Part shown: one piece after another, positions 1 to 64,000 of the stretch
Numbering within the stretch: the first letter of the stretch is position 1
How the letters are laid out: each line of letters begins with the position of its first letter
NCBI GenBank assembly: GCA_963829055.1
Contig: CAWHHI010000004.1
Coordinates: forward strand, 576,001 to 640,000
Reading direction: 5' to 3'
Source: an uncultured Gemmatimonadaceae bacterium
GTDB lineage: Bacteria; Gemmatimonadota; Gemmatimonadetes; Gemmatimonadales; Gemmatimonadaceae
DNA: 64,000 nt
Translations under genes and position numbers: made by a program
Notes under the pieces: generated by a model
The model's database searches: none
Seen by the model: only the letters and a program-made list of their open reading frames with translations
What the model was told of the DNA's origin: nothing

Positions 1-1
1 T

Positions 2-1015
2 TTCCGCTCCCGGACGAGGTGCAACCTGTTAGGCAACCCGTGCCGCAACCGGTTCGCAGCCGGCGGTCTCGCGTCGCGTCGCGGCAAGACGGGCCCGCGG
101 CCCCTTCACACCGACATTCGCGCCCTGGCGGACGCGCGAGTCGCCGACGAGGCTGCGGCGTTCGCGGAAGCCGGCAAGATTCCGGAGGCGAAGGCGAAGC
201 TGTCGGCGATCGTGGTCCCGCGATTCCGGTGGCGCGCGGCGCACGCGATCGCGTCCGCGGCCAGCGCTGCGGAGGCGGTACCGCTCTGGCGGGATGCGCT
301 GCTCGAGGCACGGCTGGTGAACGAGCCGTCCGCACGAATCACGGCGGCGGCGTTGGCGACGGCCCTGGCGGAGACGTCCGATGGACAACTGCAGGTCGAT
401 CGCCTAACGCGCAACGCTCGGGCGATCACCAAGGCATGGACCGAGTCGGCGTTCGCGGAACAGTACGAGACGCTTCGCGAGCTGCTGGCGTCAGGCGTGG
501 GCCGAACGCGGCGCATGGACGAGCTCATTGCGGCTGCCACTCGCACGCTGAACTTCGGAGGGCAGACGGATTGGGTAACGGCGGCGTTCCAGCTGCCGTA
601 TCAGCTGGTGGATGCGTCGGGTGGCGTGTCCGCGCGCGACCAGGCGCTCTTTCGATCCGACCTGTTGTGGGGAATCCGGTTCAGCCTGTCCACGCTCTGG
701 AGCGTGGACGACGTGCGCGCGCTCATCGAGTCGGGTCGCCCCGGCAAGCGTGCGTTTGCACTGGCACTCATGAAGAGCCGCGCGGATCTGGCGCCGCTCG
801 ACCTCGTTCTCGCACTGATCGAAACGTCACTCAGCGCGTTCGAGCAATTCCATGCGTTGACCATGGCACTGAAGGTCGCGCCGTCGCTCGATCGCCCGCA
901 CCGATCGCAGCTCCGCGAGGCGATCGAGCGCGCGCGACGCACGCACCTGGTGCCAGACACGGATCGCTATGCGCTGTCGGAGCGCATTCTCGCCGCAATG
1001 TCCGACCGCGGGTAA
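2..1015 (+). CDS. Hypothetical alpha-helical protein, C-terminal part (5' end probably outside window or frameshifted)
   Basis: Frame of ORF 212..1015 is open back to base 2. GC3-rich codon usage. No family recognised. Confidence 0.6.
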   Translation, partial: FRSRTRCNLLGNPCRNRFAAGGLASRRGKTGPRPLHTDIRALADARVADEAAAFAEAGKIPEAKAKLSAIVVPRFRWRAAHAIASAASAAEAVPLWRDALLEARLVNEPSARITAAALATALAETSDGQLQVDRLTRNARAITKAWTESAFAEQYETLRELLASGVGRTRRMDELIAAATRTLNFGGQTDWVTAAFQLPYQLVDASGGVSARDQALFRSDLLWGIRFSLSTLWSVDDVRALIESGRPGKRAFALALMKSRADLAPLDLVLALIETSLSAFEQFHALTMALKVAPSLDRPHRSQLREAIERARRTHLVPDTDRYALSERILAAMSDRG

Positions 1016-1020
1016 CGATG

Positions 1021-1167
1021 GTCATTCCGAGCGGAGGCCGGAGCCGTGTCATTCCGAGCGGAGGCCCGAAGGGCCGCAGTCGAGGAATCGCGATCATCCT
1101 GGGCAGAGGGCCCTCTACCGTGCAGAGTCTCGATTCCTCGACTCGCCTGCGCTCGCTCGGAATGACA
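1021..1167. repeat. GTCATTCCGAGCG...CGCTCGGAATGAC palindromic element (MITE/REP-like), copy 1
   Basis: Terminal inverted repeats GTCATTCCGAGCG (duplicated at 1021 and 1048) and CGCTCGGAATGAC. Inner IR CGAGGAATCG/CGATTCCTCG. Internal sequence shared with the copy at 5038. Confidence 0.9.
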
Positions 1168-1239
1168 ACACTGGCTCCCCCATCGCGCGACCCATACGTT
1201 AGCCGCGTATTCCGTCCTTCCCAGAGACAACGACAACAC

Positions 1240-4200
1240 ATGCCTACTCGAGCCGCCCTGATCGCGCTCGCCGCCGGCCTGTGCGCGACGCCGACCCCCG
1301 TCGCGTTTGCGCAGCAGCAGCAACCCGACAACTCGCGCGCCTTGCACTGGCGTCAGATCGGCCCGACGCGTGGCGGCCGCGCACGCGCGCTGTCCGGCGT
1401 GCCGAGCCAGCCGAACGTGTTCTACATCGGCTTCGACAACGGCGGCGTGTGGCGCTCCACGGACTACGGCTCGACGTGGGTACCGCTGTTCGACGATCAA
1501 CCCACGGGTTCGATCGGCGCTATCGCGGTTGCGCCGTCGGACCCGAACATCATCTACGTCGGGTCCGGCGCGGGGATCATCCGCCCCGACCTCGCGACCG
1601 GTGACGGCGTCTACAAGTCCACCGATGCCGGAAAGACGTGGACGCATCTCGGTCTTCGCGACACGCAGATGATCGCGATGATCGACGTCGATCCCCGCGA
1701 CCCCAACCGGCTGTTCGTCGCCGCGCTGGGCCACCCGTACGGACCTAACGCGGAGCGCGGCATCTTTCGATCGACCGACGGTGGTCAGTCGTTCCAGAAG
1801 GTGCTGTTCAAGGACGAGTACACGAGCGGCAACGACGTGCGCATCGATCCGTCGGATCCGAACACCGTCTACGCGACGCTGTGGCAGCAGCAGCAGAGCT
1901 TCATCGAGGGGCAGGGCTTCGGCGGGGCAGGGAACGGCATCTACAAGTCCACGGACGGCGGCACGAACTGGAAGCAATTGACGGACGGGCTGCCGAGCGT
2001 GATCCAGGCGAACATTGCGCTGGCGCCGAGCAATCCGCAGGACGCTGTATGCCACCGTCGCGGGGACGATGCCTAACGCTGGCGGCGGCCGACCGGCGAA
2101 CACGACCACCGGTGTCGTGGGCTTCTTCAAGTCGACCGATGCGGGCGAGCACTGGACGCTCGTCGTCGAACAGCGCGCCGGGTGCGGGTGGCGGCAAGGT
2201 CGATCCAGCGTCCGCTCGCGCGCATCGGTGGCGGCGATCTCCCGACGGTGACCGTCGATCCGAAGAACGAGAACGTCGTGTACACGGCGTCCACCGTCAT
2301 GTGGCGCACCGAGGACGGCGGTGCGAACTGGTCCGCCGTGCGTGGCGCACCTGGCGGCGACGACTACCAGAAGATCTGGATCAACCCTAACGATTCGAAG
2401 ATCATCCTCGTCGTCGCCGACCAGGGCGCGGTCGTCTCGGCGAATCGCGGCGCGTCGTGGAGCAACTGGTACACGCAGCCGACGGGCGCGATGTATCACG
2501 TCACGACGGACAACGCGTTCCCGTACCGCGTCTGCGGCGGCCAGCAGGATTCGGGCTCGGCGTGCGTGGACAGTCGCTCCATGGACGGCCAGATCACGTT
2601 CCACGACTGGCATCCGGTGAACATCCAGGAGTACGGCGTGGCCGCGCCGGACCCGAAGGACCCGGACATGGTGTTCGGCAGCGCGCGCACGAACGTGTCG
2701 CTCTACAACCGAAAGACCGGCCAGACGACGAACGTCGGCCCGACACCCGATCAGCGCGCGGGCGGATTCGGGCGCAACGTGCGAACGATGCCGATCGCCT
2801 GGTCGCCGGTGAATCCGAGCGTCCTGTTCTACACGTCGAACGCGGTCTGGAAGTCGACCGACCACGCGCACACGTGGACGCGCATCAGCCCCGATCTCAC
2901 GCGCCAGACGTGGGAGGTGCCCGCGACCGCAGGCAAGTACGCCAGCACCGTGACGCCGGCCCCGCTAGGCAGCCTGACGGCGATGGCGCTCTCGCCGCGA
3001 GAGCCTCAACGTGATCTGGACCGGCAGCGACGATGGCATGATCCAGGTGACGATGGACGGCGGTGCGAAGTGGACGAACGTGACGCCGCCGGCAATCAAG
3101 CCGTGGACGCGCATCTTCAACATCGACGCCGGTCACTTCGACAATCTCACCGCGTACGCCGCCGCGAACACGATGCGCATCGACGACATGAATCCGCACT
3201 TCTGGCGGACGCACGACGGCGGCAAGACGTGGACGGAGATCAATACCGGCATCGCGCCGGGCGGCGTCGCGAACTCGATTCGCGAAGATCCGCGCAAGAA
3301 GGGTCTGCTCTACGCCGCGACCGAGTTGCAGGTGTGGGTGTCGTACGACGATGGCGATCACTGGGAGTCGCTCAGCTACGACATGCCGGCCATCTCGGTG
3401 CGCGACATCCAGGTGAAGGACGACAGCACGTGCCTGTGCGCGGATCTCGTCGCCGGCACGCATGGCCGAGGCTTCTGGATCCTCGACAACCTCACGCCGC
3501 TGAGGCAGATGGCCGACGCGCGTGCGGCGCAATCCGCCGGCAATGCGTTCCTGTTCAAGCCGGCGACAGCCGTGCGCGTGCGATTCGGCACGAACGACCC
3601 GACGCCGTGGCCACCCGAGCTGCCGGCGGGTGAGAATCCGCTGCCCGGTGGCGATCATCGACTACAACCTCGCGAAGGACGCGTCGTCGCCCGTCACGCT
3701 GGACGTCGTCGACGCCGCGGGGAAAGTTGTGCGTCACTACTCGAGCGAGGATCGTGTTCGCGACCCGAACCCGGCGCTCAATCCGGCGGCGTACGACAAG
3801 CTGTGTCAGGCGACGCCCAGCGCGCCGGACTGCGCGTTGCCGTTGTACTGGCCCGCGGCGCCGATCCGGTTGTCGACGCGCGCTGGCTTCCATCGCTTCA
3901 CGTGGGATCTGCACTTCGACGCGATCGGTGAGGACCCCGACGCCGGCGGACGAAGGGCGCGCAGGGCGCCGTGCCGCATCACACGTACGACATGCCGTAT
4001 TCGCCCTGGGCTCCGCCGGGCACGTACACCGTCCGCCTAACGGTGGACGGCAAGCGATACACGCAGCCGATCACGCTCAAGCTGGATCCACGCGTGAAGA
4101 CGCCGGCGACGGCGCTCGCGCAGCTGAATGCGGTCACGCGCGAGACGTACGACGCGGCGGTGGCGGCGCACAACGCCTACGAACAGGCACGTGCGCTCGT

Positions 4201-4567
4201 GGCGCAACTCGACAAACAGTCGGGCGAGGACGTCGTGGCGTTCAAGGCGCAGGTGGAGGCGCTTGCCCCAGGCGGTGCGGCGGGTCGTCGCGGCCGAGGA
4301 TTTGGAGGTGGCGGACCCGGGGGCGGAGGTGCCCCGCCCCCGCCCACGCTCGAGAGTGTCAGCACGGCGATGATGGCGGCGGCTATGGCGATGCAGGGAG
4401 CGGACGTCGCGCCTACCGCGGGTCAGGTGGCGGTGGCGGCAAAGGCGCGTGCGGATGGGGCCGGCGTCATCCGGTCCTGGACGACGCTTCGGACGACCGG
4501 GTTGGCGGCTCTGAACGCGAAGCGGCGAGCGGCGGGGCAGCCGGCGATTGTCGTTCCGGGCGCCTAA
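1240..4567 (+). CDS. Exported BNR/VPS10 (Asp-box) repeat beta-propeller protein, glycosyl hydrolase-like; frameshifted in assembly
   Basis: Signal peptide MPTRAALIALAAG..., WRQIGPTRGGR start and many S/T-x-D-x-G-x-T/S-W Asp boxes across ORFs 19..2076, 2182..3633, 3011..3931 and 3971..4567. C-terminal PGTYTVRLTVDG motif. Confidence 0.85.
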
Positions 4568-4594
4568 CGTACAGAGAAGCCGTTGTGGGAAAGG

Positions 4595-4627
4595 AAGTTA
4601 CGCCGCGCTGGGCCGGCGGCGTAACTT
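4595..4627. terminator. Perfect 12-bp stem hairpin downstream of hydrolase gene (possible terminator or small REP)
   Basis: AAGTTACGCCGC-N9-GCGGCGTAACTT; no clear U-tract. Confidence 0.5.
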
Positions 4628-4677
4628 GCCGGGCGCGAGTCCGTAGGGCCAACACGACCAATTGTGGAGCTGAGACG

Positions 4678-4998
4678 ATGGAAGGCGATGTCTTGATGTT
4701 TGCGCAGGTCATGACGGTGATCCTGGCGTCGGTTGCCGCGCTCGTGGGGATAGGATTGACCGCTCGCGTGGTGTGGATGAAGGGGTCGCGTGTGAAGCCC
4801 GGCGCGGGGCCGCGCATAGACGATGGGCGGCTGGACCGCCTGGAGGCGGCGGTGGACGCGATCGCGATCGAGGTCGAGCGGATCTCGGAAGGGCAGCGGT
4901 TCACGGTCGGGTTGTTGACGGAACGGCTGCCTGCGCGTTCTCCGGATCGTCTTGGCGAGCTTGCGTCTCCCACGAAGCGGACGAACACGCCGCACTAG
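4678..4998 (+). CDS. Small single-pass membrane protein with coiled-coil RLDRLEAAVDAIAIEVERISEGQRF motif
   Basis: C-terminal part of ORF 3727..4998. N-terminal hydrophobic helix plus a motif I recall from Gemmatimonadota hypothetical proteins. Start could be 4696. Confidence 0.75.
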   Translation: MEGDVLMFAQVMTVILASVAALVGIGLTARVVWMKGSRVKPGAGPRIDDGRLDRLEAAVDAIAIEVERISEGQRFTVGLLTERLPARSPDRLGELASPTKRTNTPH

Positions 4999-5037
4999 AG
5001 CCGGAGGGCGAGCGGAGGGCGGAAGGCGGACGGCGGT

Positions 5038-5196
5038 TGTCATTCCGAGCGGAGCGCCGAAGGCGCGGGGGTGCCCACGAAGTGGGCCCATCGAGGAATC
5101 CTTGCTGTCTGGGTTGAGGGCCCTCTACCGGGCACAGTCTCGATTCCTCGACTTCGCTCGGAATGACAAGCCTTCGGTGCTCCGCTCGGAATGACA
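5038..5196. repeat. GTCATTCCGAGCG palindromic element, copy 2
   Basis: TGTCATTCCGAGCGGAG ... CGAGGAATC ... GAGGGCCCTCTACCG..GATTCCTCGAC..CGCTCGGAATGACA with duplicated right end. Preceded by GGCGGA(G/A/C) heptamers. Confidence 0.9.
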
Positions 5197-5198
5197 GC

Positions 5199-6267
5199 CT
5201 AGTCGCCAGAGACCGCAGTCGAACCCGCCGGCGTAGTGGGCGTCGGCGGATGCCAGGGCGGCAACCAGCGACGCACGACCAGCCAGCCCACCAGCGCCAG
5301 CGCGCCTAACGGGATCGAGCACACCGAGGCTGGCGACGAACGCCGCCACCAGGCCGACGAAGTTGCGCCACGCCTGACGGAACGCCACCAGGATCGGCCC
5401 GTCGCCCGCCACCGGCACGATGATCGGCGCGTGCTCGTGCACCGCGATCGTCAGCGTGCTCATCGCGGCGCGCGTCTTGAGGAAGCGCAGCCGGCCCTCG
5501 TACCGCTCGATCTCCTCACGCACGCGAGCCAGCTCGTGTTCCACGGACAACACATCCTGAAGCTTGCCCGTGCGGTTCGCGAGCAGATCGATGATCCGCG
5601 CCTCGAGCCGATGCGCGTTCTCGACGCGAGCCGAGATGTCGACGAATTCCTCGCTCACGTCCTCCGCGTTCACGTTCACTGACTCGACCTTGCCAATGGG
5701 CGTGAGTCCGGCGAGCGCATCGTCGAAGCGCTCGGCGGGGATCTTCACCTCGAGCGACGCGGTTCTGGCCTGATCGCGGCCTCCCTGGATCGCGGTATTC
5801 GCGACGAAGCCACCGACGCGCCCCGCGACGAGGCGGACGCGCGCGATCGCGGCATCGAGCGAGTCGACCTCGATGCTGGCCGTGCCATTCCGGACGATCA
5901 TCGATGCGGCCGACGATGTCAGCGCAACCGCGGTTGCCGCAGGCATTCCCGGCTCTGCTGCCGTCGAGCCGTCCGCGGACAAGGGTCTCGCCGCGTCCAT
6001 CGATTTGCGCCCCGACGCGCTCGAGTACCCAGCGGAGCCAGCCATGATGCCGCGTCCGGCCTCGTTTTGCGGCGCCGGCGCCATGGCGGCCACTTCGAGT
6101 TTTTCCGTGACAGAGCTGGACAGCGCGCTCGGAGCGCGGTCACTGCAAGCGACGATGAGGCCGCCCGCCGTCAGGACGGCGACGACGAGAATGGCGGGGC
6201 CGGGACGACGCGCGGCGAATCGGAGGCGTGATGAGCGATGCCGGGGACGAGGCGATGACGGGCGCAT
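5199..6267 (-). CDS. DUF4349-family lipoprotein (frameshift near 3' end)
   Basis: Lipobox LIVAC. MIVRNGTASIEV...EDVSEEFVDISARVEN...LSVEHELARVREEIERYEGRLRFL signature. Corrected frame ends ...AVSGD* at 5199. Confidence 0.85.
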
Positions 6268-6473
6268 GGGATGGGACGTATGGGGCCGGCCAGGTAATAC
6301 CGAATGACACCGAGTCGCAGGCCGCCGGATGCTGCTCGCGCTCGGAGCGCCGAACGGTCGTTCAGTCGCTCAGATGGGAGACGTCGCGACAGCCCGATTC
6401 ATGCACACATCACGGCGCCGTACATTCCAACCAGCCTCGTCCCCTCTCAAACTCGCTCAAACTCGAGCCTCGC

Positions 6474-8300
6474 ATGCTCCTGTCATTCCGTTTGCTTCCC
6501 GCGGCCGCCACGGCCGCGTTCATCCTTTTGCTGGCCCCCGGCGCTCGCCTCAGCGCACAGGCGGCGGTGCAGTCGGCGCCGATCAGTGCTGTACGCTACG
6601 AGGTCACGTTCGACCAGAGCACGGCGCCGACGCGCACGCTGCGAGTTGGCATGACGTTCGACGTGACGGGTCCTGGGCCGGTGCTCTTGTCGCTGCCGGC
6701 GTGGACGCCGGGCGCGTACGAGATCTCGAACTTCGCGCGCTGGGTATCCAACTTCTCCGCCACGTCAGGCGGCCGCCCACTCGGCTGGGACAAGCTGGAC
6801 TACGACACGTGGCGCGTCCGCGCCGATGGCGCAAAGAACGTCACCGTCACATTCGACTATCTCGCCGACTCGCTCGACAATGCGATCGCGTGGGCCAACG
6901 GGAACTTCGTGTTCTTCAACGGCACGAACGTCTTTCTCTATCCCGAGGGACGGCCCACCGATTTCGCGGCGACCGTCTCCGTGAAGACGGATCCATCGTG
7001 GCTCGTGACGACGGGCATGAAGCCCGCTGGCGCGCCACGCAGCTACTCGGCCACCAATTACCACGATCTCGTCGACATGCCGTTCTTCGTCGGCGTGTAC
7101 GATGTGGACAGCGCGCAGATCGCGAACAAGTGGGTGCGCATGGCGTCGTGGCCCAAGGGCGGCCTGAAGGGCGAGGACCGCACGACGTTCTGGGATCACC
7201 AGAAGAAAGTGCTGCCGGCGATGGGCACGGTGTTCAATGACATCCCGTTCGACACGTACACGACGTTCATCGTCTTCGATTCGACGTCAGGCGGCGGCAG
7301 CGCGCTCGAGCATCAGAACTCGCACCTTGGCATCTACACGCCGCTGCTCGCGCAGAGCGTGCTGTTTCCGTCCATCACGGCGCACGAGATGATTCACGCA
7401 TGGAACGTGAAGCGGCTGCGTCCCGCGGACATGGTGCCTTACAAGTACTCGCAGCCGCAGCCGACGACGTGGCTCTGGGTGAGCGAAGGGATCACGGACT
7501 ACTACTCGGACGTGGTGCTCACGCGCTCGGGCGTCGTGGACTCGACGGGGTTCATCATCCTCACGCAGGGTAAGGTCGAGGAGGTGAACGCGTCCCCGCC
7601 GGTGGCGCTGGAGGATGCGTCGCTGTCGACGTGGATCCATCCGACCGATGGTTCGGGCTACATCTACTACCAGAAGGGATCGCTCGCCGGATTCCTGCTC
7701 GACATCATGATCCGCGATGCGAGCGACAACAAGCGAAGCCTGGACGACGTGTTCCGCGAGCTCTATCAGTCGGCGTACAAGCAGAAGTGGACGGGCTTCA
7801 CTGGCGAGCAATGGTGGGGCGCGGTCAGCCGAGCGGCGGGCGGGAAGTCGTTCGATGACTTCAACGCGAAGTACATTGACGGTCGCGAGCCGATGCCGTT
7901 CGCATCGGTGCTGCCGCTCGGCGGCTTCCGCCTAACGGTGGATTCCATTCGCGAGCCGCGTCTCGGTGTGACCAGCGCGCCGGACTCGTCGGGCGTGCGC
8001 GTAGCGGAAGTGCAGGCGGGCAGCCCGGCGGAGGCGGCCGGAATCAAGCCGGGGGATCTCCTCCTGCAGGTCGGCGACATCCCGGTGCGCGACGCGTCGT
8101 TCGGCGAGCAGTTCCGCACTCGTTATGCAAAGGCCGAGGGGACGAACGTTCCGGTGAAGGTGCGGCGCGGAGATCAGACGGTCGACCTGCAGATCGCGGT
8201 GCGGATGGCGGTGCGTACGGAGCAGCGCCTGATGGTGGATCCGAATGCATCGCCGAAGGCGGTGCGCATCCGGAATGGGATTTTGAAGGGGACGACGTAG
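6474..8300 (+). CDS. M61 family glycyl aminopeptidase-like metallopeptidase with C-terminal PDZ domain
   Basis: Signal peptide, LPAWTPGAY, ALEHQNS, HEMIHAWNVKRLRP (HExxH), WVSEGITDYY, YYQKGS, PDZ (GSPAEAAGIKPGD). Confidence 0.92.
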   Translation: MLLSFRLLPAAATAAFILLLAPGARLSAQAAVQSAPISAVRYEVTFDQSTAPTRTLRVGMTFDVTGPGPVLLSLPAWTPGAYEISNFARWVSNFSATSGGRPLGWDKLDYDTWRVRADGAKNVTVTFDYLADSLDNAIAWANGNFVFFNGTNVFLYPEGRPTDFAATVSVKTDPSWLVTTGMKPAGAPRSYSATNYHDLVDMPFFVGVYDVDSAQIANKWVRMASWPKGGLKGEDRTTFWDHQKKVLPAMGTVFNDIPFDTYTTFIVFDSTSGGGSALEHQNSHLGIYTPLLAQSVLFPSITAHEMIHAWNVKRLRPADMVPYKYSQPQPTTWLWVSEGITDYYSDVVLTRSGVVDSTGFIILTQGKVEEVNASPPVALEDASLSTWIHPTDGSGYIYYQKGSLAGFLLDIMIRDASDNKRSLDDVFRELYQSAYKQKWTGFTGEQWWGAVSRAAGGKSFDDFNAKYIDGREPMPFASVLPLGGFRLTVDSIREPRLGVTSAPDSSGVRVAEVQAGSPAEAAGIKPGDLLLQVGDIPVRDASFGEQFRTRYAKAEGTNVPVKVRRGDQTVDLQIAVRMAVRTEQRLMVDPNASPKAVRIRNGILKGTT

Positions 8301-8372
8301 GCCTTGGGAAGGAGGCCTTAGGAAGGAGGCGCGGACGGCGGAGGGCGGAAGCGGAGGGCGGCAAAAAGGCGT

Positions 8373-8494
8373 TGTCAGCCCGAGCGCAGCAGTCGTCATC
8401 CCGAGCGGCAGCGAGGGATCTCCTGTGAAGTACTCGTAGCCGGTCCAGCCACGATGACGTTCGAGAAGATCCCTCGCTGATGCTCGGGATGACA
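8373..8494. repeat. GTCATCCCGAGC...GCTCGGGATGAC palindromic element, copy 3, flanked by inverted GGCGGAG/CTCCGCC heptamer arrays
   Basis: TIR GTCATCCCGAGC/GCTCGGGATGAC and inner IR CAGCGAGGGATCT/AGATCCCTCGCTG. Confidence 0.85.
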
Positions 8495-8569
8495 CGCCGT
8501 TTCTCCGCCCTCCCGTCCTTCCGCCGTCCTCCTCCTTCCCACGGCCTCCTGCCCCAGCCCCGGCCGGCC

Positions 8570-8587
8570 CTGACACGCCGCTGACAC
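8570..8587 (+). promoter_or_regulatory. Candidate OmpR/PhoB-family direct-repeat binding site
   Basis: CTGACAC-N4-CTGACAC (11-bp period) about 60 bp upstream of the histidine kinase start. Confidence 0.4.
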
Positions 8588-8649
8588 TCCGACGGGCGCC
8601 ACGCTACCGTGAGTTGCCGAGATCTCGACGGGCGATGTAAGGTCTAGTC

Positions 8650-10419
8650 ATGTCAGACCCCCGGCTCCCGCGATCTCGTACCACATCGCTCGTCGCGATT
8701 CTCCTGCTCACCGTGGCCCTGGCCGCGTTTCTCGCCTACGAGGCGTGGGACGCCGGACGGTCGCACCGGGCCACCGCGAAGCGCGCCATCAACGACTACG
8801 CCAAGTTCGCCGCGTGGGAGTTCTCCGTCAGCGCGAAGGAAGTCCTCTACTCCACGTTGGCGTGGGCGTTCAGCCCTATCGGAATGCTCGACGCCCGCGA
8901 CCTCGATCGGCCGCTGCCGGGGCCGTCGATTCTCGATCACGAGAAATCCTCACACCTTCTTTGCGCGCGGGATTCGTCGCGCTACTTCTTCCGCCTCGAC
9001 CTGCGTGACGCGTCGTTCGTGACGAGCGGCGACGTGCCGGCCGCGTCCATGCGGAAGTGGATGCTCGACACGCTGCCGAAGAACGCGAAGACGTACAAGC
9101 CGGACTGGAGCTACGAGGTCGTGTCCGGGAGCGTGGACGGGCCATCCGCGCGCGATCGTCTACCAGCTCAAGCACGACCGGGCGGGCCACCCCGCCGTGG
9201 CCTACGGGTTCGAGCTGTGCTTCGCGCAGTTCGCGTCCATCGGCCTGCAGAAGGTCATGGCGTCCTACGCCATCCTGCCGCCGTCGCTCACGGGTGGCGT
9301 GCCTAACGACTCGGTGTCGAACGACTCGATCTTCTCGGTGAAGGTGTTCGACGGCGGCGGGCACCTCGTGTTCAAGTCGAACGTCCAGTACCCGGATACG
9401 TACACCGGGGCCTACAAGCTCGACTACTTCGGGGGGCTCAAGAGCGTCATCGCGCTTCGGCCGACGCTCGCGAAGACGCTGCTCATTGGCGAACTGCCGA
9501 GTGAGCGACTGCCACTCCTGCTTGGGGTGCTCGCGCTGAGTGTGGGTCTCGCCGCGATCGGCGTCATGCAGCTGCGGCGCGAGAGCGAGCTGGCGCGCCT
9601 TCGATCGGATTTCATCGCGAGTGTATCGCACGAGCTGCGCACGCCACTGGCGCAGGTTCGCATGTTCGCGGAAACGTTGCTCCTCGGTCGCGTACGGAGC
9701 GAGGAGGAGCGATTGCGATCGCTGCAGATCGTCGATCAGGAAGCGCGACGCCTGACGCATCTCGTCGAGAACATCCTCCAGTTCTCGCGCGCAGAGCGTC
9801 AGGCGATTCGACTATCGCCCGTGCCGGTCGAGCTGGGCGCGCAGGTGCGAGAGGCGGTCGAGGCGTTCGCGCCGGTGGCACGGGCGCGACACGTCGTGGT
9901 GGAGACGACGCTCGAGAGCGACGTGGTGTGCGTCGTGGATCCGGCCGCACTGCGGCAGATCCTGCTCAATCTCCTCGACAACGCGGTGAAGTTCGGTCCA
10001 CTGGGGCAGACGGTGGCGATCACGCTGCAGCGGAGCGGTGACAACGCGGTGATCATCGTGGATGATCAGGGACCGGGCGTCCCTCGTGAGCATCGCTCAC
10101 GTATCTGGGAGCCGTACCAGCGTCTCGAGAGCGCGGTGACCGCGGCGGTCGCCGGCAGCGGCATTGGCCTCGCGGTGGTGGCGCAGCTCGTCACGTTGCA
10201 CGGCGGTCGCGCGTGGACCGATGCAGCGCCCGGCGCCGGAGCCCGGTTTGTCGTTGAAATCCCGACTGGCGCCGGACGGGAACAGGGAACGGGGAACGGG
10301 GAACCGCGATGGCGCGACAGGGAACCGGCGGGACGACGACGTCAGCGCGGCAGCGCGCAGCCTCCGTTCCCGGTTCCCAGTTCCCGGTTCCCGAGCACCG
10401 ACTCTCCTCCAGGAAGTAG
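8650..10419 (+). CDS. Membrane sensor histidine kinase 1 (HisKA + HATPase); frameshifted, 3' end approximate
   Basis: Two TM helices, H-box SHELRTPLAQ, N-box NLLDNAVKF, DQGPG, GSGIGL. ORFs 8650..9306 and 9197..10540. Confidence 0.9.
10278..10392. repeat. Inverted heptamer arrays (GGGAACN)x4 ... (NGTTCCC)x4
   Basis: 10278-10305 and 10365-10392 are mutually complementary arrays. Confidence 0.85.
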
Positions 10420-10425
10420 TGCGCA

Positions 10426-11115
10426 ATGTCTCGCGTTCTCGTCGTCGAAGACAATGCCGATCTGGCTTTCGGTCTCCGCAACAATCTCGAGATCGAGGGC
10501 TACGAAGTCATCGTCGCCGACGATGGGCCGACCGGCCTAACGCGGGCGCGAGAGGGCATGCCCGACCTCGTCATCCTCGATCTCATGCTGCCCGGCATGG
10601 ACGGCTACCGCGTGCTGCGCGCGCTTCGCGCCGAGGGCTTCGAGCGGCCGGTGCTGATCCTCACGGCGCGCGGGGAGGAGGCGGACAAGGTCATCGGGTT
10701 CCGGAACGGCGCCGACGATTACGTGACGAAGCCGTTCGGCGTGCTGGAGCTGCTCGCACGCATCGAGGCGTTGCTGCGGCGCTCGACGGGCGCGGTGCGC
10801 GCGCAGGCATCAGCCGCGGCTGAGCGGTTCGGCGACGTCGAGGTCGATCGTTCGGCACGGACGGTGACGCGACAGGGAGTGCCTGTGTATCTCGCGCCGA
10901 TGGAGTTCGAGTTGCTGCTTGCGCTGCTGCAGCGTCGCGGAGCGGTCGCGACACGTCAGGAGCTCATGCGGGAAGTGTGGGGACACCGGGCTGTGGTCGT
11001 GAGTCGCACGGTCGATACGCACATCGCCGAGCTGCGGCGCAAGCTCGAGCATGATCCGGCGGAGCCGCGTCACATTCTGACCGTGCGAAAGGCTGGATAC
11101 CGACTGGAGCGCTGA
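10426..11115 (+). CDS. OmpR-family response regulator 1
   Basis: Receiver VLVVED...DLMLPGMDG...GADDYVTKPF plus winged helix with SRTVDTHIAELRRKLE...VRKAGY. Confidence 0.95.
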   Translation: MSRVLVVEDNADLAFGLRNNLEIEGYEVIVADDGPTGLTRAREGMPDLVILDLMLPGMDGYRVLRALRAEGFERPVLILTARGEEADKVIGFRNGADDYVTKPFGVLELLARIEALLRRSTGAVRAQASAAAERFGDVEVDRSARTVTRQGVPVYLAPMEFELLLALLQRRGAVATRQELMREVWGHRAVVVSRTVDTHIAELRRKLEHDPAEPRHILTVRKAGYRLER

Positions 11116-11218
11116 CTGCGAGCAGCTGCACGCTGGGAACATCTGCCGACGGCTGCATGCTGCGGCCGCAGCTACCCGCTCTGCCAATACCGCCCGGTCA
11201 CCCATCGCGCTGAGCAAC

Positions 11219-11295
11219 ACCCAGCGTCACCCAGCAACCAGCACGAGCCACCCAGCAACCAGCCGTTCCAGTCCCCAGTCCCCAGTCCCCAGTCC
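11219..11295. repeat. Short tandem heptamer repeats including (CCAGTCC)x4
   Basis: Degenerate CCAGCA(A)C repeats 11219-11263, then four exact CCAGTCC units 11268-11295, between convergent genes. Confidence 0.8.
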
Positions 11296-11311
11296 CCGTC
11301 CTCGGCAGCCC

Positions 11312-13743
11312 TCAACCATTGCGGAGCGCAATGACCGGATCGACCGACGTCGCACGCCGCGCCGGACCGAGACTGGCGATCACGCCGACCGCCGCCAACG
11401 TTAGGCACGCGGCGCCCAGCGTCAGCGGATCACGCGCCTCGATGTTGTACACGAGCGACTGCATGAACCGAGACAGCCAGAGCGCCCCTATCGTTCCCAG
11501 TGCCAACCCGAGCACGACCATCGTTCCGCCCTGACGGAGCACGAGCGACAACACCTCGCCACGTTGGGCTCCGAGCGCGAGTCGCACGCCGATCTCCCGC
11601 GTGCGCTGACTCACCGAGAACGCGAGCACGCCGCCGATACCGGTCGCCGCGATGAGGAGCGCGAGCAGCCCGAACAACGTCAGCAGCGACGCCGTGAGCC
11701 GGCGCGGCGCGAGCGAGTCGAGTCGAATCTCCGAGAGCGTCCGAATGGCGTCCACCGGAAGGTCGGGGTCGATCGCGTGCACCGCGGCGGTGACGTTCCG
11801 CGCGAGCACGAGCGGGTCCGCGCTGCTGCGAATCAGCAGGTTGCCACCGGTCGGGTACTGACCGAAGGGCACGTAGAACGCGTCGGTCGGCTCCTTGTCC
11901 AACGCCTGATCGCGCACGTCGCCCGCCACGCCGATGACGCGAATCCAACTCGCGCCGGCGTCGCCGGAGATGCGCTTGCCGACTGGATCCGCATCGCCCC
12001 AGAAACGGCGCGCGAACGAGCGGCTGATGACGGCCACCTCTTCCGTCCCCGTGCGGTCGCGATCGTCGAACGTCCGCCCTCGCAGGAGAGGCACGCCGAC
12101 GGTCTTGAAGAACGACCCCGTCACGATGCGCATCTGCGCCTGCGGTGCCGTGGCAGTATCGAGCGTCGGCTGTCCCTCGGCGATGAAGCCGAACGACATG
12201 CGGTGGCCCTCGGTTAGCGGCACGTTGGCGGTGAACGTCACCGAGGTGACGCCAGGCTGTTGCTCCACGGCGCTGAACAGGCGCTGTCCGAGTGCCAGCT
12301 GCGACGGCCCGTTCGTATACCGCTCCCGCGACGGCGTGAACCGAACGCTCAGCACCTGCTCCGAGCGGTATCCGGCATCGACGCGACTGAGCTCGATCAT
12401 GCTGCGGACGGACAGCCCGGCTGCCGCGAGCAGAACCACGGACACCGCGACCTGTGCGACGACGAGCGCACGTTCGGCGCGGCCGCGTCGGCCGCCGCTC
12501 TGGCTCGCGTCGCCGCGGGCACGCAGCCCACTCGCGAGGTCGCGCGTCACCGCCAACAAGCGGAAGCGTCCCGGAGATGATCCCGACGACGACCGACACG
12601 CCTAACGTGAAGGCAAGCACCGGCGCGTCCAGCCCGATCTCGAACGCGCGCGGCGTGAAGCGTGCCGCGTACGGGACGAGCAGCCGCAGCAGAGCCGCCG
12701 CGAGCCCCACTCCCAGCACTGCGCCGGCAACCGCCACGACGATGCTCTCGGTGAGCAGCTGTCGGGCGAGCCTGCCGGGAGCCGGCACCCAACGCGGCGC
12801 GGACCACCAATTCCGCGCGGCGATGGACCAGGCGCACCAGCGTCAGGTTCGCGACATTCGCACAGGCAATGAGAAGCACGAAGCCGGACGTCGCCAGCAG
12901 CAGGATGAACGTCTCGCGCGCCGGCCCAGACAGCTCTTCGAGCAGCGAGTTCGCTCCGAGGCCAAAGCCCTTCGCGGCGAGGTAGCTCTCGGCATGCTCG
13001 GCGTGCATCTGCGTCGCGATTCCCTCGAGCTCCGCGCGTACGGTCTCCAGACCGACGCCCGGTCGCACGACGCCGAAGACACTGATTTGCCGAAGCTCGC
13101 GACGCGTCAGCCATGCGTCCGACGTGCGGAACGGGCACGACGAGATCGGCATGAACACGTCGTTCTCGTTAGGAAAATCGGGGAGAGGCGGAAGGATGCC
13201 GACCACGGTATGGAGTCGGTCTGTCATCTCGACGGTCTTCCCGATGATTGCGGTATCGCCGCCCATCCGCTCGCGCCAGAACCGATAGCTCAGCACGATC
13301 ACCGGGTTCGCGCCGGACTGATCGTCACCAACGCGAAGCGTGCGGCCAAACAGTGGCTTCACGCCGAGCGCATCGAAGTAGTTGGCGGACACGACGCCAG
13401 TCTGCACCCGCTGCGGCTCGCCGCGCCGCAAAAGGTTGAACGACATCGAGTGATACTCGGCCAGTGCATCGAACGAGCGCGTCTTCGCGCGAAGGTCGGC
13501 GAGCTCCTGGACGGAGAACCCGGCGTCCGCGATCTGGCCCAGCGCGATGGGCTGTTGAATGCGGACGACCCGGTCGCCGTTCGCGAACGGAAGGTCCTTG
13601 AGGAGCACACCGTGAATGACGCTGAAAATCGCCGTGTTCGCGCCGATCCCGAGCGCGAGCGTCAACACGGCGACAGCGGTATAGGCGCGTGCGCGACCGA
13701 GTGTGCGCACGGCGTATCGAAGGTCCTGTAGGACGGTCTGCAT
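11312..13743 (-). CDS. Duplicated MacB/FtsX-type ABC permease (ADOP-like), one frameshift near 12780
   Basis: MQTVLQDLRYAVRTL..LTLALGIGANTAIFSV, VLLIACANVANL, LVVAQVAVSVVLL, VSQRTREIGVRLALGA, PARRATSVDPVIALR. Confidence 0.92.
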
Positions 13744-13926
13744 TGATGGCTCCTCTCGTGGTGCGCCCAGGGTACAGGCCTCGGAGCCGGCGGTGGCGAA
13801 CGTTTGGTCGCGCCTGTGTGGCGATTTCGTGTCCCGGTAGCCACCAAATCGCGACCGGTCTTCCACAGATCTCACACAATTTGCTGTTGCCGGGCCCACG
13901 ACGATGGGCCCATCGTAGAGCGTGAG

Positions 13927-14048
13927 TGGTGATGGCAGGCGATTCCGGCCTCAGAGCCAGAATTGGCAAATGCGCCACGCATCCGCCTGTCACGGGAGGT
14001 TCCGCTTTGCCAATTCTGGCTATAGGCCGGCCTCGCCTGCCATCACCA
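13927..14048. repeat. About 120-bp palindromic element (roughly 47-bp imperfect arms) between divergent genes
   Basis: TGGTGATGGCAGGCGA..CCGGCCT...AGCCAGAATTGGCAAA.GCG versus its reverse complement at 14003-14048. Confidence 0.85.
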
Positions 14049-14070
14049 TTGACACGCCAGTCCACTACTC

Positions 14071-15828
14071 GTGCGGTCTTCCCGGCCCGCCGGGCGCTTC
14101 CGGCTCCCGCTTCGATTCTCGTGGCCGCTGCTGCTGTTGTTGGCCAGCGTCGGCGCGACCACCGTTGCTGCGTTCAATGCCCAGCGCGCGGTCCGGTCGC
14201 ACCAGCGAACCGCGGAGCGCCTGCTGAGCGACTACGCGTCGTTCACGGCGTGGACGTCGCAACGCCAGGTGATCGGGACGCTCGAGGGCGCGGTCATGGC
14301 GTCGCTGCAGTACATCATGCACGGACGCGAGCTACACAGCAGGCCGCGCTACGGCCCGATTCCTAACGCGGACGACCTCTGGCGCTACTACAACAATCAG
14401 GAGCGCTACACCACGCGATTCTGCACGCCCAAGAAGTGCCCGGAGTCGTTCCCTCCCTCCGTCTACTTCGGTTTCGCGCTGGGGGCCGACACGCTGCGCG
14501 TGGCCCCTCGTGCTGCCACGCCCGAGGCGGATGCGTGGCTCGAGGTCGCACCGGCGGCTGACCGGAAATGGCTCGTCGATTCGCTGACCACGCACATCCG
14601 ACGTGTGCACAGCTTCGAACAGAACTACGAAGTGCTCGTGTCGCCGCGCTTTGGCACCGGCCGGATGATCGCGTACGCACTCATGCCGACGGCGTACGGT
14701 GACACGATGGTCTATGGCGTGGAGTTCGGCGCCAAGACGTCGCGTCACATCTTCCGCGATGCGTTCGCCTACGCGCCGCTGCTCCCGAAGGCGCTCATGC
14801 TCGGCAAGAAGAACGAGGACCTACTCGGCGTGAGAATCGTCGGGCCCGGATCGCTGCCGTTGTTCGAGTCGCCGAACTGGCCCAACACGCCGTACGTGGG
14901 CTCGTTGCAGTTCGAACCGCAGTTCGGTGGACTCACCGTGCAGGCCGCCATCCGGCCGGAGTACGCGAATCAGCTGGTCATCGGTGGATTGCCGCGCTCG
15001 CGGCTACCACTGCTGATTGGGATGCTGATCGTGTCGGGTGCACTGGCGGTTGTCGCCGTCATCCAGTTGCGTCGCGAAGAGGAGCTCGCGCGCTTGCGTT
15101 CGGACTTCGTGTCGAGCGTGTCGCACGAGCTGCGGACGCCGCTCGCGCAGATCCGCCTTTTCCTCGAGACGCTTCGGCTCGGCCGCTTCACCACCGACGC
15201 GCAGCGAAAGTGGTCGCTCGACAACATTGACCGCGAGACGAACCGTCTCGCTCAGCTCGTCGAGAACATCCTGCACTTCGCGCGCGCGGGCCGAGGCCCG
15301 TCGACGCCCGCGACACCGGAGTCGACGGATCTCGCCGTCGAGATCGAGCAGATCACGCGGGCCTTCGAGCCACTCGCCGCGTCACGCCGCGCCGCCCTTC
15401 GCCTGGATCTCGCGCCTAACGTCGTCGTGCCGCTGCCGCGCGAGGCGTTCCGGCAGGTGCTGCTGAATCTCCTCGACAACGCGGTGAAGTACGGCCCCTC
15501 GGGGCAGACGGTGCGCGTGTCCCTCGTCGTCAGCGGCGCGGTGGCGCGCGTGACGGTCACCGACGAGGGCCCGGGAGTCCCGGCGAAAGAGCGCGAGGCG
15601 ATCTGGACGCCGTTCTTCCGCGGTCAGGCCGCCGTCGCACAGGCCGCCGGTGGCAGCGGCATTGGCCTCGCGATCGTGAAAGACCTGGTTGCGCAGATGG
15701 GTGGTCGGATAGCGATTGTGCCTTCACCCCACGGTGGCGCGGCGTTCCAGGTCGAGTTGCCGGGCGTCGCGGTGCGCGCGTCGTCGGTGGAACACGCAGA
15801 GCCCGCGTTGACGCTCAGGCCATCATGA
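14071..15828 (+). CDS. Membrane sensor histidine kinase 2 (paralog of HK1)
   Basis: Two TMs, SHELRTPLAQ, NLLDNAVKYG, DEGPG, GSGIGL; ATGA overlap with the response regulator. Confidence 0.93.
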   Translation: MRSSRPAGRFRLPLRFSWPLLLLLASVGATTVAAFNAQRAVRSHQRTAERLLSDYASFTAWTSQRQVIGTLEGAVMASLQYIMHGRELHSRPRYGPIPNADDLWRYYNNQERYTTRFCTPKKCPESFPPSVYFGFALGADTLRVAPRAATPEADAWLEVAPAADRKWLVDSLTTHIRRVHSFEQNYEVLVSPRFGTGRMIAYALMPTAYGDTMVYGVEFGAKTSRHIFRDAFAYAPLLPKALMLGKKNEDLLGVRIVGPGSLPLFESPNWPNTPYVGSLQFEPQFGGLTVQAAIRPEYANQLVIGGLPRSRLPLLIGMLIVSGALAVVAVIQLRREEELARLRSDFVSSVSHELRTPLAQIRLFLETLRLGRFTTDAQRKWSLDNIDRETNRLAQLVENILHFARAGRGPSTPATPESTDLAVEIEQITRAFEPLAASRRAALRLDLAPNVVVPLPREAFRQVLLNLLDNAVKYGPSGQTVRVSLVVSGAVARVTVTDEGPGVPAKEREAIWTPFFRGQAAVAQAAGGSGIGLAIVKDLVAQMGGRIAIVPSPHGGAAFQVELPGVAVRASSVEHAEPALTLRPS

Positions 15829-16523
15829 CGCGCGTGCTGGTGATCGAGGACTCGAGCGATCTCGCGGAGGGGCTGCGCTTCAATCTCGAGCTCGAGGGCT
15901 ACTCGGTGAAGGTTGCCGAAGACGGCAACACCGGCCTGGCGGCCGCGCGCGAATGGGAGCCTGACCTCGTGATCCTCGATCTGATGCTGCCGGGAATCGA
16001 CGGGTATCAGGTGCTGCGGTCGATGCGGGCCGACGGACGTCAGACGCCGGTGCTCATCCTCTCCGCTCGCGGCGAAGAGTCGGACAAGGTTCGTGGCTTC
16101 CAGCTCGACGCCGATCAGTACGTGACGAAGCCGTTCGGTCTGATCGAGCTCCTCGAGCGTGTGAAGTCGCTGCTGCGTCGGACGCGAGCGCGCAGCGACG
16201 TGAGCGAGAACGGCGCAGGTGTGGGACACGTCACCTTCGGCGACGTCAGTATCGATCCAGCGTCACGAGCGGTCATGCGATCGGGCGAGGCCGTGAGCCT
16301 GACGCCGAAAGCGTACGAGCTCATGATGGCGCTCATCAAGCGGAAGGGCGCCGTTGCCACGCGCGTCGAGCTGCTGCGCGAAGTGTGGGATCATCGCGCG
16401 ATCGTGCTCACGCGCACCGTCGATTCCCACATGGCCGAGCTGCGCAAGAAACTCGAGCACGATCCGGCGGATCCGAAGCACTTCATCACGATCTGGAAAG
16501 TTGGCTACCGCTTCAATCCCTGA
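15825..16523 (+). CDS. OmpR-family response regulator 2
   Basis: Receiver plus winged helix; TRTVDSHMAELRKKLE; clear paralog of RR1. Confidence 0.95.
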   Translation: MTRVLVIEDSSDLAEGLRFNLELEGYSVKVAEDGNTGLAAAREWEPDLVILDLMLPGIDGYQVLRSMRADGRQTPVLILSARGEESDKVRGFQLDADQYVTKPFGLIELLERVKSLLRRTRARSDVSENGAGVGHVTFGDVSIDPASRAVMRSGEAVSLTPKAYELMMALIKRKGAVATRVELLREVWDHRAIVLTRTVDSHMAELRKKLEHDPADPKHFITIWKVGYRFNP

Positions 16524-16530
16524 ACGAATC

Positions 16531-17458
16531 ATGAGGCTCGTTATGCATCGTATTCGCATTCTCCGCTGGTCGGCCATCGCGCCGGCCATTGCGCTGTCTG
16601 CTGCGCTCGTCGCCCCAACGGCGTTCGCGCAGTCGCCTGCGTTCGACAGCCCGGTCGTCTCGCCGGAATGGCTGTCGCAACATTCTGAACGACCCCGATC
16701 TCGTGATCGTGAACGTGGTGAGCAATCGACGTGAGTACTCGGGTGGTCACATTCCGGGGGCGCGCATGGTGTGGTTCGGCGCTCTCGCGCCCGGCAACCC
16801 CGATCTGTCGACCGAGCTTCCGCCGCTCGCGCAGCTCGACTCGATCGTCGAGTCACTCGGGATCTCGAACAACTCACGGATCGTCGTCTACGCCTCGGCG
16901 CTCAACCCCGCCGCCGGGCGCGCATACATGACGCTCGACTACCTCGGCTTGGGCGACCGCACTGCGGTGCTCGACGGCGGATTCAGCGCCTGGAAGGAAC
17001 GAGGGTTGACCGTGAGCACCGAGACGCCAACGGTCAAACGTGCGAAGTTCACACCGAAGCTCAACGCGTCAGCGGTGGTGAACGCCGAATTCGTCAACGC
17101 GAACATCGACAAGTCTGGAGTGAAGATCCTCGACGCGCGCACACCGAACTTCTACAACGGCGAGGGCGGCGGCATGCCGCGGCCCGGGCACATCCCGAGC
17201 GCCGGCAACGTGCCGTTCACGTCGCTGGTGGACGAGAAGGGGATGCTCAAGTCGCGTGAAGCCATCAGCGAGATGCTCGCCTCCGCCGGCGTGAAGCAGG
17301 GCGATCGCGTGGTCACGTACTGCCACATCGGACAGCAGGGCAGCCTCCTGTACTTCGCGTCGCGTTATGCAGGCTACCAGACGAGCCTCTACGACGGATC
17401 ATTCGAGGACTGGAGTGGACGGAGCGAGCTGCCGCTCGTCGGTCCGGTGAAGAAGTAG
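16531..17458 (+). CDS. Exported tandem-domain rhodanese / thiosulfate sulfurtransferase (frameshift near 16684)
   Basis: Signal peptide ...AALVAPTAFA, VVSPEWL, GHIPGA, LDGGFSAW, GHIPSA, active-site YCHIG, LYDGSFEDW. Confidence 0.88.
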
Positions 17459-17640
17459 GCGTCGCCCATCGTCGGTCGTGTGCGGCTTCTTCGGCCGCTG
17501 CCGCGCCGTCGGTACCGGTTTCGGTACCGGTTCGACGAGATCCAGCCCCTGCATGGCGCGAGCGAGCCGGCTCCGTCCCGAAGCCCGCTGGACAGACGGA
17601 GCCTCCGGCGCGACACTGATCAGCGTGTGGAATTCGAAAT

Positions 17641-18558
17641 TTGGTACGCGTCGCCGGACAGTTCGTTTCGGTCGCGCCGGTCTCGCTGGCGTTCGTCGCG
17701 CTCGCGTGCTCGCGCGAGCAGCCCGCGCGTCCAGCAATTGACACGGCGAAGAAGCGGCCCGAGGCCGTAGCCGCCGCGGTACTCGCCACGCGTGGCGTCA
17801 GCGTTCCGTTCCGCGTGCCCGCGGAGTCGGAGATCCGGGACACGGTGGTGCTGGCGGCGGTGCGACGCGGTCGTGCGCTGCTGCTCGCCACACGCGACAG
17901 CCTGCCCGCGAACGTCGGCAGCCGATTGCGATGCGTGAGCTGCCACCTCGGTGATGGTCTCAAGGCCAATCAGATGCCGTACGTCGGTGTCTACGCGCGG
18001 TTCCCGCAGTACCGCACGCGCAGCGCGACTGTCGAGATCATCGAGGACCGCATCAACGATTGCTTCGAGCGGAGTCTGAACGGCAAGGCGTTGCCGCGCG
18101 ACAGCCGCCCGATGCGGGACATTGTCGCGTATCTCGCGTTCCTGTCGTATGGCGTCCCGGTGGGCATGCAGGTCGAGGGGCAGGGGCTACCGCGTCTCGA
18201 TCCGCTGACTGGCGACACGGCGCGGGGCCGCGATGTCTTCTCGACGCGCTGCACGCTGTGCCACGGGACCGACGGCCAGGGCACGAACGCCGCGCCGCCG
18301 GTCTGGGGTCCGCACTCGTACAACATCGGCGCGGGGATGGCGCGCATCCGCACGGCGGCGGCGTTCATTCGCGTCGCGATGCCGTTCGACAAACCGGGCA
18401 CGCTCACGCCGCAGGAGGCGTTCGACGTGGCCACGTTCATCAACACGCGCCCACGCCCGGACTTCGCCCGTAAGGCGGGTGACTGGCCCAAGGGTGATCC
18501 GCCTCCTGACGTCGCGTACCCAACGACCGCCGCGACGAAGAAGAGGAAGGCTCGTTAG
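17641..18558 (+). CDS. tsdA: Diheme c-type cytochrome, thiosulfate dehydrogenase TsdA-like lipoprotein
   Basis: Lipobox VALAC; CVSCH and CTLCH heme motifs; EDRINDCFERSLNG (conserved ligand Cys); PPVWGPHSYNIGAGM; MP motif. Start may be about 17625 with an indel. Confidence 0.8.
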   Translation: MVRVAGQFVSVAPVSLAFVALACSREQPARPAIDTAKKRPEAVAAAVLATRGVSVPFRVPAESEIRDTVVLAAVRRGRALLLATRDSLPANVGSRLRCVSCHLGDGLKANQMPYVGVYARFPQYRTRSATVEIIEDRINDCFERSLNGKALPRDSRPMRDIVAYLAFLSYGVPVGMQVEGQGLPRLDPLTGDTARGRDVFSTRCTLCHGTDGQGTNAAPPVWGPHSYNIGAGMARIRTAAAFIRVAMPFDKPGTLTPQEAFDVATFINTRPRPDFARKAGDWPKGDPPPDVAYPTTAATKKRKAR

Positions 18559-18682
18559 GCGCTGGTATCGAGCGTACGGATTCTGTATGCTCTGCGCCTG
18601 CCGATGACTCAGAGTCCTCGCTGTCGCTCGATGACACGCTTCTCCGCCTTCCGCCCTCCGCCTTCCTCAGGCCCGCTCCGCG

Positions 18683-20785
18683 TTAGCTCGCCGTCTTCGG
18701 CGCCAGATACTTCGTCAGCCAGCCCTGCACCTCGTTCCACCACAGCCGCTGGTTCTGCGGCTTCCCGATCCAGTGACCTTCGTCGGGGAACACCACGAGA
18801 CGGCTCGGGACGCCCTGCCGCTGGAGCGACGTGAACATCGACAGGCCCTCCGTATACGGCACGCGGTAGTCGAGCTCGCCGTTCGTCACCAGCGTCGGCG
18901 TCTTGAACTTCCCGGCGTAGAGATGCGGCGAGTACACGCGATACTGCTCGCGCATCGCCTTCGGATCCCAGAACGGGCCGCCGTACTCCCACTCCGGGAA
19001 CCACAGCTCCTCCGTCGCCGCGTACATGTTCTCGAGGTTGAACGGACCCGCGTGCGACACGAGCGCCTTGAAGCGCGTCGAGTGACCGGCGATCCAGTTC
19101 ACCATGTAGCCGCCGAACGATCCGCCCGCCGCGCCCATGCGCGTCGAGTCCATCCACGTGTTGCGCGCGAGCGCGGCGTCGAGGCCGTTCATGAGATCCG
19201 TGTAGACCTTGCCCGCCCCACGCCTTCGACACGTCGTCGACGAACTTCTGCCCGTAGCCCGTCGACCCGCGCGGGTTGATGATCACGAGCGCCGAGCCCG
19301 TCGCCGCGAACATCTGGTAGTTCCAGCGGCCGTGCCAGTTGTCGAGCCACGCGCCCTGCGGTCCGCCGTGGATCAGCAGGATCACCGGATACTTCTCGCC
19401 CGGCGTGTATTGCGGCGGCTTCACGATGAAGCCCTGCACGCTGTCGCCGCCCGCGCCCTTGAACCAGAAGTCCTCGGCCGGATTGAGCGCGAGCTGCGCG
19501 ACGAGCGCGTCGTTCACGTGCGTCGCCTGACGAGTGTCCGTCGCCCGCGCGCCATCGAGCGACGCCGCGTACACCTCCGGCGGCCGGTTCGTCGCGTCGC
19601 GCATCCAGACGACCGCTTTTGCATCGCGCGAGAACGAGAACCCGAGGTTGTTGGACTCTCCGATCACGAGTGCCGGTGCGCCGGTCGCGACGCCGTCCGC
19701 GCCTAACGTGGCGCGATACAGCTTGTCGCGTCCGGCGTCGGTCGTCGACACGTAGACACCGCTTTGCCGTCGGGCGCAAACGTGTACGCCGTCCGCGTTC
19801 CGATCCCACGTCGGCAGCGCCTCGGTCGACGTCTTCTTCGCTCGATCGTAGAGCATGAGCCGGAACCGGTCCGACTCGAACCCGCCACGCTTCTGCGATC
19901 CGTACGCGATGTACTTGCCGTCCGGCGAGTACACCGGGTTCTGGTCCGCGCCGACGTTGCGACTTCGTGATCACCGTCGCGCGTGCCGCCGCTGACAGGC
20001 ACGACGTACAGGTTCACGTCCGTCGTCCACGCGTCGGCGCGCCCCTGATCCTTCGCCGTGTACGCGATCTCTCGGCCGTCGGGCGAGAACGCGTAGCCCT
20101 CGCTGCCGCCGAACGGACCGGGCGGCACGTCGTACTTGCGCGCCGGCGTCAGGTCTCGCGGCGTCGTCACCGTCGAGCGCCGACGACGAACAGGTGCGAG
20201 CGCGTGCCTTCATCCCACGCGTTCCAGTGGCGGAACAGCAGGTTGTCGGCGACGTGCGCCTTGACCTTGTTGTCTTCCTTCGCCTTGTCCTTCTGCGGCG
20301 TTGCACGCGTCGGTCGTGCAGTCAGGCCACACGGCGGACACGAACGCGAGACGTTCGCCCGTTGGCGACCACACGGGGCCGCTCGCGCCGCCGTTGAGCG
20401 TCGTGAGCTTGCGGCGCCCGCTGCCGTCGGCGTTCGCCACCCAGAGTTGCCCACCCGCGGTGTACGCCACGCGGCGCCCGTCCGGCGACCACCGCGCCTC
20501 GGCGGCGTGCGTCGTGTCGTCGGGGAACGCTCGGGCAGCGGAGCTGCCTAACGTCTGGACGTACGTCGTTGCCGCACGTCGATTCGCTTCGACATCGGTC
20601 GTCCGCACCGCGTACAGCATTGTTCGTCCATCCGGCGACAGCTGCGGGTCGGACACCGACTTTATCGCCGCGAAGTCGTCGAACGTCATCGGGCGGCGTG
20701 TTTGCGCGCCGAGCGTCGTGACGCACGTCGTGACGAGCGTGCCCGGAGCGAACAACGCGAGAACGAATAGCGATCGTACAGTCAT
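18683..20785 (-). CDS. S9 family prolyl oligopeptidase / dipeptidyl-peptidase with PD40 propeller; frameshifted
   Basis: Signal peptide, SPDG repeats, LIHGGPQ, NPRGSTGYG, nucleophile GGSFGG, DYRVP, FPDEGH. Confidence 0.92.
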
Positions 20786-20850
20786 CGCGAGTCTTCCTTG
20801 TCGCCGCGTGTGAGCGGCTCGGTCGTTTATCCGGTCGTTAGGCCGATCCG

Positions 20851-22361
20851 TCAGGGAGCCTGCGGTCCGGCAGTGCGCTTGTACCAGTCCACCTTGGTCT
20901 GGTCGCGCTTCGTTCCGCCAGCCAACGTCTCCTTCATCATCGCCTCGACTTCGGCGATCTCCCGCGGCGCCCGCGAGATCCACTCGACGCCCTGCTCGGT
21001 GCCGATGTAGTCGTCCTCGATGCGAACGCCGATGTTCTTGAACTTCTCGACCGCCGGCCGGAGCTTCGCGATCAGCGCATCGTTCTTCGCCGTCTTCGGC
21101 AGGATCTCGAGCAGGTTCTCACGCACGTAGATGCCGGGTTCGATCGTGAACGCGCTGCCGGTGGCGATCGTACCGGTGAAGTAGAACTGATCCGGGTCGT
21201 GCACCTCGAGTCCGATGCCGTGCCCCAGCCCGTGCATGTAGTAGAGCTCGAGCTGCGCGCACTGCTGCGGCTGTTGGGCCGAGCCGCAGTCGTACGTCGC
21301 GTTAGGCGATTCGATGAGCCCGACGCGCGCGAGGCCCGCGGCCAACACCGCTGACGCCGAGTCGGACATGAGCGATGCCTTGGCGCCGAGCTTCGCCTGA
21401 CGCTCCGCGGCCGCCTGCGCGTCGCGCACGATCTGGTAGATCGCGCGCTGGTCGGCTGTGAACGTGCCGCTCACCGGCACGGTGCGCGTGACGTCCGCCG
21501 CGTAGCCGCGGTACGACGCGCCAATGTCCATGACGACGACGTCGCCGGCGTTCATGAACCGATCGTCGGCGTTGTAGTGGAGCGTCGTCGAGTTCGGACC
21601 CGAGCCGACGATCGTGCCGAACGACGGGCGGTCCGCTCCGTTTCGCCGGAACGTGTACTCGATGAGCCCCTGAATCTCGAACTCGTTCATGCCCGGCTCG
21701 ATGGCGCGCATCGCTTCCTTCTGCGCGTCGACCGTGACTCGTGACGGCTTTACGAATCAGGTCGAGCTCGGCCGGGCTCTTCGTCCCGCGAAGCATCATC
21801 ACGTACTGGTTCGCCGACGCGAGCTTCACCGACGGGTGCGTCGCCGCGAGGGCGCGAACGAACTGATCATCGCGGCTCAGGACGCGCCGCTTCCTCACCC
21901 TGGCGCTCGCCCAGCCGCACGTCGCCGACCACGTACAGCTGCGACGTCGAGCTGAGCAGCGAGTCGAGCACCGGCGCGAAGCTGCTCAACCGGTCGAGCG
22001 TCGATGCCGGTTGCCTTCGTCGCGCCCTCGGGTCCGAAGCGCTTGCCGGTCCAGACTTCCGCGGCAGGGTTCGCGATCCTCGACGAACAACGTCGAGCCG
22101 ACGTCTGGCCGCCGCGCTTCACGATCACGAGCGCGGCGTTCGGCTCGTTGTAGCCGGTGAGGTACGTGAACGGCTCGTTCTGATAGAACGACAGGTAGTC
22201 CTGCGCGGGCTCCTGCGCCCCGATCGCGAGGAGTACGCCGTCCTGCATCTTCGCGGCGAGTGCCGCGCGCCGCTGCGCATACTCGGCTGCCGGAACCTGG
22301 GCGCCGAGCGACGAGATCGCAGCGGCGAGACCGAGCGAGCGAGAGAAAGACGGAGCCGCAC
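20851..22361 (-). CDS. Xaa-Pro aminopeptidase (M24B), exported; frameshifted
   Basis: EYAQRRAAL, FTYLTGYNEP, GPNSTTLHY, DIGASYRGYAADVTRT, HGLGHGIGLEVHD, TIEPGIY, GVRIEDD. Confidence 0.9.
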
Positions 22362-22392
22362 GAGAGTCCTCCGGTGGAGTCAGATTCCACAG

Positions 22393-22463
22393 TGGGGTCA
22401 GATTCCAATTCGCGAGACCACGCTGCTGGGCGCCTCCACGTGATCGAATTGGAGTCTGACCCC
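22393..22463. repeat. GGGGTCAGATTCCAATTC ... GAATTGGAGTCTGACCCC inverted repeat (REP doublet-like)
   Basis: Roughly 18-bp inverted pair with an extra partial copy GGAGTCAGATTCCA at about 22376. Confidence 0.8.
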
Positions 22464-22538
22464 GGGATCTGAACGATCTGACCTGATCTCTCTAACCTAC
22501 TGGGCGGGAGCCGGTTCCATCGAGAGCGGTCTGCGTTG

Positions 22539-23667
22539 TTATTCCCGCTTCCATGCCAGTGTCCGACCGCCACGCAGCGCGTGGTACATCCCGAGAAACG
22601 CCGCCGCGTTGATCATGCAGAAGTAGTACGGCAGGCGAAGCACTTTCGGCCTGAGGCGGACGAGCGCGCCCAGCAGCACGAGCGCGTAGAACGCGAGCTG
22701 AAGCGCGAACAGCGCGCGATAGAACGGCCGGTCGAGCAGGAAGAGATTCGCGCCGAGCATCGCGAGCATCGCAATGGGCACGACGAGACGTCCCGCCTTG
22801 TGGGACAGGAAGAAGAACAACGGGCCGGGTCGCAGTGGGCGGATGAGCGCCTTCATCTCGCGCAACTGCTCGAAGTTCCCGGTCATGATGCGGACGCGAC
22901 GGCTGAAGCCGCCCATCTCGTGCGCTTCCTCGTACGCAACGGCCGCAGGCTCGTACGCGACGCGATACCCGCGCGACAGGATGCGCATCGGAATCACGTA
23001 GTCGTCGTTGATCGTGCCCGGCTTCGGGAACGGGTACAGCGCGCGTCGGATCGCGTAGAGCGAGCCGTGACAGCCAAGAATGGAGCCGACGTCGGCTTCG
23101 GCGAGCTTGAGATACGTCTCGTACTTCCAGTAGAAGTCTTCCTGCTTGCCGAGCGCGGCTTCGTCGCCACGAAGCACGCGGTAGACGCCGCTCGCGGCAC
23201 CGACGTCCTCGTCGGCGAAGTTCGCCACGAGCAGCCGCATCGCGTCAGGCGCCAGCATGCTCGACGCGTCCGAGAACGCGACGATGTCGCCCGTGAGTTG
23301 CGGTATCGTGTCGTTGAGCGCGTGGAGCTTGCCGCGATTCACGGGATACGCGAACACGCGAACGCGTCCGCCGCCGATCTGCGCCGCGACGCGCTGTGCG
23401 ATGGCTGTTGTGCCGTCGTTCGGCCCGTCGCACGCGATCGCGATCTCGAGGCGATCGGCCGGATAGTCGAGCGCGAGCGCGTTCCGGATCTTCGCCTCGA
23501 TGACGTCGGCCTCGTTGTACGCCGCGACGAGCAGCGACACGGTGGGCTCGATGGGTCGCTTGGCGACGGGATGCTTCGCCACGCGCCGGAGTACGGCGAG
23601 GAGGAGCGGATAGCCCGCGTAGACGTAGACGGCGAGCGCCGCGGACGCCCAGAAAGATGGCTGTCAT
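22539..23667 (-). CDS. GT2 family glycosyltransferase (IcaA/PgaC-like membrane GT)
   Basis: N-terminal TM (..VYVYAGYP after one-T correction), VAAYNEA, RGKLHALN, FSDA, NDDY, RRVRIMTG, C-terminal TMs. Confidence 0.9.
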
Positions 23668-23744
23668 TCCGAGCGAGCGTCAGCCGGGATGCCCGCCCCG
23701 AGAGGGCACCCGCGCCGCTTCGCGGACTCCGACTCGGAATGACA
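23662..23744. repeat. GTCATTCCGAG palindromic element inside the polysaccharide operon
   Basis: TGTCATTCCGAG...CTCGGAATGACA terminal inverted repeats. Confidence 0.85.
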
Positions 23745-23773
23745 AGCGATCGCTCGGTCCGCCACCAGCAGCG

Positions 23774-24434
23774 TTAGGCAGGAACCGCGTCCACGCAGTG
23801 CAGCTTCCCGATCGTCTCGCATCGACACGACCTTGAAGCCCGACGCCTGCATGTACTTGTTCACATCCGTCTTGCTGAAGAAGTAGACCGGGCAGCCTAA
23901 CGCCGTGAGGCGCACCTTCCGGATCGGGGCACGCCACGTCCAGAGGCGCGGCCACGCCGAGAGGAACCGCCCACGCGTCATCTTGCGAATCATCTTGAGA
24001 CGCGACGTCGGGTCCGCGAAGTAGTCCCACAGCCCGATCGCGATCGTCTCGTCGAACACGTCGCTGCGGTTCCAGTCGACGATGTCCATCTGCGCGAAGT
24101 CCGTGCGACCCGCAACGCCTTCCTTCTTCGCGAGATCGCGCGCGAGCTTGAGCATCTCCGGCGCGACGTCCACGCCCATCACGCGCGTGGCGCCATGCTT
24201 CGCCAGGCTCGCCACGAAGCGCCCGGACCCGCAGCCGATGTCGCAGACCGTCTTGCCCGTGAGATCGCCGGACTTCCGCATGACCCAGTCGAATCGCTCG
24301 TAGATGTCACGACGCAGCCATTTGTCGAGCGATCGCGCGAACGCGCTCTTGTTCTCGCCGGTATAGATCGCGTCGAAGTCCTTGGCGACGTTGTTCCAGT
24401 ACTGCGCGACCTTGATGTCCTCGGTGGTCTTCAT
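23774..24434 (-). CDS. Class I SAM-dependent methyltransferase
   Basis: VCDIGCGSG motif I, GVDVAPEML; corrected frame ends ..LHCVDAVPA* at 23774. Confidence 0.88.
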
Positions 24435-24442
24435 TGGGCGGT

Positions 24443-25387
24443 TCAAACAGTCGAAGGGAAGGGAACAGCGCGGGCGGTATCAGCCAGCCCGCTGCCGCGA
24501 AAGCTCGAGAAACGCCCGAGGGCGAGTAAGCGACGTAACCGATCGTGCGTTTTCCCGAGATTCGTGTAATGGCGCAAGCGAGAACGCCTGCGCCCGCCAA
24601 GACGTGGTTGGTCGGGATCGACCTCCCACGGGTGGATATAGGCAATGAGCGGAAGGTTCTCCGCCCGCGCCCGCCGATAGCCGAGCTTCGTGTACCAGAA
24701 GGGTAAGATCCTCAGGTACCCGCCCCCGCCTACAGGCAAATTCTGTTCACCGACCATCCGGAACGTGGTGATCGGGAATTCGACGATTGGACCCGCAGGG
24801 GTCGTAACGAGGAAAGGCTGCCTTGGCGCGTCCGGAATGCCGTAGACATCGTGCCGGATGGGAAAGATGCTGGAGTCGTACGTGAATCCGGCCTCCGCGA
24901 GCACCTCGAGCGCCCAGAGCGACTTCATCGTGATGGAGTAGCTTGGCGCCCTGTAGCCGAATACAGCCTCGCCCGCGGCCTGCTCGATCACGTCCTTGGC
25001 GCGCCGGGTGTCGGCGGCAAACTCCTCGCGATCGAGCTTGTAGATGAGCCGGTGCCAGTACGAATGACAGGCAGGCTCGTGTCCTCGGGCGACGATGTCC
25101 CGGACCAATTTCGGGTACCGATCCGCGACCCAGCCGAGGATGAAAAACGTGCCCTTCACGCCGGTTTCGTCGAGGAGATCCAACAACCGTTGCGTGTTCG
25201 CCTCAACCCGGCACGGGTAACTTTCCCAGCGCTGTCGATCGACGACGTCCGAGAACGCCTCGACGTGGAAGTAGTCCTCCACGTCCACGGAGAACACGTT
25301 GCCGCTCGCGTCAGCCACGGGGCCTCGACTCGATCTCGAGGCCGCATTGGAGGCCCGACTGGGCGAGGCAACGTGTGGGACCGGCAT
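24443..25387 (-). CDS. Polysaccharide deacetylase, DUF3473 / exosortase-system type
   Basis: FSVDVEDYFH, TFFILGWVA, GYRAPSYSI, YDSSIFP, GGGGYLRI, YIHPWEVDPDQPR. Confidence 0.92.
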   Translation of the reverse strand: MPVPHVASPSRASNAASRSSRGPVADASGNVFSVDVEDYFHVEAFSDVVDRQRWESYPCRVEANTQRLLDLLDETGVKGTFFILGWVADRYPKLVRDIVARGHEPACHSYWHRLIYKLDREEFAADTRRAKDVIEQAAGEAVFGYRAPSYSITMKSLWALEVLAEAGFTYDSSIFPIRHDVYGIPDAPRQPFLVTTPAGPIVEFPITTFRMVGEQNLPVGGGGYLRILPFWYTKLGYRRARAENLPLIAYIHPWEVDPDQPRLGGRRRSRLRHYTNLGKTHDRLRRLLALGRFSSFRGSGLADTARAVPFPSTV

Positions 25388-25603
25388 TCAGGGGCATGGT
25401 AGGGGTACGATGTGACTGACGCCGCCGGGGAATCAGACCGAGGCGAGCGTCATTGATGGAGACGAGTTGGTGCGGCCGCGGAGCGGACGAGTGGACCGGC
25501 CGATTTTCCGGGTCGGACGGTTCCCGCCGCCCCGGGCACGCTCGGTGGGGGAGTGCAAAGGTCGAGCCGACGTGGGACGCCCGTCTCGACCTCCATGTTC
25601 AGG

Positions 25604-25900
25604 CTACCCGGGGCGGTCGGTCCGGTCGCCAGCCCGACTGTTTCTTTCCCGGGCCGCGCGGCTGTCCACCATGCGCTCGTAGTTCTCTTCGCTCGTGGTC
25701 CACAGGTACCGACCGAACAGATACCCGCAGAGCGGGAAGACGAGCATGGCGACCCCGATGCCGGTCTTCAGGTGCTGCGTCATGACGAGCCGCCAGACGA
25801 AGCCCTGCTCCTGGACGACCTGATAGGCGATGGTCACGAGCGCGACGGGGATGCCCCAGCCGAACACGCCGCGCCGCCAGATGAACGTGGAGCGCCCCAT
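25604..25900 (-). CDS. Small two-TM hypothetical membrane protein (start uncertain)
   Basis: MGRSTFIWRRGVFGWG...FPLCGYLFGRYLW segment of ORF 25604..26083. Confidence 0.6.
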   Translation of the reverse strand: MGRSTFIWRRGVFGWGIPVALVTIAYQVVQEQGFVWRLVMTQHLKTGIGVAMLVFPLCGYLFGRYLWTTSEENYERMVDSRAARERNSRAGDRTDRPG

Positions 25901-26183
25901 GGCGCGGGTGCGCTCCCAACGAGCGACTGCCTGCGGACGTCCGTCCGTCGATTCTGTGGGGCCAGGAGCTTCGCCTGAGCGGGAGTCGCGAGCAACCATC
26001 GAGAACCCTGAGGGAGTGAGCCCAAGCCCACCGCAGTCGGCGCGGCAGCCCGTCGACGTAGGATGGCCTGGTGCCTTCCCCAAGGCAATCGGTCCCGGCC
26101 GTCAGTAGCCATCTCGGACGAATAGTGAACGGATGCAGGGGATCTGACGGATCGACTCCATGCACGAGGGCTCGCGCATGCGG

Positions 26184-26261
26184 TGTCATCCCGAGCGCCA
26201 GCGATTGTCATCCCTCGTCATGCACCCGCCTGCGGCGGGTTCCGCGCTCGGCGTGATGACA
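26184..26261. repeat. Degenerate GTCATCCCGAGCG palindromic element
   Basis: TGTCATCCCGAGCG ... CGCTCGGCGTGATGACA with an inner ACCCGCC/GGCGGGT hairpin. Confidence 0.65.
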
Positions 26262-26385
26262 AGGGAATCAATCCGCCAGATCAGACGAATCCGTTGCCCC
26301 TTCGTCTGAGATACTTGTTGACGCAGTCCTCGGCGTCCTCGGCGGTGACCTGGCGGTTGTCGTTGCAGTCACATGATGAGATCGC

Positions 26386-27554
26386 CTAACGCAGCAACAG
26401 CTTTGCGATCGTCTGCAGCTGCATGTTGGACGTCCCCTCGTAGATCGCGCCGATCTTCGCGTCGCGATAGAACTTCTCGACCGGATAGTCCTTCGTGTAG
26501 CCGTAGCCGCCGAACAGCTCGAGCGAGAGCGACGTCACGCGCTCGCGCGACCTGCGACGAGAACAGCTTCGCCATCGCGCCTTCGCATCGCGATGTCGTG
26601 GCCGGCGTCCTTGAGCCGCGCCGCGTTGTACACCATGAGCCGCGCCGCCTCGAGCTCCGTGCCGCCTGCGCGAGCTGGAACTGGATCTCCCTGGAACTCG
26701 GCGAGCGGCTTGCCGAACTGCGTGCGCTCCTTCACGTAGTCGTCGCCGCGCCGAGCGCGCCCGCGCCACGCCGATCATCTGCGCGCCGATGCCGATGCGG
26801 CCTTCGTTCAGCGTCTCGATCGCGATCTTGTAGCCCTGGCCCACCGGACCGAGCACGTTCTCCGTCGGGCACCTCGACGCCGTCGAGAATCAGCTCCGTC
26901 GTGCTCGACGCGCGGATGCCGAGCTTGTCCTCCTTCTTGCCGACGGCGAAGCCCGTGCAAGCTCGCGCTCGACGATGAACGCCGTGATCCCCTTGTAGCC
27001 CGGCTGACGGATTCGCGTTCGCGAACACGACGTAGATCTCCGCCTCGGCGCCGTTGGTGATCCACATCTTCCGGCCGGTGAGCACCCAGCGGTCGCCGCG
27101 CTGCTCGGCGCGCGTCGCGAGCCCGAATGCGTCGGAGCCGGACGACGGCTCGCGACAGCGCGTACGCGCCGACCGTGTCGCCGTCGAGCCGCGGCAGGTA
27201 CTTCGCCTTGAGCGCGTCGCTGCCGTACCGGCTGATCGGATAGTTCACGAGCGTGTTCTGCACGTCGCACACGATCGCCGCGGACGCGTCGACCTTGCTG
27301 ATCTCCTCGACGGCGAGCGCGACCATCATGCAGCGAGCCGCCGGCGCCGCCGTACTGCTCCGGCACCTCGATCCCCATGAGGCCCATCTCGAAGTACTTC
27401 GGGACGAGCGCGGGATCGATCTTCGCCGCGCGCTCCATCTGCCTGCACGCGCGGGCGAACTTCGTCGTTCGCGAAGCCGGCGACGGCGTCGCGGAACATC
27501 TGCTCGTCCTCGGAGAGGATCGTGAGCGGCGGATGTGCGGTCTGTTGCAGTCAT
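26386..27554 (-). CDS. Acyl-CoA dehydrogenase (short/branched-chain type); heavily frameshifted
   Basis: AVEEISKVDAS, KMWITNG, KKEDKLGIRASST, LNEGRIGIGAQ, GGYGYTKDYPVEKFYRDAKIGAIYEGTSN. Confidence 0.92.
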
Positions 27555-27596
27555 CGATCGAAAATCGATTTGAAGGAGAGTTCGGCGCGGGAGCCA

Positions 27597-28701
27597 TCAA
27601 ACGACGGGACTGGAGCGCGCCGGAACGCCGTCGGCGGCATGGGTCGTAAGGTAATCGGCGCCGCGCGCCGCCTTCGAACCCGCGCAGCTCGTCGATCACG
27701 TACATGGGACGCTGCTTCACTTCGTCGTAGATGCGACTCAGGTATTCCCCGACGATACCGATCATGAGCAACTGAGCGCCGCCGAGCAGAAGAATGACCA
27801 CGAGCGTCGACGCCCACCCCTGCACGGTATCGGCACCGACCAGCCGCTGATACACCGCCCATCCGGTCAGAACGAGGCTGATCGTCGACGCGGTGAGTCC
27901 GAGGTAGGTGGCCACGCGCAGCGGGACCTTGGAGAATGACACGATCCCATTGATGCCGAGGGCGAGCGACTTCCAGAACGTGTACTTGGGCTCCCCCGCA
28001 TAACGCGGCGGCCGCTCGAACTGCACCGCGGTCTGACGGAATCCGAGCCAGGCCCGGAGCCCGCGCAGGTATCGATTGCGCTCGGGCATCCGGTTCAGCA
28101 GGTCCACCACGCGCCGATCCATGAGACAGAAATCGCCCGTGTCCGCGGGAATCTCGACGTCAGTGAGATGCTGGAGCAGCCGGTAGTACGTGAACGCGAT
28201 CCCGCGCTTGAACGCACCTTCCGCGCGACGGGCCACGCGTTGCGCGTACACCACGTGATAGCCTTCGCGCCACCGCGCGATCATGACCGCCAGCAGCTCG
28301 GGGGGATCCTGGAGATCTGCGTCCATGACGACCACGGCGCTTCCCTGAGCAAAGTGCAGCCCAGCCGTGACGGCCGCCTGATGGCCGAAATTCCGTGAGA
28401 AATGCACGCTCCGGAACCGCGGGTCTCGCCGCGTCATCTCGGCGATCATCTCCGCGGTGCGATCGCGGCTCCCGTCATCGATCAACACCACTTCATACGA
28501 CACGCCGAGCGTCGCGAGCCGGTCGCGAATGGTCGAGAAGAGCATGTCCAGCGTCGCTTCCTCGTTGAACACGGGAATGACGAGCGAGATGAGCACGGGC
28601 TCGGCTCTCGGTTCGGTTCCCGCAGCGAGCAATGGTATGAGCGATGGTGTGAGATCGCCCGTCATCGAGGAAGTGCCTGACAGTGGCGTGCTCGTATCCA
28701 T
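27597..28701 (-). CDS. GT2 glycosyltransferase, GtrB/undecaprenyl-phosphate type (3' end approximate)
   Basis: VIPVFNEE, IDDGSRD, FSRNFGHQAA, MDADLQDPPE, GDFCLMDR, two C-terminal TMs, GEYLSRIYDEVKQRP. Confidence 0.92.
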
Positions 28702-28715
28702 GGGCGTCCGTCGAG

Positions 28716-30293
28716 TCAGGGCGCCGCGGCAGCCGCCGCCGGCGCGTTCCCTCGAAGTTGCATGGCGACACGCACGAGCGCGAGCACACGCTCGCGGAAC
28801 AGGAACCACAGCGCGCCCGCGTAACAGACGGCACCCGCCACGACCTTGATCACGAGCGTCGCCAGGCGCGGCGTCGTCGGCGGAATGACGAGGGCGATCG
28901 CGAGCACACCGACCGCCATGATAGCGGTCGATACGAGCGCGGGGCGGAGGACCGGCAGGTACGATCGCGGCCCGATTCCCAGGTGCGTCGCCACCCGCCG
29001 CAGCAGTGGGAACATGACCATCGGTGCGTGGCAGACGATCCACGCGGCGGCGATTCCATTGATACCCCATCGGGCCCCGACGGCGAAGCCTAACGGGAGA
29101 ACGATTGCCGCGATGACGCTCCGCTTCATCGTGTAGCGCGCGTCGCCGGTAATCGTGAGTGCTTGCGAGAGGATCGGTGTGAGTGAGCGGATGCCGGCGT
29201 ACAACACGAGCAGCCGCAGCGGCGTGACGGCCGGCTTCCACTTGTCGCCCACGATCGCCAACAGATCGTTGGCGACGAGCGCGAGCCCCATGGTCGCGGG
29301 GAGCAATGCGAGCGCGAGCGTCCCGGTGATCTGCGTGAGGTACCGCGTGAGCAGCGCCGAGTCATGCTTCGCCGCCGAGAAGATCGACGACGTCACCCCC
29401 GTGAGGAGACTCGTGACCTTGTCGACGATCGAATAGGCGAGGTTCCACGCAAACGTGTACGCACCGAGCGCGGCTGCGCCGAGCAATTTCCCGGCGACGA
29501 AGAAGTCCGCGTTCTGGAACACGTACCACGCGATCGACCCGATGATGATATCGCGACTGAGATGGAGCGCACCTCGAAGCTCGTCGAACTTCGGGCGTCG
29601 GAATGGCAGCGGCAACGACGTCAGCGCGATGACCGTCGCGATACTGCTGCCGAGCAGCGCGGCGAGGACCAGCGCCCAGTAGCGGAGTCCGGCGAACGCC
29701 AGCGTGATCGACGCCGTCGCGGTGACGAGGCTGTTCACACCGTCGAGAAACGCGACGCGGCCGAATCGCAGCTGTCGCTGAAGCGCGGCCTGGGGCACCG
29801 TGCGGAGCGACATGATGACGAAATTCCCGCTCAACACGATCACGACCCACCGGAGTTCGGGGGCCTTGAAGAACGCCGCCATCGGTCCGGCGATGATGCA
29901 CGAGAAGATGAAGCCCGCCACGCCGATGATCGTCGAGAGCGAGTGCATCTGGCCGAGTCGGTCGCCGCGCAGGTCACGCATGGCGATGATCGTCGTCCCG
30001 AGCCCTGCCTCGTTCATCATCGTGAGCAGCCCGAGGTACACCGCCGCCATGCCCACGAGACCGTAGTCTTCCGGCGACAACAGTCGAGCGACCGCCAGGG
30101 TCGATACCCACGCCGCGATCTGCGTGACCCACTTGATGGCCCCCGTCCACGCGACGCCGCGAACGAGGCTGCGGTCCAGCGTCGCGCGATCGTAATTCCG
30201 CCGCGCCTCGAGGTCGGCGTCGCTGGATTGCGGTGTCGCGGCCGTGCCAGCCGGTGGTGTGGTCACGATCGACGGCGGTTGCGGCGCGCTCAT
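28716..30293 (-). CDS. wzx: Wzx-type polysaccharide flippase (WzxC-like)
   Basis: LARLL-type motif ARLLSPEDYGL, about 12 hydrophobic segments, DFFVAGKLLGAAALGAY. Confidence 0.88.
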   Translation of the reverse strand: MSAPQPPSIVTTPPAGTAATPQSSDADLEARRNYDRATLDRSLVRGVAWTGAIKWVTQIAAWVSTLAVARLLSPEDYGLVGMAAVYLGLLTMMNEAGLGTTIIAMRDLRGDRLGQMHSLSTIIGVAGFIFSCIIAGPMAAFFKAPELRWVVIVLSGNFVIMSLRTVPQAALQRQLRFGRVAFLDGVNSLVTATASITLAFAGLRYWALVLAALLGSSIATVIALTSLPLPFRRPKFDELRGALHLSRDIIIGSIAWYVFQNADFFVAGKLLGAAALGAYTFAWNLAYSIVDKVTSLLTGVTSSIFSAAKHDSALLTRYLTQITGTLALALLPATMGLALVANDLLAIVGDKWKPAVTPLRLLVLYAGIRSLTPILSQALTITGDARYTMKRSVIAAIVLPLGFAVGARWGINGIAAAWIVCHAPMVMFPLLRRVATHLGIGPRSYLPVLRPALVSTAIMAVGVLAIALVIPPTTPRLATLVIKVVAGAVCYAGALWFLFRERVLALVRVAMQLRGNAPAAAAAAP

Positions 30294-32059
30294 CCGCCGC
30301 CGTCAGCGTTAGGCGTGAGCGTCCATCGACCGTTCGCGACCTTGTACATGTCCGTGAACGCGTTGGCGTAGTCCACGGCATACGCGTAATCGCCCACCCC
30401 CAGCCAATGCGCGACCGACGCGGCGAGGAGATAGCGTCGATCGAGCAGTGGCGTGGGGAACGTGCCCGACATGAGCACTCGCGCCGTCTCGCCGACAATG
30501 CTTCGCCGACGCTGCCGTCTCACGATGTCCTTCTGGCGATCGCCCCACTGATCGATCGCACTGGCAGGCAGCGGGATCGGACATGGCTCGTGTCCCGGAT
30601 AGGTCTGCCACGCGACCTGTTGGATGGTCGACGGGAAGAACTTCAGGGCCTCGTTGTACAGGCGGTGTCCCACGCCGAAGTCGGCCGGAGCAGCGGCCAC
30701 CGCCTCGATCAGTTCGTAGTCGTAGAACGGGAGATGGAACTCCAGCCGATGCAGGTCGACATCCTCGAAATGCAGCGTGAGATGGCGACGCTGGTCGTGA
30801 ACCATTCGGAAGAAGTAGAGCTCGCGGCCCGGCTCTGCCTCGCATCGCACCTCGTCGAACGCCTCACGCGTACCTTGATGCACGAGGTCGCGAACCGCGG
30901 CGGACATGTCGCGCCGGAAGACACGGATCGGGACGGCAATCTCGTGTTCGGCGAAATACCTGGTGACTGCTTCGTCGCGCTTGCCCGCGCGCAGCAACGC
31001 GATGACGCTCGCGTAGACGCCGACGAACCCGAGACCAACGCTGCCTCCGTCGCCGGACCAGATCAGGCCGGGCCGCTCGGGTGGCAGCGTCGCTCGCTTC
31101 GTCGACGCGCCCCAGACATCAGCCATCGTCATCGACCAGCGGACGGGATCGGGGGGCCGCGGTATGCGTGTGTGTATGGACTGCACGATACCCGCGAACG
31201 CGTCGCCGAGGATCTGATCCTTCGTGCCGTCGGTGGCGAAGTTGAACGTGTGCAGCTTGACGCCGCGGGCAACGAGCTCGGCGACGAGGCATCGCGAGTC
31301 GAGTCCGCCGCTCAGGAACGCGACCGAGGTTGTATCAGATCCCAACCGTCGGTCCACGGCGCGACTGAACAGCGCGTGCACCTTCTCGGCGGCCTGCGCG
31401 ATCTGGATTTTCTCCTCCGGCACCGCCGCAATGTTCCAGTACCTCGACCGACGGACCGCGCGGTTCTCGAACAGCACGACTTCGGCATCGCGAATCGCGT
31501 AGATGTCGCGGTACGCCGTGCGATCCGCCAACGGGTAGCCGAGCGCCAACGTCTCCAGCGCGCCGCGAACGTCCATCACTTTCGGCAGACTCCGAAGCCC
31601 TTCGAGGACGCGAAGCGCGCCGGCGAAGTACACGACGTCGTCGGTGACGGCGTAGTAGATCGGCCGCACGCCAAGTTTGTCCGCGATGAGCGCGACCGAG
31701 CCGCTACGCTCGTTGAAGTGCAAGCCCGCGAAGCAGCCGATGCTCCGCGCTGTCGTCGAGAAATCACCCCGGTTCCACGCGTCGTGAAGGCGCGCAATGT
31801 CGGCAGCGCGTCCCTGCATGAGTCCATCGGCAAGGAGCGGCTCGCCAGCGACGAGCGTCGCACCTACGCCAGCGTCGCAGCGAAGAGAGCTGGTGTCGAA
31901 TGCTCCGGTCTCGACGTAGACGATCGCCCCGCGACTGAACGGGACCACGCTCGCCGAGTCCTGCGGCCGGCGTGAGACCAACCCGCGGAGCTCATCGATC
32001 AGCGACGATGAACTCGGCAGATGGGGGTCGCGCAGGTAGTATCCAGCCCACACCGTCAC
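30290..32059 (-). CDS. Asparagine-synthetase-related protein lacking N-terminal Cys
   Basis: DKLGVRPIYY, FLSGGLDSR (PP-loop), SGDGG, PFYDYELIE. Confidence 0.82.
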   Translation of the reverse strand: MTVWAGYYLRDPHLPSSSSLIDELRGLVSRRPQDSASVVPFSRGAIVYVETGAFDTSSLRCDAGVGATLVAGEPLLADGLMQGRAADIARLHDAWNRGDFSTTARSIGCFAGLHFNERSGSVALIADKLGVRPIYYAVTDDVVYFAGALRVLEGLRSLPKVMDVRGALETLALGYPLADRTAYRDIYAIRDAEVVLFENRAVRRSRYWNIAAVPEEKIQIAQAAEKVHALFSRAVDRRLGSDTTSVAFLSGGLDSRCLVAELVARGVKLHTFNFATDGTKDQILGDAFAGIVQSIHTRIPRPPDPVRWSMTMADVWGASTKRATLPPERPGLIWSGDGGSVGLGFVGVYASVIALLRAGKRDEAVTRYFAEHEIAVPIRVFRRDMSAAVRDLVHQGTREAFDEVRCEAEPGRELYFFRMVHDQRRHLTLHFEDVDLHRLEFHLPFYDYELIEAVAAAPADFGVGHRLYNEALKFFPSTIQQVAWQTYPGHEPCPIPLPASAIDQWGDRQKDIVRRQRRRSIVGETARVLMSGTFPTPLLDRRYLLAASVAHWLGVGDYAYAVDYANAFTDMYKVANGRWTLTPNADGGG

Positions 32060-32585
32060 AGTGGCGCCCCTCGACTCGCTCTGGCGGCCAAGCCGAACAC
32101 GCTCACCTGCAAGGCTCGTCGGGCCACAACGGGGACGCTCCGGTTCGCTGATTCAATCAAGTGGTCCGATGGTTCCTGAGGGTGCGGTCGCCCGCATCAT
32201 GCACGCGGCGCGCCGCCTACCGAGACGTGGAATTGCGCCTCAAGGGTACACGGTGACGAGGGCATGTAGTAATGTCGCAACAGCTGGCCTCACCGTTGCG
32301 ACTTCCGTGCAACGGACGCTCGAGAACGAGGCAATGTCCCGTAATTTCCGAATGTGGCCGCGTACCGTCCTGGCTATCTGGCAGGACTGCCGAGCCTGTG
32401 GTTCCCAAGCCGACACGACGATAATATCAGCCGACGGATCTCCCCGGCTATCAGCCCGCCAGCGGCTCGCCTGACGCGCTGACACTCGTAACGACTAATA
32501 CCCACCACCTGGTGTATTCAACGCCTCGGTATTGCCGCGCCACATCAGACGCCCTTGCTAGCGATTGCCGTGTGGCGGGCGCGAC

Positions 32586-34326
32586 GTGACCGGCGGCGCT
32601 GAACGCCACGACTCGGAATCGCCGGCCTCACAACAGCGTCGGCCACTGCGCGTGGCGCTGCTGATCGACTCGTTCGATCAACCAGCCTGGGTCGCAACGA
32701 TGATCGACGACATTGCGACGTCGGACGTCGCGGTCGTCACGCTCATCATCCGCAACGCCGCGGAACCGGCGACTGCGCCCGTGCGCCCGTCCCTGCTCAA
32801 GCGCGCGAGGCAATGGGTCCGCAATAGACACAGCCTCCTGTTCGCGCTGTACGAGCGGGTGGATCAGCGGAAGTTCGGAACGGCGGATGATCCACTTCGG
32901 AACGTAGACGTCACCCCACGCCTGCGAGATGTGCCGGTCATCGAGGCCGCACCGCGCCAGACGAAGTTTTCCGACTATCTCAGCGACGCCGACGTCGACC
33001 GCGCGCGCGGCTACGACATCGACGTCGCGCTCCGGCTCGGCTTTCGGATCCTGCGTGGTCGCGCGCTCGAGATCGCGCGATACGGCGTTTGGTCATATCA
33101 CCACGGCGACAACCTCGTGAACCGCGGTGGTCCGCCGGGTTTCTGGGAAGTGATGGAGGAGGACGCGACGACCGGGTCAGTGCTGCAGATCCTCTCGGAG
33201 GAGCTCGACGCCGGCGGGGTGATCTATCGCTCGCAAGCCGCAACCTCGCCATTCTCGGTCACGAAGAACCGAACGGGCTACTTCTGGAAGATCCTCCACG
33301 TTCGTACTCCGAAAGCTTCGCGATCTCCATGCCGAAGGGGCCGGAACGCTCGTCGACCCGCACCCGCACGCTGGTGCGCCGCAGGCGTATAGTCGCCGTC
33401 TGTATGTCACGCCGACAACCGGGAGCTCACGCCGCACCTCGGCCGGCTCGATCACTCGTTATGCGCGCGAGAAGTGGCGAGGCATGACGGAGCGGGATCA
33501 GTGGGCGCTTGGCGTATCGCTTTACGCCCAACGCGCCTGACCGGCGACGTGCCGGACATGGCGCCGTTTCGCTTTCGGTAGCTCGTCCCCCCGATTGACC
33601 GATTCTGGGCGGACCCGTTCCCAATGCATATCGACGGGCGCTACTACGTGCTGTTCGAGGAGCTCGAGTTCGAATCGCCGAAAGGCCGGATCTGCGGCAT
33701 CGAGATCGGCCCCGAGAGGGCCTGATCGGCGAGCCGGTTCGGTGCTCGAGCGCGAGTTCCATCTCTCGTACCCGTACACGTTCGAGTGGCGCGGCGAACG
33801 TTTCATGATTCCCGAGTCGGTGGGCAACCGCAGCGTCGACCTCTACCGCGCGGTCAACGCGCCGTACGAGTGGAAGTTCGACCGCACGCTGCTCGCCGAC
33901 GTCTCGCTGCTGGACGCGACGGTCGTCGAGATCGAAGGGCGCTGGTGGATGTTCGCGGCCAGCGTGACGCGCGGCGGCTCACGTTGCGATGAGCTCGAAC
34001 ATCTACTACGCCGAGTCCCCGCTCGGGCCCGTGGACGCCACACAAGCGTAACCCTGTCGTGTCCGACGTACGGCACGCGCGACCCGCGGGGCGTCCGTTT
34101 CAGGTCGACGGTCAGTGGTACCGCCCGGCGCAGAACTGCTCGCGCCGCTACGGCTACGCGATCACGCTCCGCCGCATCGTTCGCCTCGACCCGAACGAGT
34201 TCGTCGAGGAGACCGTCACGTCGCTCACGCCCGACTGGGACCCGCGCGTGATCGCGACGCACACGATCAACGCCGTGGACGGTCTGACGCTGATCGACAT
34301 GCAGCTCCGACGCAAGTCGTCGGTAG
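32586..34326 (+). CDS. Formyltransferase-like N-domain fused to a propeller-type (GINT1-like) glycosyl domain; frameshifted, ends approximate
   Basis: YGVWSYHHGD..RGGPPGFWE..TGSVLQ..EELDAG (formyl_trans_N-like); FWADPF, HLSYPYTF, MIPES, RPAG, RPAQNCS.YG, HTIN motifs in successive frames. Confidence 0.75.
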
Positions 34327-34342
34327 CGCAGTCGCGGAGAGC

Positions 34343-36257
34343 TCAGTCGCGGAACACCTCGAGCGCCAGCTCCACCTTCCCGAACGGCGCCGACACCTGC
34401 ACGCCCTGCACGGCGGCCGCGCACGCGGTCGAGCATCTCGCGCGCGATCGCGATCCCTTCGGCCACCGCGTGCTCCTTCGACTTCTCGCTCGCGCGTCGC
34501 ATCCGCGTCGATCACGCTCTCCGGCACGCACGACGCCCGGCACCTCGTTCGCCAGGAACTCCGCGTTGCGCACGCGACACGAGCGGCCAGATGCCGGCGA
34601 TGATCGGAATGCGCGCGTGCCTCGGTGCGACGGAGGAAGCTTCTCGAGCTGCGCGACGTCGAACACCGGCTGCGTGATCGGCGAACTCCGCGCCCGCTTC
34701 GACCTTCCACGCGAAGCGCTTGAGCTCGTGCTCGAGATCGATCGGCGCCGGGTTCACGCCGACGCCGATCACGAACTGCGTCGGCGCGCCGATCGGGTTG
34801 TCGCCCGGATCGCGGCCGTGGTTCAGGTTGCGCACGAGGTTCGTGAGCCCGATCGCGTCGATGTCGAAGACCGCGGTCGCGCTCGGGTACGGCCCCATCT
34901 TCGGCGGATCGCCGGTGATGAGCAGCAGGTTGCGCAGCCCGATGGCCGACGCGCCCAACAAGTCGCTCAGCATGCCGAGCAGGTTGCGGTCGCGGCAGCA
35001 GTAGTGCGTGACGGTCTCGATGCCGACCTGCTGCTCGATGAGCAGCGACTGGTCAGGAGCGCGCCCATGCGGCTCTGCGCGCGCGGCCCGTCGGGGACGT
35101 TCACCGCGTCGACGCCTGCGCGCTTCAGCTGCCGCGACATCGGCGAGCATGCTGCGTCGCGTCCACGCCGCGCGGCGGCACGATCTCGACGGACGTGACG
35201 AACTCGCCGCGCGCGATCTTCGCGCCGCGAAGTGCGAGCGCTGCGCGAAGCGGCACCGGCGCTGCACGTCGGGCGGGACCGGTGCCGTCGACGTCGCGCT
35301 GCACCGTGGGCTGCCGCGGCCCGATCGACCGATTCGCCGCCGCCCGGTTCGCGCGAACGCGCGGGCTCAGCGGCCGCACGCCCTCGCACATCGCGCGGAT
35401 GTGCTCCGGCGTCGTCCCGCAGCACCCGCCGACGATCTTCGCGCCCGCCTGCACGAGATGGCGCGCGTACGCCGCCATGTACTCGGCGCTCGCCATGTAC
35501 ATGCTGCGCCCGCCGACGTCGCGCGGCATGCCGGCGTTCGGCTGCGCGCTCAGCTTCTTGCGCGTCAGCGGCACCATCTTCTCGATCGCCTCGAGGATCG
35601 TCTGCGGCCCGACCGAGCAGTTGAGCCCGATCACGTCGGCGCCGAACCGGTCGAGCGCGCGCGCGACGTCCTCCGGCGTCGCGCCGTACGGCGTGCGCCC
35701 GTCGACGCCGATCGTCATCTGCGCGATCACCGGCATCGTCGGATCGACGTCGCGCGCGGCGCGCGATCGCCTGGCCGATCTCCTGCGAGGTCGCCGAACG
35801 TCTCGAGGAGGAAGCAGATCGGCGCCGCCCGCCTTGAGCGCCTTCATCTGCTCGCGGAAGATCGCGCGCGCCTCGTCGACGCGACGTCGGGCCGTACGGC
35901 TCGATGCGAACGCCGAGCGGCCCGACCGCGCCGGCGACGAGCATGGTCGTCGCCCGCTACGTCGCGCGCGATCCGCGCCGCCGCGCGGTTGATCTCGCGC
36001 ACCTGCGCCTCGAGCCCGAACTGCGCGAGCTTCACGCGGTTCGCGCCGAAGCTGTTCGTCTCGAGCACCTCCGCGCCCGCCTTCACGTACGCGCGGTGCA
36101 CCTCGCGCACGAGGTCGGGCGCGCGGACGTTCAGCTCGTCGTAGCACTGATTGATGAACACGCCCTTCGCGTACAGCATCGTCCCCATCGCGCCGTCGAA
36201 CAGGACGAGCGCTCGGGATCGAGCAGGCGCGTCAGCAGCGTCGGCGCGGGATGTCAC
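34343..36257 (-). CDS. Bifunctional homocysteine S-methyltransferase / 5,10-methylenetetrahydrofolate reductase (YitJ-like); frameshifted
   Basis: FDGAMGTMLY, GLNCSVGP, PNAGMPR, IVGGCCGTTPEHI, then SVEIVPPRG, HYCCRDRNL, ITGDPPK, KVEAGAEF. GTGA overlap with the metH stop. Confidence 0.9.
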
Positions 36258-39200
36258 GCCGCCGATTCTCCAGCTGCCGCGGTTGCGGTGATGCTGATGG
36301 CTGCTGGCCGCTGGCTGACGGCTGCACCGTCCGCCGCCGCGCGCACGGCGTAGTACTTCGCCTGCGGATGGTGCACGATCAGCGCGGCCGTGCTCTGCTC
36401 GGGAATGAGCTGGAACGCCGACGTCAGCTCCATGCCGAGCGCCTCCTCGGCCGGCAGCAGCTTGAACAGCTGCGCGTGATCCTCGAGATCCGGGCACGCG
36501 CCATAGCCCCACGAGTAGCGCTTGCCGCGGCGCGCCCGGAATCCCGAGCTCGCGACGGATGCGACGGTGCATCCACTCCGCCACCGCCTCCGCGGCTTCG
36601 ACCGCGAGGCCGTGCGAGTAGAACGCCTCGGTGTACTCGCCCGCGCGCCTGCAGCTCCTCGAACCGGCGCGTCGCCTCGTCGCCGACCGTGACGATCTGG
36701 AGCGCCACGACGTCCACGTCCGCCGACTGCGTCGACGCGGAAGTAGTCCGCGAGGCAGAGCCGCTCGCGTCCTTCCTGGCGCGGGAAGTGGAAGCGCGCG
36801 ATCTCGCGGAGCGACGCGCCATCGCTCTGCGTACGCCGCCGGGTCGTAGACGATGAGATCGTTGCCGTCGCTCTGCACCGGGAAGTAGCCGTACACCGCC
36901 TGCGGCTGCGAGCCAGCCGTCGCGCTTCGCCTCCGCCTTCAGGCGCTGCGAGCGTCGGCTCGAACTCCTCGCGCACGGTCGCCTCGTACTGCTCGCCCGA
37001 GCCGCGTCCGCCCCACTGCAGGCGGATACAGCTCGTCGAGGTCGAGCAGCTCGAACACCTCGTCGAGCGGAATGTCGCGCACGCACGCGCGTGCCGAAGA
37101 ACGGCGCGCGCGGGAACGGCGTTGTCGTGCGCGCACGTCGCTGCGCTCGCCGCCGCTGATCGCCGGCCGCGATGTCCTTGCCGACCGTGCGTGCGGAGGA
37201 ACACGTCGCTGCGCGCCGCCTCGAGCGACTCGCGCGATCGAACTGCCGCGCGACGATCGGCGTCCTGGAGCACGTCCATCGTCTCGAGCCCCTCGAACGC
37301 GTCCTTGCAGTAGAACACGCCCGACTCGTACGCGCGCTCGCCGTCGACGAACAGCGCGCGCCGCCCGAAGCGGCGGTTGATCGCCGCGCCGCCGATCAGC
37401 ACCGGGATCTGGATGCCGCGCTTGTCGAGCTCCTGCACGCAGAGCGGCATCTGCTTGCGTCGTGCTCACGAGCAGCGCCGAGAGGCCGATCGCGTCCGCG
37501 CCCACCTCGAGCGCCTTCTCGATGATCGTGTTCACCGGCACCTGCTTGCCGAGGTCGAACACGGTGTAGCCGTTGTTGGAGAGGATCGTGTTGACGAGCG
37601 ACTTGCCGATGTCGTGCACGTCGCCGTACACGGTCGCCAGCACGACCTTGCCCTTGGTGTAGCCCTCTGCCTTCTCGAGGAACTGCTCGAGATGCTTCAC
37701 GGCCTTCTTCATCACCTCGGCGCTCTGGAGCACGAAGGGCAGGATCAGCTCGCCGGCGCCGAACTTGTCGCCGACGTCCTTCATCGCCGGCAGCAGCACC
37801 TCGTTCAGCACGCGCACCGGATTCTCGCGCACGCCGGCCGCGTCGAGCGCCGTCCTCGATGCCTTCCTTCTTCCGGTGCAGGACCATCCAGTGGACCCGC
37901 TGCCTCGGGCGTCATGCCCTGCCGTCGGATCCTCCTTCGTCCTCGCGTCCCGACTTCCCGTCCCGCAGTCCCGCGAAGTGCTTCGATGAACCGCTGCAGC
38001 GCGTCGGGCGCCGGTTGAACACGAGATCGTCCGCCAGCGCGCGCTCGCTCGTCGCTGATCTCGACGTACGGCGTGATGTGCGCCGGATTCACGATCGCCG
38101 CGTCGAGCCCCGCCTGCACGCAGTGGTGCAGGAACACCGAGTTGAGCACGTGCGCGCGCCTCCGGCGTCGAGCCCGAAGCTCACGTTCGACACGCCGAGG
38201 ATCGTGAAGACGCCCGGCAGCTCGCGCTTGATGAGCCGGATGCCCTCGATCGTCTCCTTCGCGCTGTCGATCCACTCCGCGTCGCCCGTCGCGAGCGTGA
38301 ACGTGAGCGCGTCGTAGATGAGGTCCTCGGCGGCGAGCCCGTACTCGCCGACGACGATGTCGTAGATCGTCGCGCGCGACCTCGAGCTTCCGCTCGCGCG
38401 TCTTCGCCATGCCGACCTCGTCGATCGTCAGCGCGACGAGCGCCGCGCCGTGCTTCTTCGCGAGCGGCACGACGGCGTCGATGCGCTTGCGGCCGTTCTC
38501 CATGTTGATGGAGTTGATGATCGCGCGGCCGGGCACGTGCTCGAGCGCCGCCTCGATCACGGACGCCTCGGTCGAGTCGATCATGAGCGGCGTCTCGACG
38601 CTCATCGAGAGCAGCTTCACGAGCTTCGACATCTGCTCGGCTTCGTCGCCGCGCTCGGTGAGCGCGACGCAGACGTCGAGCACGTGCGCGCCCGAGTCCA
38701 CCTGCTCGCGCGCGACGTCGAGGATCCCTTCGTAGTCGTCGGCGAGCAGCAGTCGCTTGACCTTGCGCGAGCCCTGCGAGTTGACGCGCTCGCCGACGAG
38801 CAGCGGCGCCGGCTCCTGGTGCAGCGTGATCGCGCGCATCGCCGACGACACGCGTGGCACCGTGCGCGCAGTCCGTGCCCGTCGCCCGCTTCGGCGGCTC
38901 CGCCGTTCGCCGTTCCCTCCACGCGCCGCACCGCTTCGACAATCGCGGCGAGATGCTCGGGCGTCGTGCCGCAGCAGCCGCCGACGATCCGCACGCCGAA
39001 CTCCTTCACGAACTCGCGCAGCGCGCGCGCCATCGGCTCCGGCTCGAGCGGATAGACCGCCTCGCCCGCGCCCGTGTTGAGCGGCAGGCCCGCGTTCGGG
39101 ATCACCGAGATCGGATGCGACGCGTGCTCGCGTCAGGAAGCGCACCGGCTCGCGCATGTGCTCCGGGCCCGTCGAGCAGTTCAGCCCGATGCACGTCGAC

Positions 39201-39913
39201 GCGCAGCGCCTCGAGCGTCGTCATCGCGCTCGCGATGTCGGTGCCGAGCAGCATGCGGCCGCTCGTGTCGAGCGTGACCTGCGCCTGCACCGGCACGCGG
39301 CGACCCGAGCTCGGCGAACAGCCGCTCGAAGCCGGTGAGCGCCGCCTTCACCTCGAGGATGTCCTGCGCCGTCTCGACGAGCAGCACGTCCACGCCGCCC
39401 TCGATGAGGTACTTCGCCTGCCGGTAGTAGTTCTCGCTCAGCTCCTCGAAGGTGATGTTCGAGAGCACCGGATCGCTGCTCGACGGCAGCATGCCCGTCG
39501 GCCCGATCGAGCCGGCGACGAAGCGCGGCCGCTCCGGCGTCGCGATACTTGTCGCACGCGGCGCGCGCGAGCCGCGCCGCCGCGACGTTGATCGTCGCGG
39601 ACCTTGTCCTCCAGCCCCCACTCCTCGAGCCGGCGCGGCGTGGTCTGGAACGTGCACGTCTCGACGACGTCGCAGCCCACGGCGAGGAACGACTCGTGGA
39701 TCGCCTGGATGACGTCGGGGCGCGTGAGGACGAGGTTGTCGTTGCACCCCTCCAGCGCCTTCCCGCCGAAGTCGTCCGGCGGTCAGGTTGTAGCGCTGGA
39801 TGTTCGTGCCCATCGCGCCATCGAAGACCAGCACGCGCTCGTTCGAGGGCGTCGAGGTAGCGCGTGTCGCGATAGGGAAGTGCGAGTCGGCGGTCGTGCG
39901 CGGTGTCGGTCAT
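36254..39913 (-). CDS. metH: Cobalamin-dependent methionine synthase; heavily frameshifted
   Basis: FDGAMGT, PNAGLP, GGCCGTTP, VGERVNSQGS (pterin domain), LPFVLQSAEVMK, GDVHDIGK (B12 motif), RYSWGYGACPDL, LIPEQSTAA..HPQAKYY. Confidence 0.93.
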
Positions 39914-39924
39914 GTGTTCGAGGC

Positions 39925-39959
39925 AACGAAAACGGCCCGGATGCGTGAGCGCCGGGCCG
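39925..39959 (-). terminator. Intrinsic terminator / expression platform of the SAM riboswitch
   Basis: Minus strand CGGCCCGG-N11-CCGGGCCG followed by TTTTCGTT, just before the metH start. Confidence 0.7.
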
Positions 39960-39962
39960 GCG

Positions 39963-40010
39963 CTTTAGCAGTTGTTTTACGTGGCCGCAATTTGCCTCAA
40001 ATCGCCACGA
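39963..40010 (-). ncRNA. SAM-II (SAM_alpha-type) riboswitch
   Basis: Minus strand UCGUGGCGAUUUGAGGCAAAUUGCGGCCACGUAAAACAACUGCUAAAG: P1 CGUGG/CCACG, conserved GAUUU, UUGC and GCUAAA; located 5' of metH. Confidence 0.85.
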
Positions 40011-40119
40011 TGCTGTTGTCCGCCGCGAAGCTTCGCGTACGACGACCGGCTATGCATACATAGCCGTCGCTCTCTGGAGACGGCAAGCCGAATGCCGTCC
40101 GGTCGAACCGGCACCGGAC

Positions 40120-40526
40120 TCAGCTATGCCGCCCGATCTTCCGGCGGCGTGTCGCGGCGACCCGGCCCGACGCCACCGCGCGTTCGGTAAGTCGTTGCAC
40201 CATCGTGATCAGGCGCTGGCGCTCCCACGGCAGGAGCAGATCGGCGAGCGTCAGGCGCTGCACGCTGGCTGGAAGCGCGGGTGTCGGCCTCTCCGTCGTG
40301 CCGATACAACACAACCGCGCATCCCGGCGGCAGTCGAAGGCGGAGGAACTCGGGATCGGCGGCGCAGCTGACGTTCGACCAACGCGACCAGCGGCTGGAT
40401 CTCCTGAGCACCGCCGCCGCCTCCGCGATGGAACGCACGACGTGGGCCGTGCCCCGCCACAGCGAGCGCCTGCGCGATACCTTCGAGCACGCTCTCGTCC
40501 GAGCCGATCACGAGCGACGTCGTCAT
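40120..40526 (-). CDS. Hypothetical receiver-fold-like protein; frameshifted
   Basis: MTTSLVIGSDESVLEGIAQALAVAGH ... LTLADLLLPWERQRLITMVQ across three frames. Confidence 0.55.
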
Positions 40527-40838
40527 TCGTTCCGTCCTCCTGCGTGCTTCGTCGGCGAGCCGTTCGACGGCCGCCGCTGAAACGCCATCGACTTCGATCG
40601 TCTTCGTTCGACTCGTCGCACCAGTCACGATGCGCACGCCTCGCCGAGGAACCGACAGGCGATCGGCCAGGAAATGCAACGAGCGCCTCGTTCGCGGCGC
40701 CGTCGACCGGCGGCGCGTGAAGCCGAACGCGCAGCGCGCCGTCTAGCACACCCACGATCTCGTTCCGCGACGCGCGCGGCTGGAGCCGCACCCGAAATCG
40801 TACGCCCGTCCCCGCGAATCCACCGTGAGCAGGCTCAC
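40523..40838 (-). CDS. yggU: DUF167 / YggU family protein; frameshifted
   Basis: VRLQPRASRNEIVG..LRVRLHAPPVDGAANEAL..VRIVTGATSRTK. Confidence 0.88.
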
Positions 40839-41435
40839 AGACGGCGCTCAACTATCCAGCCCGACAGTAGCGAAAGAATGAAGTACGCGACGAGCGGCGT
40901 CAGGTCGAGCATGCCACCAACCGGCGGAATGAGCTGACGCAGCGGCCGCAGAAACGGCTCGGTCAGCGCGTACGACCAGCGGACCCACCATGCCGACGGC
41001 GACGTGCGCACCCATGACATGATCACGCGCGCGAACAGCGCGATCTGCAGGATCCCGAAGATCCAGTTGAACGACGAGCCGCAGCAACCCACGCGGACCC
41101 GGTCGCCGCCGCGAACGCGATCGATTCCACCTGCGCCTCGGATGAAACCGAGCAGCCAGAGGACGAGGATCCCGCCAACGACGACGGCGGCGAGCGCCCA
41201 CCAGGGCGCATTCGATGGAATGCCACCGCCGCGAACGATGCGTCGCTCGATCGGGCGCCATGAGCGGATCGATCGATCCGCGAAAGAACCGCGCGACGCC
41301 GAGAACGGGCTGATCCGCCGCGTCCGCACCGCCCAATCGATGGCGCAGACCGCGGCTGCCGACCACCGCCGAGGCGAGGAACGCGATGCGCGCGATCGCG
41401 ATGACCGTGTCGAGCGTGGCGAGAAAGACGTTCAC
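40835..41435 (-). CDS. yggT: YggT family membrane protein; frameshifted
   Basis: ARVIMSWV..LTEPFLRPLRQLIPPVGGMLDLTPLVA; duplicated YggT halves; adjacent to yggU. Confidence 0.88.
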
Positions 41436-41574
41436 ACGCGAAGTGTGATCGGCGCGAGTCGGGACCGAGCAAGTGGTTTAAGCGCACGAGTCTTTCCAAC
41501 ATCATTACACGGGAACGCCGTGCTGGCACTGTCCAGCGGCGCCAGCTTACGCTCAACCCGACGCAATCCCAATC

Positions 41575-42648
41575 ATGTACCTCGTTACTGGCGGCGCCGG
41601 CTTCATCGGATCGGCCGTCGTCCACGCGCTTGTGCGTCAGTCGGCGCCGCGTCGTGAACGTCGACAAGCTCACGTACGCTGCCAACCTGGACTCGCTCAG
41701 CCGACGTCGAGGCGCGACCCGCACTATCACTTCGAGCGCGGTCGACATCTGCGAGCGCCGACGCGATGCGCCGGCATCTTCGAGCGATATCAGCCCGACG
41801 CCGTGCTTCATCTGGCGGCGGAGTCGCACGTCGACCGGTCGATCGACGCGCCGGCGGATTTCGTTGCGCACGAACATCGTCGGGACGTTCAGTGCTCCTC
41901 GGCGGAAGCGCGTCGGTACTGGGACGTCGCTTCCTGACGATCGCGCGCGCGCTTTCGGTTCATCCACGTTTCCACCGACGAGGTTTACGGCTCGCTCGGT
42001 GCGACGGGCCACTTCAACGAACACTCGCCCTACGACCCCAGCTCGCCGTACTCGGCCAGCAAGGCCGGCGCGGATCATCTCGTACGCGCCTGGCATCGAA
42101 CGTACGGGTTGCCCGTGATCGTCACGAACTGCTCGAACAACTACGGACCGCACCAGTTTCCGGAGAAGCTGATTCCGCTCACCATTCTGAACGCACTCGC
42201 GGCGCGGCCGATCGACGTGTACGGACGCGGCGAGAACGTTCGCGACTGGCTCTACGTCGACGATCACGCCGACGCGCTCCTCGCCGTTATGGAACGTGGC
42301 GCGTCGGCGAGACGTACGCCATCGGCGCGCGCGCAACGAGCGCCGGAACATCGATGTGGTGACAGCAGTCTGCGGATCCTCGATGGAGCTGCGGCCTCGG
42401 CGCGCGAGGCGCGCCGCTATCGGGAGCTGATTCGCGTTCGTGGCTGACCGGCCCGGTCACGACCATCGCTACGCGATCGATCCCACCACGATCGAGCGCG
42501 AGCTCGGCGTGGCGACCGACGCGACTCGTTCGAGTCCGGCGCTTGCGCAAAACGGTGCGATGGTACCTCGAGAACCGTGCTGGCTGGGACCGCTGCTCGA
42601 GCGGCGGCTACCGCGGCGAGCGCCTTGGTCTCGGCACGGCGCGCATGA
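41575..42648 (+). CDS. rfbB: dTDP-glucose 4,6-dehydratase; frameshifted
   Basis: [69 protein letters not shown]. Confidence 0.93.
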
Positions 42649-43519
42649 AGGGGATCGTTCTCGCGGGCGGCACCGGGTACGCGCCTGTATCCCGTCACGC
42701 GGTCGGTCAGCAAGCAGCTGTTGCCGGTGTTCGACAAGCCGATGATCTACTATCCGCTGTCGACGCTGATGCTCGCCGGCATTCGCGACATGCTCGTCAT
42801 CTCGACGCCCGAGGACCTGCCGCGCTTCCGCGAGCTGCTGGGCGACGGGTCGCAGTGGGGCGTGACGCTGTCGCTACGCCGAGCAGGCGGTGCCTAACGG
42901 GTTGGCTGCAGGCGTTCGTGATCGGACGCGAGTTCATCGGAACGGATCGTGTCGCGCTCATCCTCGGCGACAACCTGTTCTACGGCGGCGGGCTGCGGCG
43001 CCATGCTCAAGCGCGTCGCGCAGCGCTCGTCAGGCGCGACCGTCTTCGGCTACACGGTGCGCGATCCGCAACGGTACGGCGTCGTCGAGATCGGCCGCTG
43101 ACGGCCGGCCATCGACATCGTCGAGAAGCCGGAGCACCCGCGATCGAACTACGCGGTCACGGGCCTGTACTTCTACGACAACGACGTGATCGACGATCGC
43201 CGCCGGCCTCACAGCCGTCGCGGCGCGGCGAGTACGAGATCACGGACGTGAATCGCGAGTACCTCCAGTCGTGACCAACTCAACGTCGAGCTGCTCGGTC
43301 GCGGAATGGCGTGGCTCGATACCGGAACGCACGAGTCGCTGCTCGACGCGAGCGAACTTCATCGAGGTGATCGAGAACCGGCAGGGACTCAAGATCGGTT
43401 GCGTCGAGGAGGTCGCGTTTCGCTGCGGGTTCATCGACGTCGATCAACTCGCTCGCATGGCGGAGCCGCTGCGCCAGACAGCCTACGGACAGTATCTGTT
43501 GCGCGTCGCGTCGGAGTAG
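42645..43519 (+). CDS. rfbA: Glucose-1-phosphate thymidylyltransferase; frameshifted
   Basis: [63 protein letters not shown]. Confidence 0.93.
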
Positions 43520-43534
43520 TCGACTGCGCCATGC

Positions 43535-44860
43535 TCAGCGCTGAGCGAACGCGGCTCGCGCCGGCAGCGCGGTTTCACGCGCGACTGCGGCCACACGCCG
43601 GAGTACGAGAGCAACGAGCCAGCCAAGCGCTACGCCGGCAAACACCGCCGCCCACTCCCACCAGCCGCCGAAGGCGGTGCCGGCGACCAGCGGCGCCACC
43701 ACGAACGCTAGCGTGACACTGGCGAGCAGCGCCGCACCGATCACGGTCGCTGTCGGTCGATGCCCCACGGGACGGTTGCGCGCTGGCACCGCCGCTGCCC
43801 ACCAGAATCCGATGGGCACCACGAGCGCGATCATCCAGAGCGCCGCGATCCACCGCGTGCCGCCATCCAACGGCAATGTCGAATGGGGAGAGCACAATCC
43901 ACCCCAGAGATGGCGACAGCGGCACCACCTCCTCGCGAGACTCGGTTCCCGCCTGCACGCCGGCGACGAGCGCACGATCGCGATGCTCGCACGTGAGGCG
44001 CACGAGGTCCGGATGCGCGCCGCTGGAAACCCGCAGTGCGTCTCTGAGAACAATGCGCGGCGACCGGAAACGCAGTTGCGCTGAGCGTGTTTTCTGAAGG
44101 CACGTGAGGTCCCAACCGCGCTGCTCGAGGGCGAATGGCTGGGTGATCTCTTCCGAGATGCGGACGATTACCGAGCGCCGCGGTTCGAGCCCGTCACGGT
44201 CGATCGTCGCCGTCGCCCGCCACGCGTCGCTCATGAGACGGCGGTCGAGCCCGAGCGATGTCGACGGAAAGCCTAACGGCAGATCGATGCCGTTGATGTC
44301 GAACGCGAGCAGGCGACCGGTGAACGGTTCGTAGCCCGAGCGCGGCGGCAGCCACTGGACCCACAACGAACGCGGCACGAATGCGGGCCCGAGTGCCCAG
44401 GTCGTCGCGGCGCAGGTCGCCGCGAACACCGCGCACCACGCAAGCGCGAGACGCGCCGCCGTCGCCGGTTCGGGGGCATAGCAGCGGTTTGCGCCGAAGC
44501 GCGAGCTCGATGCCGATCCAGCCGCCGAGTGAGTTCGACAGGATGTCGCCGAACGATGAATCACGACCGACGACGACGGCTATCTGCAACGATTCGATCG
44601 CGACGGTGGCCGCGACGCAGATCGCCAGCGGGATCCACCGGCGATTCAGCGCCAGCGCCAGCGCGAACCCGAGCGGCATGAACATGATGATGTTCGTCGC
44701 GACGTCGAGTGCGCCGAACTCGCCGCACGCGATGCACCAGAAGCTCGTGGTGATGACCGTCCACGGCGCAGGGGTGAGCGTAAAGAACGCGATCGCGATG
44801 CTCGAGATGATCGCGAGAATGGTTCCAACACGGCGGGAAGACAGGGAGCGAATGGTGGCC
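43535..44860 (-). CDS. VanZ-domain membrane protein (start not resolved); frameshifted
   Basis: DVATNIIMFMPLGF, IESLQ...GRDSSFGDILSNSLGG (VanZ pattern) followed by a periplasmic and multi-TM region. Confidence 0.72.
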
Positions 44861-44863
44861 TCG

Positions 44864-46471
44864 TTAGGTCACTGGTTTCCGGATGAGTGCACGTCGCATG
44901 GCGACGCACGCCGGGCCCGACTCCCCGTCGGTCCGTGGCGTAGCGCGAAGCGCGAGCAGCATGGTTTCCTGCGAATACGCGCGCATGACGTCGAACCGAT
45001 CGCAGTCGTGCAGCACCAGTCGGAAGACCGTCTGGTAGTCGGAATAGATCGGCGTGCCGAGGATGTGCGTGATCCGTTGACGCTGCAGGTACGGAAGAAA
45101 CGAAGTCGTATCCTGCTGAAGGACTTCTTCCCAGAACACGGACTGCCGCTGCGCGAAGTAGTACAGCGTGGCGTTCTTGGGAACGATGAAGCGTGCCAAT
45201 GGCGGCGTATGCGTTGCCGCGAACCGTGCGGCGTCGATGAAGTCGAGCGACGCGGGTCGCGCGCAATCGACGCGGGCACGGGTGCAGGCTTCCGCGCGCT
45301 CGACGAGAGTGGAATCGTTGAGAATCGCCGGCGCCGTCAGAAGAACGCCGAGCGAGGGCACGAGCAGCCGAGCGCCGGTCCTCAGTCGAGCAGACTGCTC
45401 GATCCGGTTGGCGACGATCCCGGCGCCGATGACCGTCAGCGCTATGATGACCGGCAGCACTGGCGCGAGGAAGCGCTCGAGATTGTACGGCCAGACCGTG
45501 AGCAACGCGCCGTACGTAACGGAGAAAACGATCACGGCGTTCCACCGACGCCAGGCGCTCACTGCCCCGACGATCGCGGCTCCGCCGATGATGACCATCC
45601 AGAACACGTTGTCGAACACGGTGCTCGGATTCAGCGGCAGCTTCAACTCGGTGAACACCATCTGGCCGCCGTACGCGGTCACGTTCGTCTTGATACGGTG
45701 GACCAGTGTATTGGCGAATGAGCCTTCGGCGGTGCGTACATCGATCGCGTCATCGACGTACGAACGTCTCACCTCGCGCTTCGGCGCCATGGCGGTCCAG
45801 GCGAGCCAGCTGCCGACGGTGAGCGACGACGCGAGCCCGAGCGCAACAACCCAGCGAACGCGTCGGCGAAGGAGCCAGTGCGCGCCCAGGCTGAGCGGGA
45901 TCGTCACCCCAGCGCTGCGGACCAGAGCCGCGCTGATGGCGAGCGCGCCCGCGAGCATGGCGCGTCGTCCGCTCGGCAATGTGCGCTCACTCCAATCAGC
46001 CGCCCACAGGGAGCACAGCAGCAGCCCGGTGAACGTCGCCTCGGTCACTGGAGCGCCGGCCACTTCGACCAGCGTCGGATTTACGGCGCATATCGCGGTG
46101 ACCAGCAGCGCGAGCTCCGGCGACCAGCGACGACGGATGACATCGAAGAGCGCGATCAGCCCCACTACCGAAAACAAAATGCCCATGCCCGCGATCACGT
46201 CCAGCCGTTCGCCGAAAAGCGTCCCGAGGAACGCGAGCAGCGCCGGGTATCCCGGCGGAAAACGGGCGGCGATAGGTTCGGCGATGAACTGAACCTCGCG
46301 GTACGAAAATCCGCGCAGCGAACGCGCGAGGAGCAGGTAGGCCGCGTCGTCGCCGAACGTGAAGATCTCACGGGCGCGGACGGTCCATGCCAGACACACA
46401 TGACCCACGAGAACGGCGGCCAGGAGCACGCGCTGCCGAACGGCGAGCGACACCGGTTGTTCGGTCACCAC
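44864..46471 (-). CDS. GT-C (ArnT/PMT-like) integral membrane glycosyltransferase
   Basis: GDDAAYLLLARSL, FPPGYPALLA, TEATF, RSAG, ERFLAPVLP; about 11-13 TMs. Confidence 0.75.
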   Translation of the reverse strand: MVTEQPVSLAVRQRVLLAAVLVGHVCLAWTVRAREIFTFGDDAAYLLLARSLRGFSYREVQFIAEPIAARFPPGYPALLAFLGTLFGERLDVIAGMGILFSVVGLIALFDVIRRRWSPELALLVTAICAVNPTLVEVAGAPVTEATFTGLLLCSLWAADWSERTLPSGRRAMLAGALAISAALVRSAGVTIPLSLGAHWLLRRRVRWVVALGLASSLTVGSWLAWTAMAPKREVRRSYVDDAIDVRTAEGSFANTLVHRIKTNVTAYGGQMVFTELKLPLNPSTVFDNVFWMVIIGGAAIVGAVSAWRRWNAVIVFSVTYGALLTVWPYNLERFLAPVLPVIIALTVIGAGIVANRIEQSARLRTGARLLVPSLGVLLTAPAILNDSTLVERAEACTRARVDCARPASLDFIDAARFAATHTPPLARFIVPKNATLYYFAQRQSVFWEEVLQQDTTSFLPYLQRQRITHILGTPIYSDYQTVFRLVLHDCDRFDVMRAYSQETMLLALRATPRTDGESGPACVAMRRALIRKPVT

Positions 46472-46486
46472 AGGCGAACGGACGGG

Positions 46487-48013
46487 TCAGCCGGCAGCTG
46501 TGCGCCGCGACGATCTCGCGGCCAACTCCTCCGCCGCATCGAAGAAGAGCGCAGCCTGCGTCGAGCGGTCGAACCGGCCATCGTGATTGAGCGACGTTGG
46601 TCGGATCCCGGCGCGAAACTCGGCGAACCGCTTGGCGATCACGCGTTCGATTCCGTCCACGTCGTACGGCGCGATCACGTCGGCTTCCGTATCGCGCAGC
46701 AACGCTTCGGTCGCGCCCGCAGGTTCGGCCAGCGCGAGGAGCCACGCATCGAATCGCATGTACTCGAAGAGCTTCGCCGGGATCGTCACCGTCGTTCGCA
46801 ACGGCAGGCTGACGAGGAGCGAGACACCAGCGAGAAACTGCAGTGCGTCGCGCCTCGGTCGAAATCCGTGAGCGACGAAATGCTCACCCAGGCCCGCTTC
46901 CGCCGCTATGGTCGTGAGCGGAATGCCCTCGCACGCGTCGTCTCCCATGAACTCCACGCCGAATTCATCCGGCGTCGCGCCCGTTGCACGGGCGACACGG
47001 GCTGCAGCCTCGAAGAGCGGACGCGGATCGCGACCGAGGTAGATCATGCCGGCGAACCCCACGACGAATCGGCGACCAATGCGCGACGGGGGTAGCGGTT
47101 CGCGGTCCGCTCCGTTCATCACCGTGCGCACGCGGCCGCGGAGCGCCGGGTATTTCGCGACCTGTAGCTCCTCGTGGGCCTTCGACGTCACGACGAGCAG
47201 GCTCGCGGCCGATACGCAATCACGCTCGTGCCGCTGGGCGAGCCTGCGCCAGGTGTCGCTTCGAAACTCGGAGGGCATCGCCGAATCGTCGGACCAGGGG
47301 TCACGCATGTCCATCACGATCGGCAAGGCATGACGGGCGGCGATGCGGCGCGCTGCGTCATGAGCAGCGTGCGGGGGGCCGGAGCTCACGACGATGTCGT
47401 ATCGATTCTTGGCAGCGAGCCGGGACCCGAGCGCCGCCGCTCGACGAGCCAACGCGTCGGCCAACTGAAAATGCACGCGGCTTCGAAACGCCCGACGCCA
47501 GAGCGACGCGTCCTCTCCACCTAACGCGACCGTCCGATCGCTGCCGTCCAGATGCCCGCCGAGCGGCGCCTCGGATGGTTTGGCGCCGACCGTTCCGACC
47601 CACCCTGCTCGGCGCGCCGCTCGGAGCATTGCGCGGTACCAGACGGGGTTCTCGCCAGTGAACCCGAACATCCGTACGCCCGGCGGGAGTCGCTCGAGTC
47701 TCGTCATGTCCAGCGGGCCCATGAACTGCGGCTCCAGCGCGACCACATCGAATGCCCAGCCCCGCTCGGCTCCGCAGCCTACGAGCGAGATCCAGCGCAA
47801 CGCACCCACTTCCGCGCTGGGCGCAAAATCGAAGAAGACGAGGAGCCCTCGGCGGAGTGGGTTGGTGACCGGCGCGGTCGCGTGGAACGCAATGGGATCG
47901 CCGCCTGGCGATGCGCCGTTCGTGGAGCCGAGCGGACTGAAAGCGGGCGCGGTCCGATCCCCTTCGTTCGCGAGAGAGCTGACAGGCGGTGAATTCCGCA
48001 CAGCGCGGGTCAT
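46487..48013 (-). CDS. GT4-type glycosyltransferase
   Basis: FAPSAEVGALRW, SSGPPH, DMRDPW, VMNGAD, IPAKLFEYM. Confidence 0.82.
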   Translation of the reverse strand: MTRAVRNSPPVSSLANEGDRTAPAFSPLGSTNGASPGGDPIAFHATAPVTNPLRRGLLVFFDFAPSAEVGALRWISLVGCGAERGWAFDVVALEPQFMGPLDMTRLERLPPGVRMFGFTGENPVWYRAMLRAARRAGWVGTVGAKPSEAPLGGHLDGSDRTVALGGEDASLWRRAFRSRVHFQLADALARRAAALGSRLAAKNRYDIVVSSGPPHAAHDAARRIAARHALPIVMDMRDPWSDDSAMPSEFRSDTWRRLAQRHERDCVSAASLLVVTSKAHEELQVAKYPALRGRVRTVMNGADREPLPPSRIGRRFVVGFAGMIYLGRDPRPLFEAAARVARATGATPDEFGVEFMGDDACEGIPLTTIAAEAGLGEHFVAHGFRPRRDALQFLAGVSLLVSLPLRTTVTIPAKLFEYMRFDAWLLALAEPAGATEALLRDTEADVIAPYDVDGIERVIAKRFAEFRAGIRPTSLNHDGRFDRSTQAALFFDAAEELAARSSRRTAAG

Positions 48014-48014
48014 C

Positions 48015-49088
48015 TCAGAGCGGAGCGACGGCGCGGACGGTGCGCCGTGGGAGGAACGCCGACGCACCCGTCAACCACCCCTCGAACTCCACTGGGGCCA
48101 GGTGCATCGTATCGATGAGGCGCGGCAAGAGCAGCGGGTCCGACGCCGAGGACGCGATGCCAGGGAAACACGTGGTCGCCGACGTGACGCCCATCTCACT
48201 CAGCCAGCCCCGAAACGCAGGATGCGTGACGCCGCTCGGATAGCAGAAATGCGTTGCATTCGCGCCGTTGGTCATCGACGCGATCGCGCGCCGATTGTCC
48301 ACGATTTCGCGCATGAACGGCTCCCGCTCCGTCGGCACACGATGTCGGTGCGTATGGAGTTGCACGTCGATGAGATCGCGTGGCAAGCTGGCGACTTCCT
48401 CCGCGGACATGAGGCATAATGTTCGACGCGCCCGGATAGTCTGATAGTCCACGCCAATGCGTTCCGCAACCGAACCGATGATCGCATCCTTGTCCGCGCC
48501 CGACAGCTCGTCTCGCAGGCACCGACGCATGATGGCGGAAAAGACCGATTCGCGCTCCTCTCGAGTGCGAAGCGATACCGGCTCGGGTGACTCGAGTAGG
48601 TCGGGCGCGTCGAGCGTGCGGTCACGCCCTTTCCACAGAACGTAGCGCAGCATCGTGTTGAACACGGGACGCTGCGTCTGGGCGTAATACGTCGTCAGGT
48701 AGACCGTTGCTGGGTATCCAAACTCTACCAGGAGCGGGCGTACCTGGCTATGGAAGTCCGCCGCGCCATCATCGAACGTGAGCGCCACGGCTCGAGACGG
48801 CAACGTACCGTCGTAGAGGCGCGAGACGGCCTGGGAAAGGGGAAGCACCTCGTACCCGCCGTCGCGGAGCGCGACAAAGCGACTCCGCAGAAATTCGCGA
48901 GGTACATAGAGCTCGCTGTCCCATTCGTGCTCATCGGTCGCCGACACCCCGTGATACCCGAGGATCAATAGCCGACGTCCGCGCCACCGGCTGTCGCGGG
49001 CGAGCGACGTCAGCCCAGACCGACGGGCGGCGTTGAGCGTTCTTTGCTTGATCGCCTTGAGGAGCGAAACGTGGTTCGGCTGGCTCAC
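48015..49088 (-). CDS. Polysaccharide deacetylase (CE4/NodB-like)
   Basis: LILGYHGV, ALTFDDG, QLHTHRH, FCYPSG, LPRL. Confidence 0.88.
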   Translation of the reverse strand: MSQPNHVSLLKAIKQRTLNAARRSGLTSLARDSRWRGRRLLILGYHGVSATDEHEWDSELYVPREFLRSRFVALRDGGYEVLPLSQAVSRLYDGTLPSRAVALTFDDGAADFHSQVRPLLVEFGYPATVYLTTYYAQTQRPVFNTMLRYVLWKGRDRTLDAPDLLESPEPVSLRTREERESVFSAIMRRCLRDELSGADKDAIIGSVAERIGVDYQTIRARRTLCLMSAEEVASLPRDLIDVQLHTHRHRVPTEREPFMREIVDNRRAIASMTNGANATHFCYPSGVTHPAFRGWLSEMGVTSATTCFPGIASSASDPLLLPRLIDTMHLAPVEFEGWLTGASAFLPRRTVRAVAPL

Positions 49089-49722
49089 TGACGAGTGGCG
49101 ATCCGGGGCATCTGTGTATGCGGAAGCGTCGACGTCATGGGACGAGCAACAGGTGCTTCGGGCAAGAGGGAGACCATGGCGAGCTCGGCTCGACGCATGG
49201 GTGTGCTGGGTAGGGTGTGTTCAACTCCGCCCCCAGCTGGAGTTTCTTAGTCCAATGATAATCTGCGAGCTTATGCGCGTCCCGTCGGCGTCGCTCTCCG
49301 GTTGACGCTACGCCTCGCGCCAGAGTTGTTGCGGCCGTGCGTCGATTGGTGGCGCCCGTGCTACCCAGTCCGGAGCGTCAACGCGCGCGATGCCGGTGTG
49401 GCCGCAGCGTCCGAGGGGTTCGCGCGTCCTGTGCACGTTCCGAGCCCTTCGAGGGAACGGGAGGAACAGGAAGGCGCTCACGGCCTTTGCTTTGCGTTGC
49501 GGGTCGGCGATATACCCGGCACATCGGTATCGTCGCCGGATGGTCGCTACTCTACCGCTGATGGCGAGTCAGTCGTCTGGATTCACGACCCGACTGCCAC
49601 GGCCGGCGGTCGCGCTCGCACCCGTTTACGCGTTTCACTGGTTTTACTCACGTCCTCCGATCGATGCCTAGCAGCGGTTTCCCGGTGAGCAGGAACTCTT
49701 CTTCAATGGTTCGGGTGCGCGC

Positions 49723-51701
49723 ATGTGCGGAATAGCGGGCTTTGTGTCGCGCGCCACAAATGGGGACGCCGGGCGTGAAGGAGATGTCGTCGCGCTACGT
49801 CGGATGTGCGACGCGATTCGACACCGCGGTCCCGATGACGCCGGCTACTACGTAGCCGCGACGCCTCCGGAATCAGCTGGTGCGCGCGCCGCGATCGGCA
49901 TGCGCCGACTGAGCATCATCGACGTTGCCGGCGGTCATCAGCCGATGACGAACGAGGACGGCACGGTCCACGTCGTGTTCAACGGCGAGATCTACAACTA
50001 TCAGCAGCTGCGTTCTCGACTGCTCGCTGGACGACACCAACTCACGACACACAGCGATACCGAGACGCTGGTGCACCTGTATGAGGACCTCGGGGCTGAC
50101 CTTGCACGCGAGCTCCGCGGGATGTTCGCGTTCGCGATCTGGGACGCACGACGGGGCCGGCTGCTCGTCGCCCGCGATCGGCTCGGGATCAAGCCGCTCT
50201 ACTACTGGCGAGACCGCGGGTGGCGTCGCCTTCGCCTCGGAGCTCCGTGCGCTCGTCACACTTCCGGGCTTTCCGCGCGAGGTCGACCCCGACGCCGTCG
50301 TGGACTACATGGCACTCGGGTACGTCGCCGGATCCGCGAATGCATCTTCACGGGCGTTCGAAAGCTGCCGCCAGGACATCTGCTGGAGTGGTCGCGCTGA
50401 CAGGCGGCGTTCGGGTGGAACGGTACTGGTCGCCAGCGGTCGCGGAGAACAGCACGATCAGCGACGGCGAGGCGATCGAGGAAACTCGCCGTCTGCTCGA
50501 TGAGTCGGTCCAGATCCATCTGCTCTCCGAAGTCCCGCTCGGCGCATTCCTGTCCGGTGGGATCGATTCGTCCGGTGTCGTCGCGACGATGGCGCGCATG
50601 TCGGGTCAGCCTGTTCGCACGTTCTCCATCGGTTTCGAGGAGCGCGAGTTCGACGAGTCGCAGTATGCGGCGGAAGTCTCGCGCGCGCTCGGCACGCAGC
50701 ACACGCAGCTCGTCGTTCGCCCGGACGCCGAACTGCTCTTCGATCAGGTTGCACGCGCGCTCGACGAGCCATTCGCTGATCCGTCCGCGCTGCCGACGTT
50801 CCTCGTATCGCACCTCGCGCGTCGCGACGTCACGGTCGCGCTCTCGGGCGACGGTGGCGATGAGCTGTTCGGCGGGTACACGCGCTACTTCGAAATCAAT
50901 GGCGCGAACACGCTGCCGGCCATCGCGCGTACAATGCTCCGCACGGTCGGGCTGTCACTGCCGCACGCCGCGTACGGGCGCAATCGACTGCTTTCCCTCG
51001 CGCGTTCGATGCGTGGTCGTTATGCGGGAACCGTCGCGCTGCCCGTGCGAGAGGCCGAGGGTGGGTTGCTGCGCGAGGAGCTTGCGGCAGCGTGCGCTGC
51101 CATTCGAAAACACGCTCGATCGCTGGTTCGACGGCTCGTCGTCGCGCGACTTCATGACGCAGCTCATGATGGTCGACGTGCAGAGCTATCTGCCCGGCGA
51201 TATCCTCACGAAGGTCGATCGCATGAGCATGGCGCACTCGCTCGAGGCGCGCGTGCCGTTGCTCGATCACGAGGTCGCCGAGTTCGCGCTCTCGTTACCG
51301 CCGTCGACTGAAGTTTCGCGACGGAGTGGGGAAGTGGGTGCTTGCGTCAGGCGCTGGCCGATCGCGTTCCCGCCGACGTCTTCACGCGGCCGAAGCAGGG
51401 CTTCGATGTCCCGTTGCGCGACTGGTTCCGCGGGCCGCTGTCGCATCGTCTCGCCGCGCTCGACGATCAGTCATCGCGCATCTACGAGTTCGTCGAGCCG
51501 CGCGCGGTGCAGCGCATCGTGCGCGAGCATCGCACGAGCCGCCGCGATCATGCGCGCACGATCTGGCGTCTGATGATGCTCGATCAATGGATGAGGCTTC
51601 ACGCGACCGGAGAATTCGTGCGTCCGGTCACGATTAGTGGCGACGTCGATGCGTTGATCGGACGCGCGATGGCCGACGGAGCGTTCGCCACGACAAATTG
51701 A
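49723..51701 (+). CDS. asnB: Glutamine-hydrolysing asparagine synthase family amidotransferase (polysaccharide amidation type); frameshifted
   Basis: MCGIAG, HRGPD, RLSIID..GHQPM, FNGEIYN, RDRLGIKPLYY, FLSGGIDS, SGDGGDELFGGY, KVDRMSMAHSLEARVPLLD, PKQGF. Confidence 0.92.
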
Positions 51702-51930
51702 CCGCTCGCGCGCCCGCGCGAGCCGTCGCGTCATCGTTAGTTGCGCCCCCAATGGACTGCATAACGATGATCTAGTGTGCTGTTCCGCACCAATCACTTG
51801 CGTCCTTCAGACGCGGTGACTCACTGCCGACAATTTCGTCCAGAAGCAGACGCGACCACACGGCGCAATTTGCGCGGCACGTTGCAGGATGCACGTCACT
51901 TATGACGGCAGGATCGGCCCTCTAGCAGGA

Positions 51931-52039
51931 GGGCGCGACAAGGGCAAACCCGTCGAAAGGCGGGGACGCAAAGCATACGGGGCTACAGCGCGCATCGGAT
52001 CGAACACGCGCGCCACGCCGGCCGGGCCGCCGAACGCCT
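51931..52039 (+). ncRNA. c-di-GMP-I (GEMM) riboswitch 1
   Basis: GGGCAAACCCGTCGAAAGGCGGGGACGCAAAGC..CGGGGCTA...GCCGGGCCGCCG: P2 with GAAA tetraloop, GACGCAAAG junction, G at the G20-equivalent position. Directly followed by RBS GGAGGAG and ATG 52056. Confidence 0.92.
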
Positions 52040-52055
52040 TGCACTGGAGGAGTCC

Positions 52056-55000
52056 ATGCCATGCATTCGCCGAGCGGTTGCTCGCGGTTGCACCTTCGCT
52101 GTCCTCGCCACGGTCGTCGCGTGTTCTGGTGACGACGGTGTCGGAATCGATACGCCCGTAGGAACATCCACTCTTGCGGTCCGCCTGTCTCCCAAGAATG
52201 ACTCGTTAGGCGTCGGAGAGACCAGGCGCTTTACGGCCCAGGTCGTGGGCCGGGCCGGCGTGACGCACAGCACACCTGTCGCGTGGGTATCGCTCAACAA
52301 CGATGTCGCCACGGTGAGCACATCGGGCGATGTCACGGCGTTGGCGCCGGGCTTCGTCAGCATCGTTGCGACCGTCGGCACGAGCGCCGACACGGCGAGC
52401 GTCTACGTTCCCAGTGCCCTCATGGTCGAGCCGAACGCGGTCGTCACCGCGGTGGGTGAAGAAGTGAAGTTCGCTGCCAAGAAGCGAAGCGGCGCCGGCG
52501 CGTCCGGCAACACCTTCACGTGGTTCTCGTCCAACACGAAGATCGCCACGGTGACGGCGGACGGCATGGTGACCGCGGTCGGGCCGGGCGAGGTCACGCT
52601 CATTGCGTCCTCGGGAACACAGACCGGAAGCGCAGTCGTCTCCGTTCGCACTAAGGACATCGCATCGCTGCGCCTCGCGCCGGCGACCAGTTCCGTCTAT
52701 CCCAAAGCGACGACGCAGCTCCAGATCACGGCCTACGACGATGCCGGCCGCGCCATGGCGCTGCCACAGGGCACTGCGCGGTGGAGTACCTCCGACGCGA
52801 ACGTGCTCGTCGTCGACGACCTCGGAACGGTAACGGGGAAGGCAAAGGGCTCGGCGGTTGTCACCGCACGCATCGGCTCCAAGTCCGCCACCGCATCGGT
52901 GAACGTGCTCGACGAGCCGGTCGCGACGGTGAACGTCGCGCTCGACGCGTCGACGCTCGATCTCGGTCAGGTCACGCAGGCCGTCGCGACGCTGAAGGAC
53001 GCGACCGGCTCTACGCTCGGCGGCCGCACTATCGCCTGGCAGAGTTCGAATCCGGCCATCTCGACTGTGAACGCGCTCGGCGTCGTGACTGCAGTGGCGC
53101 GTGGAAGCGCGACGATCAGCGCGATCGCCGACGGTAAGGTCGGCGGTGCACCGGTGACGGTCGCGACCAAGCCGATCGGCTCGGTCGCTATTTCGCCGAA
53201 TCCGGCATCGGCAACCATCGGTCAGTCGGCGCAACTTTCAGCAGTGGTGAAGGACGCGGCAGGTGCCGCGCTCGTCGGCCGCTCGATCACGTGGGCCAGC
53301 AGCAATGCTGCTGTCGCCAGCGTTTCCAGCACGGGCCTGGTCAGTGCCGTTGGCGCTGGCTCGTCAACGATCTCGGCGACGGCCGATGGCATCTCGGGCC
53401 AGGCGACGTTTACCTCCGCCACCGTCAAGACGGCGTCGGTCGTGATTTCCCCCGGCTCGCCTAACGTGCAAGTCGGTCAGGACGTGCAGCTCAGCGCCAC
53501 CGCGTATGACGCGGCCGGCAATGTGCTCGCGGCGCGAGTCCCGGCGTGGAGCAGCTCCAATCCGACAGTCGCGACGGTATCGAACTCCGGCCGCGTCACA
53601 GGCGTGTCGAAGGGCAGCGCGAACATTACCGCCGCGGTCGACGGTAAGAGCTCGAGCGCAGCGGTGGCAGTGAATGCCCCGCCGCCGGCTCCCGTCGCGT
53701 CGCTCACGGTCTCGCTGAGTTCGTCCGCGTTGAACGTCGGACAGTCGACGCAGGCGGCGGCCGTGGCCCGCGATGCGGCCGGCAATGTACTGACGGGACG
53801 TGCGATTGCGTGGAGCAGCGCGGCGACCGACGCTGGCGACAGTGTCGAGCACCGGGCAAGTGGCGGCGATCGCCGCGGGCTCGGTCAGCATCGTCGCGTC
53901 GAGCGAAGGCGTGACTGGTTCTGCTACCCTCGTCGTGGCCATCGCCGCGCCGCAACCGGTGGCGACGGTATCGCTGTCGGCCACGTCGACGTCGATGCTG
54001 TTCGGTCAGTCGCAGCTCATCGCGGTCTCGGTGCGCGACGCGTCAGGCAACCAGCTCGACGGGCGCACGATCGCGTGGTCCAGCTCGAATCTTGGCGTAA
54101 TCACGGTTTCACCTTCGGGTCAGGTGCAGGCCGTGGGCGCTGGGTCGTCGACGATCATGGCGACCAGTGAAGGCAAGAGTGGCACGATTTCGATCACCGT
54201 TGCGGCACCAGTCGTGCCGGTATCGTCGGTGAGTCTCGCGGCGGGGTTTACGTCGCTGGCGCTGGGCCAGACCATGCAGGTCACCGCGACGCCGAAGGAC
54301 AGTCATGGCACCCCCCTAGCGGGCCGCACGATCACCTGGTCGAGCTCCGCACCGTCAGTGGCGTCGGTGTCGCAGACCGGTATGGTGACGGCGCTGACCG
54401 CAGGGTCGGCTGTCATCAACGCGACGGTTGAAGGCGTCACGGGATCGCTTCCGATAACGATCAACCCGGCTGGTGGAACGGTCGCGACGGTTCGCGTCAC
54501 ACTCGCGAGCGCGGCGATCAATGTCGGCCAGAGCACACAGGCGACGGCGACGGCGAGCGATGCCGGCGGCACGACGGTCGCTGGCGGAACGCCGACGTGG
54601 GCAAGCTCGAACACGTCCGTCGCGACGGTGTCGGCAAACGGTTTAGTGTCCACGGTCGCAGCCGGCCAGGCCACGATTAGTGCTACCATGGCAGGCAAGT
54701 CGGGCGGTGCGTCACTCAGCGTGAGCACGATTGCGACCGGCGGCTCGCTGGCGACGCTCCCGGAGTTGCCGCGGTCGGTGCCCAGCGCCACGGCGTCCGC
54801 GCCGTCACGCGTCGTTCGGATTCCGGCGGGTGGTGATTTGCAGGCGGCGCTGAATGCCGCCCAACCAGGCGATGAGCTGCGCCTGGCCGGCGGAGCAACG
54901 TGGACGGCGAACTACACACTGCCGTCTCGTGCCTGCAGTGCCGTGGACCGCTGGATCACGGTGCGAACGGATATCGATGACTCGCAGTTGCCGGGGCCGA

Positions 55001-56364
55001 GCGCTCGCATAACGCCGTCCTTCGCGGGCAGGCTGGCGCGAGATCGTCTCGAACACCAACGAAGCAGCGATTCGTACGACCGGTCCCGCGTGCGGTTGGC
55101 GCTTCCTCGGTCTCGAGATCCTCGGCAGCAGTCCGAACACGACCGTCAACTACGGAATTCTGAAGTTGGGAGACGGAGGTTGGGCCGGCGGCGGTGACAT
55201 CCAGACTGTCGCTCGACAAGGTGCCGCAGGACTTCATTGTCGACCGGGTCTACCTGCACGGTACGGATTCGACGAATACGACACGCTGCCTCGCGCTGAA
55301 TTCGGGGCGGTCGGCGGTTGTCAATTCGTGGCTCGGACAACTGCCACGCCAAGCGGCTTCGACTCTCAGGCGATCGAAGGTTGGAACGGCCCCGGCCCGT
55401 ACCTGATCGAGAACAACTTCCTGGCCGGCGCCGGCGAGAACGTCATGTTCGGCGGCGTCGGACCCTGGAATCGCGAGTCTCTCGCCGACCGACATCACGA
55501 TTCGCGCGCAACCACGTCTGGAAGGATCCGGCGTGGAAGGGCGTGTGGACGGTGAAGAACCTGTTCGAGCTCAAGAACGCCCGCCGCGTGCTCGTCGAGG
55601 GCAACGTGTTCGAGAACAACTGGGCGGCAGCGCAGCAAGGCATGGCGATCGTGCATCAAGTCGCTGTCAGGACAACGCGGTACGTGCGACGTGGGAGCGG
55701 CACGACGGACGTGACGTTCCGCTACAACATCGTGCGCAACTCGCCGCGTGGTCTGAACGTGCAGGGCATGGACTACTCGAGTGGCGGTATCGGCATACCC
55801 GTGGCGCGCGTCCGTGCCGAGAACAATCTCTTCGAAGGCATCGGCGTCTTCAACGGAACGGAGAGTGGCTGGCTCAATCTCGTGACGCACAATCCCAGCG
55901 ACATTGCGATCGTGCACAACACCATGGTTCACAACACGAGCTACGGCCTCTCGGTCGTGATGGACTACGGTAACGGACAGGCGCGTCGTCTGCAGATCGA
56001 TGACAACGTGTTCACAGCGCCTTCGGGCTACGCCGTCTTCTACTCCGGCGGCGCGATCGGCGGCGCGGCGCTGACGCAGGAAGCCAGCACGACGTGGTCG
56101 TTTGCTCGTAACATCGTCGGGGGCGTGGAAGACCAGTTTGCCTCCAAGCACCCGGCGGAAAGCTGGTATCCCACGTCGATCAGCGGCATCGGATTCTCCA
56201 ATGCCGGGTCGGGCGACTACCGCCTCGCCGCAGGGAGCCCCTACAAGGGCAAGGGTTCGGCGGGTACCGACCCCGGAGCGGACTTCGACGAGCTGGCACG
56301 CCGCACCGCGGGGGCCAAGGTCTCCGCGAGCGGGTCGGTGGTTGCCGCAATGCTCCGCCGCTAG
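52056..56364 (+). CDS. Large surface lipoprotein: about 10 Big_2 Ig-like repeats plus C-terminal right-handed beta-helix domain; frameshifted
   Basis: Lipobox VVAC; repeated W-x-S-S-N-x-x-V-A-T-V-x-x-x-G-x-V units; head GGDLQAALNAAQPGD..GWNGPGPYLIENN..VKNLFELKNA..DYRL..SPYKG. Confidence 0.88.
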
Positions 56365-56411
56365 ACGAACCCAGTTGCAGTTCGGCGCCGCGAGACGGCG
56401 CGCACGATGTC

Positions 56412-56449
56412 AAACGTGGGGCGTACTCGATCGAGTACACCCCACGTTT
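56412..56449. terminator. Near-perfect 38-bp palindrome between convergent genes
   Basis: AAACGTGGGG-C-GTACTCGA|TCGAGTAC-A-CCCCACGTTT followed by T. Confidence 0.65.
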
Positions 56450-56512
56450 TCGCATCCATCGAGCACAGTCGAGCACATTCCTCGGGACTCGGCTGACCCC
56501 GTCGGCGTTGTG

Positions 56513-58037
56513 TCAGCCGGCGGTCTCCGCATACCGCGACCGCAGGCGATTCACACCCCAGTGAAACGTCAGCGCGCTCGGCCCGAGCTCCTGGCTGTAT
56601 CGCTCGGAAACCAGCGGGCGCTCATCGACGTGGATCCCGAGCGGCCTGCCTAACGCTTGAAGACGCCAGTTGACCCGCAGATTCACCTCGTAGGCCGCGC
56701 GCAGCGCGCGAAAGGTCAGCCGATCGATTCCGCCCTCGAAAATCGGGAAGCGTTGTACGTATCGCCGAAAATCCTCGTACGAGCGTGGCGTGAAGACCCG
56801 ATCCAGCGCGTCCGTGTTCCACAGCGGCTGAGTGATCGCCTTCTTCGTTCGTCCGAACGCCGTTCGCGGCACTCCTGCCTCCTCGAGCAATCGACGCGGG
56901 ATCGGCCGGTCGTAGTCGGTGCCCAGCACCCATGGTCGCAGCGGTTCGGAGTTCGATATCGCGTAGATCGACGGATGCCGGATGTAGCCGAGGGTCGGCA
57001 CCGGGAAGTGGATGAATCCGGAGCGGAGCCGAAATTCCGTGAGGCTGCTGCCTCCCGGATAGAGCATCAGGAGCTCCGTGTTGACCCGTCGGCTGACCCG
57101 GTTCCACACGGCATCACCGAGGTATCCGGTGTACAGCGTCCGGCCGCCGAGGACGTCCGCAAGCGGCGCGAACACGACCTCCTCTCCGCCCGCGCCGCAC
57201 GCCAGAAATTCGGCTTCGGGAAAGCTGTCGAGTGTTTGATAGGTGAGCCGGTCGAATTCCAGCACACGGAGCCCAAGCGCCGCAGCAATCTCGGCGCCGC
57301 TGTCGTCTTCCTCGTCGTATCCAGGGCGCGCCCGTCCAAAGGTGATCGCTTCGCGGCAACCGACCTCCAATGCCAGGAGCGCTACTGCTGGCGAGTCGTA
57401 GCCGGACGAAATCGTCGCGATCGGAGGGTACCGCCGGCAGCGCGCCGTATGCTCCGCGTTGTCGTTGACGGCGCGGACGGTGTCCCGCAGGTAGCCGATG
57501 TAGTGGTCGTAGTTAGTGAATTCCGGCGGGAGGCTCTTGTCCTCGACGCGAATCGTGAGCGCCTGGTCGATGAACACGTTGCAGTGCATGAAGACACGCA
57601 CCTCGCCGCCGGACTTCGTCCGCACGCTCGGGCGGTACCGGCGGTACCCCCGCATGTTCGTCATCAGGTCGAAGTGGTAGTACTTGTACGCTGGATCGAT
57701 TTCCTCGCCCGCGACCACGAGCGCAAACACGAGCGAGTTCGAATGACGATCTCCTCGCCGCGCCGAATGAGGTGGAGACGTTCCAGCATGTGAGTTGGAG
57801 TCACGAACCGGACTCCATTCTCCGCTAGCTCACCCCCGAGCCGAAGCAGGCGATGGCGCTCGACGGGAGCGACGCGTCGAAGGGACCATCCCAGGCCCCT
57901 TCGACGAACCGATGGGCTCCCGTTTCCACCCAGGGGCCGTGATCGACAACGATGTCGCCAGCGCCACGGCGGATACGGGCGCACCATGCGAGGCGAGGAA
58001 GAGACGAACGCGACCGGTAGTCGAAGCGCATGTCCAT
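56513..58037 (-). CDS. Divergent asparagine-synthetase-like / adenine-nucleotide alpha-hydrolase protein; frameshifted
   Basis: N-terminus LPRLAWCA..HGPWVE..FVEGAWDGPF; PP-loop ISSGYDS; TGYLGD; YDRPIPRRLLEEAGVPR..FG..K. Confidence 0.7.
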
Positions 58038-58185
58038 ATCCTACACGGTCGAGAACAATGCGTCGAGGCGGCCCGTGCTGTCACCCACTGCTTCCCGCAG
58101 TGAACTGTCAGGACGGCCGACAGGCATCAGCGGCTGCCAGACGCCTGTCTGGCTGAACGGGCAAGCGCACTAGCCAGGTGGCGAA

Positions 58186-58201
58186 GGTGACGTACATCAC
58201 A
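58186..58201. promoter_or_regulatory. Candidate CRP/FNR-family binding site
   Basis: GGTGA-N6-TCACA (9/10 match to TGTGA-N6-TCACA) in an AT-richer divergent intergenic region. Confidence 0.45.
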
Positions 58202-58360
58202 AAGTTAAATGTCTGTAATATCATGTTGCACAACGAGTTCCAGATTGACCACCTGGCCAAACTTTCGAGATGAACGGGCAGTCTGTTGGGTGGACACGCC
58301 TGCCCGGCTCGTTGACATTAGCCGCAGACAGATCGGCAGGATCGTCGGCCTTCTCCCGAG

Positions 58361-58455
58361 GGTCACGACAAAGGCAAACGTGCTGAAAGGCATGGACGCA
58401 AAGCTCCGGGGCTGTAGCACGCAAACGCGTGCCATGCTGGCCGAGCCGCCGACAC
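58361..58455 (+). ncRNA. c-di-GMP-I (GEMM) riboswitch 2
   Basis: AAGGCAAACGTGCTGAAAGGCATGGACGCAAAGCTCCGGGGCTG...GGCCGAGCCGCCG; GAAA loop and GACGCAAAG junction; RBS AGGAG at about 58459 and ATG 58471. Confidence 0.88.
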
Positions 58456-58470
58456 TTCAGGAGACTCGAA

Positions 58471-60844
58471 ATGTCCTACTCGCGCCCGCCCAGGCTTGTG
58501 ATCATCGCATGTGCGGTGCTCGCAGCCTCGTGCGACGCTTCATCAGACGACGTCGGCGCCCGCTCGCTTGGTCCGGCCAACCTGGAAGTTCACGGTACCG
58601 GTACCACCGGATCCGCCCGATGCATCAATGGTGCCGACAGTCTCTACGCGTCGGTGTACCCAAAGTCGATATCGGCGACGGACGGCGAACAGGCCACAGC
58701 ATACGTGAGTGTTTTCACAGCCGACGGTGGGACGGTCTCCGCGAGCCAGGTTCGCTGGTCGATCTCCGATACCACGATCGCCACCATCGCATCGTTCGAC
58801 CCTAACGGGCGACCACTCGCCGTTGGACGTGCCGCCGGCACCACGGCGCTCGTGGCCACGTGCGGCGACCTTTCCACGTCGGCACCGCTGACCGTTTCCG
58901 GCAACGCGGGCGCTCCGCCGCCGGCTGATACCACGACCACGAAGGCGCCGTCGATTGCGGTGTCCGTGAAGCTCACGGTGCAGTCCATCACTCTGGGCCA
59001 GACGGCACAGGCGACGGCCACCACCACCAATGACACCGGACACCCGGTCGTGCTGTCGGGCGTGGAGTGGTCGAGCTCCAATGCCTCGGTCGCGAGCGTG
59101 AATGCGAGCGGGCTGATTACTGGCGTGGCGGCCGGCAGCACGACGATCAATGCGAAGGTCGGGGACTCGAACGGTACGGCCGAGCTATCGGTCGCTGCCG
59201 CGCCGCAGCCAACGCCAGCCGACCGCGCCGACGCCGCCGCCGACGGATGTCACGCCCGGTTCCGATGTGGGCGCCACTGCGCCGGAGCTGCCCCGGTCCG
59301 AGGTCAGCGACGCGCGGTTCGTGGGGGCAGGCGGCAGAACGATCCGCGTCGCCAGCGGCGGCGATCTTCAGGGGGCGCTCAACGAAGCGCAACCGGGAGA
59401 TCAGATCGTCCTCGCTGCCGGCGCGTCGTACTACGGAAACTTCGTGCTTCCCGCGAAGGCGACCTCGAACCCGTGTTCGGCGTGGACGATGATCACCACG
59501 GAAACGTCGTTGCCATCAGAGGGCGTTCGTGCGACGCCGAGCAACGCCGGGAGCTTCGCCAAGATCATCACGCCTAACTACGACGCCGCGCTCAAGACTG
59601 ACCGCGCCTCGTCGTGCTGGCGGATCGTCGGCGTCGAGTTGACGGTGTCGCCCGACTTCGGCGGCATCCAGTACGGTCTCATTTTCATGGGTGATGGCTA
59701 CGCGCGGTCACTCTCCGAGGTGCCCCAGGGCATCGTGCTCGACCGCACGTACATTCACGGGCAATCCAACACCAATGCCCAGCGTTGCGTCGCGCTCAAC
59801 TCGGCGCGCTCGGCGATCGTCAACTCGTGGGTGTCCGACTGCCACGGTCGTGGTTTCGACTCACAGGCGATTGCCGGTTGGAATGGTCCTGGACCGTACC
59901 TGATCGAGAACAACTTCATCGCCGGTGCTGGCGAGAACATCATGTTCGGTGGCTCGGATCCGAATATCCCGAACCTCTCGCCGTCGGACATCACGATCCG
60001 CCGCAACCACGTCTGGAAAGACCCCTCGTGGAAGGGCGCGTGGACGGTGAAGAACCTGTTCGAGCTCAAGCACGCCAAGCGCGTGCTCGCGGAAGGCAAT
60101 GTCTTCGAGAACAACTGGACGGATGGGCAGAGCGGCATGGCGATCGTGTTCAAGACGCTGTCCGACAACGCATCGGCGCCGTGGACGCAGACGGCGGACG
60201 TGACGTTCCGCTACAACATCGTCCGCAACTCGCCGCGCGGCTTCAACCTCCAGGGCATGGAAGGCAGCGTAGGCTCCCCGGTCGCACGCGTTCGGATCGA
60301 GCAGAACCTGTACGCGGACATCGGCACGGTTCAATGGAACCGAAGCGGTGGCTGGCTCAATCTCATCACGCATAACCCGAGCGACGTCATGCTCCGGCAC
60401 AACACCATGGTTCACAACGGCGCGGCCGGCTCGCTCTCGACCGCTGGTGCGTCCGGTGCAGGACTGGCGCTTACGCTCGACTACGGCGACGGCCAGGCAC
60501 GCCGCTTTGGGGTGGACGACAACATCTTTACGAATCCGAACGGCTACGCGACGCACTACTCGTCGATGGCCGTCGGGACAGCCAGCATCGCCGCGTTCGC
60601 CGGCAATTCGTGGTCGTTCAACCGCAACGTTGCCGCGGGCGTTGATCCGCTGTTCGCTCCTCTTCACCCGTCGACGAGCTTCTACCCGTCAACGGTCGCT
60701 GCAGTCGGCTTCGTGAATGCCGCCGGCGGTGACTATCGCCTGTCTCCGAGCAGCCCGTACAAGGGCAAGGGTGAGGGCGGAACGGATCCGGGTGTGGACT
60801 TCGACGAACTGGCCCGACGTACCGCAGGCGTCGTCTCCCGCTAG
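58471..60844 (+). CDS. Surface lipoprotein: 2 Big_2 repeats plus beta-helix domain, paralog of 52056..56364; frameshift near 59220
   Basis: Lipobox LAASC; two Ig-like repeats; Pro/Thr linker; head closely matching the first paralog (FDSQAIAGWNGPGPYLIENN, VKNLFELK, DVTFRYNIVRNSPRG, DPGVDFDELARRTAG). Confidence 0.9.
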
Positions 60845-60870
60845 ACGCGGCCGACGTCCACGGTTGGAAA

Positions 60871-60905
60871 GAGAGGGGGCGGCGCACGATGCGCCGCCCC
60901 CTCTC
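60871..60905. terminator. GC-rich hairpin, likely bidirectional terminator
   Basis: GAGAGGGGGCGGCGCA-CGA-TGCGCCGCCCCCTCTC between convergent genes. Confidence 0.75.
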
Positions 60906-60936
60906 CTTCATCGATTCTCCTGCCGAAGCGCGGCTC

Positions 60937-62013
60937 CTACCGGTCTCGCTCGGCGAGCGCCTCGACGATGCGCTCGGCGGCATGACCGTCCCACCCCTCC
61001 GGGATGCGTCCCTGTGGCTTCCGCGTGGGTCGAGTTCACTCACGAGTCCCGCCACTGCCGATGGGTCGCGAACGAGCACGTTCGTCCCTTCGGTGATCGT
61101 CACCGGCCGTTCCGTGTTGTCACGCACCGTGAAACACGGAATGCCTAACGCCGTCGTTTCCTCCTGCAGTCCCCCGGAGTCCGTGACGACGGCGAACGCC
61201 GACTGCACGAGATCGAGCATCGCGAAATAGCCGATCGGATCGAGCACCAGGACTTCGCCGAGGTCGATCCCCGCGCGCTGCCAATCGCTGACGCGTCCGC
61301 GGGTGCGCGGGAAATACTACCGGGCCTGGTCGTCGCAAGCTGACGCAGCGCCCGCGGCGATGCGCCCAAGGCGAACAGGGTCGTCGACGTTCGAGGGACG
61401 GTGGAGCGTGACCACGATCGCGCCATCGCCAACGCCCAATTGCGACCGAAACCCACTCGCTCGCGCGGCTGGCAACGCGTGCATGCAGCGTGTCGATCAT
61501 GACGTTCCCCACGAACGCGATCTCCTCATCCGGTTCGCCTTCGCGCTTCAGCGTTTCCGACGCGTCGCGTGACGGCGTGAGGAGCAGGTTCGCGAGACGA
61601 TCCGTGACGATACGGTTGATCTCCTCCGGCATCGTCCGATCGTAGCTTCGCAGCCCGGCTTCGACGTGGGCGACCCGAATACCGAGCTTCGATGCGACCA
61701 GCGCTGCCGCCACCGTCGAATTGACATCGCCGTACACGAGCACCCAGTCCGGCCGCCGATCGCACGAGAACCGGCTCGAGGCGCTCCATCACGCGCGCGG
61801 TCTGAACGGCGTGTGACGCGGAACCGACTTCCAGGTTCTCATCTGGCGTTGGAATGCCGAGCTGTTCGAAGAACTGCTCCGACAGCGCCAGCGTCGTAGT
61901 GCTGACCGGTGTGAACGATCGATCTGCTCCCAACCGGCGACGCACACCGCGCGATGTACCGGTGCCAGCTTTGGAAAGTTCGGACGCGCGCCGGCAATGT
62001 GGAGGAGATGCAT
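60937..62013 (-). CDS. wecB: Non-hydrolysing UDP-N-acetylglucosamine 2-epimerase; frameshifted
   Basis: GARPNFPK, HTGQHYD, VYGDVNST, HVEAGLRS..MPEEINR, GNVMID, TDSGGLQEET, TERPVT..GTN, WDGHAAERI. Confidence 0.93.
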
Positions 62014-62019
62014 CGCGCG

Positions 62020-63247
62020 TCAGGACCGAGCGCGCGTCCGCGCGCGCGACGCCGAGCGCCGACGTCGTTGACGAGGCGCGCGATGTCCTGCACATCGATA
62101 CGACCAGTCGTCGTGCGCGACGCGCTCCGATTGCGCTGCGACGCGCGGCCGGATCGCTGCCCGCGAGCGACCGCCGCACGGAGCGCGTCGACCCAGTCGT
62201 CGAACGTCGTTGCGCACGTGGCGATGTCCCGCACTTCCGAACTTCGGGCAGCGGCGACGAGACGATCGGAAGCCCCGCCGCGGCGTACTCGCGCAGCTTG
62301 ATCGGGTTGACGGAGAGCGTGAGCTCCGTCATGCGGAACGGAACGATGCGACGCGTGAAATCCGCGGCTGTAGGCCGGCAACTCCGCGTACGGCCGTCGG
62401 CCGAGCACGAACACGTTAGGCCTGCGTTCCAGCTCGGCTGAGATCCGTCTTCGCCGAGCCGATGACGACGAACGAGTACGGCAGCACGTCGGCGAGCCGT
62501 CCGATCAGCTCGACGTCCACCCACTCGTGAATGAGCCCGAAGAATCCGACGCGAGGCTCCGGGAATCTCGGCGAGGTCCGCCGGCAGCGCGCCGGTCGCC
62601 AACGCGCGAGGCGAAGTGCTCGAAATCGACGCCGTGCGGTACGTAGTGCACGTTGCTGACGAATGGCGGCGCAGCGCTCCGCCAGGTCCTCCGCGGACGC
62701 GATCACCAGGTCGGCAGTCTCGACAGAGCTCGCGCTTCGCCGCGCTCCATCGTCGCCGGATCGAATCCCTCGAACGCCGACCATTTGTCCACGCAGTAGT
62801 ACATCGTGAACGCGCGGGGCAGATGCGCGAATGTACGGCGCACACTGCGGTACGAACGAGCAGAGGAGCGGAGCGCCGAGTCGAGCCGAAGTCGCTTCGA
62901 GCTCCCGCCCGATCGTGAACCGGTAGAGCGAGCGCGTTCGCCTGCTGCGCGATCGCCGACTGCGGGATACGGCAGCGCCGGCGGCGTCATGACGTGCAGT
63001 CGGTCGAGCACCGGCCGCGATTCGCGCAGCATCGCCTTGGCCTTCGTGCAACAGTCGCTTGCGATCGTACGCGCTCGTCAGCTTCGGCGTTCGCATGCCC
63101 GGCCGCTTCGATCCAGAGCACATCGTTCGTTCGCGAGAAGCGCCGCATGATGTGGTGCTTGCTGGTCGGGTCCGCGGTCCAGTCGTTGGCGAACGTGACG
63201 AGATCGAGACCGCCAGCGAGCGGCGGCGGACTGAACGAGTCGGGCAT
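62020..63247 (-). CDS. GT4-type glycosyltransferase (TuaH-like); frameshifted
   Basis: ANDWTADPTSKHHIM, YYCVD.W, GFFGLIHEWVD, NPIKLREYAAAGLPIVS. Confidence 0.82.
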
Positions 63248-63263
63248 GCCGATGTTCGATGAG

Positions 63264-64000
63264 TCAACGTGCGACGGCGGTGGCGCCGACCGGCGCGCGC
63301 CGAGAGGACGTCACGGCGCCACACCTGGAAGGCCAGAACGCGCCAGAGGCGGGCGGTGTGGTCGCGACCGGCGCGATGCTCGGCGATGAGGCGCCGAACG
63401 TACGCCGCGTTCAACAACGGGTCGTCGCTCGCGGGCATGTACTCGTCGGAGGACGTCGTAGCCGCGTCTCGCGCAGCCAGCGCGCGAGGGGAACGAGGAA
63501 GCCGCGCTTCCGCGCGTGCGTGATGCTCCGTGGCAACACGCGCTCCGCGGCGCGATCGGACCAGTGCCTTCCCGTCGCCGCCCTGCAGCTTGACGTGGGG
63601 CGGGAGCTGCGCTGCCCACTCGACAGCTGATGGTCGAGGAACGGCACACGGCTTTCGATCGAGGCGGCCATGCTCATCTGATCCTGCTTCGCCAGCAGCT
63701 CCTCCAGGTACGTCACCTGGTCGAAGCGCAGCATCGCCTCGAGCGGGTTCGCCGCCAGCAGCTCTCGGTCGACGAGCGGTCCGAGATCCGCGTACGCAGA
63801 CGCCGCCCGCGCCGCGCCGACCAACTCGGCGCGATGCGCGCGGTCGAAATCGGCGAAGCTGTCGAGATACGCGTCCTCGAACGACGCCGCGCGTGCGAGG
63901 AATGATCGCTTGAGCCGACTTCCGACGTAGTCATCACCGAAGCGGTCGACCGCCGAGGCAACACCGCGGCGAAGCGTTGTCGGCAACGAGCCGTCGAGCG
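63264..64000 (-). CDS. Asparagine synthase family amidotransferase, C-terminal part (runs off window)
   Basis: YLEELLAKQDQMSMAASIESRVPFLDH, RKRGFLVPLARW, RDHTARLWRVL. Confidence 0.87.

Follow-up and report, generated by a model that had tools for sequence, protein, structure and literature searches.

Only a handful of lineages, namely the Neisseriaceae, the Pasteurellaceae and the cyanobacteria, are known to carry hyper-abundant recognition words, whose origin and receptors are debated. The uptake sequences of the first two families, DUS and USS (together DUES), are short non-palindromic words present equally on both strands. Their copy numbers are 1,471 in H. influenzae and 1,892 in N. meningitidis and USS leave an imprint on the proteome, as given in the available part of PMC2817400. 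HIP1 of cyanobacteria, GCGATCGC, is a hyper-abundant palindromic 8-mer which is now argued to be an uptake word; its position is evolutionarily conserved, its spacing is non-random and quasi-regular, and some lineages of its phylum are without the word, according to the available part of PMC13756078.

The word analysed here, GCCTAACG, belongs to another phylum, the Gemmatimonadota. Like DUS and USS it is short, non-palindromic and balanced between the strands, with a density of about 0.6-1.9 per kb and an enrichment from 49x to about 260x. It occurs in all frames with coding-tolerant placement and a peptide-frequency imprint, as described for uptake sequences (PMC2817400); DNA of recent acquisition lacks it, and related genera have it in common. 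It differs in being an 8-mer instead of a 9-12-mer, and no alternative word ('dialect') was seen in two motif-poor relatives (100 kb sampled from each). Many DUS are paired in terminator hairpins and the Neisseria receptor is ComP, whereas GCCTAACG copies are not so paired and no ComP-like candidate was found for them. With HIP1 the word shares hyper-abundance, conserved position, non-random spacing and a patchy presence in its phylum; HIP1 is, however, a palindrome tied to two methylases, while GCCTAACG is asymmetric and not its own reverse complement. GCCTAACG could be a hyper-abundant recognition word that is particular to its lineage and comparable in kind to DUS, USS and HIP1, a possibility given slightly less than even weight.

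Abundance, orientation and placement of the word

The abundance of the word was calculated for the window (the whole 64-kb stretch of DNA analysed) and for its source genome. The 7.78-Mb genome carries 5,004 copies of GCCTAACG (0.64 per kb) against an order-2 Markov expectation of 102, which is a 49x enrichment (z 485) and places the word at the top of all 8-mers for over-representation; an order-3 model with the core masked expects 19.3 copies, giving about 260x. The window holds 37 copies of CCTAAC (26 on the plus and 11 on the minus strand) where 5.95 are expected, and none of 100 shuffles of the window reached this number, the maximum being 14. The extension to GCCTAACG is seen in 28 of the 37 (20 on plus, 8 on minus) against 1.11 expected (Table 1). 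All 37 coordinates and counts in an earlier note on this DNA were exact, its claim of over-representation holds under the genome-wide Markov nulls, and its statement that most copies extend to the 8-mer is likewise correct. The logo of the word in the source genome is G 79%, CCTAAC, G 90%; the inner positions are strict, and near-variants occur at the tolerant outer positions (ACCTAACG 827, CCCTAACG 428 and GCCTAACA 435 copies), the seventh position following the order C (5,004), T (827), G (428) and A (132). The flanks of these copies hold no information beyond the bare 8-mer, no single-mismatch variant is depleted in the genome (lowest observed/expected 0.65), and pairing of the copies as terminator inverted repeats was not found. 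Gaps below 300 bp are under-represented (9.1% compared with 17.6% expected), and the short-range spacing is more even than random.

Table 1. Copies of the word, copies of its core and the motif-free patch in the 64-kb window
Feature	Position	Strand	Remark
CCTAAC core, 6-mer only	28..33	-	
GCCTAACG	402..409	+	
CCTAAC core, 6-mer only	1744..1749	+	
GCCTAACG	2071..2078	+	TAA within it closes long ORF 1..2076
CCTAAC core, 6-mer only	2386..2391	+	
GCCTAACG	4035..4042	+	
GCCTAACG	4562..4569	+	
GCCTAACG	5304..5311	+	CCTAAC core kept in 3/3 aligned congeners, full 8-mer in 2
GCCTAACG	7930..7937	+	source genome only; at least 2 bases different in 4 aligned congeners
GCCTAACG	9301..9308	+	kept in 3/4 aligned congeners
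GCCTAACG	10535..10542	+	kept in 3/5 congeners
GCCTAACG	11399..11406	-	kept in 5/5 congeners
GCCTAACG	12600..12607	+	source genome only; GCCGAGCG or similar in congeners
CCTAAC core, 6-mer only	13168..13173	-	
CCTAAC core (TCCTAACG)	14362..14367	+	full GCCTAACG here in 4/5 congeners
GCCTAACG	15414..15421	+	kept in 5/5 congeners
GCCTAACG	18553..18560	-	
GCCTAACG	19701..19708	+	kept in 4/5 congeners; G002 has GCCTAGCG
GCCTAACG	20546..20553	+	kept in 5/5 congeners
GCCTAACG	20836..20843	-	
GCCTAACG	21300..21307	-	source genome only
GCCTAACG	23772..23779	-	
GCCTAACG	23895..23902	+	
GCCTAACG	26384..26391	+	
GCCTAACG	29088..29095	+	
GCCTAACG	30307..30314	-	last copy ahead of the motif-free patch
Motif-free patch, 12.6 kb	30315..42891	.	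asnB-like gene, unknown genes, metH in at least 4 frames, YGGT
GCCTAACG	42892..42899	+	first copy past the patch; present in G001 too
GCCTAACG	44271..44278	+	
CCTAAC core, 6-mer only	44863..44868	-	
CCTAAC core, 6-mer only	47520..47525	+	
GCCTAACG	52204..52211	-	
GCCTAACG	53459..53466	+	
GCCTAACG	56648..56655	+	
CCTAAC core, 6-mer only	58801..58806	+	
CCTAAC core, 6-mer only	59573..59578	+	
GCCTAACG	61143..61150	+	
GCCTAACG	62414..62421	-	

The orientation of the word was also analysed. Genome-wide, 2,457 copies lie on the forward and 2,547 on the reverse strand; the forward share is 0.486 where GC skew is positive, 0.503 where it is negative and 0.487 where it is flat, and over 50-kb bins the correlation with GC skew is r = -0.16. 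The 26:11 ratio of the window (binomial p 0.02) ranks second for skew among 110 non-overlapping 64-kb windows, and p<0.05 is reached by 7 of these against an expectation of about 5.5. This local skew is within chance and is no property of the motif. Chi (RecBCD/AddAB) and KOPS (FtsK) are likewise short asymmetric over-represented words of core DNA, but they are co-oriented with replication and modestly enriched, whereas GCCTAACG is without polarity and its enrichment is far higher. The sole support for a Chi-like or KOPS-like polar signal, as suggested in the earlier note, is the local ratio of the window; both readings are rejected because the word shows no replication polarity in the source genome, and are held to be extremely improbable.

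Placement in genes was examined with our own ORF caller, by which about 80% of the genome is coding. Intergenic DNA holds 1,156 of the 5,004 copies; every frame carries the word, and the numbers in the frames and between genes broadly follow the share of each. Among 2,813 confident genes, the word contains 943 of 1,878 TTA codons, 420 of 2,308 CTA codons and 633 of 5,242 CCT codons. The compatible peptide contexts carry the word at 11-49% of their occurrences: 943/3,732 for [SPTA]LG, 420/1,880 for [SCRG]LT, 633/1,290 for xPN[VADEG] and 309/2,823 for xVR[LPHQR]. In rpoB all four copies fall on conserved Leu-Gly or Leu-Thr, where ten motif-poor relatives use CTC, CTG, CTT or TTG; these sites differ from the relatives by two-nucleotide synonymous changes (CTC/CTG to TTA). 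In-frame copies which create a stop number 199 of 1,817 in sense and 162 of 2,031 in antisense orientation, and all of them lie at ORF ends. The observed/expected ratio of Pro-Asn is 1.51 in the source genome and 1.82 in G014, compared with 0.92-1.16 in three motif-poor samples. The word is placed in genes mostly by synonymous recoding. The earlier note had described a motif lying within coding sequences in different frames and forcing rare codons, and had inferred a signal at the DNA level; this main inference stands, the word being independent of frame and forcing rare codons. The enrichment and the rare codons of the note were borne out, and its strand skew was not.

Conservation and distribution among relatives

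The retention of the word was compared at orthologous positions, a check that the earlier note had proposed. Of 55 aligned pairs of site and genome, 31 (56%) showed exact retention, compared with 23,442 of 123,062 (19%) for other 8-mers, and lineage-specific word sites differ from the congeners at two or more bases. The three largest deserts of the source genome hold divergent second copies of the housekeeping genes for FtsK, FolD, AroC, PepA and DAHP synthase, with 47-59% identity. The 12.6-kb patch of the window retains synteny in the congeners and in G014, which carry the word there at shared positions, and the source genome lacks every copy common to them. The word is absent from foreign or recently acquired DNA. 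The patch also shows entry of DNA devoid of the motif, whatever the route, which counts against the uptake reading.

A survey of related genomes, likewise proposed in the earlier note, found the word in six congeners and in other genera, with a patchy distribution in the Gemmatimonadota. GCCTAACG is enriched in 7/7 genomes of genus g1 and in G014, G236, G293 and G300, and about ten further genomes of the 30-genome and 300-genome samples are moderately enriched. The six congeners, whose assemblies comprise 260-1,170 contigs, hold 2,501-5,112 copies, and 120 kb sampled from G014 gave 1.15 8-mers and 1.93 cores per kb. Within one genus the rich G236 and G293 stand against the poor G289, and the intensity of the same word is graded across several genera. 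In G300 all four replicons, including a 21-kb contig, have similar word density (20 kb sampled each), a pattern equally compatible with uptake and with a process acting throughout the cell.

Alternative explanations

A base-calling or assembly artefact of the long-read assembly, named in the earlier note as what would refute the motif, is given practically negligible probability. The assembly does contain indel errors, with rpoB frameshifted in two frames and metH, asnB and pepP in pieces, but the word is not a base-calling artefact because the six fragmented congener assemblies, and genomes of other genera as well, have comparable density. The rpoB sites are two-base recodings without a miscall pattern, and in-frame stop-creating copies are rare and confined to ORF ends. 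Contigs from four other public runs (about 99% identity) cover window sites 29089 and 30308, and among the best-supported matches listed no difference was seen at either, which is a weak point. Enrichment driven by methylation and repair, in which a methyltransferase would mark the word and mismatch-specific repair would convert near-matches, is considered very unlikely. In form CCTAAC resembles an asymmetric 6-bp site of adenine methylation. At C8:73551-78317 the source genome has an MmeI/Eco57I-like methyltransferase adjoining an SNF2 helicase, and it also has a D12-class methyltransferase in fragmentary form; HIP1, too, is recognised by two methylases (available part of PMC13756078; see also PMC4390886). 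However, rich (G236, G293, G014) and poor (G289, G008) genomes conserve the methyltransferase-SNF2 pair to the same degree (44-48% identity), and PF01555, PF02384 and PF00145, none of which has a match in the source genome, do not track the word across 21 genomes, so that no orphan methyltransferase co-distributed with it, as for HIP1, was found among these families. Vsr (PF03852) is present in 0/8 motif-rich and 3/23 other genomes, and no single-mismatch variant is depleted. The word as a Vsr product was rejected, the precursor T-variants not being depleted (GCTTAACG 2.2, GTCTAACG 1.0 and GCCTAATG 1.6 observed/expected). The methylation site proposed in the earlier note found no support, as none of the methyltransferase families examined tracks the word.

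A further explanation concerns integrons, since GCCTAACG contains GCCTAAC / GTTAGGC, the R''/R' box of the attC core; the copies could serve as attG-like secondary sites, as decoys or for an IntI-derived protein. The same box is found in attC arrays of the relatives G021 and G019, and cassette arrays are the sole dense 8-mer clusters in motif-poor relatives. One strand of the array G021:C95:1-26000 carries 26 CGTTAGGC. Within the first 20 kb of this array there are 26 GTTAGGC, of which 24 are preceded at a distance of 65-129 nt by GCCTAAC or GTCTAAC; the attC at 761, the sole site folded (both strands, DNA parameters), gave an imperfect hairpin in which R'' pairs with R'. The word fits the attC consensus RYYYAAC / GTTRRRY, and in attC-aadB the R'' reads GCCTAAC (available part of PMC12901181). 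The seventh-position order C > T > G > A indicates preference for Y, as in GTTRRRY, integron integrases are common in the family (24/36 genomes above cut-off), and the motif-rich G300 has attC-like pairs beside intI. Against this, integrase does not track the word: full-length intI occurs in the poor G289, G007, G008, G009, G012, G016, G089 and G124, and the rich G002 and G004 have weak matches only. The RRR purine variants are not enriched (observed/expected 0.65-2.2), and +/- pairs at the attC distance of 50-150 nt show no excess in the source genome, numbering 73 against 61 (-/+), 69 (+/+) and 84 (-/-). Unlike attC, the genomic copies are single and unpaired inside conserved genes, without flank conservation or hairpin context, and sites beside the intI of the source genome lack R''. 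Thousands of insertion sites within essential genes would be harmful, and we know of no recombinase activity that would drive synonymous recoding. As attC sites the genomic copies were rejected; they have the core sequence, and not the paired inverted hairpin cores of one-strand arrays. Integron or tyrosine-recombinase biology is regarded as quite unlikely to account for the word. A chromosomal protein unrelated to uptake (a non-polar self-marker against nuclease or defence, or a nucleoid or segregation factor), whose sites are kept by selection per copy or on density, is the more credible competitor, though still unlikely. The positional conservation (56% versus 19%), the even short-range spacing and the presence on all four G300 replicons are consistent with it. 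The motif-richest genomes (the source genome, G004, G236 and G293) have no strong match in three DNA methyltransferase families, whereas a strong PF02384 match is present in 9/10 motif-poor members of the family, which would fit a different self/non-self system. Known nucleoid and segregation sites, however, occur in tens to hundreds of copies and not as thousands of exact 8-mers, and self-markers of the Chi type show polarity and a few-fold enrichment only. No candidate protein was found, and the graded intensities across genera resemble accumulation and decay, not an all-or-none function.

A possible role in uptake or self-recognition and its significance

Among the options of the earlier note, the uptake-like or HIP1-like one is the best fit, the nucleoid or other binding protein remaining its less probable rival. 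GCCTAACG may have spread by molecular drive as a word for uptake or self-recognition, like DUS, USS and HIP1, an explanation given tentatively, at just under an even chance. What we infer concerns the process, uptake or transformation, and the identity of its receptor; observed directly were the enrichment, the balance of the strands, the synonymous placement and filling of permissive sites, the conservation of position together with turnover, the patchy distribution, the lack of the word in foreign patches and the genes for uptake machinery. Some protein acting in DNA uptake or recombination would prefer word-bearing double-stranded DNA, and fragments carrying the word would be taken up and recombined more often. 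Mutations creating the word would therefore spread by molecular drive and those destroying it would be replaced, until coding-tolerant positions were nearly all filled on both strands (measured occupancy 11-49%), with recent arrivals staying word-free. The source genome has DprA, a ComEA-like HHH_3 domain, a PilMNO and PilQ secretin cluster and pilins, and ComEC is present in 31/31 genomes. Competence and type IV pilus genes do not explain which genomes have the word because they occur also in motif-poor relatives, ComEC included. One orphan pilin checked as a receptor candidate has orthologues only in G001 and G005, with N-terminal helix similarity only elsewhere. No earlier report of GCCTAACG enrichment and no paper on natural transformation in Gemmatimonadota was found.

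The exact identity with the attC core is not explained by the uptake model. The R-box identity might be no coincidence, the genomes of several Gemmatimonadaceae lineages being saturated throughout with a half-site read by integron integrases or by a protein derived from these, and uptake, recombination or cassette traffic being keyed to one shared word, which would couple an uptake or self signal to the integron; such coupling is judged very improbable.

The Gemmatimonadota are a soil and rhizosphere phylum without a described transformation system, and in this phylum GCCTAACG attains a density of 0.6-1.9 copies per kb, with as many as half of the permissive coding sites filled. In the source genome the word is a practical marker, flagging DNA of foreign or chimeric origin at the ends of contigs as well as the 12.6-kb imported allele. 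Because rich and poor species occur in one family and even share one genus, phylogenetic profiling on full proteomes could point directly to the reader protein. That the word and the integron attC core are identical was not expected and can be tested, and the coupling, if true, would be a new link of natural transformation to cassette capture.

Abundance and placement of the word

The copies of the core CCTAAC counted by eye in the earlier note proved exact: the window (C4:576001-640000 of G000, the genome under study, 7.78 Mb in 20 contigs; GC 0.65-0.69) contained 37 of them, 26 on the forward and 11 on the reverse strand, while 5.95 were expected from dinucleotide-preserving shuffles (largest shuffle 14). 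The full 8-mer GCCTAACG made up 28 of these cores, against 1.11 expected. Genome-wide, the 8-mer was found 5,004 times (0.64 per kb; 2,457 forward and 2,547 reverse) and the core 7,103 times, with a word density of 0.48-0.80 per kb on all 20 contigs. The over-representation survived the Markov null that the same note had proposed, as 102 copies were expected at order 2 (z = 485); this was the highest z among all 8-mers of G000, the runners-up all being overlapping words. An order-3 model with the core masked gave an expectation of 19.3. The motif logo was G (79%) CCTAAC G (90%) with hardly any information in the flanks, so the word does not belong to a longer repeat. Change was tolerated at the outer positions (ACCTAACG, 827 copies; CCCTAACG, 428; GCCTAACA, 435), the inner variant GCATAACG showed 11-fold enrichment (583 copies), and the variant counts of G000 revealed no depleted variant of GCCTAACG. 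The mean gap between copies was 1,549 bp; gaps below 300 bp were scarce (9.1% against 17.6% under a Poisson process) and very long gaps were in excess. The word was absent from both 16S rRNA genes, three cores lying in the stretch L002 outside the gene.

The placement of the copies was analysed with a home-made GC3-based ORF caller (7,145 ORFs, 70-84% of each contig), by which frame and intergenic shares are approximate. These calls placed 1,156 copies between genes, 1,817 on the coding strand (199, 643 and 975 by frame) and 2,031 antisense (162, 1,298 and 571). Every in-frame copy, in which TAA or TAG is a stop, was at an ORF end. The claim that the motif forces rare codons was upheld in 2,813 confident genes (GC3 >= 0.78 and >= 600 nt), where the word held 943 of 1,878 TTA, 420 of 2,308 CTA, 633 of 5,242 CCT and 309 of 4,011 AGG codons. 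Regarding the occupancy of permissive contexts, [SPTA]-L-G tripeptides were written xCG-TTA-GGC in 943 of 3,732 cases and [SCRG]-L-T was written xGC-CTA-ACG in 420 of 1,880, while the word was present in 633 of 1,290 x-P-N-[VADEG] and 309 of 2,823 x-V-R-[LPHQR]. All four copies in rpoB of G000 were at conserved Leu-Gly or Leu-Thr, and the same positions in ten motif-poor Gemmatimonadota relatives were CTC, CTG, CTT or TTG; the common CTC or CTG of the relatives is thus two synonymous changes apart from the TTA of G000. The Pro-Asn dipeptide was over-represented 1.51-fold in G000 (208 against 138) and 1.82-fold in a small sample of G014, a genome of another genus (27 against 14.8), and samples from three motif-poor genomes gave ratios of 0.92-1.16. 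This excess is similar to the proteome imprint of uptake sequences described in PMC2817400.

Distribution and turnover among relatives

By its RpoB, G000 belongs to Gemmatimonadota; the nearest sequences, with 82-86% identity, were from Gemmatimonadaceae MAGs. The word was counted in 30 relatives and in 300 evenly sampled genomes of the phylum, with the reversed word as control; the unpublished genomes G013, G079, G199 and G118 are included in the tallies as counted rows only. Among the 30 relatives, all six congeners (the other genomes of the genus) were rich, G014 carried 6,360 copies in 5.1 Mb, G010 carried 605 and G030, from another family, 345. G018 had 194 copies, fewer than its reversed-word control of 360, and the remaining 20 had 3-65, below their own controls. 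The rich genomes of the 300-genome sample were G236 (3,896 copies), G293 (4,141) and G300 (4,469), and G289, which shares a genus with G236 and G293, had only 66. Intermediate counts (about 450-1,100 copies, 2-6 times the control) were shown by G160, G189, G288, G115, G125 and G294 and, in a second family, by G207, G168 and G214; genomes sampled from the remaining families of the class, and from other classes, were all poor. All four replicons of G300 (5.3 Mb, 1.1 Mb, 1.0 Mb and 21 kb) had 12-17 copies each per 20 kb sampled. The logo of G014 was the same as that of G000, with 1.15 8-mers and 1.93 cores per kb and a z of 71 in the 120 kb sampled. No alternative hyper-abundant 8-mer was found in motif-poor G008 and G017, where no z exceeded about 10 in 100 kb each; for G010 (40 kb), G030 (16 kb) and G018 (20 kb), too little sequence was sampled for inference in this search.

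Conservation in orthologues, a further check named in the earlier note, was higher for the word than for other 8-mers. The 21 8-mer sites of window positions 4001-46000 were compared with five congeners, whose aligned DNA shares about 77-80% identity with G000. Aligned pairs numbered 55 of the 105 site-by-genome pairs, the other 50 not being covered by the loci retrieved or by the BLAST alignments, and the word was exact in 31 of the 55 against 23,442 of 123,062 (19%) for all other aligned 8-mers. The sites at 11400, 15415 and 20547 were kept in all five congeners, and those at 7931, 12601 and 21301 were present in G000 only, the congeners differing at two or more bases. The RpoB sites were C140, C409, C732 and N74 in G000 (N and C being the two frames of its frameshifted rpoB and the number the residue in that frame), C140, C358, C409, C721 and C1070 in G014, and C140 in G030. 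As 11-49% of a limited set of permissive sites is occupied, shared positions are possibly convergent as well as inherited.

Motif-free stretches and assembly quality

The three largest deserts, long stretches without the motif, contained housekeeping genes and not mobile elements (Table). They held second copies of FtsK, DAHP synthase, PepA, FolD and AroC with 47-59% identity to the copies elsewhere in G000. Such divergent second copies of housekeeping genes indicate foreign DNA, which entered as assembly chimeras or as imports; the probable origin of the three deserts is chimeric joining or contamination of the assembly. The CheckM-type contamination of G000 was 3.95%. Residual indel errors are indicated by rpoB, which lies in two frames, and by metH, asnB and pepP of the window, which are in pieces; these errors probably also explain the completeness estimate of 85.9%.

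The motif-free patch of the window was syntenic in the congeners and G014 at 77-84% identity. Four congeners and G014 carried the word across this region at normal density, often at mutually shared positions, where the corresponding words of G000 were 1-3 bases off, mostly 1-2 (for example GCCGAGCG, GCCGAACG and GCCCAACA). The patch was 82-83% identical to congeners and 85% to the motif-poor G268, so the congeners were not closer; a comparison with 167 scored family genomes (34 were not scorable) gave G268 as the best match and thus no close donor. The left border was bridged by contigs from two other runs, and no bridging contig was found for the right border among those listed from other runs. 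The patch resembles an allele acquired from a motif-poor lineage, but it may instead be a local assembly problem in view of the numerous frameshifts in metH, which occupies at least four frames inside the patch.

Table. Coordinates of motif-free stretches, integron-related features and other loci (window or contig positions)
Feature	Location	Motif content	Remarks
Motif-free patch	window 30315-42891	none	12.6 kb
Three largest deserts	G000:C6:5441-55038; C6:591809-623330; C11:1-46790 (L144-L151)	zero	contig ends, 31-50 kb each
rpoB	G000:C19:47991-52509 (L003)		frame split near C19:51343-51350
Integron cassette array	G021:C95:1-26000 (L152, L153)	26 CGTTAGGC R' sites, one strand	about 500-650 bp spacing
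Integron cassette array	G019:C3:1-9000 (L154)	8 CGTTAGGC R' sites, one strand	about 500-650 bp spacing
Integron integrase locus	G300:C2:837000-857774 (L185, L186)	several CCTAAC/GTTAGG pairs 88-90 nt apart	full-length integrase, 422 bits
intI	G000:C20:208041-208958	11 same-strand sites nearby
Palindrome	G000:C18:97494-97548	bounded by GCCTAACG and CGTTAGGC	perfect, 55 bp
Methyltransferase beside SNF2 helicase	G000:C8:73551-78317 (L178:7551-12317)		large, MmeI/Eco57I-like

Candidate origins of the word

The strand skew reported in the earlier note did not hold as a property of the motif, which is split evenly genome-wide; the 26:11 of the window (p = 0.02) is local noise, ranking second in skew among 110 non-overlapping 64-kb windows, seven of which had p<0.05. 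Motif skew was weakly related to GC skew (r = -0.16) and gene strand (r = -0.13) in 50-kb bins, and forward and reverse copies were near equal whatever the GC skew of the surrounding 100 kb (402:426 positive, 614:606 negative, 1,441:1,515 flat). Owing to this lack of polarity with GC skew the Chi- or KOPS-like option was rejected, and the probability of a polarity signal is close to nil. A base-calling or assembly artefact has next to no chance either: the six congeners, in 260-1,170 contigs, have 2,501-5,112 copies, the word is also present in other genera, and near-identical sequence was found in contigs of at least 20 public runs, which come from 16 metagenome studies of rhizosphere, soil and sediment. 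Weak further support comes from the window sites 29089 and 30308, covered by pieces from four of these runs at about 99% identity, with no difference there among the best-supported differences listed. Methylation or repair drive is very improbable. Of 31 genomes, 3 carried Vsr (PF03852), and the 8 motif-rich ones were not among them; none of PF01555, PF02384 and PF00145 tracked the motif across 21 chosen genomes (7 rich, 4 intermediate, 10 poor). These three families had no match in G000, and strong matches were absent in the motif-richest genomes G000, G004, G236 and G293. A strong PF02384 match was present in 9 of the 10 poor genomes, and most motif-poor relatives had several strong matches to the main DNA methyltransferase families; restriction-modification content may be inversely related to the motif in this small sample, with kinship ignored. 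The D12-class methyltransferase of G000 was fragmentary. The large methyltransferase on C8 (Type IIG or DrmMI-like) adjoins an SNF2 helicase with DrmD/ZorD/DpdE-like matches; the pair was rejected as motif determinant since all five family members tested, rich and poor, had the helicase at 44-48% identity.

An integron or recombinase link is improbable, although the word of G000 is identical to the integron core, down to the seventh position, where C is preferred to T, G and A. An excerpt of PMC12901181 gives the attC consensus as R'' RYYYAAC and R' GTTRRRY, with GCCTAAC as R'' of attC-aadB. The 8-mer was rare in motif-poor relatives outside dense one-strand clusters, and these clusters are chromosomal integron cassette arrays. 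A tandem repeat was rejected as the cause on G021:C95, where TRF gave 0 arrays and the clusters are attC arrays with conserved flanks; in its first 20 kb, 24 of 26 GTTAGGC were preceded 65-129 nt upstream by GCCTAAC (21) or GTCTAAC (3). R'' sites of these two forms at this distance also accompany the R' sites of the array on G019:C3. The attC at position 761, folded as one site on both strands with DNA parameters, formed an imperfect hairpin in which R'' pairs with R'. No integrase was matched on G021:C95. The copies in G000 differ and are not attC sites: they lack flank structure, and inverted pairs spaced 50-150 nt apart were not in excess (73, the other orientations giving 61, 69 and 84). 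The integron integrase (TIGR02249, over cut-off) was present in rich as well as poor genomes, 24 of 36 in all. A cassette array by intI of G000 was rejected, as the sites there had neither R'' nor conserved flank and constitute a chance run. The motif-rich G300 showed ordinary attC-like pairs beside intI, on the side of the 3' end of the integrase gene, which suggests a cassette array in intI orientation. The C18 palindrome belongs to a very small number of inverted pairs and resembles the hairpin of a terminator or of a lone attC-like site. The identity of word and integron core may be a coincidence or a clue.

ComEC was found in 31 of 31 genomes, and the uptake genes of G000 included DprA, an HHH_3 (ComEA-like) domain, two pilins in a cluster with PilM, PilN, PilO and a secretin, and two further pilins. 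An orphan pilin was rejected as candidate receptor, having orthologues only in two congeners and no phyletic signal. No literature report of GCCTAACG or CGTTAGGC as a word was found, nor any on the motif through Gemmatimonadetes or Gemmatimonadota transformation, uptake, competence or GTTAGGC/GCCTAAC integrons. Another chromosomal reader or a self-marker is somewhat unlikely as the origin. The enrichment of the motif is real, genome-wide and lineage-specific. Its anatomy agrees point for point with the class of uptake sequences and HIP1, whose defining property, biased uptake, is only putative here; GCCTAACG may quite possibly be the product of a molecular drive linked to uptake or recombination.
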